From the NCBI GenBank assembly GCA_964016885.1, contig OZ024744.1, positions 71,920,001 through 71,984,000 on the forward strand: a stretch of 64,000 nucleotides of DNA, in the 5' to 3' direction. The notes below the pieces were generated by a model. That model worked only from the letters and a program-made list of their open reading frames with translations, made no database searches and was not told the DNA's origin. The DNA comes from Eledone cirrhosa. Lineage: Eukaryota. This document shows positions 1 to 64,000 of this stretch, piece by piece; position 1 is the stretch's first letter; every line of letters starts with the position of its first letter. Both the position numbers and the translations under genes were made by a program.

Positions 1-184
1 AAGAGCAAACGCTCCAGCGCAGTCAGGCGAGGCTTAGGACAAGGTACGACGGTTAGGCGGTAGCAGATGACAGACGCGATGTACGCGTTAGCCACCTCCG
101 CTCGACCTTTCAGGGATAGCTTCCTCTCGGCCCATTTCTGGGTGAGAGAAACCACCCTGCTCGTCACCTCGTCCCAGTTTTTGT
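1..184 (-). mobile_element. 5'-truncated Tx1/L1-clade LINE copy 0 (runs off window start)
   Basis: Near-identical to 7481-7663 (ORF2 of copy 2); homology stops at 184 where (AAT)n begins. Confidence 0.9.
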
Positions 185-211
185 AATAATAATAATAATA
201 ATAATAATAAT
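184..211. repeat. (AAT)n tract between LINE copies 0 and 1
   Basis: Perfect TAA repeats seen directly. Confidence 0.95.
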
Positions 212-466
212 GATTTCTTTATTAATCACAAGGGTTTACATCAAGTAGACATTAAGGACAGTGCAGGACAATACAGGACGGTACAAATGGGCATTTCTGC
301 GTGTAAAAAAACAAAAAAAAAACAGAGGGTGTAACAAAAAATAACAATGAAAAATTCCCCAATAGGGGGGAGACTTCGGAGGGACATTTGTGGAGAAAGC
401 CCAGTAAAAAGCCACAATGACCCTGACCACCAAGGCAAGTGCCCTCTCCCAGTTTCCACCTTTAAT

Positions 467-3400
467 TTACAGATATATACTCAGAGTAGGCCCATTCACT
501 CGGACCATTCTTGCTTCTCTCACCCATCTTTCAACCAAATGCTGGGAAGAGAGCACTTCCCTCTCTACTCTGATTTTCCTTTTCAAATGAAATTTGAAAA
601 AGTCAATCAGAGCATCACCGAAGAGATAAGTGCTCGTCTTCAGCCATTTCAAACGTGTCCACCATACTATCTCTTTCGCCATGGCCACCAGACAGATAAA
701 AACTGCCTGCCCTTCCCGGCTAAAGGAGGAGGGCGGGGCAATCCTCACGATGGACTCAGATGATAGCCGGATCCGTCCTAAACGCGACAGCAGGTGTTCG
801 ACATAAACCTACAAGTCAGCAATTTTCGGACACTGGACGAGTGCGTGCAGGACGGTTTCGTCGCTCTGCGAGCATCTCGGACATGCCCGGCTGACGGCAC
901 CTCCATGCCTGTAGAGTTTATCCCGAACTGGCAAAGCTCCTCGGTAGCACTGCCAGGCCAGAGATTTCTGGAAGTTTTCCATAGGCCCTGGCCCGAAAGT
1001 TCTTCCGAAGAGATTGGCTAGTTGATTTTCGTCGACGCCTAGAGTTTCCCCAAGTACGTCGTCGCTCTTCCCCTCCACTAATCCTCTATAGAACGCCGAG
1101 GTGGAGTTTCCACCGATCACATTGCCCGCTTGGTCGAGGGCTGTGAGCGCCTGAAGACATTCCAGTCTCCAGGCGCTCCCTCTCGGTCTTCGCTTGACCC
1201 AGGACTGCAGCTCCGTCAAGGAAACGAGCTGGGGAAATACGTGTCTAGCAAACGGCGACCACACCTGATCACCGTCGAGGAAGAGGTGGAGATGTCGTAG
1301 CTTGAGCGCGTGCCTGCGCATCATCAGCCACGGCATGCCCAGCCCTCCACGTAGCGGGTGTTGACAACAGATGGACCGCCTGACCATCGGAGCGCGTCCC
1401 TTCCACAAAAAGCGAAAGAGCAAACGCTCCAGCGCAGCCAGGCGAGGCTTAGGACAAGGTACGACGGTCAGGCGGTAGCAGATGACAGACGCGATGTACG
1501 CGTTAGCCACCTCCGCTCGACCTTTCAGGGATAGCTTCCTCTCCGCTCATTTCTGGGTGAGAGAAGCCACCCTGCTCGTCACCTCGTCCCAGTTTTTGTC
1601 CGTCTGGAGGTCAGGACCGAACCAGACCCCTAGCAATTTAACCGGTCCGTCCGTCCAGCGTCCGACGACGCTGTTGGACGGCATGGACCTGCCTCTCCAG
1701 GTGCCGAGCTGCTGGCCCACTGACTTTTCCTGGTTGATCATTGCTCCTGTCACCGCTTCGTATTCACTTAGTGTAGTGCCGATCGCCTCGATGTGTTTGG
1801 CGTTCGACACCACTACGGTGACATCGTCCGCATATGCTGACACGGATCTTCCGCATCCTAGTTCGCGCGGGACGCCCCTCAACGTCTCCAGTTTGTGCAG
1901 TAATGGCTCGAGAGTCAATACGTACAAGAGGGACGAGAGGGGAGATCCTTGGCGGACCGAGCGCATGATGTTGAACGGTTCCGACAGGTGACCTTTCACT
2001 CTCACCACAGAGCAGATGTCGCTGTGCATGGCAGCGATCCAGCCTCTGAAGACGGGCCCAAAGCCAGCCGCCCTCAGGACTACCGCTAGGTAACGATGGT
2101 CGACCCTATCGAAAGCTTTCGACTGATCTAAATTGATCAAGGACCCACCCGTGCCAGGTTCCTTAGCTACCCTCTCTACGATGTATCGCATGAGGTGGAG
2201 GTTGTCGTGGATGGATCTGTCGGGAATGGCGCATGTCTGCGCCTCTCCCACCAGTCCACCAACGACAAGCGCCAACCTCTTTGCTAGCACCTTGGCCAAT
2301 ATCTTGAACTCTGTGTTTAGCAGAGTTATGGGCCGGAAATTATCTATGTTATCCCCCTTGTTCGGATCCTTTCTCATCAGTGCCACCGCTCCTCGGCTTA
2401 CAGAACTGGGAATTCTCCCGTTCTGTTGCCAGTTGCAGTAGACGTCCGCCAAGAGGCCTCCGAACAAGTCTGGCATCTGTACGTAAAGTTCATAGGGCAG
2501 ACCATCCAAACCAGGCGATTTACCCCTTGTGCAGCCAGTCATTGCTTCCCTTACTTCAGCGGTTGTTATCGGCTTTTCGCAACACTTCGCCTCAGTGGCC
2601 GAGAGCCGCGGCAGTCCGTCGAGGTAGACACTAAAGTCCATCCCTCGACCCGGCCCACCGCTGCCCCCGAACAGTTGAGCGAAGTGTCGCTGAAAAGCTT
2701 CACACATTTGCCCGGGATCGAGTAGCATGCGCCCGTCGTGGTCCACCAAAGACCGGATCGTGGCTTTGTTGCCACGACGCGCCACCGCCACTAGGGCCCA
2801 TTGAACGGCTTTCGTCCCCTCGTGTCTGAGAGCACGCACCCTTGCTCTGACAACGCAGCCTTCGTGCTTTGCATTGAAGAATTGGTCAAGGGCCAATTCC
2901 GCCGCAAGCACGTCGGTCACAATGCCTTTGCTAAGCGCCTCGTCTAATTTTCTAACTAGTTCTCCCTCTGCTCTATTTTTCTCTATTGCTAAAGCCTTAC
3001 TAAACCTAATGGATTATATTCCAATCGCTCTTTTCAGAGCAAACCACCACTTGTTGTTGACGATGGCCCCCGTCAACGCCCGATTAACTAGTTCGCTAAT
3101 CCGGTCTCTGTAGGCCTTGCGCGCTGGTAAGGACGCGTTTAGCTTCCAGTAGCCGGGTCCTCGTCTATGAAGCCTATCTAAGTCAAGCACACAGATCACG
3201 AATTTGTGGTCCGTGTAGCTGACTATCTTGAATTGTGGACAGCCTATGCTAGACCTATCTATTTCCCTACAAAATACTCTATCTAGATATGATCTGGATG
3301 ACCCTATGCGATTTGTCCAAGTCCACATTGGTACATTCGGGAAATCCATTCGGTATCTGTCAGACAGTTCAAAACGTCTGAGCAGGTTGGTGAGACTCTT

Positions 3401-3886
3401 GCACCCTCCTTCCCTATCCACTAATCCCACACAATCCCAGCGTGCATCTAAGATCCCGTTCCAGTCGCCCACTAACACTAAAGAGCGGGACGTTCCAAGA
3501 AAGGTCTCCAGACGCCGGAAGAAATCAGGCCGCCCTGCTCCTGTCGGGGCATAGACGGCCACTAGCGTGAAAGCTTGCCCGTCTCCACTGGTCACGTCCA
3601 GCACCACCAGCTTACCCTCTGGGTCCAGGAAGATGGCCCCTATGGCGAGATCCAAACCTCTCCGAAAAAGCACAGCAACTCCGCCCCCCGATCCAGGACG
3701 GCTGGGACATGCGTACACATCGTAGCCACCGAAGATCGGTGCGAAGGCCCGTGCTTCGGAGATTCAGGTCTTGCTGATGGCCACTACATCTATGTTTAGT
3801 GACCTGAGGTCGTTGAGCAGGTGACCCTGCTTCCATGACGACCCCAAGCCACGCGCATTTATGCTGCCTATTCTGAGTGAGGTCAT
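467..3886 (-). pseudogene. LINE ORF2 (APE endonuclease-RT-zinc finger), broken by stop codons
   Basis: ORF fragments 3014-3718, 1547-2920, 809-1510 and 467-748 together match the 1139-aa ORF2 of copies 2 and 3. Confidence 0.93.
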
Positions 3887-3921
3887 GTTTAAAATAGAGT
3901 GGAAAAGATGGGAAAGACCAC

Positions 3922-6018
3922 TTACCGTACTTTTCGTAGAGGAGGGATGGTTTTTACATCCCTTTTCACTTGATCGTCTGGTGAAGGGACCGTTGAATCG
4001 TCCCTTCGCCTGGTCGTCGGCTCTTCTATGAGAATGTCTGAATATATTCTTCGATTGATAGCTCCTCCTAGGTCCCTGAAATCACCAACTGCGTTGGGGA
4101 ATTTCGTTTTAGTGTTTGTGTATTGTTTCTGTGCTATTTTTAGCAGTCTTATGTTAGTTGGCGTTTTGATTGGTGCTGGTATTATGTAGTCGTGTTGTGA
4201 AATGTCTGTGTGTTCAATTATGGAAGTCATTAGTTTCTTGTTGTGTGTATTTATTGCCGTGCATTTGTTTTTCTGGGGGTGGGGTGTGGTTCAGCTATTT
4301 TCTTGTCGTTGTTGCTGGGTGTGTGTGTTTTGTTGTTGTGTTTGCGATGTTGGTGCTTGTGGTGGTGGTGTTAAAGGTGTTGTTGGCGGTGGGGTTGTCG
4401 CCGGTGGTGATGGTGGTGCTGGTGTGGGTGGTGATGGTGTTGGTGTTGTTGCTGCTGTGGGTCTCTTTGCAGTAGACTTTACCCTTTTCTCATTTCTTTC
4501 CTCCCTTTTCAAAGGCGACGATGCGCTGCTTCTGCGTTTGTGCCTTCTTACGACCTTTTGCCATCTCTCTCCCACCTCACACTCCATGTCTGATTCTGTG
4601 AGGTCGGGGAGGGGTACCAACTCCACTCTTTCACTTGTTGTTGTTGGTGATGTTTGCACTGGAGTCTCTGTTGCAACTGCATTTGGTATTGCTGTTGTTG
4701 TTGTTAGTATTTCCACTGCTGCTGCTGTTTTTGATTTCCGTGGAGTGGGTATGGGTGCCACGGGCCTATCGTTCCTGGTTGCCGCTTGTCCTGTTGCTGG
4801 TAGCCGTGGAGCCGGATTCGGAAGGAGGGGGGTTTTCTCCTTTCTCAGGGTCTTCTCGTTGCAGAAGGCCCTGAGGTGAGTCTTCGATCCACAGCGAAAG
4901 CATTTCGGGCGTTTGCCCTCAACACTTATGGGCAGTTGAGTGCCGTTATCGAAGTCTATCACATCCGGGATAGCTTCGATGCACTCCTGGTTGGTTTGGA
5001 TTAGCATCTCAATGGAGGAGCCGACCCAATCTTCTCTTACTTTTTTCTGTACTTGCAGTACAGTTGTTTTGTCCTCGATTCCGACGAGGACAGACGCGGC
5101 CAGCCAAGAAGGGGTCATTCCGGGGGGGACGTGGGTCAGTTTGACCCTCACAATTTTTTGCCCACAGTAGGAGGGCACCAACACCATTTCCTCGCTCCTT
5201 AGGGTCACTACTGATTGGGCCTTTGCCTCCTGGGGTGTGGCAAAAAGTACGTCTACGGTGGCATATTTTTTGCCTCGGGTGATGTGCGTTTTCCGCTGCC
5301 ACACAGACCCCAAGGCTTTTTGTATTTGGGCCTCTGTGGCTCTTTCCACCCTACGGGATTTTGTACTTACTGTACGGTACGTGACCGTACAGTGCTCTTG
5401 GGTTTCGAAAAATTTTTCCGCTGCCTTGCAGATTGCTCGGTGTCGGTTCTTTGTAACCATCTTCTTCGCTTCCTCTAATTCCTCATTTGTTATGAGGATT
5501 GTTTCCAAGTTTTTCGCAATACCTGCAAATGAGATTGGTTTTTCTCTGCTGTTGTTGTTGTCGTCAGAGCTGCTGGTACTTTTGTTGTTACTGAAGGTAC
5601 TACGACTACTGCCTCCGCCGCTGTTGCTGTGGTTGTTGTTGGTGTTGCTGCTGCTAATGCTGTTGTTGTTTATGCTGCTGGTGATGCTGTTGCGGCTGCT
5701 ACTGTTGTTTTCATTGTCACTGTTGCTGTTGTTATTACGGCTGCTACTGCTATTATTCCTGACGTCAGACGAATGAACTGGGTTTTCGTATTTCCCGCAC
5801 ACCTGTTTCGTCGCTGTCGTCGTCGTCGTGGAGAAACTTTGCACGCTTTGCACGAGACTTTTCTTTTCTTTCGTCACTTGCGAAAGAGAAGGGAGGGAGA
5901 GAGACACATTTAAAGAAGGGAGGGAGAGAGACAATCTTCTCTCTGCTGTAGTGATGATTGAGGAAGAAGAAGACGGAATGAGTGGGAGTGACGTATGAAA
6001 TTTCTTTTTCGTAGCCAT
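3922..6018 (-). pseudogene. LINE ORF1 (gag-like, CCHC knuckle), premature stop at 4291-4293
   Basis: 575-aa ORF from ATG 6018 containing CFRCGSKTHLRAFC; the C-terminal part continues as ORF 3922-4230. Confidence 0.88.
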
Positions 6019-6232
6019 GTTGTTTTTTGTTTAAAATGAATATTGGGTACAAAACCCCAATAACTGGTTATTTAGCCCCGAAGGGCCAAATAACGGACAG
6101 AAAGACCCCTCTCACGAGGAGGAGGGTGTCTTTATCAACAATTTGGTTCAAGTTTTAAACAATTTACAATTGTTTTAACGGTTAAAAATTACTATACCTT
6201 ACAGAGCCGAGCCTCCGTCAACCATGGCATTC

Positions 6233-6268
6233 AATAATAATAATAATAATGATAATAATAATAATAAT
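6233..6268. repeat. (AAT)n tract between LINE copies 1 and 2
   Basis: Seen directly; one GAT interruption. Confidence 0.95.
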
Positions 6269-6530
6269 GATTTCTTTATTAACCACAAGGGTTTACATAA
6301 AGTAGACATTAAGGACAGTGCAGGACAATGCAGGACGGTACAAATGGGCATTTCTGCGTGTAAAAAAACAAAAACAGAGGATGTAACAAAAATAACAATG
6401 AAAATAACAATGAAAAATTCCCCAATAGGGGGGAGACTTCGGAGGGACATTTGTGGAGAAAGCCCAGTAAAAAGCCACAATGACCCTGACCACCAAGGCA
6501 AGTGCCCTCTCCCAGTTTTCCACCTTTAGT

Positions 6531-9500
6531 TTACAGATATATACTCAGAGTCGGCCCATTCACTCGGGCCATTCTTGCTTCTCTCACCCATCTTTCAACA
6601 AAATGCTGGGAAGAGAGCACTTCCTTCTCTACTCTGATTTTCCTTTTCAAATGAAATTTGAAAAAGTCAATCAGAGCATCACCGAAGAGGAAAGTGCTCG
6701 TCTTCAGCCCTTTCAAACGTGTCCACCATACTATCTCTTTCGCCATGGCCACCAGACAGATAAAAACTGCCTGCCCTTCCCGGCTAAAGGAGGAGGGCGG
6801 GGCAATCCTCACGATAGACTCAGATGATAGCTGGATCCGTCCTAAACGCGACAGCAGGTGTTCGACATAAACCCACAAGTCAGCAATTTTCGGACACTGG
6901 ACGAGTGCGTGCAGGACGGTTTCGTCGCCCTGCGCGCATCTCGGACATGCCCGGCTGACGGCACCTCCATGCCTGTAGAGTTTATCCCGAACTGGCAAGG
7001 CTCCTCGGTAGCACTGCCAGGCCAGAGATTTCTGGAAGTTGTCCATAGGCCCTGGCCCGAAAGTTCTTCCGAAGAGATTGGCTAGTTGATTTTCGTCGAC
7101 GCCTAGAGTTTCCCCAAGTACGTCGTCGCTCTTCCCCTCCACTAATCCTCTATAGAACGCCGAGGTGGAGTTTCCACCGATCACATTGCCCGATTGGTCG
7201 AGGGCTGTGAGCGCCTGAAGACATTCCAGTCTCCAGGCGCTCCCTCTCGGTCTTCGCTTGACCCAGGACTGCAGCTCCGTCAAGGAAACGAGCTGGGGAA
7301 AAACGCGTCTAGCAAACGGCGACCACACCTGATCACCGTCGAGGAAGAGGTGGAGATGTCGTAGCCTGAGCGCGTGCCTGCGCATCATCAGCCACGGCAT
7401 GCCCAGCCCTCCACGTAGCGGGTGTTGACAACAGATGGACCGCCTGACCATCGGAGCACGTCCCTTCCACAAAAGGCGAAAGAGCAAACGCTCCAGCGCA
7501 GTCAGGCGAGGCTTAGGACAAGGTACGACGGTTAGGCGGTAGCAGATGACAGACGCGATGTACGCGTTAGCCACCTCCGCTCGACCTTTCAGGGATAGCT
7601 TCCTCTCCGCCCATTTCTGGGTGAGAGAAGCCACCCTGCTCGTCACCTCGTCCCAGTTTTTGTCCGTCTGGAGGTCCGGACCGAACCAGACCCCTAGCAA
7701 TTTAACCGGTCCGTCCGTCCAGCGCCCGACGACGCTGTTGGACGGCATGGACCTGCCTCTCCAGGTGCCGAGCTGCAGGCCCACTGACTTTTCCTGGTTG
7801 ATCATTGCTCCTGTCACCGCTTCGTATTCTCTTAGTGTAGTGCCGATCGCCTCGATGTGTTTGGCGTTCGACACCACTACGGTGACATCGTCCGCATATG
7901 CTGACACGGATCTTCCGCATCCTAGTTCGCGCGGGACTCCCCTTAACGTCTCCAGTTTGTGCAGTAATGGCTCGAGCGTCAATACGTACAAGAGGGACGA
8001 GAGGGGACATCCTTGGCGGACCGAGCGCATGATGTTGAACGGTTCCGACAGGTGACCTTTCACTCTCACCACAGAGCAGATGTCGCTGTGCATGGCAGCG
8101 ATCCAGCCTCTGAAGACGGGCCCAAAGCCAGCCGCCCTCAGGACTACCGCTAGGTAACGATGGTCGACCCTATCGAAAGCTTTCGACTGATCTAAATTGA
8201 TCAAGGACCCACCCGTGCCAGGTTCCCTAGCTACCCTCTCTACGATGTATCGCATGAGGTGGAGGTTGTCGTGGATGGATCTGTCGGGAATGGCGCATGT
8301 CTGCGCCTCTCCCACCAGACCACCAACGACAAGCGCCAACCTCTTTGCTAGCACCTTGGCCAAAATCTTAAACTCTGTGTTTAGCAGAGTTATGGGCCGG
8401 AAATTGTCTATGTTATCCCCCTTGTTCGGATCCTTTCTCAGCAGTGCCACCGCTCCTCGGCTCACAGAACTGGGAATTCTCCCGTTCTGTTGCCAGTTGC
8501 AGTAGACGTCCGCCAAGAGGCCTCCGAACAAGTCTGGCATCTGTACGTAAAGTTCATAGGGCAGACCATCCAAACCAGGCGATTTACCCCTTGTGCAGCC
8601 AGTCATTGCCTCCCTTACTTCAGCGGCTGTTATCGGCTTTTCGCAACACTTCGCCTCAGTGGCCGAGAGCCGCGGCAGTCCGTCGAGGTAGACACTAAAG
8701 TCCATCCCTCTACCCGGCCCACCGCTGCCCCCGAACAGCTGAGCGAAGTGTCGCTGAAAAGCTTCACACATTTGCCCGGGATCGAGTAGCATGCGCCCGT
8801 TGTGGTCCACCAAAGACCGGGTCGTGGCTTTGTTGCCACGACGCGCTTCCGCCACTCGGGCCCATTGAACGGCTTTCGTCCCCTCGTGTCTGAGAGCACG
8901 CACCCTTGCTCTGACAACGCAGCCTTCGTGCTTTGCATTGAAGAATTGGTCAAGGGCCAATTTCGCCGCAAGCACGTCGGTCGCAATGCCTTTGCTAAGC
9001 GCCTCGTCTAATTTTCTAACTAGTTCTCCCTCTGCTCTATTTTTCTCTATTGCTAAAGCCTTACTAAATCTAATCGATTCTATTCTAATCGCTCTTTTCA
9101 GAGCAAACCACCACTTGTTGTTGACGATGGCCCCCGTCAACGCCCGCTTAACTAGTTCGCTAATCCGGTCTCTGTAGGCCTTGCGCGCTGGTAAGGACGC
9201 GTTTAGCTTCCAGTAGCCGGGTCCTCGTCTATGAAGCCTATCTAAGTCAAGCACACAGATCACGAATTTGTGGTCCGTGTAGCTGACTATCTTGAATTGT
9301 GGACAGCCTATGCTAGACCTATCTATTTCCCTACAAAATACTCTATCTAGATATGATCTGGATGACCCTATGCGGTTTGTCCATGTCCACATTGGCACAT
9401 TCGGGAAATCCAATCGGTACCTGTCAGACAGTTCAAAACGCCTGAGCAGGTTGGTGAGGCTCTTGCACCCTCCACCCCTATCCGCTAATCCCACACAGTC

Positions 9501-9950
9501 CCAGCGTGCATCTAAGATCCCGTTCCAGTCGCCCACTAACACTAAAGAGCGGGACGTTCCAAGAAAGGTCTCCAGACGCCGGAAGAAATCAGGCCGCCCT
9601 GCTCCTGTCGGGGCATAGACGGCCACTAGCCTGAAAGCTTGCCCGTCTCCGCTGGTAACGTCCAGCACCACCAGCTTACCCTCTGGGTCCAGGAAGATGG
9701 CCCGTATGGCGAGATCCAAACCTCTCCGAAAAAGTACAGCAACTCCTCCACCGGATCCAGGACGGCTGGGAGATGCGTACACATCGTAGCCGCCGAAGAT
9801 CGGTGCGAAGGCCCGTGCTTCGGAGATTCTGGTCTCGCTGATGGCCACTACATCTATGTTTAGTGACCTGAGGTCGTTGAGCAGGTGACCCTGCTTCCAT
9901 GACGACCCCAAGCCACGCGCATTTATGCTGCCTATTCTGAGTGAGGTCAT
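6531..9950 (-). CDS. LINE ORF2p: APE endonuclease + reverse transcriptase + C-terminal CCHC zinc finger (Tx1/L1 clade)
   Basis: 1139 aa. APE motifs INARGL, ISET, VYAP, GDWN, YLDR, TDH. L1/Tx1 linker GYWKLN. RT motifs KSPGLDG, FRPITLLN, DQSKAFDRV, QGCPLS, YADD. Zinc finger CPRC...ETVLHALVQC. Confidence 0.96.
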   Translation of the reverse strand: MTSLRIGSINARGLGSSWKQGHLLNDLRSLNIDVVAISETRISEARAFAPIFGGYDVYASPSRPGSGGGVAVLFRRGLDLAIRAIFLDPEGKLVVLDVTSGDGQAFRLVAVYAPTGAGRPDFFRRLETFLGTSRSLVLVGDWNGILDARWDCVGLADRGGGCKSLTNLLRRFELSDRYRLDFPNVPMWTWTNRIGSSRSYLDRVFCREIDRSSIGCPQFKIVSYTDHKFVICVLDLDRLHRRGPGYWKLNASLPARKAYRDRISELVKRALTGAIVNNKWWFALKRAIRIESIRFSKALAIEKNRAEGELVRKLDEALSKGIATDVLAAKLALDQFFNAKHEGCVVRARVRALRHEGTKAVQWARVAEARRGNKATTRSLVDHNGRMLLDPGQMCEAFQRHFAQLFGGSGGPGRGMDFSVYLDGLPRLSATEAKCCEKPITAAEVREAMTGCTRGKSPGLDGLPYELYVQMPDLFGGLLADVYCNWQQNGRIPSSVSRGAVALLRKDPNKGDNIDNFRPITLLNTEFKILAKVLAKRLALVVGGLVGEAQTCAIPDRSIHDNLHLMRYIVERVAREPGTGGSLINLDQSKAFDRVDHRYLAVVLRAAGFGPVFRGWIAAMHSDICSVVRVKGHLSEPFNIMRSVRQGCPLSSLLYVLTLEPLLHKLETLRGVPRELGCGRSVSAYADDVTVVVSNAKHIEAIGTTLREYEAVTGAMINQEKSVGLQLGTWRGRSMPSNSVVGRWTDGPVKLLGVWFGPDLQTDKNWDEVTSRVASLTQKWAERKLSLKGRAEVANAYIASVICYRLTVVPCPKPRLTALERLLFRLLWKGRAPMVRRSICCQHPLRGGLGMPWLMMRRHALRLRHLHLFLDGDQVWSPFARRVFPQLVSLTELQSWVKRRPRGSAWRLECLQALTALDQSGNVIGGNSTSAFYRGLVEGKSDDVLGETLGVDENQLANLFGRTFGPGPMDNFQKSLAWQCYRGALPVRDKLYRHGGAVSRACPRCAQGDETVLHALVQCPKIADLWVYVEHLLSRLGRIQLSSESIVRIAPPSSFSREGQAVFICLVAMAKEIVWWTRLKGLKTSTFLFGDALIDFFKFHLKRKIRVEKEVLSSQHFVERWVREARMARVNGPTLSIYL

Positions 9951-9985
9951 GTTTAAAATAGAGTGGAAAAGATGGGAAAGACCAC

Positions 9986-12115
9986 TTACCGTACTTTTGG
10001 TAGAGGAGGGATGGTTTTTACATCCCTTTGCACTTGATCGTCTGGTGAAGGGACCGTTGAATCGTCCCTTCGGCTGGTCGTTGGCTCTTCTAAGAGAATG
10101 TCTGAGTATACTCTTCGATTGATGGTTCCTCCTAGGTCCCTGAAATCACCAACTGCGTTGGGGAATTTCGTTTTAATATTTGTGTATTGTTTCTGTGCTA
10201 TTTTTAGCAGTCTTATGTTAGTTGGCGTTTTGATTGGTGCTGGTATTATGTAGTCCTGTTGTGAAATGTCTGTGTGTTCAATTATGTAAGTCATTAGTTT
10301 CTTGTTGTGTGTATTTATTGCCGTGCATTTGTTTTTCTGGGGGTGGGGTGTGGTTCTGCTATTTTCTTGTCGTTGTTGCTGGGTGTGTGTGTTTTGTTGT
10401 TGTGTTTGCGATGTTGGTGCTTGTGGTGGTGGTGTTGAAGGTGTTGTTGGCGGTGGGGTTGTCGCCGGTGGTGATGGTGGTGCTGGTGTGGGTGGTGATG
10501 GTGTTGGTGGTGTTGCTGCTGTGGGTCTCTTTGCAGTAGACTTTACCCTTTTCTCATTTCTTTCCTCCCTTTTCAAAGGCGACGATGCGCTGCTTCTGCG
10601 TTTGTGCCTTCTTGCGACCTTTTGCCATCCCTCTCCCACCTCACACTCCATGTCTGATTCTGTAAGGTCGGGGAGGGGTACCAGCTCCACTCTTTCACTT
10701 GTTGTTGTTGGTGATGTTTGCACTGGAGTCTCTGTTGCAGCTGCATTTGGTATTGCTGTTGTTGTTGTTAATATTTCCACTGCTGCTGCTGTCTTTGATT
10801 TCCGTGGAGTGGGTATGGGTGCCACGGACCTATCGTTCCTGGTTGCCGCTTGTCCTGTTGCTGGTAGCCGTGGAGCCGGATTCGGAAGGAGGGGGGTTTT
10901 CTCCTTTCTCAGGGTCTTCTCGTTGCAGAAGGCCCTGAGGTGAGTCTTCGATCCACAGCGAAAGCATTTCGGGCGTTTGCCCTCAACACTTATGGGCAGT
11001 TGAGTGCCGTTATCGAAGTCTATCACATCCGGGATAGCTTCGATGCACTCCTGGTTGGTTTGGATTAGCATCTCAATGGAGGAGCCGACCCAATCTTCTC
11101 TTACTTTTTTCTGTACTTGCAGTACAGTTGTTTTGTCCTCGATTCCGACGAGGACAGACGCGGCCAGCCAAGAAGGGGTCATTCCGGGGGGGACGTGGGT
11201 CAGTTTGACCCTCACAATTTTTTGCCCACAGTAGGAGGGCACCAACACCATTTCCTCGCTCCTTAGGGTCACTACTGATTGGGCCTTTGCCTCCTGGGGT
11301 GTGGCAAAAAGTACGTCTACGGTGGCATATTTTTTGCCTCGGGTGATGTGCGTTTTCCGCTGCCACACAGACCCCAAGGCTTTTTGTATTTGGGCCTCTG
11401 TGGCTCTTTCCACCCTACGGGATTTTGTACTTACTGTACGGTACGTGACCGTACAGTGCTCTTGGGTTTCGAAAAATTTTTCCGCTGCCTTGCAGATTGC
11501 TCGGTGTCCGTTCTTTGTAACCATCTTCTTCGCTTCCTCTAATTCCTCATTTGTTATGAGGATTGTTTCCAAGTTTTTCGCAATACCTGCAAATGAGATT
11601 GGTTTTTCTCTGCTGTTGTTGTTGTCGTCAGAGCTGCTGGTACTTTTGTTGTTGCTGCAGGTACTACGACTACTGCCTCCGCCGCTGTTGCTGTGGTTGT
11701 TGTTGGTGTTGCTGCTGCTAATGCTGTTGTTGTTTATGCTGCTGGTGATGCTGTTGCGGCTGCTACTGTTGTTTTCATTGTCACTGTTGCTGTTGTTATT
11801 ACGGCTGCTACTGCTATTATTCCTGACGTCAGACGAATGAACTGGGTTTTCGTATTTCCCGCACACCTGTTTCGTCGCTGTCGTCGTCGTCGTGGAGAAA
11901 CTTTGCACGCTTTGCACAGACTTTTCTTTTCTTTCGTCCCTTGCGAAAGAGAAGGGAGGGAGAGAGACACATTTAAAGAAGGGAGGGAGAGAGACAATCT
12001 TCTCTCTGCTGTAGTGATGATTGAGGAAGAAGAAGACGGAATGAGTGGGAGTGACGTATGAAATTTCTTTTTCGTAGCCATGTTGTTTTTTGTTTAAAAT
12101 GAATATTGGGTACAA
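9986..12115 (-). CDS. LINE ORF1p (nucleic-acid-binding, CX2CX4HX4C knuckle); true start uncertain
   Basis: Open frame of 709 codons, but it starts at TTG. First in-frame ATG is at 11524; the ATG at 12081 is out of frame. Confidence 0.8.
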   Translation of the reverse strand: MYPIFILNKKQHGYEKEISYVTPTHSVFFFLNHHYSREKIVSLPPFFKCVSLPPFSFARDERKEKSVQSVQSFSTTTTTATKQVCGKYENPVHSSDVRNNSSSSRNNNSNSDNENNSSSRNSITSSINNNSISSSNTNNNHSNSGGGSSRSTCSNNKSTSSSDDNNNSREKPISFAGIAKNLETILITNEELEEAKKMVTKNGHRAICKAAEKFFETQEHCTVTYRTVSTKSRRVERATEAQIQKALGSVWQRKTHITRGKKYATVDVLFATPQEAKAQSVVTLRSEEMVLVPSYCGQKIVRVKLTHVPPGMTPSWLAASVLVGIEDKTTVLQVQKKVREDWVGSSIEMLIQTNQECIEAIPDVIDFDNGTQLPISVEGKRPKCFRCGSKTHLRAFCNEKTLRKEKTPLLPNPAPRLPATGQAATRNDRSVAPIPTPRKSKTAAAVEILTTTTAIPNAAATETPVQTSPTTTSERVELVPLPDLTESDMECEVGEGWQKVARRHKRRSSASSPLKREERNEKRVKSTAKRPTAATPPTPSPPTPAPPSPPATTPPPTTPSTPPPQAPTSQTQQQNTHTQQQRQENSRTTPHPQKNKCTAINTHNKKLMTYIIEHTDISQQDYIIPAPIKTPTNIRLLKIAQKQYTNIKTKFPNAVGDFRDLGGTINRRVYSDILLEEPTTSRRDDSTVPSPDDQVQRDVKTIPPLPKVR

Positions 12116-12295
12116 AACCCCAATAACTGGTTATTTAGCCCCGAAGGGCCAAATAACGGACAGAAAGACCCCTCTCACGAGGAGGAGGGTGTCTTTATCA
12201 ACAATTTGGTTCAAGTTTTAAACAATTTACAATTGTTTTAACGGTTAAAAATTACTATACCTTACAGAGCCGAGCCTCCGTCAACCATGGCATTC

Positions 12296-12336
<41 letters not shown>

Positions 12337-12349
12337 CAATAATAATAAT
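12296..12349. repeat. (AAT)n/(AAC) tract between LINE copies 2 and 3
   Basis: Seen directly. Confidence 0.95.
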
Positions 12350-12612
12350 GATTTCTTTATTAACCACAAGGGTTTACATAAAGTAGACATTAAGGACAGT
12401 GCAGGACAATGCAGGACGGTACAAATGGGCATTTCTGCGTGTAAAAAAAACAAAAATAGAGGATGTAACAAAAATAACAATGAAAATAACAATGAAAAAT
12501 TCCCCAATAGGGGGGAGACTTCGGAGGGACATTTGTGGAGAAAGCCCAGTAAAAAGCCACAATGACCCTGACCACCAAGGCAAGTGCCCTCTCCCAGTTT
12601 TCCACCTTTAGT

Positions 12613-15600
12613 TTACAGATATATACTCAGAGTCGGCCCATTCACTCGGGCCATTCTTGCTTCTCTCACCCATCTTTCAACAAAATGCTGGGAAGAGAGC
12701 ACTTCCTTCTCTACTCTGATTTTCCTTTTCAAATGAAATTTGAAAAAGTCAATCAGAGCATCACCGAAGAGGTAAGTGCTCGTCTTCAGCCCTTTCAAAC
12801 GTGTCCACCATACTATCTCTTTCGCCATGGCCACCAGACAGATAAAAACTGCCTGCCCTTCCCGGCTAAAGGAGGAGGGCGGGGCAATCCTCACGATAGA
12901 CTCAGATGATAGCTGGATCCGTCCTAAACGCGACAGCAGGTGTTCGACATAAACCCACAAGTCAGCAATTTTCGGACACTGGACGAGTGCGTGCAGGACG
13001 GTTTCGTCGCCCTGCGCGCATCTCGGACATGCCCGGCTGACGGCACCTCCATGCCTGTAGAGTTTATCCCGAACTGGCAAGGCTCCTCGGTAGCACTGCC
13101 AGGCCAGAGATTTCTGGAAGTTGTCCATAGGCCCTGGCCCGAAGGTTCTTCCGAAGAGATTGGCTAGTTGATTTTCGTCGACGCCTAGAGTTTCCCCAAG
13201 TACGTCGTCGCTCTTCCCCTCCACTAATCCTCTATAGAACGCCGAGGTGGAGTTTCCACCGATCACATTGCCCGATTGGTCGAGGGCTGTGAGCGCCTGA
13301 AGACATTCCAGTCTCCAGGCGCTCCCTCTCGGTCTTCGCTTGACCCAGGACTGCAGCTCCGTCAAGGAAACGAGCTGGGGAAAAACGCGTCTAGCAAACG
13401 GCGACCACACCTGATCACCGTCGAGGAAGAGGTGGAGATGTCGTAGCCTGAGCGCGTGCCTGCGCATCATCAGCCACGGCATGCCCAGCCCTCCACGTAG
13501 CGGGTGTTGACAACAGATGGACCGCCTGACCATCGGAGCACGTCCCTTCCACAAAAAGCGAAAGAGCAAACGCTCCAGCGCAGTCAGGCGAGGCTTAGGA
13601 CAAGGTACGACGGTTAGGCGGTAGCAGATGACAGACGCGATGTACGCGTTAGCCACCTCCGCTCGACCTTTCAGGGATAGCTTCCTCTCCGCCCATTTCT
13701 GGGTGAGAGAAGCCACCCTGCTCGTCACCTCGTCCCAGTTTTTGTCCGTCTGGAGGTCCGGACCGAACCAGACCCCTAGCAATTTAACCGGTCCGTCCGT
13801 CCAGCGCCCGACGACGCTGTTGGACGGCATGGACCTGCCTCTCCAGGTGCCGAGCTGCAGGCCCACTGACTTTTCCTGGTTGATCATTGCTCCTGTCACC
13901 GCTTCGTATTCTCTTAGTGTAGTGCCGATCGCCTCGATGTGTTTGGCGTTCGACACCACTACGGTGACATCGTCCGCATATGCTGACACGGATCTTCCGC
14001 ATCCTAGTTCGCGCGGGACTCCCCTCAACGTCTCCAGTTTGTGCAGTAATGGCTCGAGAGTCAATACGTACAAGAGGGACGAGAGGGGACATCCTTGGCG
14101 GACCGAGCGCATGATGTTGAACGGTTCCGACAGGTGACCGTTCACTCTCACCACAGAGCAGATGTCGCTGTGCATGGCAGCGATCCAGCCTCTGAAGACG
14201 GGCCCAAAGCCAGCCGCCCTCAGGACTGCCGCTAGGTAACGATGGTCGACCCTATCGAAAGCTTTCGACTGATCTAAATTGATCAAGGACCCACCCGTGC
14301 CAGGTTCCCTAGCTACCCTCTCTACGATGTATCGCATGAGGTGGAGGTTGTCGTGGATGGATCTGTCGGGAATGGCGCATGTCTGCGCCTCTCCCACCAG
14401 ACCACCAACGACAAGCGCCAACCTCTTTGCTAGCACCTTGGCCAAAATCTTAAACTCTGTGTTTAGCAGAGTTATGGGCCGGAAATTGTCTATGTTATCC
14501 CCCTTGTTCGGATCCTTTCTCAGCAGTGCCACCGCTCCTCGGCTCACAGAACTGGGAATTCTCCCGTTCTGTTGCCAGTTGCAGTAGACGTCCGCCAAGA
14601 GGCCTCCGAACAAGTCTGGCATCTGTACGTAAAGTTCATAGGGCAGACCATCCAAACCAGGCGATTTACCCCTTGTGCAGCCAGTCATTGCCTCCCTTAC
14701 TTCAGCGGCTGTTATCGGCTTTTCGCAACACTTCGCCTCAGTGGCCGAGAGCCGCGGCAGTCCGTCGAGGTAGACACTAAAGTCCATCCCTCTACCCGGC
14801 CCCCCGCTGCCCCCGAACAGCTGAGCGAAGTGTCGCTGAAAAGCTTCACACATTTGCCCGGGATCGAGTAGCATGCGCCCGTCGTGGTCCACCAAAGACC
14901 GGATCGTGGCTTTGTTGCCACGACGCGCCTCCGCCACTCGGGCCCATTGAACGGCTTTCGTCCCCTCGTGTCTGAGAGCACGCACCCTAGCTCTGACAAC
15001 GCAGCCTTCGTGCTTTGCATTGAAGAATTGGTCAAGGGCCAATTTCGCCGCAAGCACGTCGGTCGCAATGCCTTTGCTAAGCGCCTCGTCTAATTTTCTA
15101 ACTAGTTCTCCCTCTGCTCTATTTTTCTCTATTGCTAAAGCCTTACTAAACCTAATCGATTCTATTCTAATCGCTCTTTTCAGAGCAAACCACCACTTGT
15201 TGTTGACGATGGCCCCCGTCAACGCCCGCTTAACTAGTTCGCTAATCCGGTCTCTGTAGGCCTTGCGCGCTGGTAAGGACGCGTTTAGCTTCCAGTAGCC
15301 GGGTCCTCGTCTATGAAGCCTATCTAAGTCAAGCACACAGATCACGAATTTGTGGTCCGTGTAGCTGACTATCTTGAATTGTGGACAGCCTATGCTAGAC
15401 CTATCTATTTCCCTACAAAATACTCTATCTAGATATGATCTGGATGACCCTATGCGGTTTGTCCAAGTCCACATTGGCACATTCGGGAAATCCAATCGGT
15501 ACCTGTCAGACAGTTCAAAACGCCTGAGCAGGTTGGTGAGGCTCTTGCACCCTCCACCCCTATCCGCTAATCCCACACAGTCCCAGCGTGCATCTAAGAT

Positions 15601-16032
15601 CCCGTTCCAGTCGCCCACTAACACTAAAGAGCGCGACGTTCCAAGAAAGGTCTCCAGACGCCGGAAGAAATCAGGCCGCCCTGCTCCTGTCGGGGCATAG
15701 ACGGCCACTAGCCTGAAAGCTTGCCCGTCTCCGCTGGTCACGTCCAGCACCACCAGCTTACCCTCTGGGTCCAGGAAGATGGCCCGTATGGCGAGATCCA
15801 AACCTCTCCGAAAAAGCACAGCAACTCCTCCACCCGATCCAGGACGGCTGGGAGATGCGTACACATCGTAGCCGCCGAAGATCGGTGCGAAGGCCCGTGC
15901 TTCGGAGATTCTGGTCTCGCTGATGGCCACTACATCTATGTTTAGTGACCTGAGGTCGTTGAGCAGGTGACCCTGCTTCCATGACGACCCCAAGCCACGC
16001 GCATTTATGCTGCCTATTCTGAGTGAGGTCAT
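12613..16032 (-). CDS. LINE ORF2p (APE-RT-ZnF), intact
   Basis: 1139 aa, a handful of substitutions versus copy 2. Confidence 0.96.
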   Translation of the reverse strand: MTSLRIGSINARGLGSSWKQGHLLNDLRSLNIDVVAISETRISEARAFAPIFGGYDVYASPSRPGSGGGVAVLFRRGLDLAIRAIFLDPEGKLVVLDVTSGDGQAFRLVAVYAPTGAGRPDFFRRLETFLGTSRSLVLVGDWNGILDARWDCVGLADRGGGCKSLTNLLRRFELSDRYRLDFPNVPMWTWTNRIGSSRSYLDRVFCREIDRSSIGCPQFKIVSYTDHKFVICVLDLDRLHRRGPGYWKLNASLPARKAYRDRISELVKRALTGAIVNNKWWFALKRAIRIESIRFSKALAIEKNRAEGELVRKLDEALSKGIATDVLAAKLALDQFFNAKHEGCVVRARVRALRHEGTKAVQWARVAEARRGNKATIRSLVDHDGRMLLDPGQMCEAFQRHFAQLFGGSGGPGRGMDFSVYLDGLPRLSATEAKCCEKPITAAEVREAMTGCTRGKSPGLDGLPYELYVQMPDLFGGLLADVYCNWQQNGRIPSSVSRGAVALLRKDPNKGDNIDNFRPITLLNTEFKILAKVLAKRLALVVGGLVGEAQTCAIPDRSIHDNLHLMRYIVERVAREPGTGGSLINLDQSKAFDRVDHRYLAAVLRAAGFGPVFRGWIAAMHSDICSVVRVNGHLSEPFNIMRSVRQGCPLSSLLYVLTLEPLLHKLETLRGVPRELGCGRSVSAYADDVTVVVSNAKHIEAIGTTLREYEAVTGAMINQEKSVGLQLGTWRGRSMPSNSVVGRWTDGPVKLLGVWFGPDLQTDKNWDEVTSRVASLTQKWAERKLSLKGRAEVANAYIASVICYRLTVVPCPKPRLTALERLLFRFLWKGRAPMVRRSICCQHPLRGGLGMPWLMMRRHALRLRHLHLFLDGDQVWSPFARRVFPQLVSLTELQSWVKRRPRGSAWRLECLQALTALDQSGNVIGGNSTSAFYRGLVEGKSDDVLGETLGVDENQLANLFGRTFGPGPMDNFQKSLAWQCYRGALPVRDKLYRHGGAVSRACPRCAQGDETVLHALVQCPKIADLWVYVEHLLSRLGRIQLSSESIVRIAPPSSFSREGQAVFICLVAMAKEIVWWTRLKGLKTSTYLFGDALIDFFKFHLKRKIRVEKEVLSSQHFVERWVREARMARVNGPTLSIYL

Positions 16033-16067
16033 GTTTAAAATAGAGTGGAAAAGATGGGAAAGACCAC

Positions 16068-18197
16068 TTACCGTATTTTTGGTAGAGGAGGGATGGTTTT
16101 TACATCCCTTTTCACTTGATCGTCTGGTGAAGGGACCGTTGAATCGTCCCTTCGGCTGGTCGTCGGCTCTTCTAAGAGAATGTCTGAATATACTCTTCGA
16201 TTAATGGTTCCTCCTAGGTCCCTGAAATCACCAACTGCGTTGGGGAATTTCGTTTTAATGTTTGTGTATTGTTTCTGTGCTATTTTTAGCAGTCTTATGT
16301 TAGTTGGCGTTTTGATTGGTGCTGGTATTATGTAGTCCTGTTGTGAAATGTCTGTGTGTTCAATTATGTAAGTCATTAGTTTCTTGTTGTGTGTATTTAT
16401 TGCCGTGCATTTGTTTTTCTGGGGGTGGGGTGTGGTTCTGCTATTTTCTTGTCGTTGTTGCTGGGTGTGTGTGTTTTGTTGTTGTGTTTGCGATGTTGGT
16501 GCTTGTGGTGGTGGTGTTGAAGGTGTTGTTGGCGGTGGGGTTGTCGCCGGTGGTGATGGTGGTGCTGGTGTGGGTGGTGATGGTGTTGGTGGTGTTGCTG
16601 CTGTGGGTCTCTTTGCAGTAGACTTTACCCTTTTCTCATTTCTTTCCTCCCTTTTCAAAGGCGACGATGCGCTGCTTCTGCGTTTGTGCCTTCTTGCGAC
16701 CTTTTGCCATCCCTCTCCCACCTCACACTCCATGTCTGATTCTGTAAGGTCGGGGAGGGGTACCAGCTCCACTCTTTCACTTGTTGTTGTTGGTGATGTT
16801 TGCACTGGAGTCTCTGTTGCAGCTGCATTTGGTATTGCTGTTGTTGTTGTTAATATTTCCACTGCTGCTGCTGTCTTTGATTTCCGTGGAGTGGGTATGG
16901 GTGCCACGGACCTATCGTTCCTGGTTGCCGCTTGTCCTGTTGCTGGTAGCCGTGGAGCCGGATTCGGAAGGAGGGGGGTTTTCTCCTTTCTCAGGGTCTT
17001 CTCGTTGCAGAAGGCCCTGAGGTGAGTCTTCGATCCACAGCGAAAGCATTTCGGGCGTTTGCCCTCAACACTTATGGGCAGTTGAGTGCCGTTATCGAAG
17101 TCTATCACATCCGGGATAGCTTCGATGCACTCCTGGTTGGTTTGGATTAGCATCTCAATGGAGGAGCCGACCCAATCTTCTCTTACTTTTTTCTGTACTT
17201 GCAGTACAGTTGTTTTGTCCTCGATTCCGACGAGGACAGACGCGGCCAGCCAAGAAGGGGTCATTCCGGGGGGGACGTGGGTCAGTTTGACCCTCACAAT
17301 TTTTTGCCCACAGTAGGAGGGCACCAACACCATTTCCTCGCTCCTTAGGGTCACTACTGATTGGGCCTTTGCCTCCTGGGGTGTGGCAAAAAGTACGTCT
17401 ACGGTGGCATATTTTTTGCCTCGGGTGATGTGCGTTTTCCGCTGCCACACAGACCCCAAGGCTTTTTGTATTTGGGCCTCTGTGGCTCTTTCCACCCTAC
17501 GGGATTTTGTACTTACTGTACGGTACGTGACCGTACAGTGCTCTTGGGTTTCGAAAAATTTTTCCGCTGCCTTGCAGATTGCTCGGTGTCCGTTCTTTGT
17601 AACCATCTTCTTCGCTTCCTCTAATTCCTCATTTGTTATGAGGATTGTTTCCAAGTTTTTCGCAATACCTGCAAATGAGATTGGTTTTTCTCTGCTGTTG
17701 TTGTTGTCGTCAGAGCTGCTGGTACTTTTGTTGTTGCTGCAGGTACTACGACTACTGCCTCCGCCGCTGTTGCTGTGGTTGTTGTTGGTGTTGCTGCTGC
17801 TAATGCTGTTGTTGTTTATGCTGCTGGTGATGCTGTTGCGGCTGCTACTGTTGTTTTCATTGTCACTGTTGCTGTTGTTATTACGGCTGCTACTGCTATT
17901 ATTCCTGACGTCAGACGAATGAACTGGGTTTTCGTATTTCCCGCACACCTGTTTCGTCGCTGTCGTCGTCGTCGTGGAGAAACTTTGCACGCTTTGCACA
18001 GACTTTTCTTTTCTTTCGTCCCTTGCGAAAGAGAAGGGAGGGAGAGAGACACATTTAAAGAAGGGAGGGAGAGAGACAATCTTCTCTCTGCTGTAGTGAT
18101 GATTGAGGAAGAAGAAGACGGAATGAGTGGGAGTGACGTATGAAATTTCTTTTTCGTAGCCATGTTGTTTTTTGTTTAAAATGAATATTGGGTACAA
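16068..18197 (-). CDS. LINE ORF1p; true start uncertain
   Basis: As in copy 2; first in-frame ATG at 17606. Confidence 0.8.
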   Translation of the reverse strand: MYPIFILNKKQHGYEKEISYVTPTHSVFFFLNHHYSREKIVSLPPFFKCVSLPPFSFARDERKEKSVQSVQSFSTTTTTATKQVCGKYENPVHSSDVRNNSSSSRNNNSNSDNENNSSSRNSITSSINNNSISSSNTNNNHSNSGGGSSRSTCSNNKSTSSSDDNNNSREKPISFAGIAKNLETILITNEELEEAKKMVTKNGHRAICKAAEKFFETQEHCTVTYRTVSTKSRRVERATEAQIQKALGSVWQRKTHITRGKKYATVDVLFATPQEAKAQSVVTLRSEEMVLVPSYCGQKIVRVKLTHVPPGMTPSWLAASVLVGIEDKTTVLQVQKKVREDWVGSSIEMLIQTNQECIEAIPDVIDFDNGTQLPISVEGKRPKCFRCGSKTHLRAFCNEKTLRKEKTPLLPNPAPRLPATGQAATRNDRSVAPIPTPRKSKTAAAVEILTTTTAIPNAAATETPVQTSPTTTSERVELVPLPDLTESDMECEVGEGWQKVARRHKRRSSASSPLKREERNEKRVKSTAKRPTAATPPTPSPPTPAPPSPPATTPPPTTPSTPPPQAPTSQTQQQNTHTQQQRQENSRTTPHPQKNKCTAINTHNKKLMTYIIEHTDISQQDYIIPAPIKTPTNIRLLKIAQKQYTNIKTKFPNAVGDFRDLGGTINRRVYSDILLEEPTTSRRDDSTVPSPDDQVKRDVKTIPPLPKIR

Positions 18198-18377
18198 AAC
18201 CCCAATAACTGGTTATTTAGCCCCGAAGGGCCAAATAACGGACAGAAAGACCCCTCTCACGAGGAGGAGGGTGTCTTTATCAACAATTTGGTTCAAGTTT
18301 TAAACAATTTACAATTGTTTTAACGGTTAAAAATTACTATACCTTACAGAGCCGAGCCTCCGTCAACCATGGCATTC

Positions 18378-18418
<41 letters not shown>

Positions 18419-18455
18419 CAATAATAATAATAATAACAATAATAATAATAATAAT
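18378..18455. repeat. (AAT)n tract, contiguous with a SINE 3' tail
   Basis: Seen directly; followed by tgtttctaatttgggcacaaggccagc. Confidence 0.93.
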
Positions 18456-18491
18456 TGTTTCTAATTTGGGCACAAGGCCAGCAATTACCCA
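18453..18491 (-). mobile_element. 3' fragment of tRNA-derived SINE
   Basis: Matches the 3' ends of the SINE copies at 33603 and 36160. Confidence 0.8.
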
Positions 18492-18527
18492 ATATATTAC
18501 TCGTTCTTTATTTATAATAATAATAAT

Positions 18528-19569
18528 GCTTTCTTTATTAACCACAAGGGTTTACACAAATTAGACATTAAGGACAGTACAGGACAATACAGGACGGTAC
18601 AAATGGGCATTTCTGAGTGTAAAAAAACCCCCAAAACAGTGGATATAACAAATAGAACAATGAAAATTCCCCAATAGGGGGGAGATTTCCGAGGGCCATC
18701 GTGGAGAAAGCCCATTAAAAAAGCCACAGTGACCCTGACCACCAGGGCAAGTGCCCTCTCCCAGTTTTCCACCTTCAGTTTACAGGCATATACTCGGAGT
18801 AGGCCCATTCCCTCGGGCCATTCTTGCCTTTCTCACCCATCTTTGAACAAAATGCTGGGAAGAGAGCACTTCCCTCTCTACCCTGAGATTCCTTTTCAAA
18901 TGAATTTTGAAATGAAATTTGAAGAGGTAAGTGCTCGTCTTCAGCCCTTTCAGACGCGTGCACCATACTATCTCTTTCGCTATGGCCACCAGACCGATAC
19001 AAACTGCTTGCCCTTCCTGGCTAAAGGAAGAGGGCGGGGTAATCCTCACGATGGACTCCGCTGATAGCTGGATCCGTTCTACACGCGACAGCAGGTGTTC
19101 GACATAAACCCACAAGTCAGCAATGCTCGGACACTGGACGAATGCATACAAGACGGTTTAGTCGCCCTGCTCGCATCTCGAACATGCCCAGTTGACGGCA
19201 CCTCCATGCCTGTAGAGTTTATCCCGAACTGGCAAAGCTCCTCGGTAGCACTGCCAGGCCAGGGATTTCTGGAAGTTGTCCATGTCCATAGGCCCCGGCC
19301 GAAAGTTCTTCCGAAGAGATTGGCTAGTTGATTTTCGTCGACGCCTAGAGTTTCCCCAAGTACGTCGTCGCTCTTCCCCTCCACTAATCCTCTATAGAAC
19401 GACAAGGTGGAGTTTCCATCGATCACATTGCCCGACTGGTCGAGGGCCGTGAGCATCTGAAGACATTCCAGTCTCCAAGCGCTCCCTCTCGGTCTTCGCT
19501 TGACCCAGGACTGCAGCTCCGTCAAGGAGACGAGCTGGAGAAAGACGCGTCTAGCAAAGGGCGACCACA
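18528..19569 (-). mobile_element. 5'-truncated, older Tx1/L1 LINE copy 4
   Basis: Diverged 3' ~1 kb of the same family with indels; (AAT)n on both sides (18515-18527 and 19570-19597). Confidence 0.92.
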
Positions 19570-19597
19570 AAATAATAATAATAATAATAATAATAAT

Positions 19598-22030
19598 CTT
19601 GAAGGGAAAGAAAGAGGCAACGACGTAATTCCTGATGCAGAACAGACTAAGACATTCTGAAGAGGAATATGGGAGCAGGATGTTGAACATAATAGTCAGG
19701 CTGTGTGGATTGAAACAGTTCAAAAGGAGATTAGTGAAGAAGCACACCAACAACCTGATTTGAGTATCACAGTTGAAACTCTTAAAGGGCAGGCCCAAAA
19801 ATTAACCAACAGGAAATCATCAGGCCCAGATGGTGTGCAAAGGTATTGGATTAAAAATATAACACCACTCCACCCGAAACTGACAACCATGTTCAATGAC
19901 TGCTTGATGTCAGGAGAAGTACCAGAGTGGTTGACAAAAGGTACCACAGTTCTGGTAATGAAAGACCGAATCAAGGGTAATGATGTTACCAACTATAGGC
20001 CTATCACATGTCTGTCCGTAATGTGGAAACTGTTAACAAGCATTGTGTCTGAGGAAATCTACCATCACCTCCTCATAAACAACTTGTTACCGGACGAACT
20101 GAAAGGATGCCGAAAGAAGTCCCGTGGTACAAAAGACCAGTTACTTATTGATAAGATGGTAATGAGGAATTGCAAGAGGAGGCACACTGGTCTTGCCATG
20201 GGATGGATAGATTACAAAATGGCATTCGACATGGTACCTCATTCTTGGATAACCAAAAGCCTAGAGATCTTCTAGGTGGAAGGTAACATCAGACAGTTGT
20301 TGCGCAAAAGTATGAAGTCCTGGGAAACAGAGTTAACATCAGGCGGAGAATCCTTGGGAGGTGTGAAGATCAAGAGAGGTATCTTCCAGGGAGATAGTTT
20401 GTCCCGTCTGTTGTTTCTCCTTGCCCTGATACCCTTGTCCGTTATATAGCGAAAAGTGAGAGCAGGACACAAGTTGGGAAGAGGAGAGCTTACCATCAAC
20501 CACCTCCTCTTCATGGACGATCTTAAACTCTTTGGGAAGAGTGAGAAGGAGTTGGATGTACTTGTTGACACTGTCCGTATTTTCAGCAATGATATATGTA
20601 TGCAATTTGGTATTAATAAGTGTGGAGTCCTAGTGATGAAGAGGGGGTAAATTGAGCAGAAGCAACGGAATCCAGGTACCAACAGGTGAGATGATAAAGG
20701 AAATTGACACTGAAGAGGGATACAAATATTTAGGTGTTCTGGAGGCAGATGACATCAAGAACAAAAAAATGAAGGAATTGATAAGATCTGAGTACATAAG
20801 AAGAGTAAGGAGCGTATTAAAATCACTTCTAAATAGTAGGAATGTCATAAGTGCAGTAAATTCCCGAGCTGTGTCTATTATTAGGTACAGTGCGGGAATT
20901 CTGAAATGGAATGTTGCTGAACAAAAAGAAATGGATAGGAAGACTCGGAAGCTATTGACTATCTACAACATGTTCCGCAAGAGGAGTGATGTCGATAGAC
21001 TCTACTTAAAGAGATCTGAAGGTGGAAGAGCTCTTATCAATGAGTACTGTGTTCAGATGGATAAAAATAACCTGCACAAATATGTGACTGACAGTAGGGA
21101 GCCAATGCTCAAAATTGTACTGAAGGAGAAGACAATAGACCAGGGGATGTCCAAGGAGGAAATAACAATAAGGAGAAAGAGCAACCTTCATGAAAAATCC
21201 CTTCTTTAAGAAAACTGAATTTAGAGATCCACAGACATGGAACTGGTTAACAAGAGGAGACCTTAAAAAGGCTACAGAAGAAATGCTAATGGCTGCGCAA
21301 GAGCAAGCCCTCAGAACGAAGTGAGTGAAACACCATATTGACAAGGAGGAGGCTAGCCCACTGTGTAGGATCTGTGGAGAGAGAGAGAGAGAGAGTAGAC
21401 TGTGGCTCACATTGTATCCGAGTGTAAACACCTAGCCCAGACTCACTATAAAGGCTGGATACATGATGTGATGGGCAGGGTGATCAACTGGCATATGTGC
21501 AAAGTAAACAATTTACCACATTCTGAGAAGTGGTATGAACATAAGCCAGAATCGGTGATAGAAAACGATCAGGTGAAGGTGTTGTGGGATTTTAGGATAC
21601 AGACGGACAAGAAATTAGAACACAATAGGCCTGACCTGGTGGTTTTGGACAAGGGAAAAAGATCGTGCCTGATTGTAGATGTAGCCTGCCCATTCAACAC
21701 GAGAGTGCAAGAGAAGGAGAGGGGGAAAATTAGCCGATACCAGGACTTAAAGTGGGAGGTAAAAAGGATTTGGAACTGCCAGGTGATCAAGGTCGTCCCG
21801 ATTGTCATAGGAGCACTAGGTACTATCTCAAAGAGTTTCCAAGAATGGTTAAAGAAAATTGGTCCAGCCCCACTTTTTGGAACACTTCAAAAGGAATGCT
21901 TGCTGGGAACAGCAAGAACCCTCCGATACGTCCTGAATATCTGAGGCTGTAGGTAGCGGCTTGATATCCGTTTCAACAAACCTTCCAGTTAAATAATATC
22001 AATGACTGAGACTCAAAGAACAATAATAAA
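19598..22030 (+). mobile_element. 5'-truncated R4/Dong-like RLE-type non-LTR retrotransposon (pseudogenised)
   Basis: Fragments give NYRPITCL, GCRKKSRGTKDQLLID, WIDYKMAFDMVPH, HLLFMDDLKL, YKYLGV, a C-terminal CCHC finger (CRIC...HIVSEC) and the RLE motif HNRPDLVV...IVDVACP. Preceded by (AAT)n; ends in caataataaa. Confidence 0.85.
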
Positions 22031-22775
22031 CAGAATATTCAGCCCAAGGTTAAACTGGGAACTATGTACTTTAAATTTGATGTATGAAATGTACAAAAAT
22101 ATGTATTTAAAAAATTGAACGTGCAAAAATACTGCATAGCCAGAAGCTAAGAAACCGAATCTCGATAAAATTAATTACAATTTAAATCTCTTTTTAAAAT
22201 GGGCTATACCACATATGCAACATGTAAAATTGTCAAATAAATTAAGTCGATATAAAGGAAGTGTAGAATTCAAATAAATTAAAAGATGACATACGGAAAC
22301 AAATCTTAATTGAAAAATTCCATCTTAGTTGAAGAAACAATTAAATCCTAGCATTAATTGTAAGCATGTCTCAGAGAACAAGGGAGATAAATACTTAAAC
22401 TTATAAATCAATTTCTCAAAATTAAATTACATGCATCTGATCTTTATTTGTGGTGAAGGGGAGGGTTATAATCATGTTTTGATCTTATTAATTCTAATAG
22501 ACAGAGCATATCCTTCTCAAACCTGCTTTGATCATTTGATAGCAGTTTACTCATAGGAATAGAGTTGCGAAGACATTTTGCTCGTAATAATTAGCACAAT
22601 TAAAAATTAGAAAGAACAAATGCATGAATCTGGTTAAATGTGATGTAAGAGCATGCGACAGTATATAATCCAATCTGTGTATATTTTTTTATTCTGTCAT
22701 CCTTAATTGTGTCGCATTCACACTTCCATATTAAAAAGCGCATCCCTCCTCCAATTCAATATGTCTCGTTTTTCC

Positions 22776-23100
22776 GGTGTCCTTGGCCCTATGGCCACCT
22801 CCCTGCTCACCACCATCGGCACAGAGTTGGCTACAGGCAGATGTTAGCCTTACGAGATGGAATGGCTCTTTCAGCACGTCTCCCTCACCATCCTCCGGGA
22901 AACGCGTTTTCTATTCTGTCCGCTGGGGCTGAGAGGCGACCAGTCCGCCGCGACCGTGGGGCGGCCAGCGCGTGGGCTCCCATTTGCTCACAATAGTGAG
23001 AGGTGGTGAGAGCGAGAGAGATAGAATTAGTGACAGTGGGAGTTTGGTTCTTTTGTGTTCGGACCTGGTGTATATGTGTGAGTATACAAGAGAGAATGAA
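22776..23100 (+). mobile_element. 3' relic of a CRE-clade (RLE) non-LTR retrotransposon
   Basis: Manual translation from 22776: GVLGPMATSLLTTIGTELATGRC*PYEMEWLFQHVSLTILR/GNAFSILSAG, resembling the CRE C-terminal pattern GxxG...LFQRxSxxxxRGNAxxI. The 3' boundary is approximate. Confidence 0.55.
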
Positions 23101-23594
23101 GCTGATTGGTTATTAGCCTCAACTGAGATTTACTCACTGTAGCTAGCAAATCAAATAATGTTATGTACCTACAGTTATGACGTTAAAGTCAACTGCTGCG
23201 AAATCAACAGCAATGGTTTTAAAAAATGCATATCTCTTTTAGTTTAAATTATGATATTCTGCTTAAGGTATTGGTGGGAATTTGGAGTAGCAATATAATT
23301 CTATTTTCCTTATGTCTAAGCTTCTCTTAAGAATTGTAAAGTCTGGCATGCATTGTAAAGTCACAAAAGTCAATTGATCAATACAATGTGTCAAAGATAA
23401 AATTTTCATGAATGTCTTTGATGTGCAATCATAGTATATATAGTCAGATGTAAATGTAGATATTTTCTCAAGATTACGTTACGAAATACAAATTAAAAAT
23501 ACTTGTAGAAATAGTTTTGATATTTCGTACAGTATGTAGATTGAATCAATTTTAACTTTTCTTTTATATATATATATTTTTTTTTCTCTTGGAG

Positions 23595-23815
23595 ATATTT
23601 GAGTGAAGAACGCATGTGTGTAGAAGATATCAGTTTCAGAATGCAGATTCAGAAGAAAAGAATCCTTTGCAACATATGGTGTAGAACCTCAATATAGCAT
23701 TTGAAAGATGAAAGTCAGTGATGTGATGCAAGAAATAGATTACATCACTAGAACGCAGACAGATAATATTTTGAGAGCAGCTGAGAATAAGAGCGAAGAG
23801 GGTTCAAGGAAACAA
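23595..23815 (+). other. Candidate host exon
   Basis: Polypyrimidine tract + AG before, GTAAGT after; ATG 23708 reads 36 open codons to the donor. No homology recognised. Confidence 0.25.
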
Positions 23816-24060
23816 GTAAGTTAGTAATATAGTATAAGAAAATCCATTTAATATCCAAGTAAGTTGTTCAGGGTGTTGTTTTTGATGTTCTTGCTCACCG
23901 CCCGCTCTATCTCATTCAAGTACACGTAGAAAGATTGCATTCCTCATGAGCCTTTTGTCTTTTCTTCAGAGTACATCACCATTATCTATTTCTGTGTATT
24001 GGGTTAACTTGGTCTTAGGAATCATAATGAGTTAACAATTATTAATTATTAGAAGTGCTA

Positions 24061-24286
24061 GGGCGGTGGATTGGCAGTATCGGTAGAGAGTCGGACAACA
24101 TGCTTTGCAGCATAGAATTACTGTGCTTTACCGTCTGAGTTCAAATCCCACCGAGGTTAACTTTGTCTTTCATCCTTACGAGATCGATAAAATAAAGTAC
24201 CAGTAACGTAGTGGGGTCGATTTAATCGACTTTCCGCTCCCACCAAATTACTGGCCTTGTGCCTATACTAGAAATCATTAATTATT
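24061..24286 (+). mobile_element. tRNA-derived SINE (cephalopod-type)
   Basis: A-box-like tggcagtatcgg, B-box gagttcaaatccc, ATT-type tail; multiple homologous copies in the window. Confidence 0.85.
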
Positions 24287-24484
24287 GGCAGTGTTGCTAT
24301 TTCTAGCCGTCAAATGAATTCACACTACTACATATATTTATCATCTAGGTTGCTTTGATCTAGACCAGTGGTTCTCAACATTTTTATTGCCAATGGCACA
24401 CCTTGGAACACATGAACAAATAGCGGCATACCTGGCTAAATATATATGAAAAATATTTGAATTTTACAGAATAAAAACATGGCA

Positions 24485-25989
24485 AGTCATAGACGGCATA
24501 CAACCATAGACACAGACAAGTCATAGACGGCATACAACCGTAGACACAGACTAGTCATAGACGGCACACAACCGTAGACACAGACAAGTCATAGATGGCA
24601 TACAACCGTAGACACAGACAAGTCATAGACGGCATACAACCGTAGACACAGACTAGTCATAGACGGCATACAACCGTAGACACAGACTAGTCATAGACGG
24701 CATACAACCGTAGACACAGACAAGTCATAGATGGCATACAACCGTAGACACAGACTAGTCATAGACGGCATACAACCGTAGACACAGACTAGTCATAGAC
24801 GGCATACAACCGTAGACACAGACAAGTCATAGACGGCATACAACCGTAGACACAGACTAGTCATAGACGGCATACAACCGTAGACACAGACTAGTCATAG
24901 ACGGCATACAACCGTAGACACAGACTAGTCATAGACAGCATACAACCGTAGACACAGACTAGTCATAGACGGCATACAACCGTAGACACAGACTAGTCAT
25001 AGACGGCATACAACCGTAGACACAGACTAGTCATAGACGGCATACAACCGTAGACACAGACTAGTCATAGACAGCATACAACCGTAGATACAGACTAGTC
25101 ATAGACGGCATACAACCGTAGACACAGACTAGTCATAGACGGCATACAACCGTAGACACAGACTAGTCATAGACGGCATACAACCATAGACACAGACTAG
25201 TCATAGACTGCATACAACCGTAGACACAGACTAGTCATAGACAGCATACAACCGTAGACACAGACTAGTCATAGACGGCATACAACCGTAGACACAGACT
25301 AGTCATAGACGACATACAACCGTAGACACAGACTAGTCATAGACGGCATACAACCGTAGACACAGACTAGTCATAGACGGCATACAACCGTAGACACAGA
25401 CTAGTCATAGATGGCATACAACCGTAGACACAGACAAGTCATAGACGGCATACAACCGTAGACACAGACTAGTCATAGATGGCATACAACCGTAGACACA
25501 GACTAGTCATAGACGGCATACAACCGTAGACACAGACTAGTCATAGACGGCATACAACCGTAGACACAGACAAGTCATAGATGGCATACAACCGTAGACA
25601 CAGACTAGTCATAGACGGCATACAACCGTAGACACAGACTAGTCATAGACGGCATACAACCGTAGACACAGACTAGTCATAGACGGCATACAACCGTAGA
25701 CACAGACTAGTCATAGACGGCATACAACCGTAGACACAGACTAGTCATAGACGGCATACAACCGTAGACACAGACAAGTCATAGATGGCATACAACCGTA
25801 GATACAGACTAGTCATAGACGGCATACAACCGTAGACACAGACTAGTCATAGACGGCATACAACCGTAGACACAGACTAGTCATAGACGGCATACAACCG
25901 TAGACACAGACTAGTCATAGACGGCATACAACCGTAGACACAGACAAGTCATAGACGGCATACAACCGTAGACACAGACTAGTCATAGA
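24485..25989. repeat. 34-bp minisatellite, ~44 copies (AGTCATAGACGGCATACAACCGTAGACACAGACT)
   Basis: Read directly; few point variants, no spacers. Confidence 0.97.
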
Positions 25990-26089
25990 ACCATAGAATG
26001 ACTCAAACTAAATAAAGAAACACACAGCTATGTACTTACTTTATTGCAGTGTTTGGAATTTCATCAGTCAAATAGTTGGCTTCTTTATT

Positions 26090-27900
26090 GAGAAATTTGT
26101 GCCTGGCTTTTATTCATAATTTCCTCAGTATTTGGTCAAATATGAGACAGACACACCCTTGTGTCTTCTTCCATTGTACGTAATCTCTCACGCTTCTTGT
26201 TGTTGATGTTGTTTAATGTTTTAAGAAGCCTAATTCACATATATAAGAAGTTGAAATTTGTAATAAAATTGCTAAAGCTCTTTTACATAATATAAGATAC
26301 TCCTCTTGAATTGAAATCCAAAATGAATCAATGGGCAGAGTCGAATGTTTTAATTTTAACCCTCGGTCACTAGAAAGGATGGCCAATTCTTCATCTTCAA
26401 TGTTGGAAGGATGATTTATGAAAGGATCTCTAATCCAATCATACTTTTCTGTCTTTAATGACGGAAAGTAATTGTTGATGCTTTCGTCCAGGGCTGTCAG
26501 ATGAGTAACCACAATAGGGATCATTTCTCTAATGCAGGCAGAATGCAATAAAGGGACCATATCAAGATTGCCAGTGATTGCTCTTTTTTTCCAAATCACA
26601 ATTTTCTTTTTTGAGGGCAACTAACTTGTCTGTTGAAGTGAGAATATTTTCGTTTTTACCTTGCATACTACTGTTTGTTTTATTTAGTTCACTAAATATT
26701 TCTGTTAGGTATTTCATTTTAGACATCCAAAATTCGCAACTAAGTTATTCACAGAATTTCTCCTGCTTTTCCTGGAGAATAAATGATAATAATTCCTTGT
26801 GCAGGTCGTGAACACGATTTAGTACTTTGCCTTTCGACAGCCAGCGAATCTCAGTGTGTATTAATAACTTAACATGCTGAGAGTCCATCTCTTTGCACAG
26901 TTGTTCCAATAATCGTGACTTCAATGGCCTACTTTTTATATAATTGACCATTCCACCAACTTGATGTAACACAACCTTTAAATCTTCCTGCGATATTTTT
27001 GAAACAAAAATTTCTCTATGTAGAAAGCAATGAGTACGAATGAGATTTGGATTTTCTTTTTCTACGAGGGATACAAATCTGTACATACATGGGGCTCCAT
27101 CTGTGCAAATGCCAACACAGGACTTCCAAGACAAATTCATTTCTTTGAGGTAGCCTGTTATCAAATCAAAAATATCTTGACCTATTGTAGTTGTGGACAT
27201 TTCTTTACAGCACAAAAATTGATTGATTATTTCATTCTCGTCAATAAAACGTACAAATGCAAGCAATTTTTATTATTGCAAGACTTTTGTTATTGATATC
27301 ACGGTTAAAGCAAAATTAGAATTCTTAAGCTTTCGCTGAACATGGTCTTCAATATCTTTCGATATATCTAGGATTCTTCTACGTATTGTATCATTTGAAA
27401 GCGGGATATTGTTCAATTCCTTCTCAGCCTTTTCACTAAACATGGATTTTACCATCTTTTTGCAAGCTGGGAGGATGACTGACTCAGCAAGCGTGTGGGA
27501 TCTAGATTTCAATGCTATTTTTTTCAGCCACCTGAATTGACGCTAGTTGGGCTCGTTTAGACACAGTGATTATTTAAAAAAAATAACTTCGCTGTTTTGA
27601 TTTCTGCTCTAACAGTCTTTGAAAGTAATCAAGCTTGTTATCTTTCAGAGATGAATGTTTTGAATTAAAATGTATTTCTAACTTACTTGGTACCATGGAT
27701 TCATTTGATATTGTTTCACCGCACACTACGCATGATGGGGTTGGTTTGTTAACGTCACCAGACCAATAAAATCCAAATTTCAAATAATTTTCACAATATC
27801 GTCGATTAATGTTTCTCTTTTTGTCAATAGAGGTTGATGGTTGTTCGCATCTGGACTTAAACTCGTCCCTAATACCTTTTCTTTTCAAATATTTATCCAT
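26090..27900 (-). pseudogene. Degenerate Buster/ZBED5-like transposase
   Basis: BED finger PSCVVCGETISNESMVPSKLEIHFNSKH; motifs IPLSNDTIRRRI, GICTDGAP, THCFLHRE, HTEIRWLSKG, STSYICELGF; many frameshifts and stops. Confidence 0.9.
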
Positions 27901-30429
27901 TGTGAAGGGTAATGAAATATCAATATGACAGTTTGGGGTAGGATTGTCTATATTGAGATGACAGTGTATTTCAGTCCCACAAAACAATAAAAATATGTCT
28001 TCCTACGTAAAATTGATGTTTTATGAGACCATTTCTGGAAATCATCAATTTTCGATGTATTACACACAAAAATAGTCAATGTTTGAGCACTGACAACACA
28101 TCGTAAATCCGCCACTTTTGCTATGTTCCACACACCAGTAGAGAGCTACAGACCTCTACTATACCCTCATTAGCATAAGGTGATGAAATACTGAAACTCT
28201 CCGGTGTAAAAAGCCAGAAAATCGACCCATATTGAACAAGCAAATGCACATCGAGCTTCCTTTTCGGCTACACTCAGCGAATGGCGCCCGCTGATTGGTC
28301 CAGCACATCACGAACCACGCCTTCCCCCATCACAATGTAAACATTGCGGCCAAACTCACTCTTCCTGTGGGATAATCCACCAGAAAATTAGGAAATTATG
28401 CCATATAGAGATGAAGCAAAACAATATATGTAAGGGAAGCTAATATGGACTCATTAAGTAGCATGAACCAGAGCATTCTGAGCTAAATCATCGGAATCAT
28501 CCATAGATTGTTCCGAAACAGAGGTAGAAGCTGACATTTGTGTTTCTAATCTTTACAAGCAATTTTCTCAAAATGGGTACTTTTCAACATTTCAAAGCTT
28601 TTTCCAGAAAATCTACTCGATATATTTGCTTGAAATTTTGAGGAGACCTTCCTTATAATAGTTGCTTCATCGTGAGAGAAGACGTTTTTAAATTCTGCCT
28701 TGAAAAAATGTTATAGTCACTTTTATTTTTAAAAATGCGATTTTTTTTTCAGTTTTTTTTTTTCCAAAATATCAAAAAAAGGCTTGTTACCATACAATGA
28801 CTGATTTTCTGATTCTAAAAATGTAAAACTCATTTTCATAGCTTATTTGGATTTTCTCAAAAGAAACCTGAAAACCATTTTTGGTCATATCTCAGCAAAA
28901 ATTAGGACTAGATGAAAATGGAATATATCATTTGTCTCAGTTTTAGAGGTAGATTCTACCATAAAAGTGAAAAAAAGATGCATGATATAATAATTTTTTT
29001 TCTTCCGGGGTTCCCCACCTTAAGAGAAGTATAGACTAATATCCATTCATATGATCAATACTAATGACGAAAGAAACAATAAAAGATATAGAATTTTTAA
29101 CATTGCGACATTTGGAAACATTTCACTCATCCCTAAATGAACAAAGCTATGTGGTGCAACATGTTACACCACAGACTGTGAATACTCAATTTGGATCACG
29201 TGGTTTTTTCCTATTTTCTTAGTGTGCCGTTCAAAATTTCGCGGCACACTGGTTGAGAATCACTGATCTAGAGAGAAAATAGGTAAAAAGAACAAAAGGA
29301 AGAAAAGAGGTAAAGAGATAAAGACAGGATGAGAGACAGACAGAAAGTGTTGAATATCTTTATAATTGTTTCTACCTTTGGCACAAGGCCAGCAATTATC
29401 CCTGTGCATTACTGGTACTATAATTCGATAGCATGTATTAAACATACGTATAGACATTATGTAAGTATTTAAGCGGTCACAGCTACTTTAGCAAGCAAAG
29501 TAAGAACGGAGGATGCATTTTAAAGTCTTTACATAATGCCAGTGCGCGTTTACTTTCCATGATTGCTGAAGTGGTTGCGATATGTCCGTAGCTTCAATTC
29601 TCAGAGCAAGTGTCACTAGCTGAATTACCCGGCGTTGTCCGGGTTACTGCTGTTCTTATTCAGAATAATAAACAATAAATATGAAGATATGATTTTTTTC
29701 CTCATAATTATTTCAAAAACATCTATATTTTATTTTGTTTAAATATCAAAATTGTGGTGATAATAGAATTTAGAAATGAAAATCTGTCAATCTTGAAGCA
29801 CCTTAGGGTAAACAATATTCATTGTGTCATTTTTTTGTTGGTGTCCAAATGAAGAAATTGATGCTACACACTCACACATATACACTCTCACATAAACTCA
29901 CATACATATACTAAGACAGACATACATTCAAGCAGACACACGCATAGCTTTCACCTCATTTTTTTGTCAGTCGCTACATATGTATATGTATGTGTAGATA
30001 TGTGTGTGTGTTTAATAACGTACTTAACGAACGCGCAAACACACACACACTCACAGACACATACATATTCATATACAAAATGTGACGTCACTCTGTAGTT
30101 TTCTATTGTTTTAATCCAAATGAAAATAAAAATTATCACACATACACTCTTACACACATACACTCTCACACACATACACTCTCACATACACTCACACACA
30201 CATACACTCACACACACATACAGTCTCACATACACTTACACAAACTCTCACACACACTCACATACATATGCTAAGACAGACACACACACATACATTCACG
30301 CACACCTATTACTTGTCTGTCAACACATATGTTTCTGCATGTGTAGATGTGTGTGTGTTTAATTGTCTGTGTGAAGATAATGTGTATGCTATATGTATGT
30401 GTAGATGTGTTTGTGTGGTTAATTCTTGA

Positions 30430-30715
30430 GGCCTAACGTAGTAACGAACTCGCAAACACACACACACTCAAAGACACACACTGATATACAAAAGGTGACG
30501 TCGTGGTCGTGGTTTACTATAGCCGACTATAGAAATATTATTTTAGATAAAATATATTGTTTTAATCCAAATGAAAATAAAAATTACATCTTGACACTCC
30601 TAGGGTCTAATACAGGTTGCCTTGTAAAATTTGATTTGATTTGGTCGAGCCGTTTGGGAATGCGTAGGAACAGACAGACATACAGAGAGACACAGAATTT
30701 TATATATAGAGAGAT
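30430..30715 (+). mobile_element. Possible non-autonomous Helitron/HINE-like 3' end
   Basis: aaatttgatttgatttggtcgagccgtttggg...acagacagaca...attttatatatag is typical of such elements; the upstream part is duplicated at about 29985-30135. Confidence 0.4.
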
Positions 30716-31149
30716 AAACATATTTAAGTAATTGATGTAAATATATTCAATTGATGTAAATATATTCAACAAAACTAGTGTCTTGGAGTAAATGTCTGCT
30801 GAAGATGGATAAAATTCCTGAAACATATCTTACACTGATTACTGAGGTATATGTGATATGATCACTGGTTAAAATATATAAAGTATGCCCAGAGGGCTGG
30901 CAGCAGTTGACAACATTTCAGATAAGAAGGCTCCCCCCTCACACACACACACCCGTTTTCATTTCAGCCATGACTGCAGCATTGTCAAAGAGAGGATTTG
31001 GGGAAAGACGAGTTTGACAAACGGCCAGCGTACCTGTTCACCGCCAAGGAAACATTAAATGGAGATTTTGCAGACACCGTGCATGTCTGCATATCATCGG
31101 CCATGGGACACCTAGATCTCCGAAAGCAAACAGGTAAGAATTAACAAGA

Positions 31150-32388
31150 AATTAAACGCAATAGAATCCCCTAATAGAAAGGAGCCACATCCATGGATAG
31201 TTTAGGAGCCCAACAAATCAGAAACTACCAGGATCATCAAGAGAATAATAGGAAGATGCACCTCTCCCTCTGAACTCTCCAACCTACAGACAAATGTTTT
31301 GAGTAGGCTCATTCACTCGGGCCATGCTCACTACATCCCCAATCTTTTAACAAATATATGGGAGGGAGGGGGGCTGCAACACTGACTTCTCCACTCTCAC
31401 CTTCGTTTACAAATGGAACTTGAAAATGTCGATAAGGGCATGACCGATGAAGCATATTCCTGTCTTCAGTCCTTTCAGTTTCGCGCACCATGCAACTTCT
31501 TTCGCCATAATAACCACAGAGAGGAAAGCAACTGCTTGCCCTTTCCGGTCAAAAGAAGGTGGCGGGATGAGCTTCAAGGTGGAGTCAACCAATAGATGGG
31601 ACACCAGCTGTTCAATAAAACTCCACAAGTTAGCAATGAATGGGCACTAAATGAGTAAGTGCAAAATGATTTCATCGCTCTGCACGCATTTCGGACGAGT
31701 TCGTCTGACAGCAATTCCTTGCCTGCAGAGTTTCTCTCGAACCGGCATTGCTCCCAGGTAGCAATGCCATACCAGGGTTTTCTGGAAACTATTCCTAGTC
31801 CCCAGGCTTAGTTCAATCAGATCGATACCTAGAATTTCCGGAGAACGTTGTCACTCTTGTCCACTTCTACAGAAGGTTAACGTGGAGTTTTCACTGAGTG
31901 CATTTCCCGGTTAGTAGAGGTCTAGGAGTGCATGACAACATTTCAGATGCTAGGTGCCCAGTCAAGGTATTTGCTTGAACAAATACTGCAGTTCAGTCAA
32001 AGAATCGAGCTGTGAAAAAGACGCACCAGACAAATTGCGACGACATATGTTCTTGATCTAGGAACCGTTGCAAATGCCGTGGCCATCGCACATCAATAGG
32101 TACGATATACGCGAATATAGTAGTGGCAGTAGACAAGCCACCTCCCCAATGAAAGTTAAAGATCATACTCTCCAATCCGGTGAGACGAAAGCTGAAGCAA
32201 TGGACGGTGGCCAAGCGGTAATATACAACGGTGGCAATATACGTGTTCTCCATCTCCACCTTTGCATGACCATTAAGAGACAGCTTTCTCTCTGCCCATT
32301 TCTGGGTGAGTATGACTAACCTACTTGTTACCTCATCCCAGTTCCTCTCCAGGTGGAGATCCGGGCCCAACCAGACTCCGATCAATTC
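31150..32388 (-). mobile_element. Old 5'-truncated Tx1/L1 LINE relic, related family
   Basis: ORF fragments GVWLGPDLHLERNWDEVTSRLVILTQKWAERKLSL and PPPSFDRKGQAV...IFKFHL match the ORF2 C-terminal half. Confidence 0.88.
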
Positions 32389-32390
32389 CG

Positions 32391-32730
32391 CATATTACCA
32401 GCCAATGTTTAAAGCTGGCACAGACAGAATACAAGCGACGCCGTGATAACGTAGCAAAGATCATTCATTGGCAGTTGTGAGGAAAGTACAACCTCGAAAG
32501 AACAAGCCAGTTGTATGAGCACAAACCAGAAGGTGTTATAGAAAATTACTATATCAAGATTCTATAGGACTTGATGGTCCAATATTATCATGAAATTGAA
32601 CACCGAAAACCAGATATTGTGGTAATCAACAAAGTTAACAAACAATATAGATTCAGGATGCGGCTTGTCCTTCTGATAATTAGGTTTGTGACAAAGAATT
32701 GAAGAAGGGGAAGAGATATGAACTATTAGC
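32391..32730 (+). mobile_element. R4/Dong-like LINE 3' relic
   Basis: Manual translation HITSQCLKLAQTEYKRRRDNVAKIIHWQL*...YEHKPEGVIEN...EHRKPDIVVINK is homologous to 21402-21944. Confidence 0.75.
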
Positions 32731-32891
32731 ACTCAAACATAAACACACAGTCACATGTTGAAAACTGAAACTTCTGTATTATTTTACGACTCTAATAGCT
32801 ACATGAAGTATCACCTCGTAACACTGACGAGCTTGCTGTCTTTTGACATTCTGGGTATTATTTGGGAGCAGCTCGTACAAAGGCAAAAGGT

Positions 32892-33104
32892 TAATGATTT
32901 TTATTATAGGCACAAGGCTAGCAATTTGGAGGGAGGGGAAAGTTGATGAAATCGACCCCAGTGGTGCTTTAATTTATCGACCCCATAAGAATGAAAGGCA
33001 AAGCTAACCTCGGCGGGATATGAACTCAGAACATAAAGGGCCATAACTCTATAGTACAAATCATTGTGTCTAACGCTCTATTGATACTGCCAATCCAAAG
33101 CCCT
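32892..33104 (-). mobile_element. tRNA-derived SINE
   Basis: Reverse-complement homologue of 24061-24286. Confidence 0.82.
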
Positions 33105-33255
33105 TACTGTCAATCTAAATAATAAATACACGTACAGTGATGAAGGTTAATCGACCAAAAAGAAAAGAAATGACACCTAATTGACGCATAGTCCCAATAG
33201 ATGATAATATATTTCCCAAAGACACCGGACGACTAGTGAACTAAAAAGATCTGAA

Positions 33256-33377
33256 AATAATTGTTTCTACTTTAGGCACAAGGCCAGCAATCACCCAGTG
33301 CATTACTGGTATTTTATTTTATCGACCCCGTAAGGATGAAAGGCAAAGTCAACCTCGGCGGGATTTGAACTCAGATC
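33256..33377 (-). mobile_element. SINE, partial
   Basis: ggcacaaggccagc...cggcgggatttgaactcaga. Confidence 0.82.
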
Positions 33378-33602
33378 GTCTGAAAATAATAATAACCAGA
33401 ATGTGGATGTTAAAAACAGAGACAGAGCTCTGGAAATAATAAAAATTGCAAACAAATATTTAACTAAACTTCTAGGACTTATATAGAGTGCATTCGATAC
33501 AATAGAAACGGCATCATAAAAAAACAACACTGCACTTACCCAAGGCACACAAAGCCGCGCTCGGTGCTACAGTGACAACACGCAATAAACACAAGACATA
33601 GT

Positions 33603-33796
33603 AATAATTGTTTCTACTTTTGGCACAAGGCCAGCAATTATTCCAGTGCATTACTGGTACTTTATTTTATCGACCCCGTAAGGATGAAAGGCAAAGTTAA
33701 CCTCGGCGGGATTTGAACTCAGATCATAAAGGGAGGTAACTCTATGCTTCAAAGCATGGCGTCCGACCCTTACCGATACTGCCAATCCACCGCCCT
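33603..33796 (-). mobile_element. tRNA-derived SINE
   Basis: Full-length homologue ending at gccaatccaccgccc. Confidence 0.85.
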
Positions 33797-34746
33797 AGTA
33801 ATAGTAATAATAATAATTATTATGAAAATAATAATAAGATTATCTAAAAATCAAATGAAAAACAAGAGAAACATTTTAGAAAACATTTAAAGCATTAATA
33901 CAGGAAATATAAAGAATTGAGTGTTCGTCTGCGAATATGCTATAAAATCGCTTATAAAATAGGGTGATGACTCCTAAAGACGGAAAAAGAGGTTGCCAAT
34001 CACCTGCTAAGAGGAATCGAACCTTATATCTTCCAAATCCCGGCTAGTTATTTGAAAGAAAGAGGGCATATAAAAATATGACGTCCCTTCCTCACAAGCA
34101 TTGCTGGAAAATATTGTAATAAAATTGCTTCAACCACGAATTGCTCGTGATACCAGGTTTGTGGCTGCTCTGTATCTTGCTAGTGTAATGTTGTTTTTTT
34201 TTTTTTTTTATTTATTTATCTTTTATCGTTTGCTCTACGATACTCGGTAACTTGGTTCAATAACACGATTGGCAATTGACACGAAATGTTCACATTTTCA
34301 CTAATCTTTTAGACACTTAAAAAGAAACAGAAAAAATATATGCAAACTTGTAATAGCATGATGGGACAATATTAGTATAAATAAAACCATATTGATTCAA
34401 TAAAAGCTCTCTCTCCTCTCCACCCATACATTAAATAAACAATTTTGCTGAAAACGAGAAAAACAACTGAAATCTTTCCAAATAACATCCGCTTCTCATC
34501 GACACACATGAATAAATAAAAGAGTGTTGACACATTTCTTGTTGGAAAATGTAAATATATAAAACAGGCTAATACTAATCATTGAAGATTCCAATCAATA
34601 ACACTGCTAATTCCTTCGGAATTCTTCAGGAATGTAAGCAAATTTTCCCACTGAAAAAGCAGGCACATTTATATATTGAGAAAGACACATGCACGTTTAC
34701 GTGTACATATATACAAACACACACAGGTATACATAGAAATAAGTAC

Positions 34747-34748
<2 letters not shown>

Positions 34749-34834
<86 letters not shown>

Positions 34835-34954
34835 GTCTCTCTCTATCTCTCTCTTTCTCTCTCCATCTCTCTCTCTTTAGATATATATATATATTTGTAT
34901 GTGTGTGTATGTCTCTCTCTCTCTGTCTCCATTTTTCTCTCTCTCTACTTCTGC

Positions 34955-35020
<66 letters not shown>
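34749..35020. repeat. Compound microsatellite (CTAT)n/(CT)n/(TA)n
   Basis: Seen directly. Confidence 0.95.
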
Positions 35021-35023
<3 letters not shown>

Positions 35024-35024
35024 A

Positions 35025-35199
35025 TTTTCGCTCTACATGACTGAATACAATAAATGTAATCTGAGTTTTTCGAATATTAATAATAACATTCGATTCATTT
35101 GCAATTATGCAAACAAACGTCATTTTAAAGCCAGTAGAATGAACCCTTCATTCTTGCTCTTGTGTTGGCATGTAAACAGAACTGCAGATTACATTTATT
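35025..35199 (-). mobile_element. Family G non-autonomous element, copy truncated at the hammerhead cleavage site
   Basis: Homologous to 37695-37863; followed by a short inverted piece and (TA)n. Confidence 0.75.
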
Positions 35200-35361
35200 A
35201 TATATAAATAAATATATATATATATATGCAGAGGTTATATTTAATTTGTTGGGATACAACAAGCTTAAACATATTTTTATACTGATATAAAGCACTCAAC
35301 AGTTATTGGAGTAAATATACAATATATTAACAAATGGAAACCATATCTATAAAACCATATT

Positions 35362-35427
35362 TATTTTATGATACATATTTCAAGGGCCACCAAGGCAAAT
35401 TATGGTGCGCTTTCATCAGATAAAATA
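35362..35427 (-). ncRNA. Type I hammerhead ribozyme (family A)
   Basis: Minus strand: tattttat CTGATGA aagcgcacc..ggtggccctt GAAA tatgta TC ataaaata; 8-bp stem I. Confidence 0.8.
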
Positions 35428-35519
35428 CAATACAGATTAGTTTTATAGGAAGCTCCAACCGTTAAGGTTGTCTTTTTTCAGGATATGTCAATATTTATTT
35501 ATAAAACTAATCTGTATTG

Positions 35520-35585
35520 TATTTTATCTGAAGAAAGCGCACCATAATTTGCCTTGGTGGCTCTTGAAATATGTATAATAAAATA
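35520..35585 (+). ncRNA. Type I hammerhead ribozyme (family A)
   Basis: tattttat CTGAAGA ... GAAA tatgta TA ataaaata. Confidence 0.78.
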
Positions 35586-35627
35586 AATATGGTTTTATAG
35601 ATATGGTTTCCATTTGTTAATATATTG

Positions 35628-35660
<33 letters not shown>

Positions 35661-35662
<2 letters not shown>

Positions 35663-35885
35663 GAATGTATATATAGTATATTTGGCAATAAAAACATTTA
35701 GAAGACCATTCGCTATCAGTTTTAAAGTAGTGACTATGTCACTTATTTTCTGCAAAGGAAGGGAGAGAGGCTGACAGTCTGTTTCTCGCAGTTTGGCGTT
35801 TATCAAAAGCACGCACTCCTCTGCCTTTGCTGAGAATTATAGAAGCTGGATTCTTATAGAATTCCAGTAATAATCAGGAGCTGAT
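35661..35885 (-). mobile_element. Family B retrozyme-like element, partial; hammerhead at 35769-35812 with TTGATAA core
   Basis: Homologous to 37283-37660 and 38664-39449; minus strand TTGATAA acgc caaact gcga GAAA cagactg TC agcc. Confidence 0.7.
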
Positions 35886-35948
35886 TCCAACGTTTCAGAC
35901 GAAATTTACATTTTTATTTTGTAATATACGTTCGTTTCCGCAAGTGAA

Positions 35949-36280
35949 ATAATGGTTTCTAACTTAGGCACAAGGCCGGCAATTTTGGCGGAGGGAAAAT
36001 CGATTAAATCGACCCCAGTACATTACTAGAATTTTATTTTTTCGACTCTGTAAGGATGAAAGGTAAAGTTAACCTTGGTAGGATTTAAACTCAGACTGTA
36101 AAGGGCCGTAAGTCTATGGCGTCCGACCCTCTACCGATACTGCCAATCTACCGCCATAAAATAATTGTTTCTACTTTTGGCACAAGGCCAGCAATTACCC
36201 AGAGCATTACTGGTACTTTATTTTATCGACCCCGTAAGGATGAAAGGCAAAGGTAACCTCGGCGGAATTTGAACTCAGAA
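35949..36280 (-). mobile_element. Two tandem SINE copies (35949-36155 and 36160-36280)
   Basis: Both match the SINE consensus seen elsewhere in the window. Confidence 0.85.
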
Positions 36281-36824
36281 TGGCTTAAAGATAAGGTCAG
36301 TCAAAAGTTCTTAGTTAAGTAAGATTCCAGTATATGGGTGTCAATCCATATGTTATCCAGCATAAAGTCCCCCCCCCCCCCCCCCAAAAAAAAATCCCGA
36401 CACTTATTGATTTCATTTCTTTTGTGTCATCGTTTAAACCTCTCTAATAAAACACGAAACAAATATATATATATAGAGAGAGAGTGATGACAACATGAAT
36501 GGACTTGTTATTTTTCTCTAAAAACAATTTTTCCGATTCCGCCCTGCCCGGCTCTTCAATTTCTCATTCTTTCTTCTGGTGAAGGACTAGCGTCCGAAAT
36601 GTTAAGACCCTCTTCCTGCTATTTCAAGCGTTAAACTAATATATTCCTTCCATATACTGTACCGATTGTGTTGTTATTTCTGTTTACTTTTTACATATAT
36701 ATATTTATATATATACAGCAAAGAGAGAGTAAGACAGAGACAGAGAGAAAGTAAGAGAGAAAATATAGAGAAATAGATAGAGAGAGTAAGAGAGAGACAC
36801 AGAGAAAATAAGAGAGAGAGATAG

Positions 36825-36876
<52 letters not shown>

Positions 36877-37181
36877 CGGATGCGTGTATACAATTATACA
36901 TATATATATATATGTGTGTGTGCGGTCGCACGCGTGTGTATTTCCATGTATAATATATAATTCCATGTATAATATATAAAAACAATTAATATATGAAAAT
37001 AAACGTAAGATTGTTTGACGTTAATCACAAATTTGCTGTATAAAGAACAACTGAACACATTAGCGTTGATGCGCAAATATATATTCTATTAATTGTGTAT
37101 CAGTATGTGTCTCGTTCAGTTGAACCTAACTGTATATCTCTCTCTCTCTATCTCTGTCTCTTTCTATCTCTCTGTCACTCG

Positions 37182-37239
<58 letters not shown>

Positions 37240-37268
37240 CTATCTATCTATCTCTATCTATCTATTTA

Positions 37269-37662
37269 TCCAGCAAAAATTAGGTATATTACCAAATATA
37301 CTATACATACATTCATGTATACTTCGCTATTTCAGAGAACCAATTCCATTACCTAATTTTTGTTGGATCGGCAATTGCTCTGTATAATCAGCTCCTCATT
37401 ATTACTGAAATTCTATAAGAATCCAGCCTCTATAATTTTCGTCGGAAGCAGGGGAGTGCGTGGCTCTGATGAACGCCAACACTGGTTGGCGTTCATCAGA
37501 CTGTCAGATTGTCTCCCTTCTTTCGCCAAAAAGAAGTAAGTGACATAGTCACTACTTTAAAGCTGATAAATATGGTCTTCTAAATGTTTTTAATCAAACA
37601 TACGGTATATTGCCAAATATACTATACATACATTGATGTATACATCGCTATTTCAGAGCGCC
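37269..37662 (+). mobile_element. Family B retrozyme-like element, ~1.2 monomers (period ~321 bp)
   Basis: ggtatatt(a/g)ccaaatatactatacatac occurs at 37283 and again at 37604; the hammerhead is altered by a fold-back at 37465-37500. Confidence 0.78.
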
Positions 37663-37694
37663 TATCCAAATATATATATATAGAGAGAGAAAAT

Positions 37695-38100
37695 GTTCGC
37701 TCTACGTGGCTGAATACAATAAATGTAATCTGAGTTTTTCGAATATTAATAATAACATTCAATTTGTTCGCAATTGTGCAAATAAGCCTAATTTTCATAG
37801 CCATGTCAGTAGAATGAACTCTTCATTCTTGCTCTTGTGTTGGCATGTAAACAGAACTGCAGACACTAATGTTTCTGGGTATCACCCTTCATCAGTACAG
37901 CTCACTGTTCACCTGCCAAACTGTCAGAGCTAGTGAAGATACATGCTATTTTCTAAAATATACAGTGACTGATCGGTCTGATTTGCATATTAGCACACTG
38001 GCTGATCAGTCAGATTGTATATTAGGAGATCCATTGATCAACCAGATTTGCATGTCAGCACACTGGCCAGTCAGTTTCCCGTATACGAGCGATATTATTA
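37695..38100 (-). mobile_element. Family G non-autonomous element
   Basis: Shares 37695-37863 with 35025-35188; contains a hammerhead; right boundary approximate. Confidence 0.65.
37854..37903 (-). ncRNA. Type I hammerhead ribozyme (family G)
   Basis: Minus strand: gagctgta CTGATGA agggt gat accca GAAA ca ttag tg TC tgcagttc; 8-bp stem I with wobbles, GUC site; A-A mismatch at the base of stem II. Confidence 0.75.
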
Positions 38101-38116
38101 CGCTGGTGTCCATCAT

Positions 38117-38341
38117 AAGCAAAGGGGACAACCATCTATAGAATACTACTTCTATTCTATTATAAGTTGAGCCAACTTATGCAGCTTCATATGCAAATGA
38201 GATTAATCACCTCATTTACACAGGCGAGAAAACTATATATTCTCGATTGTTTTCAAGTCCAGCAGTTGCAAGCGGTGGGAGGGACCGTCGCGAGGAAGGC
38301 CAGTCAAGCCTGAAATGCATAGACGGTTGTCCCCCTAGCTT
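38117..38341. mobile_element. Possible MITE
   Basis: About 23-bp imperfect terminal inverted repeats aagcaaaggggacaaccatctat / atagacggttgtccccctagctt; no clear TSD. Confidence 0.45.
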
Positions 38342-38577
38342 CTGCTGGACACCACCAGAGGACGTTAGCCCCGGTGTTTGCATAGCTATGGCTTCCTAAA
38401 ACCGTGTTTCTTTAGAAATACGAAATTTTTATACATATTTGTATAAAGCTATGCTTGAAGCGAAATATTACTTATATTCTATCTCCAAACCTGCATTGTT
38501 CTGGCCTTCTACCTTCAAACGTTTATACCTCACTACACAATGCTTCAAGTAAACTAACAATTCCTTCTCTCTCTCTC

Positions 38578-38664
<87 letters not shown>

Positions 38665-38807
38665 TGAAATAGCGATGTATGTTTGAATGTATGTATAGTA
38701 CATTTGATAATATATTCTATGTTTATTTAAAACATTTTGAAGACCATTCGTTATGAGTTTTAAAGTAGTTACTATGTCACTTACTTTGTCTCGGCAAAAA
38801 CAAAGGG

Positions 38808-38849
38808 AAGCAACCAACAGCTGTTTCTCGTTTGTTATCAAGATTGCTT
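38808..38849 (-). ncRNA. Minimal hammerhead variant (U3-A8 core, no stem II)
   Basis: Minus strand: aagcaatc TTGATAA caaacga GAAA cagctg TT ggttgctt; 8-bp stem I, palindromic stem III. Confidence 0.6.
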
Positions 38850-39301
38850 ATCCCCTCGCTTCTGCCGAGACTTATCAAAGCTGGATTCTTATAGAATTCC
38901 AGTGACGTTGAAGAGCTAATTAAGCAGAGCAGTTGCCGGTCCAGCAAAAATTAGAAATTAGTATCAGTGCTCTGAAATAGCGATGTATGTATGAATGTAT
39001 GAATGTATGTATAGTATATTTGATAATATACTGTATGTTTATTTAAAGACAAAGTAAGTGACATAGTCACTACTTTAAAACTCATAGCGAATGGTCTTCA
39101 AAATGTTTTTGAATAAACATACAGTATATTATCAAATATACTATATATATATACATTCATACATACATCGCTATTTCAGAGCACTGCTACTAATTTCTAA
39201 TTTTTGCTGGACCGGCAACTGCTCTGCTTAATCAGCTCTTAAACATCACTGGAATTATATAAGAATCCAGCTTCGATAAGTCTCGGCAGAAGCGAGGGGA
39301 T

Positions 39302-39343
39302 AAGCAATCTTGATAACAAACGAGAAACAGCTGTTGGGTGCTT
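39302..39343 (+). ncRNA. Minimal hammerhead variant (U3-A8 core), second copy
   Basis: aagcaatc TTGATAA caaacga GAAA cagctg TT gggtgctt. Confidence 0.55.
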
Positions 39344-39445
39344 CCCTTTGTTTCTGTCGAGACACAGTAAGTGACATAGCGAATGGTCTTCAACATGTTT
39401 TAAAATAAACATAGAGTATATTATCAAATATACTATACATACATT

Positions 39446-39499
<54 letters not shown>

Positions 39500-39719
39500 C
39501 GGTACATTTTTTGCCAGTCAGCTGGTGGACTGACCAGATATAGTAGAATGCATAAAGGCACACCCCCAGGTATTGCTAGAAGACAGACAGTTCAAGTTTC
39601 ACACCTATAAACATGCCTGCAAAATCAAAAGTGGGTCTGAAACGTCGCCTGCATCCACATGATCGTTCAATGTTCAATGAAAGGAAGGACGGTACTCTTC
39701 TGCAAAGAAGTAGCAATCA

Positions 39720-39782
<63 letters not shown>

Positions 39783-39786
<4 letters not shown>

Positions 39787-40063
39787 GAGGTTATATTTAA
39801 TTTGTTGGGATACAACAAGCTTAAAAATATTTTTATAACTGATATAAAGCAATCAACAAATTATTCGATTAAATATATAATATATTAACAAATGGAAACT
39901 ATATTTATAAAACCATATTTATTTTATTATACATATTTCAAGGGCCACCAAGGCAAGTTATAGTGCGCTTTCATCAGATAAAATACAATACAGATTAGTT
40001 TTATAAATAAATATTGACATACCCTTAAAAAAGAAAACCTTAACGGTTTGAGCTTCCTGGATA
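39783..40063 (-). mobile_element. Family A element with hammerhead at 39920-39985
   Basis: Homologous to 35227-35500; intact CTGATGA...GAAA tatgta TA; (TA)n both sides. Confidence 0.8.
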
Positions 40064-40107
<44 letters not shown>

Positions 40108-41274
40108 GTACACACACACACACATGCACATGTAATGTATATATGTGTGCTTGTGTTTGTGTGTTTCTGTATGTGTCTCTATGTGCATTTGTAAACTGCT
40201 TATCTTGTTACGTATCTATATGTAACGTGTCTGACTTCCGCGTAATGTTTGTACGTCTGTATATTATATCCAATGTCATCTCCTATCAAATACTATTCTG
40301 ACAAACATCTGGGCATATGGTCAAATATGATTGGTACAGTAACCGCAAACGGCCTGTTGTTGGCAATAAAAAATCAAAAAAATCATGAAAATTTGATAGC
40401 TTCAGCCGATGCCATCACCCCATCATCTGACACATATAGTTATCTATAAAGGTTTATCTTTCACTTATTTTCTCTCTCTATTTCTCTCTCCTTTCTATCT
40501 CTCCCTTCATCTCTCTCTCAATCTCTTCGTTTTTCTCTCCTTTTTTATTTGATATATTTACAAACATTCTCCATATGCGTATTCATATAAAGTTGATGGA
40601 TTTATTAAAAATGAGCACACACACACACACACTCTCTCTCTCTCTTTCTCACTCACACACATACACGCGCGCACACATATATATAACATATATAAATATA
40701 TATATATATATATATTTTTTCACTGATCGGTTTCCGTTGTCTTTGTTTGTTGTGCCCCCACCTTGTTTTTATACATAGTCGATATTCTTAACCAGGCAGA
40801 CCTTTTTTTACCCCTATCAAAAATAGACTTTACACCGCCCAATATCTAACTTCCTTTCATCATTCTTTTTTCTTCTTTCCTTTCCTCTGTCTCCCTGGCA
40901 TTCCTCTTTGTCTTCGTGCATAAGACTGTTGTCCAAATATATATATATTTCCTATTTTCTTCTTTCTATTTTTTCTAGTTTTTGGTTCATCTACCCTGTA
41001 CCGCGTTTATTTCTCTTCCCTTTCAGTTGAAACTCATTGTTTTGTAGCATTTATTTTTTATTTTTATTTGTACAATTCAGGGAAAGGCACAACTTTTCCC
41101 TTGTCTTCCAGTTTTGATACGTCCTAATGTGCGCTAGAAAAATTCTATTAACCTTTATAACCGAAACTATAGTAATTTCCAGGGGTTGGTGGAAGACAAG
41201 AGACAGGCCGTTTCCATTACTTTATTGCGCTTCCTTTGTTTTGTGTTTCGGCTGAAGCTATCAAATTTTGTCTT

Positions 41275-41483
<209 letters not shown>

Positions 41484-41775
41484 CCCCCCATACACTCACA
41501 TGTGTAAGACATGTAATAGCAAACTACGCGACGTAATAAAAAAAAGCACAGTGACAACCTTCCTTGAGCAGATTTAAAAATAAAGCTCGATCTGGATTTT
41601 GCCGGATTACATGTCTTTCGTTTTTAAATGCTGCAGCTCACTGCAGATTACTGTATGCACACATTCAAAGCTGCGTTTAGGTATATCAATACACGTATAT
41701 AGATATACTCGCACACACTTATAATAGATACACACAGACACAGACACACACAAACAAACAAACAAACACACACAC

Positions 41776-41839
<64 letters not shown>

Positions 41840-41851
41840 GTGTGTGTATTT

Positions 41852-43407
41852 GATATAAACATCGTAGTAAAAACACCCCACTAGAGAAAAACACAATGGA
41901 AAGCATCCAGCAAATAGCTAACTCCATCCACCAGAGTATTAGAGTTACTATAGACTATCCAAGTAAACACCCCAACCATCGATTACCTGTACTAGACACA
42001 GAGCTCTGGTTAGATACCATTAATAACAAAAAACAAATCCTCCATTCCCATTATGCCAAACCCATGACTTCCAAATATCTGATCCACCGAAACTCACCTG
42101 TTTCGGACCATACGAAAATCAACATACTGATTGAGGATTTGGTACGAGTGATGAGAAACATGTCCCGCATGTGCAACCCCAAAGAACTAGAGAGACACAT
42201 ACAACACTTCATCCACCGTATGCAGTTTGCTGGTTACAATCAGAGAGAAAAATCAGCGTATATAGAGGAGCCAGAACCAAATGGGAAAAAGTGGTAAATA
42301 ATGACACAAATGGGACCTGCCCCTTGTATAGGAGAAAATTTTTGAATAGAATAGAAAGAACTAGGAATAAGGCTCATAGAATAAACTCATGGTATGATAG
42401 CAATAAATACCAGAGTGTAATGTTCATCGATACAACCCCTAGAGGTGAATTAGCTTACAAATTTAGAAGGGCCCTAGATAAACATAAACTCAATATTAAG
42501 ATAGTAGAAAGACCAGGTACCTCCATAAAAACACTTATTAGCAATACATACTCTTTTCAAAGACCTCCCTGTATAGATAAGAAATGTATAATCTGTAAAT
42601 TAAGCCCCCATATTAACTGTAAAACTAGAAATGTAGTATATAGCATAAGATGTACTGAAGGACAATGTAGAGATAAAAATATAGTGTACATAGGTGAGAC
42701 AGCTCGTAGTATAGGGGAACGGATAAATGAACACTGGCGAGATCTTCAAGATAATAAAGAATCCTCTGTACTCTACCAACATGCTAAAATAGAACTTAAG
42801 GGTAAATTAGAGAACATAGAAATAAAAATAGAATCTACAGACAGAAAAGACGCAATGTTTAGACAAATCACAGAGGCAATAAACATAAATGAACTCCAAC
42901 AAAAATTAAATAGAAAACATGAGTGGAACAGCAGCATCACAACTTACAATTAAGGACAAAATGAAAACACACACACGCACATAGAACAAACAACCAACCA
43001 GTAACATGTAAATAAACAAATAAGTAAACGAATATAAACACACACAGACACCCGGATGTAACACATGCGCAAACTAAGCACACAGCCCACAAAAACAAGA
43101 TGGCGTAGGACAGAACAAAGGAGAGGCACAAAGACAAAGAAAAGAATCCCCAGTCACTGAAGAGGCCACAGAATGTGTGACGAAAGAACTTTGACAATAT
43201 ATAAACAATCATCTGGTTGTGGAACCAACCAACCAACTGGAAATTTATAAATTCCTAAATTTATAAATTTAATTTATAATAAATTGAAGTGAAAGCAATT
43301 GGTGCGTGTGTTTCTTATTGGCAACATGACGCTCCCAAAGTATAACAATATCGGTTTCAACACACGTTTTCAGATAAAGACTCTTGCTAAACAAATTCAG
43401 AAACGAA
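41852..43407 (+). mobile_element. 5'-truncated Penelope-like element (RT thumb + GIY-YIG + UTR + start of next ORF)
   Basis: ORFs 41896-42297 and 42171-42953 (frameshifted) are homologous to the C-terminus of the 1210-aa ORF (VVYSIRC...YIGET). Ends with MTLPKYNNIGFNTRFQIKTLAKQIQKR, then (TA)n. Confidence 0.92.
43153..43195 (+). ncRNA. Hammerhead motif in PLE UTR
   Basis: gtca CTGAAGA ggccaca gaa tgtgtgac GAAA gaac TT tgac; position equivalent to the pLTR hammerhead of the intact PLE. Confidence 0.62.
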
Positions 43408-43555
43408 ATATATATATATATATATATATGTAGGAGGTGAGTTTTATTGCAGTACAATAAAGCAATGCAAATATCGAATAAGTAGCACTCTACAGTTTGT
43501 AGGACTGGAGTATAAATAATATATAAGATTAAAAGATGGTTAAAAGAGTTCCATG

Positions 43556-43626
43556 TATTTTATTATGCGCATTTCAAAAACAAATATCATCATGCGATGA
43601 CATTTGCGTTTTCGTCAGATAAAATA
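43556..43626 (-). ncRNA. Type I hammerhead ribozyme (family D)
   Basis: Reverse complement of 43749-43819. Confidence 0.82.
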
Positions 43627-43748
43627 GGGAGACATGATATGAAGGTTAAAAAACACTTGTGAATAGTGCAGTTTTAAATCAACATATACATGCTGATTTA
43701 AAACTGCACTATTCACAAGTGTTTTTTAACCTTCATATCATGTCTCCC

Positions 43749-43819
43749 TATTTTATCTGACGAAAACGCAAATGTCATCGCATGATGATATTTGTTTTTG
43801 AAATGCGCATAATAAAATA
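43749..43819 (+). ncRNA. Type I hammerhead ribozyme (family D)
   Basis: tattttat CTGACGA aaacgcaaatgtcatc gcat gatgatatttgttttt GAAA tgcgca TA ataaaata; palindromic stem III. Confidence 0.85.
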
Positions 43820-44074
43820 CATGGAACTCTTTTAACCATCTTTTGATCTTATATATTATATATATAAATGTATGTACACGTACATACATATATGTATACA
43901 GATGTACAGTAGTATGTATATATATATACATACATGCACACATATATATATGTAGGTATGGATTCACCGAACATTTATTATAATGCTCGGTGTGTTTGTA
44001 AACAAACATCCCGAATTAAGCCGTACAGTGTCTAGCAACCATCGTTGCTCATTTGTTCAACACTGACAAAGGAA

Positions 44075-44116
44075 CACTGTACTAGTTTCAAGCTTATTAG
44101 CTATCGTCAGCAACGT
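44075..44116 (-). ncRNA. Minimal type I hammerhead (family H)
   Basis: Minus strand: acgttg CTGACGA t agct aata agct t GAAA ctag TA cagtgt. Confidence 0.68.
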
Positions 44117-44232
44117 ATACCTTCCTGCCAGCTGGTTGAACGTTTGAAAGTATATACTTTCCTTATGCATATTAACGGCTGAGCAGCCTAATTTGCATAT
44201 CGAGTGAGTTAATCGGCCGGGCGCACCGAAAA

Positions 44233-44280
<48 letters not shown>

Positions 44281-44285
<5 letters not shown>

Positions 44286-44510
44286 GATTGGTGCTCTGAA
44301 ATAGCGATGTATGTATAACATATTTGGTGATATACCGTGTGTTTAATTAAAACCATTTTGAAGACCTTGCGCTAATATTTTAAAGTAGTGACTATGTCAC
44401 TTACGTCTTTTTACAACAAGGGAAGGGAGATAAGCTGACAGATATGTTTCACACTGTTGGTGTTCATCCATTCATGTATACATCGCTATTTCAGAGCACC
44501 AATCCTAATT
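44281..44510 (-). mobile_element. Family B element fragment with terminal inversion
   Basis: 44281-44315 is inverted at about 44477-44509; the hammerhead is cut in its core (GATGA acac caaca gtgt GAAA catatctg TC agc). Confidence 0.72.
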
Positions 44511-46472
44511 GGACGATGTTACTAATTCCCCACTGATTCGTGACAACTCCTTTCTCTAGTGCCTGGTTACATAACCCCAGGATGATATCATCAAAATCAC
44601 AGCTCTTCATCACATCTGACGCCACTCCATTTCTCCATGAGCCTTGCCCTCCTTGATCTTCTTCTTGGCTCTCTGAAGCTCCTCTCTGGTGAAGGGTCCT
44701 GTCTCAATATCCAGTTCCTCAAACAGCCACCTGATCTCCCTAGAGTTCTGGGCTGTGGAGGGCGGCTCTCCTAGCAGGGTCCTAAAATGGTCCAGCCATT
44801 TCCTCTTCCCATCCTCGGGCCCTGTTTCCTGGATCTGACTCGAACACCTTCTGTTTCTTCCTGTGATCTCGTTGATGATCATCCAGCTCTCCTTACACCC
44901 AGACCTGTCAACCACTCTATCCACTTCTGATCTTCTCTATCAGCGCCTCCTCTCTGTAAGGGGTACATAGTTATTCTCTCATCCCCTCCACAGTCTCCAT
45001 CCTCTCCTCCGTAGGATCAGCATAGAATTGGTCCTTGGCAGCTTTCAGGTGTTCTCTGGCTGCACACACTTTTGGGTCTGCAGAACTGACGTGCTTCCTC
45101 TCCTTATCTCTCCTCGGCACCAGGGTCTCACTTGCTTCCTCTACTGCATTGGTGAAGTACCCGTACCTCCTCGTCACACTCTCCTCAGTCCTTCCAATCT
45201 TTCTCCTCTGTCTCTCCACACAGAGCACTGAACCTGTACTTCACTTCCACTCTGAACCTCTCCTGTAGCTTATCATCTTCCTTGAAGGGCTCCCCAGTCA
45301 TAGATTGCTCTCTGGGTCTGAGCCTTACTCTTTCTTAAGCTCACCCGGACCTTACTCATAACAAGTAGGTGGTCATTGCCCAGTGTACTGAAGTAGTTGT
45401 ATGTTTCTGTGTTCAGAACACTATTCCGCCACTTATTCCTCACCAGAATGAAATCAATCTGAAACTTGGACAGGTGCATATCTGAGATGTAGGTCCACAT
45501 TTTCCCCGGATTCTTCCTAAACCTTAAATTGGTCGGTATCAAGTTCGCCTCCAGCAGGGTGTCTCTCAGTAGTCTTCCATTTCGGTTGGTGTTGTTATAG
45601 AAGTACCAGCAAAGATCTTCACGGCTCTCCTTACTCAGATGTGCATTGAAGTCCTCCAAAACAAGCAGGATGTTGTGTGCCTGAGTGGTGTTGACAGCTC
45701 TAAACACCTCCTCATGGAATTCCTCCGTGCTCACATCATTGTCTCCCTCGGTTGGACTATAGGCTGAGATGACTGTCAGACTTGGGTTTCCATTGAAGGT
45801 CACCCTCAACACTCGCGGGGAGACAGGTATGATTTCCCTCCCAATAGATTGGTTTTTGTACTAAAAAAAACCCCACTCCTCCTACTGCAGCATTCGTCGT
45901 GTTCTTCACTGCTGATGTAGTGATGAGCTGGCTCCTCTTCCCGATCATCACTCTCTTCTCAGGCTCATCGTGTAGGATCCTATGTTCTTGGATCGCAAGT
46001 ATCTGTATACCACTCTCCTCGAACAGATGACCCAACTCCTCTCTCTTCTCCAGCGTCCGAACAGTCCTCACATTCAGAGTGCCCATTTTAATGGCTCTTC
46101 TGCATGACAAAACTGCATTCTTTATATTTGTTTCAGAGACAGCTGATCCATCATGCACTGGTCCTCCCTGTAACTCTAAGCCTGCAGAGTCATAACGACC
46201 AGACTGCTTATTGACAGTGTAGTTAGGGGCTCTAAGCCTAGTGCTGTTAAATCGATTCTCCATGGTTCATTTCAGTGGCTGGTAATACCTTACCGGCGCC
46301 ACTCGAATAAGGTAATTATTTAACACATAAATAGGGCCCTAATAGGTACTAGTACTCCGGGCCAGAGCAGACCTGGAAGTTATGACAACTAAGGGATAAC
46401 TCCACATTCCCCACAGCTCCTGAACTCCCGAACTGGAGCCTTGCCACTGGCTGTAGCTTAATGTCATACCCA

Positions 46473-46475
<3 letters not shown>
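44510..46475 (-). mobile_element. 3'-truncated RTE-like LINE relic (5'UTR + APE endonuclease + linker)
   Basis: GTLNVRT, AIQEHR, GGVGF, ISAYSPT, DFNAHL, QIDFILVRNKWRNSV and DH motifs; frameshifted; stops near the RT start. Confidence 0.8.
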
Positions 46476-46520
<45 letters not shown>

Positions 46521-46687
46521 GAATGATCGAGAATCGGAATATCAGCCCACGAAATCACGATAAACAATATCCGATATATGTGGCAGAGGGCTCAATAATT
46601 TGGAAAAATCAGAGCTATAACTATCGTTAAAATATCTGAGTATATTCCTAATTAAATGTTCATATATATACACACATATATATATAT

Positions 46688-46744
<57 letters not shown>

Positions 46745-46940
46745 GATAAATCTACCAAGAGTTTACGGTAGTGTCCAATCCGTATGAAGAACTCAATGTA
46801 TTCCGGATATCATGGAAAGAAGAGATGTAATGAAAAATCACTTTCGGTGAAAGATAAACGGTATACAGAGTCAAGATAAAATATTAAACAAATAATGAAT
46901 AAAACAATGAAACAGTTCCTTATATTAAACAAAAAAAGTT

Positions 46941-47090
46941 CATTATTTAACGATCGTTTCTAGGATATATATGTGTTAGAATTGGCATGCATATTCAACA
47001 GATCTATGTACAAGATTATACAAAATTATACAAACTATCAAGATTAAATATACATACCAACACATATATACGCCGTCTTCAGAAATAATG
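46941..47090 (-). ncRNA. Type I hammerhead with very long stem II
   Basis: Minus strand: cattattt CTGAAGA cggcgtatatatgtgttgg...ctaacacatatatatccta GAAA cgatcg TT aaataatg; 8-bp stem I, palindromic stem III. Confidence 0.72.
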
Positions 47091-47668
47091 AAATATATTT
47101 ATTGATAATAACAACAATTCAAAATTTCAGGTCCGTTTGGGAACAAAATTGACCAATGAAAATACAAAAGGTTTTATGCAGTTCGGTGTGTGTATATACA
47201 TGTAACTACCCTTACACATATTTTACAAAAATGTATGCTCAACATGTATACGCATACCAAAAGGATGGATGCAAATACAAAATTTCAAGGTTAATGTCTC
47301 TGTAAGTTTATAATGCACAGATAAGATGCGTATAGACACATAAATATGAAATAAGTGTATACACATATTCTCATACTCACACATATCCGTACAATCACAC
47401 ACACGCGCGCGTATATGCATAAACATACACATAATTACGAACATACAAACACACACACACCCCCACTCACATATATATATGTGGATATAATATCATAAGC
47501 ACATGGATATTAATTCACTCACATAAACACTGTCACACACATTTAGATCAAGATACAGAAATTAGGTGGGAGGGGGGGAGAGGTCAGTATTCAACGGTTT
47601 GGGCAGACTGCTTATTATAGATGTATCTATAAACTAAGAAAATAAAAAGAAAAAAGAAATATATCAAG

Positions 47669-47669
<1 letters not shown>

Positions 47670-47728
<59 letters not shown>

Positions 47729-47838
47729 CATATATATAAACACATACATACATATACACACATCCACACTTAGAACATACATACACACACATATATAAAC
47801 ATATACATATACACACATACACACATATACACACATAC

Positions 47839-47903
<65 letters not shown>

Positions 47904-48200
47904 TATAATCACACATACTATATAGACACACATATATATACACACATACACGCACATATACATACACATACATACTTATATACATACAGATATACACATA
48001 CATACCTATATATAGACGCAAATTCATACAGATATACATATATACATACACACAAATACTTACGCATCCATATATCGGTATATACATACAAACACCACTA
48101 CACTCTCACACAACTCAGACATACAAAGAAAAAGGTATATACCCATATACATATATATATACAAATAGAGATACATATACATATATATATATATATATAT

Positions 48201-48237
<37 letters not shown>

Positions 48238-48429
48238 CACATATACACACATATACATACATACACATACATACATGTACACACACATACATATACATAC
48301 ATACACACATACATACATACATATATAGTCATACACACACATACACCTACACGAACATACACATACACATATATAAAGATATATATATATACACACACAC
48401 ATACACACACACACATATATATAAAATAA

Positions 48430-48498
<69 letters not shown>

Positions 48499-48825
48499 CA
48501 TATACATACACACATACATAGACATATATGTACATACATACACATACATACATACATACACACACATATATACATATATATACACACATAGACACATACA
48601 TACATACACACACAACATACATACACACACATATATACTCATACATATAATTAGATATATATTCATACATACATACGCACTTACATATACTCATATATAC
48701 AAATACATACGCATCCATATATGCGTATATACATACAAACACCACTACACCCTCACACAACTCAGACATACAAAGAAAAAGGCATATACATATACATATA
48801 TACACGCATTAATAGAGATATATAT

Positions 48826-48865
<40 letters not shown>

Positions 48866-49084
48866 ATTTATATATATACACCCACACACACATACAACTA
48901 TAAACACACATACAAAACATACAAACACACACATACACATATATATACACATACATATATATACACACACACACAAAAAACAGACATACATATATATATT
49001 TTTTTACACATATATATACACATATATATACATATACACACCCTCACATATACACACATACACATAAGTTATATTATAATAATA

Positions 49085-49129
<45 letters not shown>

Positions 49130-49384
49130 CGAATATAGACATATATACACACATAGATATATATATATATATACATATACACACACACACACACACACAC
49201 TCACATATATATGTGTGTGTGCGCACACGCACATACATACACATACACACATATACACGTAAACACATACATGTGCATACATGCACATACACACATATAC
49301 CCACATAGATACGAAGATAGACATATAAATAGAGAGACATACATATATATACACACACATATATACATACATACATACACACAC

Positions 49385-49421
<37 letters not shown>

Positions 49422-49555
49422 CATACACACATACACGCCCACACACATATACACATATACACATATATATACACATACACACATACACATACACATATAT
49501 ATACACATGCATATATACACACATATATATACATACACACATATATATACACACA
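47670..49555. repeat. Degenerate (TA)/(CA) low-complexity tract with an ~80-bp internal duplication (48061 and 48708)
   Basis: Seen directly. Confidence 0.93.
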
Positions 49556-50253
49556 ATCTTACATTCTTATTTGCATGCGCATATATGTATTTTTATATTC
49601 AGATATAAATACCCAAACATATATACACCTACCTACATATATATTCATACATACACGCTTACAAACACAGATGATAATAGTATGGGGGAAAGGGGGGGGG
49701 GGGGTTGGAGAAGGGGATTATAGTAAAAATATGTTTCAAGAAACATAGAATATTATCTGTATCTGGATCCAATGTATGTTTTTACATAGTTTCAGTGTTA
49801 GGAAATACAAGAAATAAGGCAAAATTTATGCATTTCAAAATAAATAAGTATACCATTAATTATATGTTAACTAAACTAAAGATAGTTAACATATTGATTT
49901 CTAAGGTGTAAATTAGTTAGATTTATAATATTTGAAGCAGAATTTTGAAGTTAAATAGTAGTAGAGTATTAATTATAGTATAACTAAATTAAAGTTAATA
50001 ACGTTATGGTATCAATATTAGGAAATGAATTTAGTAATAGGGAAAAAACAAATAAAGTATTACATCGGTAGTAGAATATAAATTATAGGTTAACTAAATT
50101 AAATTATATATTAATTTCTATAGTATATGTTAATTAGGTATATAATAAATAAAACAGATATTGTATTTTATCAATAGCAGAATATAATTATATGCAAATA
50201 GAAATCAAAATTAATACATATACATATACATATACATACACATATATATATAC

Positions 50254-50300
<47 letters not shown>

Positions 50301-50788
50301 TACACATACATATACATACATACATATACATATTTTTTCAAAAATTGCAAAGAATATATTAACTAGGTATATATCCAAAACACATCTCATTCTATGATTA
50401 CATGACATTCTGCAATCCGTCTGTATAAGGATACTAATTTTAAGCCAATTAAATTAAATTTTTAGGTTGACTAAATTTAAAACCAAATTATAAATATATT
50501 TCTAAAATGTATATTAATTAGGTCTATAATACTAAAAATTATTTCTCTGTCATTGGATATACGATATTTTGTTATATTTTATCTGTAAAGGAATTTTAAT
50601 AAAAGGTTTAAATAAATTAAAATTAATCTATAAATTAAATTACTAAGTATATATTAGTAATATTTAAAGGTTTTTCACAATTTATGATTACACAATATTT
50701 TATATTCTCATCTGTAATAGAATTTTAATTAAATTAAATTTATAGGTTAACTAACATTTAAATTAAATTAATTTCTAAAATAATGTTA

Positions 50789-53068
50789 TTAATTAGGTTT
50801 ATAATATTTAAATGTTTTTTTTAGTTTATGATTACACGATATAATTAATTCCTGTCGTTTATTTAATAGGATATCCTTAGATTTCATTATTTCAAATAGT
50901 TCTTGGGAACATAATCTACATTCATTTCTATTATTTTGATAAGGGGTGGCTCTTTTGAGCACACTCCAGGTCAAATCATATTCTATATTCTTATTTTTAT
51001 AACTATTGATTTTTTCTGCTAGAGATGTTGTATTAGCCAGTGCGGCATTTTTAAAACTATGCTTGTGGGTATTAAACCTTGTCTTAAAATTGTTAGAGGT
51101 AGCTCCTATATATGAGCAAATAGAATCTTTAGTTTTAACATTACATTTATAGACTATGTTGTTAACAAGACAATTCCCTTTTAATGGGCAGTTTGCTTTG
51201 TTTCTACAGTTACAACCTTTCGTTAATTCTGTATTTGAGGAGATATTATGGTTAATTTGATGTACTGGTGGTATACTTATGGTTTTCTTACATTTATATG
51301 CATTATAGGCACTTATATTTTGTTTTATGTTATTTGTTGTAGAGTATGAGAATTTAACTGTAGACCTATTTAAGATTTGATGGTATTTGTGGTTAGGCGG
51401 GAAGTTTTTCTCTAGGATATAAAAAAATTTTTTAGCAATATTATCCTTAATTTGTAAATTAAATGGAGCATTATACCAAGTAACCCGTCTATTACGGTTT
51501 CTATGTTGTTTATTATTTTTATTATTTTTATAGGTTGTATCGTGATGTTTACTAGGAGGATTAATGTTAATGATCACACCACAACCATTTTTAGTTATAT
51601 TTGTAGATTTAGGTGTTTTATCCTTTTTATTAGGAGTTTTATTATTAATATTTATTAGAGTTGTATGATGAGTAGTTTTTTGAGAGTTACTATATTTTAT
51701 ATTAGAAGATTTGGTATTTTGGGGTATAGTGTGGGTGGCATTTAGGTGTGTACTTTTCATTTGGTGTTTGTTGGTAATATTAGGTTGTATGCTTTCAGTA
51801 TTTTTAGTAGAAGGTATATATTCTAATCTATTTTTGTGGCCACTTCTATCTAGAGCTTCGTTATAGAAGGTCGCATTTTTATCAAATACATCTTGGTTAG
51901 AAGAAAGGTTAGAAATTCTAAGTGATATATTATATGCAAGGTTTTTAAGGATAGATTTAGGGTGATTAGATTGTGAGTGTATGTAATGTAAGTTTTGGTT
52001 TGGTTTATGATAAGGTTGGTAGATACCCGTAGCTAAATCTAAAGTTATATCTAGGAAATTTACTACTTTACTTGTTTTTTCAAAAGTAATATGAAGATTA
52101 TAATAGTCTTTAAGGAAAGTTCTAATATGTTTTTTGTTTTTTTCAATTTCTGAAAGGCTAAGGTTGTTAGAAAGAAGAAGACAGTCATCACGATATAAAC
52201 CACCTTTGAGGTGGGGAAAGGAGGCATTTATGTTGAAAAGGAGAAAGAGGCCCACAAGATCAGTAATTTGGGCGGAATCGCTTGAACCCATAGTAATATC
52301 AAATAGATTACTATATGTGTTTCTGGTCCAGTATTCATTCTGAAATTCAATAAGTGTTAGTCTAGCATGTGTAATAATATTAATGTCATCCAAAGTTAAG
52401 TTAGATCTATTTTTAGCAAATATCAATGCTTTGTTCAGGAGTATAGGTGATATAGAAGAATAGTAATTATCTATATCAAATTGTAGAAATGAAGCAGAAG
52501 ATTTACATCTAATATTTTTAAACCAGTTAATTACCTGGGAGGTGTTTTCCCAGAGTGGTAAAATAACGTGTTTTCTTATTTGTGGGATGACTCTATCCAA
52601 AATTTTTTTGCTAATTATTCCAATATCTGATTTGGAGGGACATATAAGTCTAATAGAAGGATTTGAGTTAAAGTTTGATTTATGATCCTTCAGGTTGAAG
52701 TGTGGTCTTTTCAATGCCAAAGGTTCAGTTCTATCTTCAATGTTTAGTTTTTTTACTATGTTGTGTGTTTTGTTGTTGATGTTGGTGAGTGACGCATTAT
52801 TAGATTTTTTATAATTTTTTCTGAGTTCTTTATATATGAACTCATTATAATGTTCAATATCCATATGATACAAGTTACCAGTTTTGTCCGAGTGGACATG
52901 GATTTTTTTAGACTTTTTTAGGTCCAATAGGGTAGAATCAAGGTCCTTTTGAAAGACGGATTTATACTTTTTAAATTTGAGGTGTTTAATTAAATTAAAA
53001 AGGTCTTTCTCGAAGTCTTCAAGTAAAAAGTTGTGTGGTGGATTCTTGTAAGTATTGAAATCATATTT
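50789..53068 (-). CDS. Penelope-like (Naiad-type) RT + GIY-YIG endonuclease, N-terminally truncated open frame
   Basis: SDKTGNLY, LKDHK, FDIDNYYSSI, ITMGSSDSA, YRDDCL, FLDITL, SNHP, CNC..CPLKGNC, IVYKC...YIGAT..FKTR. The upstream residues in the ORF track run through (TA)n and are artefactual. Clade assignment is from recalled motif style. Confidence 0.85.
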   Translation of the reverse strand, partial: KYDFNTYKNPPHNFLLEDFEKDLFNLIKHLKFKKYKSVFQKDLDSTLLDLKKSKKIHVHSDKTGNLYHMDIEHYNEFIYKELRKNYKKSNNASLTNINNKTHNIVKKLNIEDRTEPLALKRPHFNLKDHKSNFNSNPSIRLICPSKSDIGIISKKILDRVIPQIRKHVILPLWENTSQVINWFKNIRCKSSASFLQFDIDNYYSSISPILLNKALIFAKNRSNLTLDDINIITHARLTLIEFQNEYWTRNTYSNLFDITMGSSDSAQITDLVGLFLLFNINASFPHLKGGLYRDDCLLLSNNLSLSEIEKNKKHIRTFLKDYYNLHITFEKTSKVVNFLDITLDLATGIYQPYHKPNQNLHYIHSQSNHPKSILKNLAYNISLRISNLSSNQDVFDKNATFYNEALDRSGHKNRLEYIPSTKNTESIQPNITNKHQMKSTHLNATHTIPQNTKSSNIKYSNSQKTTHHTTLININNKTPNKKDKTPKSTNITKNGCGVIININPPSKHHDTTYKNNKNNKQHRNRNRRVTWYNAPFNLQIKDNIAKKFFYILEKNFPPNHKYHQILNRSTVKFSYSTTNNIKQNISAYNAYKCKKTISIPPVHQINHNISSNTELTKGCNCRNKANCPLKGNCLVNNIVYKCNVKTKDSICSYIGATSNNFKTRFNTHKHSFKNAALANTTSLAEKINSYKNKNIEYDLTWSVLKRATPYQNNRNECRLCSQELFEIMKSKDILLNKRQELIISCNHKLKKTFKYYKPN

Positions 53069-53627
53069 TATATATATATATATATATATGTATAAGATTG
53101 GAAGTGAGTAAAATCGAAGTCGCGGCGCTCGCTCGACCAGCATCCACGAAAAAAACAATATTTATAGCCTTGCACGAAGCACACAATAATATATCGATAA
53201 ATCAATAAGTTACATCTTAGAGTAATAAACATACGTTAAATAGCATGACAAATTGAAAACTGTGGTTAAGGGGACAAAGCCACAGAAGCCACCACAACAA
53301 CGAAAATACAATCAGGTTAAATAACAAACCTGGACTGTATCGAAAGATATTATACAATATCCTCGATTGGCTTCTGTGAAATCCTAAATCAACAATCCAA
53401 CTTGCGCAATATACAAGTTTGTAGCGTTTGAAGACCGAAACGCGGACTCACGTTATCAATGGGTTTCCGTTCCGGGTCTAGAACTTGGTGTGAAGCGTCG
53501 CCGTAAGTGACTGCGGCGCTGTCACGTTTTCTTTCTCAAGCAGAGGAAAGAACACATCCGGGTCTTTGGCGGGCAAATTCAAAGTGTGAACAAAAGAATT
53601 GACTCCGTTCAACACACACACACACAA

Positions 53628-53659
<32 letters not shown>

Positions 53660-54016
53660 AATCGACCCCATAAGGATGAAAGGCAAAGTTAACCTCGATA
53701 TAATATTTATATATAAGAGGCACTAGACTTTCTGTGTGTTTTGTTTCCTAACGGCTATACATTAATGGTTTGGCTTAGCCCAGACGCTGGACTCTGGAAG
53801 GACCAGCAGTACCGTTATTAGGGGTCGAAACTGCCCAAGTCCATCTCAACGGCCGATGACAATGGAGTTCTGTGTCCTTCGTTTGTATTATTATTTTTTT
53901 TTAATAATTTTTTAACCTTTCCTCTTAAAAAATTGGTTTTCGTTTTGTTTTGCTTTCATTCGTTATTTTGTCCATCTTTTTGTTAATTTTCTCAAGTATA
54001 TATATATATATATATA

Positions 54017-54742
<726 letters not shown>

Positions 54743-54750
54743 ATATATAT

Positions 54751-55530
54751 GAACATTTAATTAAGAATATACTCAAATATTTCCTAATGTTTGTTGAGTG
54801 AGTTGGAATTTGGCTGGAGTATCGCTATTAGCTTTCTCCGTTTATGTATTTATATATTTACTCTTGGTGCAACAGATAAGAACTTTCCCGATATAAGGTA
54901 TGACTCTCATTGTTTATTTTTTATATGAATATTGATTGTTTGTTATTGTATCTCATTCTGTTATTCTGCCCGAGAAGATATCTATATGTGTTATTAAGCG
55001 ATGCGCACATATGGTTATTTTTTCATATCCAATTGAGTTCCTAGCACGTGGCTTGAATTCTTTTCGGAATTCAACGACCTGCGCATGTATTGTTTTTGGC
55101 GGTAGTCTCCTTCCTCCTATTTTCGAGACAGTGTGAGATTTTCTTTAGAACTGCTGGACTAACAACCTGGCAGCTCCCCCAAGCACTGATGGTGATTATC
55201 GCTAAATATTGATGTTGATTTGGGCATCCACTGAAGAATTATAAGAGCCCACTTGAACAAGTATCTGTTGATCTTATACAAGCTTCTACATAATTTGGTA
55301 TAATTTCACCCAACTTGTAAAAATCTTATAATGAAACGAGTCGTCTGGAAATGATATATTTTATATATCTCATATGAAATGATACAGCTAATTATCCACA
55401 CAATACAATATAGTTAGCACCCTGAACGTTTAATTAGGAATATACTCACTTATTTCCTAATGTTTGTTGAGTGAGTTGGGATTTGGCCGGAGTATCGCTG
55501 TTAGCTTTCTCCGTTTATGTATTTTTATAT
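54751..55530 (+). mobile_element. Family F retrozyme-like element, ~1.15 monomers (period 673 bp)
   Basis: About 100-bp terminal direct repeats starting at 54751 and 55424; one hammerhead; no long ORF; (TA)n both sides. Confidence 0.78.
55227..55349 (+). ncRNA. Type I hammerhead with long stem II loop (family F)
   Basis: tcca CTGAAGA attataaga [~75 nt] tcttataat GAAA cgagtcg TC tgga; perfect 9-bp stem II base, GUC site. Confidence 0.85.
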
Positions 55531-55532
55531 AA

Positions 55533-55575
<43 letters not shown>

Positions 55576-55636
55576 TATATATATATACATATATATATAC
55601 ATATATATATATACATATATATATATACATATATAC

Positions 55637-55730
<94 letters not shown>

Positions 55731-55735
<5 letters not shown>

Positions 55736-56464
55736 GAAACACACAGATACATGCGGACACACACATATACATGAATGCATCCACACCCAACCGTGAGTTA
55801 AGGGTGCCAACCTCACCGATGTTGCTCAATGAATGACTGGGACAGACCAATCCGGTTGAACCAGACTGAACCAGTATCAGAGTTAAAAATACATTATGAA
55901 GAGAGAAGAAACATTTAGATATAATTAGTAATAAAATGTATCATACCTACACTGCTCCTAGATTCCTCGACTACGAAGTTTCGTGGCATAAACAAAAACA
56001 ATACATCATAAAGATGTATCTGTGTGTTTCTAAATATATTGTTAATAACTCCCTCTGGTTGAGTAATCTTTGAAGTGTGGTGACTGCTGGAAAGCTGCCA
56101 TTACTCATACTTCTCGCCTCCTTCACCACCTCTTCTACGGCTTCGATATAAATACCCCCTCCGCCTCTGTGGTATTTTCTTCGGGGTTATAAGAGGCTTA
56201 GCTCTGTTTCTCGACCGTTATATCGCGTGACTATCTCCCCCTCCGCCTTTTGGGATTCTTTCTCACGTCGTGTAGACGCGTTCTTGAGACTAGTAAAATG
56301 AGGTATCCTCTTGATAAGTCGGCAGACCTCGCAGGGACTCTATATCTTTATGATGTATTGTTTTTGTTTATGCCACGAAACTACGTAGTCGAGGAATCTA
56401 GGAGCAGTTTAGGTATGATACATTTTATTACTAATTATATCTAAATGTTTCTTCTCTCTTCATA

Positions 56465-56470
<6 letters not shown>
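55731..56470 (+). mobile_element. Family C retrozyme-like element, copy 2 (inverted 55731-56015 + forward 56016-56470)
   Basis: The inverted arm links the 3' end of the forward arm back to its 5' start. Confidence 0.82.
56306..56395 (+). ncRNA. Type I hammerhead with U3-A8 core (family C, copy 2)
   Basis: Same core and stems as 54424-54513. Confidence 0.75.
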
Positions 56471-56495
<25 letters not shown>

Positions 56496-56543
56496 CTTGA
56501 GAAAATAAAAAATAAAAAAACATATATATATAGGAAAATGTTT

Positions 56544-56631
56544 AACCCCGACGGCAGAGCTCAAGCCGTTTCGATGGCTATTTCAGTCCAGAAATAGCCG
56601 TCGAAACGGCTTGAGCTCTGCCATCGGGGTT
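56544..56631. repeat. GC-rich hairpin, 41-bp arms, 6-nt loop
   Basis: Arms are reverse complements with 2 mismatches. Confidence 0.9.
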
Positions 56632-56707
56632 TCCTATTACCCACTCTACTATATTGTGTACTCTGGTGCGTTATGGTCCATCTGATTCCTTACCACACCT
56701 TCTTCGT

Positions 56708-56745
<38 letters not shown>

Positions 56746-57075
56746 GGTGAGAGAGTGAGAGAGAGTGAGAGTGGGAGAGAGAGAGAGTGAGAGAGAGACA
56801 GAGAGAGAGTGAGAGAGAGAGTGAGAGAGAGAGTGAGAGAGAGAGTGAGAGAGAGAGTGAGTGAGAGAGAAGGAAGTATCTCTTTAAAATGTTATTCATT
56901 GCATATCGAACGTTACATAAGTTATGCAGATGATTGACTAGCTTTAGAACTTTATCGATGTAAAGTGAAAGACCTGACCTCATTGGTTAGCAAACTTGTG
57001 GACTCAATTAAGACATCACACACACACACCCACACACACAGATACACACACACACACACAATCAAACAAACACAT

Positions 57076-57126
<51 letters not shown>

Positions 57127-57385
57127 TTGCGAGGTTTTTTATATGAAATCGTGTGTCGAAACAGATATTGTTATATTTGGGGAGGGTCATATTTGCGTAA
57201 TATTGCCAGAATTAATAACAGAACACACTCACTGTTTGGTTGGTTTTCGCTTCTCGCTGTCTTTTATATATATATATCTGCGATCTAACTTACTCGGTCC
57301 TCAATGTTGCCATTGACTGACCGGCGGTCAAAAATAATACAGATACAATATAGACAAACACATATATATATAGTTTACATAATTT

Positions 57386-57428
57386 ACATAAATCTTTCGT
57401 TGCACATCTGCAACATCGTCAGTGGTGT
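57386..57428 (-). ncRNA. pLTR hammerhead motif
   Basis: Minus strand: acacca CTGACGA t gttgca gatg tgcaac GAAA gatt TA tgt; strong stem II, weak stems I and III. Confidence 0.65.
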
Positions 57429-57694
57429 TATATTCATTGTTCCTCCTGTTGTGTTGTATGTCGGTGCCATTTTTTTTGTTCAGTCTGTCTATATATTTAT
57501 TTATTTATTTGCTTGTTTGTTTATCTTATTTTATTTTGTCTTCTTTGCGCATGCGTTTGCGTGTGTGTATAGTGTTATGTGTGATGTGTGACTAGTGTGT
57601 ATAGTGTTGTGTCTGCTAGGTGACTAGTGTGTGTTTATGTGCTTGTGTATGTATTTATTTATCTTATTTTATTTAATTTAATTTACTTATTTAT

Positions 57695-60600
57695 TTATAC
57701 TTCTCTTAGGTCAGTGTTGTTTGTTTGGGTGTTGTTGTTGTTCCACTCATTCTTTCTGTTTAGCTTTGGTCTTCTAATTTCTATTTCACTGGCCTCTCTG
57801 ATTTGCCTATCTGCTGGGTCATTCCTATGTTTAGATATTATTCTAATTTCTATGTTGTCTATGTTACCGTCATGTTGTTGTCTAGCATGTTCGTATAGTA
57901 CTGACCCGTTTTTTCGTCCTTTTAGTTCCCCCCAGTGTTGGTCTATCCTTTCACCTATGCTACGATCTGTCTCACCTATGTATGTTGTTGTCGTGTTTCT
58001 GCAAGTACCCTCTGTACATCTTATGCTATAGACTACGTTTCTAGTTTTACAGTTTATCCGGGGGTTCACCTTACATATGATACATTTCCTATTGGTACAG
58101 TGGGTTTTCTTAAAAGGGTAGGTTTTGCTGATCAGGGATTTTATGGTGGTTCCTGGCTTTTCTACCACCTTTATTTTTAAGTGGGTCTTTCTCAGGGCCT
58201 TTCTACACTGGTTAGCTAATTTCCCTCCAGGGGTGGCGTCCACAAACATGACACTCTGATATCTCTGGTTGTCGTACCATGATGTGGCCTTCCCTATCTT
58301 ATGTCTAGCCCTATCTAAGCTATTCCATGATTTGCTCCTGTATAGTGGGCAAATTCCTTTCATGTCCAGTTCTATGAGGGTCTTATACTTTTCCATGGCT
58401 CCTTCGTATACTCTGACTCTGTCTCTTTGGTTGTAGCCAGAGAACTGCATGCGGTTGATGAAGTGTTGGATGTGTCCTTCCATTTCTGTTGGGTCGCACA
58501 TGCTGGACACATTCTTCATCACTCGTACCAAATCTGCGATCAGAATATTAAACTTAGCACTACTGGACATTGCTGAGTTTTTGAGTATCAGGTATTTGGA
58601 GGCCATGGGTTTAGCATAGTGTGAGTGGAGAATTTGGGCTCTCTCGTCTATAGTGTTAATCCAGAGTTCTGTGTCTAATACAGGTAGTCTATTGTTAGGG
58701 TGTTTGGAAGGGAAGTCTATAGTTACAGTTATACTCTGGTGTATGGAATTAGCTATCTGCTGGATGCTTTCCATCGTGCTACGTTCTAAATCAAACTTGT
58801 TAGTGCTCTCTAGTGGGGGTGTTCTTATAACTATATTGATATCGTCTACATAACGAGAGTACATGATGAGGTCTATGGAGCTTTCATTAAGGAGATCTTT
58901 AAGTCTCCTTTCCCACCATACCATGAAAAGGTTGGCAACATCACCAGCTATGCTGACGCCGATGGCTGCTCCCTCATTTTGGGTGTAGATTTTCTCATTG
59001 AACTTAAATATGTGGCCCTTTAGGGTAGTTTTGATACTAGCCCCTATTGCATGTGCGACCATTTTTCTTACCTGATCAGTGTTTTGGGGGGTCCGTATAG
59101 CTTTGGTCCACCCAATCCACCTTCCTATGGGAGTCTTTTTAGCCATTGAGGTTATGGTGGGGGGTCTACCTCTTATAGGTCTACTAGGGCAGAAACATCT
59201 AAGGTCATGGCTGTCTAGGTAGTCAGTGTCGTAGGTAAGTCTAAGTAGGAGGCCCAGTTCGTCTGTGTCGACGTCGCAGAACTCCACCTCACTCTCAATG
59301 ATCATCTCCACACATCTTTTCACAGCAAAATCAATGTTAATGGATGGGTACAGTGACACCACATCCATGCTGCCTATTATGCAGTTGGATAGGTTCCTGT
59401 TTTTGTTGCACTCACTGATTCTGCTGAGGAGGTCCTCTGTACTTTCACATACATCTGGGGACATCTTGATTATGGGGCGTATAACCATTGAGAGGAAGTA
59501 GGAGATCCTGTAGTTGCTAGCTATATTAGCTCCGCATACGGGTCTTGTTGGTGGTCCTGTTGTCGGGTCGTCGACTGTCTTGTGGTCTTTGCGGAGCCCA
59601 TACAAGGGTGGTATGCCATTGTTAGACGCCTGGAAGTTGTTGGCAGTGCGTCTGCTTGGCTTTAGGATGTCAGTCCACATCATCATGTGAGCGTTGAGGA
59701 TTTTTTCTCTCCCATCGTGTGTTAGTTGTGCAACTTCGCTCGTGTTGGTGATGTGGGGTTGCATTGCCTCGATGTAGTTCGGCATGATATCTATTGACAT
59801 CCTACCGGACTTATCTGTGGGTAGACACACTACCTCACCATCCCTTGTGCGCTGCTTGAGGCTAACCAAGCCTTCTACAGGTTTTATCCCAAGTTGTTGG
59901 GCCTCTGGTCTGCTCTGTCTCATAGTGTACCTGTCTACTACTTGTCTAATCTTATTTCTAGCTATGGTGAACTGTGCCTCCGTCTCGTCATCTATTTGCT
60001 GTGGTATGCAAACTCTTTTATTAAAGGGTAACCTCGTAGGATAGATATTACCCATCTTATATGTTTTGTCAGCTGGGTTGAAAAATAGTTTCTCTAAGGG
60101 GTTGTCGTTATTTCTATCGTCATAGTTGTGTGTGTTGCTATTATTGTTATCATGGTGGTTGTTGTTGTTTCTATCATTAGCATTAATATTATTATTGTTA
60201 TGATTGCTAGATGTATTGTTGTTTACTTCACCGTTATTGTTGTTGTTGTTACTGCTATTTCTACCATTGTGGTTGTTACTATTATTATGTTTCTTGTTTT
60301 TGTTGATGTTGCTACATGTACTATTTCCATTATTACCACTGTGGTTATTGTTGTTGTTGTTGTTCGTATTGTTACCGTTATTACTACTGTGGTCACTGTT
60401 GCTGTGTCTGTGGTTAACGTTTCTATTATTATTATTATTGTGGTTGTTGTTGTTCTGTCTATCGCTAGTATTATTACCATTATCACTATTTCTCACTTTC
60501 CTGCCATTGTTATGGTTATGGCTGTTATTTCTATACCCAGAGTTATTGTTTATATTACTACTACCGTTATTATTGTTGTTGTTGTTTACCTTTGCATTCC

Positions 60601-61327
60601 AACGTATTTTTGTGAAACACTTTTCCAGCTCCGTTTTGCATTCCATAGGGTTAATCTTTTTGTAGATGGCAAATTTTGGTGGTAACTTTAGGATTTGTTG
60701 TTCTTGTTCACTGATTAAAGTGTTCCCATAGATATTTACTGTGTGGTCATTGGTAAATTCTTCCGGTAGTTTTACATCACTCATACGGATGTTGTCGATG
60801 TTATCTGGGTATTTTTGAGAATATTCGATTTTCCTTTCTTGTAGTTTTTTCTTATTCATCCATTCTAATTTCTTCTTGAAATGCCTACAGCATTCGTTTT
60901 GAGCATATTTCGTTTCGCGTCGGATGACGCTCATGAAGTCATCTCTCTCGTTTGCTGTGATGAGATTTCGGATTTCCTTACCGTTGATGCGTTTTTGTCT
61001 GTAGAGTGCGTTGACTTTTGTGTATGTTGTTCTTTTCATATTAACTGTTATTGTGTGTTTTAGCCGTTCAGCTTGTGTTTTGTTCAATAATAAATTATTT
61101 ACTTGTTTTAATATGTTTGTTGTGTATGTTTTGGAGGAAACACAGTGTTTTAAGAAGCGGATTTGTTCTGTTGTTATTGTAGTTTTTATATAACAGAAAA
61201 CAGTGTCTTTCAATAACCTTTCAGCTTGGCACAAGCTAATGCCATAGCGGCGATGAATTAGTTTTGCGAGGTTTTTTATATGAAATCGTGTGTCGAAACA
61301 GATATTGTTATATTTGGGGAGGGTCAT
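57695..61327 (-). CDS. Penelope-like RT + GIY-YIG endonuclease polyprotein, intact, 1210 aa
   Basis: TDKSG, LYGLRKDHK, TRPV, MDVVSLYPSI, GAAIG, RYVDD, LPVLD, Cys-rich linker, VVYSIRC...YIGETDRS..ER..QH, REA..I..P.LN; Asn-rich insert in the N-terminal region. Confidence 0.95.
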   Translation of the reverse strand: MTLPKYNNICFDTRFHIKNLAKLIHRRYGISLCQAERLLKDTVFCYIKTTITTEQIRFLKHCVSSKTYTTNILKQVNNLLLNKTQAERLKHTITVNMKRTTYTKVNALYRQKRINGKEIRNLITANERDDFMSVIRRETKYAQNECCRHFKKKLEWMNKKKLQERKIEYSQKYPDNIDNIRMSDVKLPEEFTNDHTVNIYGNTLISEQEQQILKLPPKFAIYKKINPMECKTELEKCFTKIRWNAKVNNNNNNNGSSNINNNSGYRNNSHNHNNGRKVRNSDNGNNTSDRQNNNNHNNNNNRNVNHRHSNSDHSSNNGNNTNNNNNNNHSGNNGNSTCSNINKNKKHNNSNNHNGRNSSNNNNNNGEVNNNTSSNHNNNNINANDRNNNNHHDNNNSNTHNYDDRNNDNPLEKLFFNPADKTYKMGNIYPTRLPFNKRVCIPQQIDDETEAQFTIARNKIRQVVDRYTMRQSRPEAQQLGIKPVEGLVSLKQRTRDGEVVCLPTDKSGRMSIDIMPNYIEAMQPHITNTSEVAQLTHDGREKILNAHMMMWTDILKPSRRTANNFQASNNGIPPLYGLRKDHKTVDDPTTGPPTRPVCGANIASNYRISYFLSMVIRPIIKMSPDVCESTEDLLSRISECNKNRNLSNCIIGSMDVVSLYPSINIDFAVKRCVEMIIESEVEFCDVDTDELGLLLRLTYDTDYLDSHDLRCFCPSRPIRGRPPTITSMAKKTPIGRWIGWTKAIRTPQNTDQVRKMVAHAIGASIKTTLKGHIFKFNEKIYTQNEGAAIGVSIAGDVANLFMVWWERRLKDLLNESSIDLIMYSRYVDDINIVIRTPPLESTNKFDLERSTMESIQQIANSIHQSITVTIDFPSKHPNNRLPVLDTELWINTIDERAQILHSHYAKPMASKYLILKNSAMSSSAKFNILIADLVRVMKNVSSMCDPTEMEGHIQHFINRMQFSGYNQRDRVRVYEGAMEKYKTLIELDMKGICPLYRSKSWNSLDRARHKIGKATSWYDNQRYQSVMFVDATPGGKLANQCRKALRKTHLKIKVVEKPGTTIKSLISKTYPFKKTHCTNRKCIICKVNPRINCKTRNVVYSIRCTEGTCRNTTTTYIGETDRSIGERIDQHWGELKGRKNGSVLYEHARQQHDGNIDNIEIRIISKHRNDPADRQIREASEIEIRRPKLNRKNEWNNNNTQTNNTDLREV

Positions 61328-61522
61328 ATTTGCGTAATATTGCCAGAATTAATAACAGAACACACTCACTGTTTGGTTGGTTTTCGCTTCTCGCTGTCTT
61401 TTATATATATATATCTGCGATCTAACTTACTCGGTCCTCAATGTTGCCATTGACTGACCGGCGGTCAAAAATAATACAGATACAATATAGACAAACACAT
61501 ATATATATAGTTTACATAATTT

Positions 61523-61565
61523 ACATAAATCTTTCGTTGCACATCTGCAACATCGTCAGTGGTGT
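61523..61565 (-). ncRNA. pLTR hammerhead motif (upstream copy)
   Basis: Identical to 57386-57428. Confidence 0.65.
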
Positions 61566-62315
61566 TATATTCATTGTTCCTCCTGTTGTGTTGTATGTCT
61601 ACGCCATTTTTTTTGTTCAGTCTGTCTATATATTTATTTATTTATTTGCTTGTTTGTTTATCTTATTTTATTTTGTCTTCTTTGCGCATGCGTTTGCGTG
61701 TGTGTATAGTGTTATGTGTGATGTGTGACTAGTGTGTATAGTGTTGTGTCTGCTGGGTGACTAGTGTGTGTTTATGTGCTTGTGTATGTATTTATTTATC
61801 TTATTTTATTTTATTTAATTTACTTATTTATTTATACTTCTCTTAGGTCAGTGTTGTTTGTTTGGGTGTTGTTGTTGTTCCACTCATTCTTTCTGTTTAG
61901 CTTTGGTCTTCTAATTTCTATTTCACTGGCCTCTCTGATTTGCCTATCTGCTGGGTCATTCCTATGTTTAGATATTATTCTAATTTCTATGTTGTCTATG
62001 TTACCGTCATGTTGTTGTCTAGCATGTTCGTATAGTACTGACCCGTTTTTTCGTCCTTTTAGTTCCCCCCAGTGTTGGTCTATCCTTTCACCTATGCTAC
62101 GATCTGTCTCACCTATGTATGTTGTTGTCGTGTTTCTGCAAGTACCCTCTGTACATCTTATGCTATAGACTACGTTTCTAGTTTTACAGTTTATCCGGGG
62201 GTTCACCTTACATATGATACATTTCCTATTGGTACAGTGGGTTTTCTTAAAAGGGTAGGTTTGGCTGATCAGAGATTTTATGGTGGTTCCTGGCTTTTCT
62301 ACCACCTTTATTTAT

Positions 62316-64000
62316 AAAAACGGGTCAGTACTATACGAACATGCTAGACAACAACATGGCGGTAACATAGACAACATAGAAATTAGAATAATATCTAAAC
62401 ATAGGAATGACCCAGCAGATAGGCAAATCAGAGAGGCCAGTGAAATAGAAATTAGAAGACCAAAGCTAAACAGAAAGAATGAGTGGAACAACAACAACAC
62501 CCAAACAAACAACACTGACCTAAGAGAAGTATAAATAAATAAGTAAATTAAATAAAATAAAATAAGATAAATAAATACATACACAAGCACATAAACACAC
62601 ACTAGTCACCCAGCAGACACAACACTATACACACTAGTCACACATCACACATAACACTAAACACACACGCAAACGCATGCGCAAAGAAGACAAAATAAAA
62701 TAAGATAAACAAACAAGCAAATAAATAAATAAATATATATACAGACTGAACAAAAAAAATGGCGTAGACATACAACACAACAGGAGGAACAATGAATATA
62801 ACACCACTGACGATGTTGCAGATGTGCAACGAAAGATTTATGTAAATTATGTAAACTATATATATATGTGTTTGTCTATATTGTATCTGTATTATTTTTG
62901 ACCGCCGGTCAGTCAATGGCAACATTGAGGACCGAGTAAGTTAGATCGCAGATATATATATATAAAAGACAGCGAGAAGCGAAAACCAACCAAACAGTGA
63001 GTGTGTTCTGTTATTAATTCTGGCAATATTACGCAAATATGACCCTCCCCAAATATAACAATATCTGTTTCGACACACGATTTCATATAAAAAACCTCGC
63101 AAAACTAATTCATCGCCGCTATGGCATTAGCTTGTGCCAAGCTGAAAGGTTATTGAAAGACACTGTTTTCTGTTATATAAAAACTACAATAACAACAGAA
63201 CAAATCCGCTTCTTAAAACACTGTGTTTCCTCCAAAACATACACAACAAACATATCAAAACAAGTAAATAATTTATTATTGAACAAAACACAAGCTGAAC
63301 GGCTAAAACACACAATAACAGTTAATATGAAAAGAACAACATACACAAAAGTCAACGCACTCTACAGACAAAAACGCATCAACGGTAAGGAAATCCGAAA
63401 TCTCATCACAGCAAACGAGAGAGATGACTTCATGAGCGTCATCCGACGCGAAACGAAATATGCTCAAAACGAATGCTGTAGGCATTTCAAGAAGAAATTA
63501 GAATGGATGAATAAGAAAAAACTACAAGAAAGGAAAATCGAATATTCTCAAAAATACCCAGATAACATCGACAACATCCGTATGAGTGATGTAAAACTAC
63601 CGGAAGAATTTACCAATGACCACACAGTAAATATCTATGGGAACACTTTAATCAGTGAACAAGAACAACAAATCCTAAAGTTACCACCAAAATTTGCCAT
63701 CTACAAAAAGATTAACCCTATGGAATGCAAAACGGAGCTGGAAAAGTGTTTCACAAAAATACGTTGGAATGCAAAGGTAAACAACAACAACAATAATAAC
63801 GGTAGTAGTAATATAAACAATAACTCTGGGTATAGAAATAACAGCCATAACCATAACAATGGCAGGAAAGTGAGAAATAGTGATAATGGTAATAATACTA
63901 GCGATAGACAGAACAACAACAACCACAATAATAATAATAATAGAAACGTTAACCACAGACACAGCAACAGTGACCACAGTAGTAATAACGGTAACAATAC
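62316..64000 (+). mobile_element. Inverted second copy of the same PLE (runs off window end)
   Basis: Reverse complement of about 60367-62051; hammerhead at 62801-62843. Confidence 0.93.
63039..64000 (+). CDS. 5' part of a second PLE polyprotein (MTLPKYNNICF...), open to the window end
   Basis: ATG at 63039; sequence mirrors 61327 downward. Not in the ORF track because there is no stop before the end. Confidence 0.88.
   Translation, partial: MTLPKYNNICFDTRFHIKNLAKLIHRRYGISLCQAERLLKDTVFCYIKTTITTEQIRFLKHCVSSKTYTTNISKQVNNLLLNKTQAERLKHTITVNMKRTTYTKVNALYRQKRINGKEIRNLITANERDDFMSVIRRETKYAQNECCRHFKKKLEWMNKKKLQERKIEYSQKYPDNIDNIRMSDVKLPEEFTNDHTVNIYGNTLISEQEQQILKLPPKFAIYKKINPMECKTELEKCFTKIRWNAKVNNNNNNNGSSNINNNSGYRNNSHNHNNGRKVRNSDNGNNTSDRQNNNNHNNNNNRNVNHRHSNSDHSSNNGNN

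Follow-up and report, generated by a model that had tools for sequence, protein, structure and literature searches.

A young L1-group and likely Tx1-clade LINE arrayed in (ATT)n repeats of Eledone cirrhosa: tandem copies probably completed from a resident neighbor

The window analyzed here, 64,000 nt of Eledone cirrhosa DNA (contig OZ024744.1), contains five copies (E, A, B, C and D) of one APE-bearing LINE of the L1 group. This LINE is young, is present in thousands of copies and is located almost only in ATT repeats. The reading that we favor, with a probability of roughly 0.6, is that of an array of a young L1-group, likely Tx1-clade LINE in (ATT)n, whose tandem copies were finished by copying a resident neighbor.

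Organization of the array

The five same-orientation copies noticed in an earlier, sequence-only reading of this DNA are all present on the minus strand, and (AAT)n occupies every junction, as that reading had stated. Copy E (1..184; element 4633-6027, 1395 bp, of which 1.2 kb extends before the window start) is young and 5'-truncated, and its 5' end abuts copy A, the (AAT)9 tract at 185..211 being both the tail of copy A and the 5' junction of copy E. Copy A (212..6232), full length with both ORFs broken, is separated from full-length copy B (6269..12295) by a spacer (6233..6268) which reads, in element sense, (ATT)5 ATC (ATT)6. The spacer between copy B and full-length copy C (12350-18377) is (ATT)4 GTT GTT (ATT)12 (12296..12349), and the tract upstream of copy C (18378..18455) is (ATT)6 GTT (ATT)5 GTT GTT (ATT)12. 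The latter is also the tail of a SINE-like piece (18456..18513, minus strand), the 58-bp 3' end of an abundant repeat with 30 full-length matches among the fetched loci; its last 25 nt resemble the 3' end of the LINE, and it intervenes between copies C and D, which do not directly adjoin. Copy D (18514..19570; element 4969-6025) is old, 5'-truncated and 89.6% identical to copy B, with a short tail (18514-18527) and a body at 18528-19570. The (AAT)9 tract at 19571..19597 borders both the 5' end of copy D and that of an R4/Dong-like element of opposite polarity (19598..22030, plus strand), which is 5'-truncated and decayed and carries RT and a restriction-like endonuclease motif.

The earlier argument that tracts at the 5' ends of truncated copies mark the repeat as the target holds for the tract at 19571, which counts as independent evidence of targeting in that the plus-strand R4/Dong-like element also has its 5' junction there, but not for that at 184, which is also copy A's own tail. 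The spacers do differ in length and interruptions, but they are not independent, since the 54 nt of the C-B spacer exactly match the last 54 nt of the tract upstream of copy C.

All three full-length copies begin at one and the same base, and the ORF2s of copies B (6531-9950, minus strand) and C (12613-16032, minus strand) are indeed intact, encoding 1139 aa each. ORF1 is frameshifted in copies B and C (by a 1-bp deletion in copy B), yielding 115 aa vs. 698 aa in intact copies, and copy A has stops in both ORFs, so that no copy of the array has both ORFs intact. Among full-length copies of the LINE, 36/84 retain both ORFs intact, which supports the recent activity claimed earlier. The 5' 1.46 kb of copy A is of young type (4 differences from B and C), and its 3' 4.5 kb is about 2% from every sampled copy; copy E is 99.6% identical to copy B.

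Classification of the LINE and its R4/Dong-like neighbor

ORF2 contains Exo_endo_phos, RVT_1 and zf-RVT domains, i.e., an N-terminal APE (the first 237 aa), a reverse transcriptase and a C-terminal zinc motif, and its catalytic positions align to the L1 endonuclease. Among sequences with solved structures, which cover few clades, the best match is human L1 ORF2p (E 4e-50, vs. 9e-22 for R2). The array element is an APE non-LTR retrotransposon of the L1 group. The ORF1 core (copy B, 10880..11524, minus strand) has two predicted RRM folds (pLDDT 92; tandem RRM matches, best E 7.7e-5) and one CCHC knuckle, visible as a motif in the sequence and recognized as zf-CCHC in 8/17 homologues scanned. The protein is thus a predicted type I ORF1p (RRM plus CCHC) and not Transposase_22; type I ORF1p is tied to Tx1 (PMC5203782) but occurs also in plant L1s. 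The target preference used for Tx1 families, more than 20% of flanks (PMC4494074), is exceeded both by exact starts (1564/1604) and by truncated copies (9/25). Membership of the Tx1 clade is therefore likely, as judged on ORF1 type and target preference and not on an RT tree. Kibi or Koshi membership was rejected, the junctions being (ATT)n and not (TC)n or (TTC)n, as was R4/Dong membership, given the N-terminal APE and a restriction-like endonuclease motif confined to the neighbor at 19598-22030. The 5' UTR of the LINE folds more stably than shuffled sequences (z -4.5).

The neighboring element shares 88-91% identity with full-span copies in the examined loci, and part of it weakly resembles the endonuclease region of R2 (E 0.026); one relative (L241) carries RVT_1. 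We name it R4/Dong-like with reference to PMC7998251 and not from a tree. In all, 9492 R4-like 3' ends were counted; (TAA)4 follows 28 of the 30 examined, and 8/30 are met tail to tail by the array LINE or a sibling family. Many ATT tracts hence pre-exist as R4/Dong-like ends facing the opposite way.

Occupancy of (ATT)n repeats

In-phase (ATT)3 precedes 1564/1604 exact 5' starts genome-wide, the chance level at a junction, measured on 42 kb of the window only, being about 0.2-0.3%. The same was found for 13/13 best dispersed copies and 23/23 further start-bearing copies, and in a sister family with a different 5' half ATT precedes the start in 9/11 examined cases. The flanks are often the tract-bearing ends of other elements, and the earlier proposal that the repeat is a target as well as a tail is supported. 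Tabulation of 5' flanks gave a different result for 5'-truncated copies: ATT is present at the 5' junction in only 9/25 and absent in 16/25, including the young L100 and L102; 5/16 of the latter have no recognized tract-bearing neighbor beyond the tail, and two ATT-less copies are located in ACT-type repeats. The 25 are what remained of 38 rows after chaining, minus 13 sister-family or rearranged full-length copies; an early count of 10/51 was discarded because alignment breaks had been taken for truncations. Truncation points lie mostly beyond element position 5000.

The pure ATT run at the 5' side peaks at 7-8 units (34/98) and is shorter than 5 units in only 6/98. A fixed target duplication was rejected, as the length of the 5' run does not correlate with that of the 3' run (rho 0.08, n 98). 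Tract interruptions are mirrored on both sides mainly in arrays; at L013, about 30 nt is found on both sides of the copy, and pure repeats hide any target-site duplication. In two copies (L082 and L093) a long run on the 5' side is accompanied by at most one ATT unit on the 3' side. The APE endonuclease is the putative source of the (AAT)n choice.

Alternatively, the RNA might choose sites mainly by pairing with the tract, through its (AUU)n end and through an (AUU)n 5' leader in read-through transcripts, the endonuclease being only loosely specific. Such pairing would suit the uniform, in-phase junctions of full-length copies and the variable, often ATT-less ones of truncated copies, as well as the run-length peak and the asymmetry of L082 and L093, which argues against fixed target duplication; target sequence from upstream, carried in the RNA, serves R2 and R1A in this manner (PMC3774820, PMC2718515). 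However, leaderless truncated copies still adjoin ATT in 9/25 cases against a background of about 0.2%, Tx1 target choice is credited to the endonuclease (PMC4494074, PMC1950540), and no ribozyme family was recognized at the 5' end (no Rfam family reached the gathering score in the window, and the matches at the 5' UTR were merely at chance level). We regard RNA pairing as doubtful in the role of main determinant; it is not exclusive of neighbor copying and is compatible with it.

Stacking is common, in support of the arrays proposed earlier: 602 head-to-tail junctions were counted. About 602/2587 starts (approximately 23%, the two numbers having been counted with slightly different sequence patterns) follow the family's own tail, and own-family tails make up 5660/31790 tracts of at least 7 units, i.e., at most 18% of long tracts. 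Because the 31790 comprise tracts after A, C or G, with those after T left out, the 1.3-fold enrichment of own tails is a lower bound. A strong preference for own tails was rejected on this small difference, and stacking is mostly a consequence of tract use. A target regenerated by each insertion, as first suggested, is too simple an account, since the array probably also grew by copying of the 5' end and upstream tract of a neighbor, which the earlier reading had not noticed.

Chimeric copies in tandem pairs

Judged by its distances to the other copies, copy C is a chimera, with a 5' part from neighbor B and a 3' part from another source. The 5' part (16261..18377, minus strand; element 1-2117) is identical over 2117 nt to 10179-12295 of copy B, with at least 10 differences from every other copy (98 compared), and copy B's private ORF1 deletion occurs at 2/166 sites, both in the window (B and C). 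The 3' part (12350..16260, minus strand; element 2118-6027) belongs to a very young source lineage: it has 1 difference from L188 on another chromosome, 2 from L173 and 25 from copy B, and at least 8 dispersed copies are nearer to it than copy B. Little time can therefore have passed between insertion and chimera formation. None of the contigs from four other runs matched the B/C deletion with full identity across it, which is uninformative either way; contigs and short RAD reads do not span the array, which, like the chimeras, is known from assembled contigs.

Identity over more than 1 kb from the 5' end was found in 11/43 adjacent pairs (all but the window's from the single contig C1), compared with 22/5005 young non-neighbor pairs; a subset of pairs taken in listed order gave 5/16 with a shared 5' end, and 24/43 adjacent pairs lack a shared 5' stretch of more than 500 nt. 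Breakpoints lie at 1.2-4.4 kb, 9/10 within the first 3.1 kb, and simple rescue of a typical truncated cDNA does not fit, because truncations lie mostly beyond 5000 and breakpoints do not. The unshared part of the upstream copy is closer to a dispersed copy in 8/10 non-identical pairs. The spacer repeats interrupted or unique sequence from upstream of the pair at L115/L150, L139/L140, L155/L156, L161/L162, a278, a436 and a441, as it does in the window.

The main rival to copying during insertion is later recombination, in which an ordinary targeted insertion became chimeric when the new tandem allele underwent gene conversion or crossover with the pre-insertion allele, or through unequal exchange among neighboring copies. 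Its product would look alike, with a complete upstream tract, the neighbor's 5' part and a duplicated spacer, and plain DNA recombination evidently also acts, since there are mosaics of reverse polarity, young in the 5' and old in the 3' part (copy A and a278.1), an exact 6-kb duplicate pair (a234), an internal patch (a179), a duplicated segment starting outside any ATT run (a436), and a seemingly younger downstream copy in 2/10 pairs. Yet crossovers would be expected along the whole 6 kb and not concentrated in its first half, the 3' part of copy C, which differs from a dispersed copy by a single change over 3.9 kb, leaves little time, and the nested chimeras with different breakpoints (L115/L150/L149 and L162/L161/L160) would need repeated events. 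We consider it rather improbable. Far less credible are assembly artefacts: a within-element switch between haplotypes with and without the new copy would give exactly the observed structure, but some pairs diverge by 3-5% past the breakpoint, the nested three-copy cases show two different breakpoints each, and the pattern recurs with sharp edges in 11/43 pairs. Pure tandem duplication of a single insertion by unequal crossover, consistent with the repeated C-B spacer and with the duplicate pair at a234, is refuted for this array, barring misassembly, by the different nearest relatives of its copies: the 3' part of copy C is nearer to dispersed copies, copies A and D are 2 and 10% from copy B, and copy E differs at 4 positions from its closest dispersed relatives and at 32 from copy A.

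Proposed mechanism

Under the favored reading, the APE endonuclease would nick the (AAT)n strand, where the (AUU)n end of the RNA would pair and prime reverse transcription; the new copy would end up with tract at either end, and the target would thereby be kept and multiplied. Where a resident copy lies just downstream, the cDNA end would invade it (on the sister chromatid or homologue), copy its 5' 0.5-4 kb and the preceding tract, and rejoin upstream, giving a chimera and a duplicated spacer. Ordinary recombination between neighbors may produce the occasional exact duplicates and patches, and the R4/Dong-like element, which uses this repeat in the opposite strand, supplies many target tracts. 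It is conceivable, at a little under even odds, that neighbor copying is a regular pathway and not an accident, the self-renewing microsatellite setting the cDNA beside a homologue that supplies the 5' end.

Comparison with known systems and significance

Tx1 LINEs targeting microsatellites include Kibi in (TC)n, Koshi in (TTC)n and crocodilian Tx1 in (TTCC)n/(TTTC)n, and the Tx1-driven SINEU-3 forms tandem copies separated by target sequence (PMC4494074, PMC3812793). Like them, the array LINE is a two-ORF APE element in a microsatellite; it differs in its thousands of young, mostly full-length copies, in its (ATT)n target, not listed for Tx1 in the available parts of these two sources, and in its neighbor-derived 5' ends, not mentioned for Tx1 there. 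Dong, DongAg, DongBg and an ostracod Dong, of the R4 clade, occupy TAA repeats (PMC3812793, PMC7998251, PMC3774820), the same microsatellite, and a Dong-like element shares tracts here; Dong has a restriction-like endonuclease and uses sense-strand TAA, whereas the array LINE has an APE and uses ATT in opposite polarity. In Drosophila rDNA, R1 builds head-to-tail arrays of an APE element by re-insertion into a duplicated target, with a fixed 14-bp spacer at a unique 28S site (PMC2718515), in contrast to the variable repeat spacers and thousands of loci of the array LINE. Unlike in R1, 5' parts are common to neighbors in the array LINE.

Chimeric L1s with duplications were reportedly obtained in cultured cells by Gilbert et al. 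in 2005. In tumors, templated L1 insertions are ascribed to completion by strand invasion (bioRxiv 10.1101/2024.08.27.596794); for both systems the proposal is that the cDNA pairs with homologous DNA close by and copies it, so that genomic sequence is duplicated. The tumor events are rare, mostly <250 bp and somatic, whereas those proposed here involve kilobase tracts in an inherited family and would affect about a quarter of the sampled adjacent pairs, because targeting places a new copy beside a homologue. No description of an ATT-targeting Tx1 or of neighbor-templated tandem chimeras was found in the literature searched; one might exist in Repbase, in subscription papers or in the PMC4494074 supplements.

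(ATT)n is apparently an unlisted target for APE endonucleases and, being read from the strand opposite to that used by the Dong-like element in the same tracts, is suited to comparisons of structure and specificity. The least understood step of retrotransposition is the joining of the LINE 5' end to the target, and the exchange of 5' UTRs and ORF1s among LINE lineages likewise awaits an explanation. Because hundreds of natural tandem junctions record 5' joining with markers, the role of homologous DNA becomes countable and testable. Regular neighbor copying, if true, would build arrays and help to keep most copies full length, and promoters and ORF1s would be swapped between lineages at each stacking event.

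Composition and coding content of the array

One LINE family has five minus-strand copies (E, A, B, C and D, in window order) within positions 1-19570 of the window, and every junction is an (AAT)n tract (ATT on the element sense strand), as the sequence-only reading had described. Copy E is 5'-truncated and extends past the window edge, copies A, B and C are full length with a common first base, and copy D is old and truncated. A decayed R4/Dong-like element begins after 19597, on the strand opposite to the LINE copies. B and C have an ORF1 frameshift in common and an intact ORF2 (APE, RT and zf-RVT domains), while in copy A both ORFs are broken.

Among solved structures, the best relative of ORF2 is human L1 ORF2p. 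The predicted fold of the ORF1 core comprises two RRMs and a CCHC knuckle, which corresponds to a type I ORF1p, linked to Tx1 in PMC5203782; the family is likely a member of Tx1. Both ORFs are intact in 36 of 84 sampled full-length copies, and the recent activity proposed from the window is therefore confirmed. The 5' UTR (window 12070-12310, minus strand) contains several hairpins, stabler than 200 of 200 shuffles (z -4.5), with no match in Rfam.

ATT repeats as the insertion target

The (ATT)n repeat is a genuine target of full-length copies, entered with strict polarity, and truncated copies are looser. In the 3.0-Gb genome, an in-phase (ATT)3 precedes 1564 of the 1604 exact matches to the first 26 bases of the element, and 3598 places match the youngest type of 3' end exactly. 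ATT flanks both sides in all 13 of the 13 best dispersed copies. For a sample blind to the 5' side, the first 100 3' ends on contig C1 were drawn on and 60 of them fetched, skipping those pairable with a listed start. Position 1 is kept in 23 of the 61 ends of this sample, with ATT preceding it in 23/23; for full-length copies, the claim that the repeat is a target and not a tail alone thus holds. Thirteen further ends were set aside as sister-family or rearranged full-length copies, leaving 25 truncated copies, nine of which abut ATT (one partly via the element's own letters; background ~0.2%). Past the tail of 11 of the other 16 lies the end of an R4-like element, the start of a family copy or a SINE-like head, a hint that these copies, too, entered a tract and lost the upstream part; two more are surrounded by ACT-type repeats and three are unexplained. 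Within the window, the 5' junction at 19571 tests targeting, whereas that at 184, also cited in the sequence-only reading, does not, since the tract there is A's own tail.

The tracts exist independently of the family, since (TAA)4 is present on 28 of 30 sampled R4-like 3' ends (9492 in the genome); the LINE or a sibling family meets 8 of these 30 tail to tail. Full-length junctions are uniform and the pure 5' run peaks at 7-8 units, which fits either a duplication of ~21-24 bp or an AUU leader, comparable to that of some R2 and R1A elements (PMC3774820, PMC2718515). The site may be selected either by the endonuclease or by RNA pairing.

Head-to-tail junctions make up 602 of ~2587 starts (23%), and family tails 5660 of 31790 counted tracts of at least 7 units, no more than 18% of all tracts of that length. 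Stacking is therefore mostly a consequence of tract use, by a family that has itself made many tracts.

Chimeric copies in adjacent pairs

The window array is built of chimeras, and the pattern recurs at other adjacent (head-to-tail) pairs. All 25 differences between copies C and B lie beyond position 2117 of the 6027-nt element. Over 1-2117, C is identical to B and at least 10 changes away from every other copy among 98; over 2118-6027, a single change separates C from L188, a copy on another chromosome. The final 54 nt of C's upstream tract recur in the C-B spacer together with their interruptions, and among 166 sampled sites the frameshifting ORF1 deletion is present at two, namely B and C. 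Copy C therefore consists of B's front (5' part) and upstream tract joined to a back (3' part) from another source.

Identity runs from the 5' end for over 1 kb in 11 of 43 adjacent pairs vs. 22 of 5005 young non-neighbour pairs, and for over 500 nt in 19/43 vs. 153/5005 (one indel-prone site masked). The 43 pairs comprise (i) 16 from arrays selected by their spacing, to which the window contributes two, (ii) 16 taken in listed order, and (iii) 11 from chosen regions, selected partly for unusual spacers; the set omits three pairs with other sequence between the copies and one pair with just 539 bases in common. The listed-order pairs, 5/16 of which exceed 1 kb, came from 40 junctions, one being skipped and the other 24 having a truncated or sister-family upstream copy. 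Young backs carry old fronts in L150/L149 and L151/L152 (37 private shared variants), and nested cases have two breakpoints. The younger unshared part belongs to the upstream copy in 8 of 10 non-identical pairs.

Proposed mechanism and alternatives

Beneath the observed tract occupancy, polarity, arrays and mosaic structure, we propose that (i) the AAT strand would be nicked, (ii) the AUU end of the RNA would aid priming, (iii) tract would remain on both sides of the new copy, and (iv) near a resident copy, the cDNA end would invade the resident, copy its front and tract, and then rejoin. We assign this model as a whole a probability of about 0.6. Strand-invasion L1 chimeras were reportedly described by Gilbert in 2005.

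Allelic conversion at a later stage, or unequal exchange, is an unlikely source of the chimeras. Several results count against a single mechanism: young fronts on old backs in A and a278.1, the exact duplicate a234, an internal patch in a179, two pairs of opposite direction, in which the downstream copy looks younger, and a segment duplicated in a436 whose start lies in unique sequence. Chimera breakpoints, at 1.2-4.4 kb, also do not track truncation points, most of which lie past 5 kb. Nothing unusual is held in common by 24 of the 43 pairs, which look like plain independent insertions. An assembly switch as the origin of the chimeras is very improbable.

The array likely arose when D and a SINE-like piece entered the Dong-like tract and A followed, after which E went into A's tail, B inserted ahead of A, and finally C ahead of B.

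Other elements in the tracts and the window

A sister family (L085, L091, L097-L099, L108, L109, L120 and L126, on C1) has ORF2 and the 3' end in common with the LINE family and a different 5' UTR and ORF1; the join is at element position ~2262, and its copies start directly after (ATT)n. A SINE-like 3' end (window 18456-18513, and many loci) resembles the last 25 nt of the LINE and ends in (ATT)n with the same polarity; it is a possible SINE partner. The tracts also house, with the polarity unchanged, two or more other LINE-like 3' ends whose terminal motifs are related (L010, L121, L130, L181, L199 and L214). Many copies keep both ends around large internal deletions (L100, L105, L113, L136, L138 and L186). 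Compound (CTT)n(ATT)n insertion tracts are frequent (L004, L009, L085, L093, L129, L141 and L191), and the (CTT)n may be supplied or targeted by another element.

Window 57124-64000 holds an element, presumably Penelope-like from its appearance, with a 1210-aa ORF (57695-61327, minus strand) that had no match in Pfam, and a 1057-bp direct repeat plus an inverted second copy from 62316. Related pieces lie at 41892-42953 and 50789-53143 (a 784-aa ORF). The window also contains a 34-bp minisatellite (24485-25989; 44 copies, 96% matches), a 482-bp direct repeat (54132-54613 and 56014-56495; 97.5% identical) and long palindromic stretches of 354 bp (43511-43864; 97.7%) and ~870 bp (38626-39499; 85%).

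Relation to known systems

Known precedents comprise microsatellite-targeting Tx1 elements (Kibi, Koshi, crocodilian), TAA-targeting Dong, R1 arrays in tandem, and L1 chimeras formed by strand invasion (PMC4494074, PMC3812793, PMC7998251, PMC4640811, PMC1950540, PMC2718515 and bioRxiv 10.1101/2024.08.27.596794). Active L1-Tx1 and Dong-R4 families were counted in an octopus, with targets not given in that table (PMC13282606, Table 1). The open literature searched yielded no description of an ATT-targeting APE element or of frequent neighbour-derived fronts. The array, with its ATT target and neighbour-derived fronts, is real, and belongs beside related systems that are known.

Follow-up and report, generated by a model that had tools for sequence, protein, structure and literature searches.

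Does an insertion in an octopus genome end where a ribozyme carried by the same repeat would have cut its RNA, and, if so, was a self-cleaved RNA its template? The question is raised by two copies of one repeat, here called copy A and copy B, in a 64,000-nucleotide stretch of the Eledone cirrhosa genome (contig OZ024744.1; hereafter the window). The original prediction was that copy B stops at the cleavage site of the hammerhead found in copy A because its template had cut itself, and that the short inverted piece at the same end was added by twin priming.

The insertion and the predicted hammerhead

The features on which the argument turns are listed below. Positions are counted from the predicted cut, with 0 for the base immediately 3' of it (window position 37861 for copy A and 35186 for copy B); negative positions lie towards the RNA 3' end and positive positions upstream of the cut.

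37695..38094, minus strand: copy A, a near-full unit of the repeat that reads through the hammerhead to +233 (locus L281)
37862..37895, minus strand: predicted hammerhead core, stem II and short self-complementary stem III of copy A; predicted cut 37862/37861
37840..37919, minus strand: extended stem I of copy A from folding; 3' strand 0 to -21, 5' strand +35 to +58
34956..35021, no strand: left (TA)n target tract, read from the sequence
35022..35188, minus strand: long arm of copy B, a putative retrozyme piece that starts, tail included, at the distal priming site and ends at +2; 87% identity to copy A, break at +2 (locus L311)
35022..35048, minus strand: optional tail of about 25 nt between the fixed 3' ends at about -166 and about -142; two 3'-end classes in 91 arms and 160 arm pairs
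35185..35199, plus strand: short inverted arm of 15 nt; its end lies at the proximal priming site, the dominant one, and matches the -142 class, and its sequence is the exact reverse complement of 35049-35063
35185..35188, no strand: head-to-head junction microhomology of 4 nt, spanning the cut-equivalent bond 35186/35187 in the sequence
35200..35227, no strand: right (AT)n target tract, read from the sequence

The minus-strand hammerhead was located in copy A as predicted. It is of the minimal type I kind, with its core at 37895-37862 and a predicted cut GUC|U between 37862 and 37861; an Rfam scan of the window at gathering thresholds returned no matches, hammerhead included. Fold prediction gives an extended stem I of 22 bp and a stem II of 4 bp, while stem III (+2 to +11) lacks a monomer fold and pairs with itself in a dimer (-8.8 kcal/mol). 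The 400-nt unit folds with a z-score of -5.4, and the catalytic fold is predicted to lie 6.2 kcal/mol above an alternative fold. After the G-C pair G10.1-C11.1, an extra A at +15 separates stem II from GAAA, ahead of G12, throughout the family, and another extra A at +27 lies between A9 and 10.1, as in minimal PLE-type hammerheads. The core has no common variant among 91 arms. Most copies place A opposite A at the base of stem II; a variant in the second arm at locus L023 and in locus L149 restores a U-A pair there, and may represent an older, more canonical hammerhead. Covariation in stem I was considered as proof of selection and set aside: the three common stem alleles, which by eye keep pairing, are weak evidence because two of them are G-U pairs, where any transition keeps pairing.

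Copy B is a head-to-head, two-armed insertion of a non-coding, hammerhead-bearing repeat of about 436 bp. Its long arm aligns to copy A at 87% identity (35001-35188 against 37670-37863) and starts at the distal site. The cut-equivalent position falls after 35186, and the alignment persists for two more nucleotides, to 35188. From there, through a 4-nt CAGA overlap at 35185-35188, the sequence passes into 35185-35199, the exact reverse complement of 35049-35063 in copy B and of 37718-37732 in copy A, and then into (AT)n. The inverted piece ends at about -143, the dominant start site. A target-site duplication is unreadable at the left (TA)n tract. The sequence thus agrees with the earlier description of the homology end at 35186-35188 and the CAGA switch to an inverted 15-mer of the same element; the end lies within 2 nt of the predicted cut and is not demonstrably at it, since it reads to +2.

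The repeat family

In this 3.0-Gb genome a single 18-base anchor from the family returned 3,330 matches, and the arms number in the thousands. Units of about 436 bp stand in head-to-tail tandems (at L051 the tail motif repeats 436 nt apart), 30 of 47 long arms continue into a further unit, and the copies are mostly inserted in (TA)n. Two fixed 3' ends lie about 25 nt apart, near -142 and -166, in both the 91 arms and the 160 arm pairs, and an inverted arm continues 110 of 181 ended arms. Open frames across the unit, judged by eye from the frame list, are without sense starts and extend through (TA)n; the unit encodes no protein, because 436 bp is too small for a reverse transcriptase (RT). By its tandem unit, type I hammerhead and non-coding nature the family fits the description of a non-LTR retrozyme, as far as sequence can tell. 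Its insertions bear Penelope-type marks, namely an inverted 5'-truncated arm and an optional tail from two RT start sites.

As a candidate autonomous partner, one coding family (19 loci) was compared and had no terminal sequence in common with the unit. Locus L057 (1597-2520) holds a family arm that stops at +63 and there abuts, head-to-head, a coding Penelope-like element of which a truncated 3' part is present; a template switch may have made the junction. The coding element has an RT-type YIDD motif and a weak GIY-YIG match (E = 0.0013, below the Pfam cut-off); it was rejected as the partner since it shares no terminal sequence with the unit. In a composite subfamily (L047, L085, L392 and L139; 9 of 91 arms) an extra piece, which we take to be SINE-like, adjoins the unit at one recurrent breakpoint, near -108, and apparently moved together with it. 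At L032 the arm switches at a -4 junction to a different hammerhead-bearing repeat. Within the unit, +105 to +210 (37966-38071 in copy A) consists of internal palindromic sub-repeats of about 33 bp in variable copy number.

Several other elements share the window. Adjoining copy B, 35228-35640 (sister at 39745-40058) is another head-to-head insertion, with hammerhead-like first-half cores at 35419 (minus strand) and 35528 (plus strand), and other families contribute more inverted-arm insertions and hammerhead-like motifs at 38772-39379, 43511-43864, 57422, 61559 and 62807. A perfect inverted repeat of 1,685 bp (60366-62050 and 62316-64000, 265-bp spacer) runs off the window and has a partial third copy at 57124-57913, and a 34-bp minisatellite of about 45 copies extends from 24349 to about 26100.

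Sampling and breakpoint calls

We defined a break as the last position of homology, a measure that shifts calls upward because microhomology and chance matches extend homology. Breakpoints were called against natural copies, with no family-wide ambiguity reference, and rare alleles may therefore shift single calls by a few nucleotides. A one-allele anchor had 1,137 matches; the first 100 were taken, and 90 of these yielded the 91 arms of the first sample. Of these arms, none broke at 0, nine broke in -7 to +2, and the others were spread to +233. A genome-wide break filter then gave 124 matches on 1,671 anchors for the cut window (-7 to +7) and 208 on 3,330 for a 3' control window (-23 to -9). 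Among the matches listed for the cut window, 92 of 124 were classified after exclusion of five evident small indels and three duplicates; for the control window the first 71 of 208 were classified. Landings scored as same-strand or inverted beyond -130 proved to be (TA)n flanks and were counted as plain ends. Three smaller sets were also read: the places on contig 1, taken consecutively up to the 60th (24 end in -22 to +2, four of them exactly at 0, and none in +3 to +20), 58 copies chosen by their 3' part (21 end in -24 to +2; these are top-ranked copies only, with ranking bias possible) and 29 copies of a second allele (4 end in -7 to +2). The pool analysed below holds 228 arms, with 90 arms of the one-allele first sample kept in.

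5' ends and the predicted cut

Truncation points of the family, which had been expected to peak at the GUC site, are indeed non-uniform and have an edge at the cut; they form a plateau, with no single-base spike, position 0 holding 6 of 164 arms (p = 0.09 against the plateau). In the pool, 57 ends fall in 3,223 exposed nucleotides at -24 to +2 and 123 in 24,235 elsewhere, a 3.5-fold excess (p = 1e-12). Ends per 100 exposed nucleotides rise from 0.61 (-76 to -50) and 0.62 (-49 to -25) to 1.40 (-24 to -9) and 2.06 (-8 to +2), and upstream return to 0.54 (+3 to +13), 0.34 (+14 to +45) and 0.4-0.6 beyond. The left edge of this zone was picked post hoc, whereas the step at 0 was a prior prediction, and it is marked: 48 ends in 2,468 nt at -19 to 0 against 14 in 2,981 nt at +1 to +20 (p = 2.5e-7). 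Among 250 positions the best step is at +2 (p = 8e-9), followed by +3, +1, +4 and 0, and the best unrelated step reaches p = 0.007. The excess holds at 3.2- to 3.8-fold with one arm per locus, with unique junctions or without near fold-backs, and at 3.5- and 4.5-fold in the two allele-unselected sets taken separately. It amounts to 28% of the arms that reach the zone in the pool and 35% in the unselected sets, the remainder reading through. Of 12 arms that reach the zone in a second unit, 6 end there, a count that partly overlaps the other sets.

The filtered genome-wide set shows the same asymmetry, with 50 true ends at -7 to 0 and 18 at +1 to +7 (p = 5e-4), 5 of the 50 being second arms of fold-back junctions. 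By the filtered counts the control window is as dense overall as the cut window (208/3,330 versus 124/1,671), and its single positions are as high as position 0: classified breaks number 9 at 0 and 10 at -2, against 10 at -16 and 9 at -15 in the control window. The one-allele sample of 90 arms has no step (7 ends in 796 nt versus 10 in 1,543 nt, p = 0.35), and 0 of 91 arms end exactly at the cut; taken alone, its seemingly uniform ends would have contradicted the original prediction. The sample is biased to the allele with the weakest signal, and it counts here as contrary evidence.

The excess is unevenly distributed among kinds of end. Inversion ends are 5.5 times denser in the zone than outside, and plain, non-inverted ends 2.0 times (p = 0.02; step p = 0.08). 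It is carried by the longer arm of inversions (33 events, 1.02% per nt versus 0.08-0.25 elsewhere), as it should be if the two arms had a common RNA end. Two junction-based causes were considered and rejected. Microhomology of at least 3 nt is present in 12 of 43 zone inversions and 13 of 67 others, and its availability is flat along the unit; annealing of cDNA to cDNA through stem I is at odds with there being 1 zone landing in 43 near +35 to +65 and no mirror pile-up at +32 to +55.

The main rival to cleavage is that the RNA was left uncut and that the RT stalled as it opened the 22-bp extended stem I. Such stalling would also place the edge at the cut, because the cut of a type I hammerhead sits atop stem I, and the zone from -24 to 0 does coincide with the 3' strand of that stem. 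A plateau rather than a spike suits stalling as well. Alleles differ in the same sense: of those with TA at -13/-12, 11 of 106 end at -7 to +2, compared with 21 of 79 for the other alleles (p = 0.006), most of which replace a G-U pair in stem I by a G-C pair; this effect fits both cleavage and stalling. Three observations nevertheless speak against stalling. Hairpins of similar opening energy at -40 to -29 and +128 to +151 show 0.3-0.4% per nt and no pile-up, the rate climbs towards the top of the stem (1.4 then 2.1% per nt), where little stem remains to open, and the lowest-energy fold keeps pairing as far as +10, yet the edge is at +2. We consider stalling unlikely as the source of the pile-up. 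Dispersed transcription starts, or trimming by host nucleases near the cut, would account for a plateau of about 25 nt with no ribozyme action at all. They would have to place an edge no more than 2 nt from the predicted cut in a 436-nt unit, a coincidence of about 1% by our estimate, and the edge seems to recur in the second tandem unit; this explanation appears less probable still than stalling. Self-cleavage of the RNA at GUC is the likely reading of the genomic 5'-end edge.

Origin of the inverted arm

In L1 twin priming the inverted arm derives from RNA upstream of the first arm and is primed at a variable internal site. Copy B differs on both counts: its inverted arm duplicates 35049-35063, a 3'-part sequence, and ends at the fixed main priming site of the family, so that twin priming of the L1 type does not describe it. 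Arm pairs across the family speak to the same point. We examined 160 full arm pairs, of which 107 were classifiable and 53 had an unclassifiable end. Start sites differed between the arms in 91 of the 107, were both distal in 14 and both proximal in 2, and in 57 the short arm bears a tail that the long arm lacks. Snap-back of a first cDNA onto itself cannot yield a tail that its own template arm is without, and simple snap-back is therefore excluded by these 57 pairs. Near fold-back junctions do occur (15 of 57 zone ends), and alleles are common to both arms, as snap-back or L1-type twin priming would have it. Against L1-type priming, the outer ends lie at two fixed sites and not at arbitrary internal ones, and a cut RNA would have no upstream part to twin-prime on. 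For the family both mechanisms are largely refuted, and we regard either as a highly improbable source of the inverted piece. The arm pairs are best read as products of Penelope-type two-site priming, not of L1 twin priming.

The two arms share diagnostic alleles at three sites in 113 of 118, 88 of 91 and 94 of 97 pairs (96-97%), against 51-67% expected; sharing is 81-87% at four other sites, some of them in mutable CpG context, and 8 of 11 at one further site. This suggests that both target strands were primed on one RNA or on sister RNAs.

A model for the family and the place of copy B

Our preferred reading, to which we lend somewhat better than even credence, is that a Penelope-type machinery pastes in these repeats and that 5' ends pile up against the predicted ribozyme cut since about a third of the template RNAs would have cut themselves. 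Against it weigh the missing single-base spike, the stepless one-allele sample, the modest excess among plain ends, the density of the 3' control window, the overlap of the zone with stem I, the more stable alternative fold, the extra A before GAAA, the behaviour of Anolis Poseidon RNA in vitro (PMC11167929) and the lack of terminal sequence in common with the coding family compared. Both target strands would be nicked, and each would prime cDNA synthesis at one of two neighbouring sites, with a single RNA or sister RNAs as template. On a cut linear RNA, copying would be limited to the 142-166 nt between the start sites and the 5' end; because no more than this is on offer, both arms would be bounded by 0 and the longer one would pile up there. 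The longer cDNA may halt at the RNA end or lose up to about 25 nt, trimming before joining producing the plateau-like smear, and would then be joined to the second cDNA by way of microhomology or with a few untemplated bases added. Read-through copies and tandems would come from multimers or circles left uncut. Many arms do read through the cut, and cutting is therefore optional rather than required.

Copy B suits the cut-RNA model, with its tailed long arm and 15-nt short arm. Its junction is ambiguous because homology goes 2 nt past the cut through the 4-nt microhomology: a cDNA ending at 0 and joined by a 2-nt overlap leaves the same letters as one ending at +2 and joined by a 4-nt overlap. 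At the level of the family, the claim of self-cleaved templates gains from the density of ends and the drop at the cut; copy B itself may equally come from uncut RNA, read 2 nt past the cut and joined through the full microhomology, a background event compatible with the family signal. That homology reaches +2 favours such an event, as does the arrival at the same landing site from -16 (L260, L263), -6 (L351) and +162 (L092), and microhomology of at least 3 nt is found in 25 of 110 pooled inversions. With a background of about 0.5% ends per nt, a chance end within a few nucleotides of the cut is not rare for any one copy. On the other side stand the identical letters that a cDNA ending at 0 would give by a 2-nt overlap at this recurrent landing site, and the 5.5-fold density of inversion ends in the zone. 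We rate the background event in copy B an even prospect, and descent of copy B from cut RNA slightly short of even, within a rough range that runs from unlikely to modestly probable. Copy B is one ambiguous member of a real family-wide signal.

If the model is true, the family-wide edge means that cut RNA is integrated in vivo, in about one third of events, and would allow ribozyme activity to be assayed in different families and alleles from sequence alone. A broader proposal, which we hold to be evenly balanced, is that the Penelope machinery integrates ribozyme-cut linear retrozyme RNA in the germ line, with two-strand priming 25 nt apart and the cut end capping the longer arm, such that the positions of 5' ends across the genome would be a fossil record of hammerhead activity in vivo, which stem I alleles could tune (27% versus 10% ending at -7 to +2).

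Comparison with known systems

Metazoan non-LTR retrozymes resemble the present family: their AT-rich non-coding units measure a few hundred bp, each with a single type I hammerhead, they form tandems and number thousands of copies, and Penelope-like elements are their proposed movers (PMC7229834; bioRxiv 10.64898/2026.07.22.740005). They differ in that the insertions here are mostly short, truncated and two-armed, not arrays, and the published model stresses circular templates, whereas about a third of the arms here seem to stop at the cut end of a linear RNA. That animal retrozymes process themselves in vivo was known already (PMC7229834). We found no 5'-end histogram in the accessible portions of those two sources, nor a published 5'-end analysis of this kind in the openly accessible literature.

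Endonuclease-bearing Penelope-like insertions likewise show 5' truncation, partial tandems, an adjacent inverted 5'-truncated copy, an optional tail at one end and microsatellite targets (PMC8557442; PMC3846280). The unit studied here, by contrast, has no open reading frame, and its tail is about 25 nt rather than 30-40 (PMC8557442; PMC3846280). The function of the hammerhead in Penelope-like elements has been termed unclear (Craig et al. 2021, PMC8557442). Anolis Poseidon in vitro nicks and extends both target strands at AT-rich targets, as we suppose here (Frangieh et al. 2024, PMC11167929), and two adjacent internal RT start sites delimit its tail (PMC11167929). In that in vitro system RNA served as template mainly in its uncut form, none of the RNA-seq reads had an end at the cut, and cleavage proved dispensable (PMC11167929). 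Optional cleavage in the present family is in line with that system (PMC11167929); the two differ in that no Poseidon reads end at the cut, whereas genomic 5' ends of the octopus family show an edge there.

Minimal PLE hammerheads share with the one described here an extra base after A9 and a short palindromic stem III, predicted to need a dimer, with low activity expected (Cervera & de la Pena 2014, PMC4209133); the additional A between stem II and GAAA and the very long 22-bp stem I set the present hammerhead apart. A precedent for a ribozyme cut that sets the 5' junction of insertions is the HDV-like ribozyme of the R2 retrotransposon (PMC3774820). The match is exact in Drosophila R2, where it belongs to the normal cycle (PMC3774820); in the present family it is partial, spread over about 25 nt and not needed. 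Compared with these systems, the new part would be a cut linear RNA serving as template together with two-site priming.
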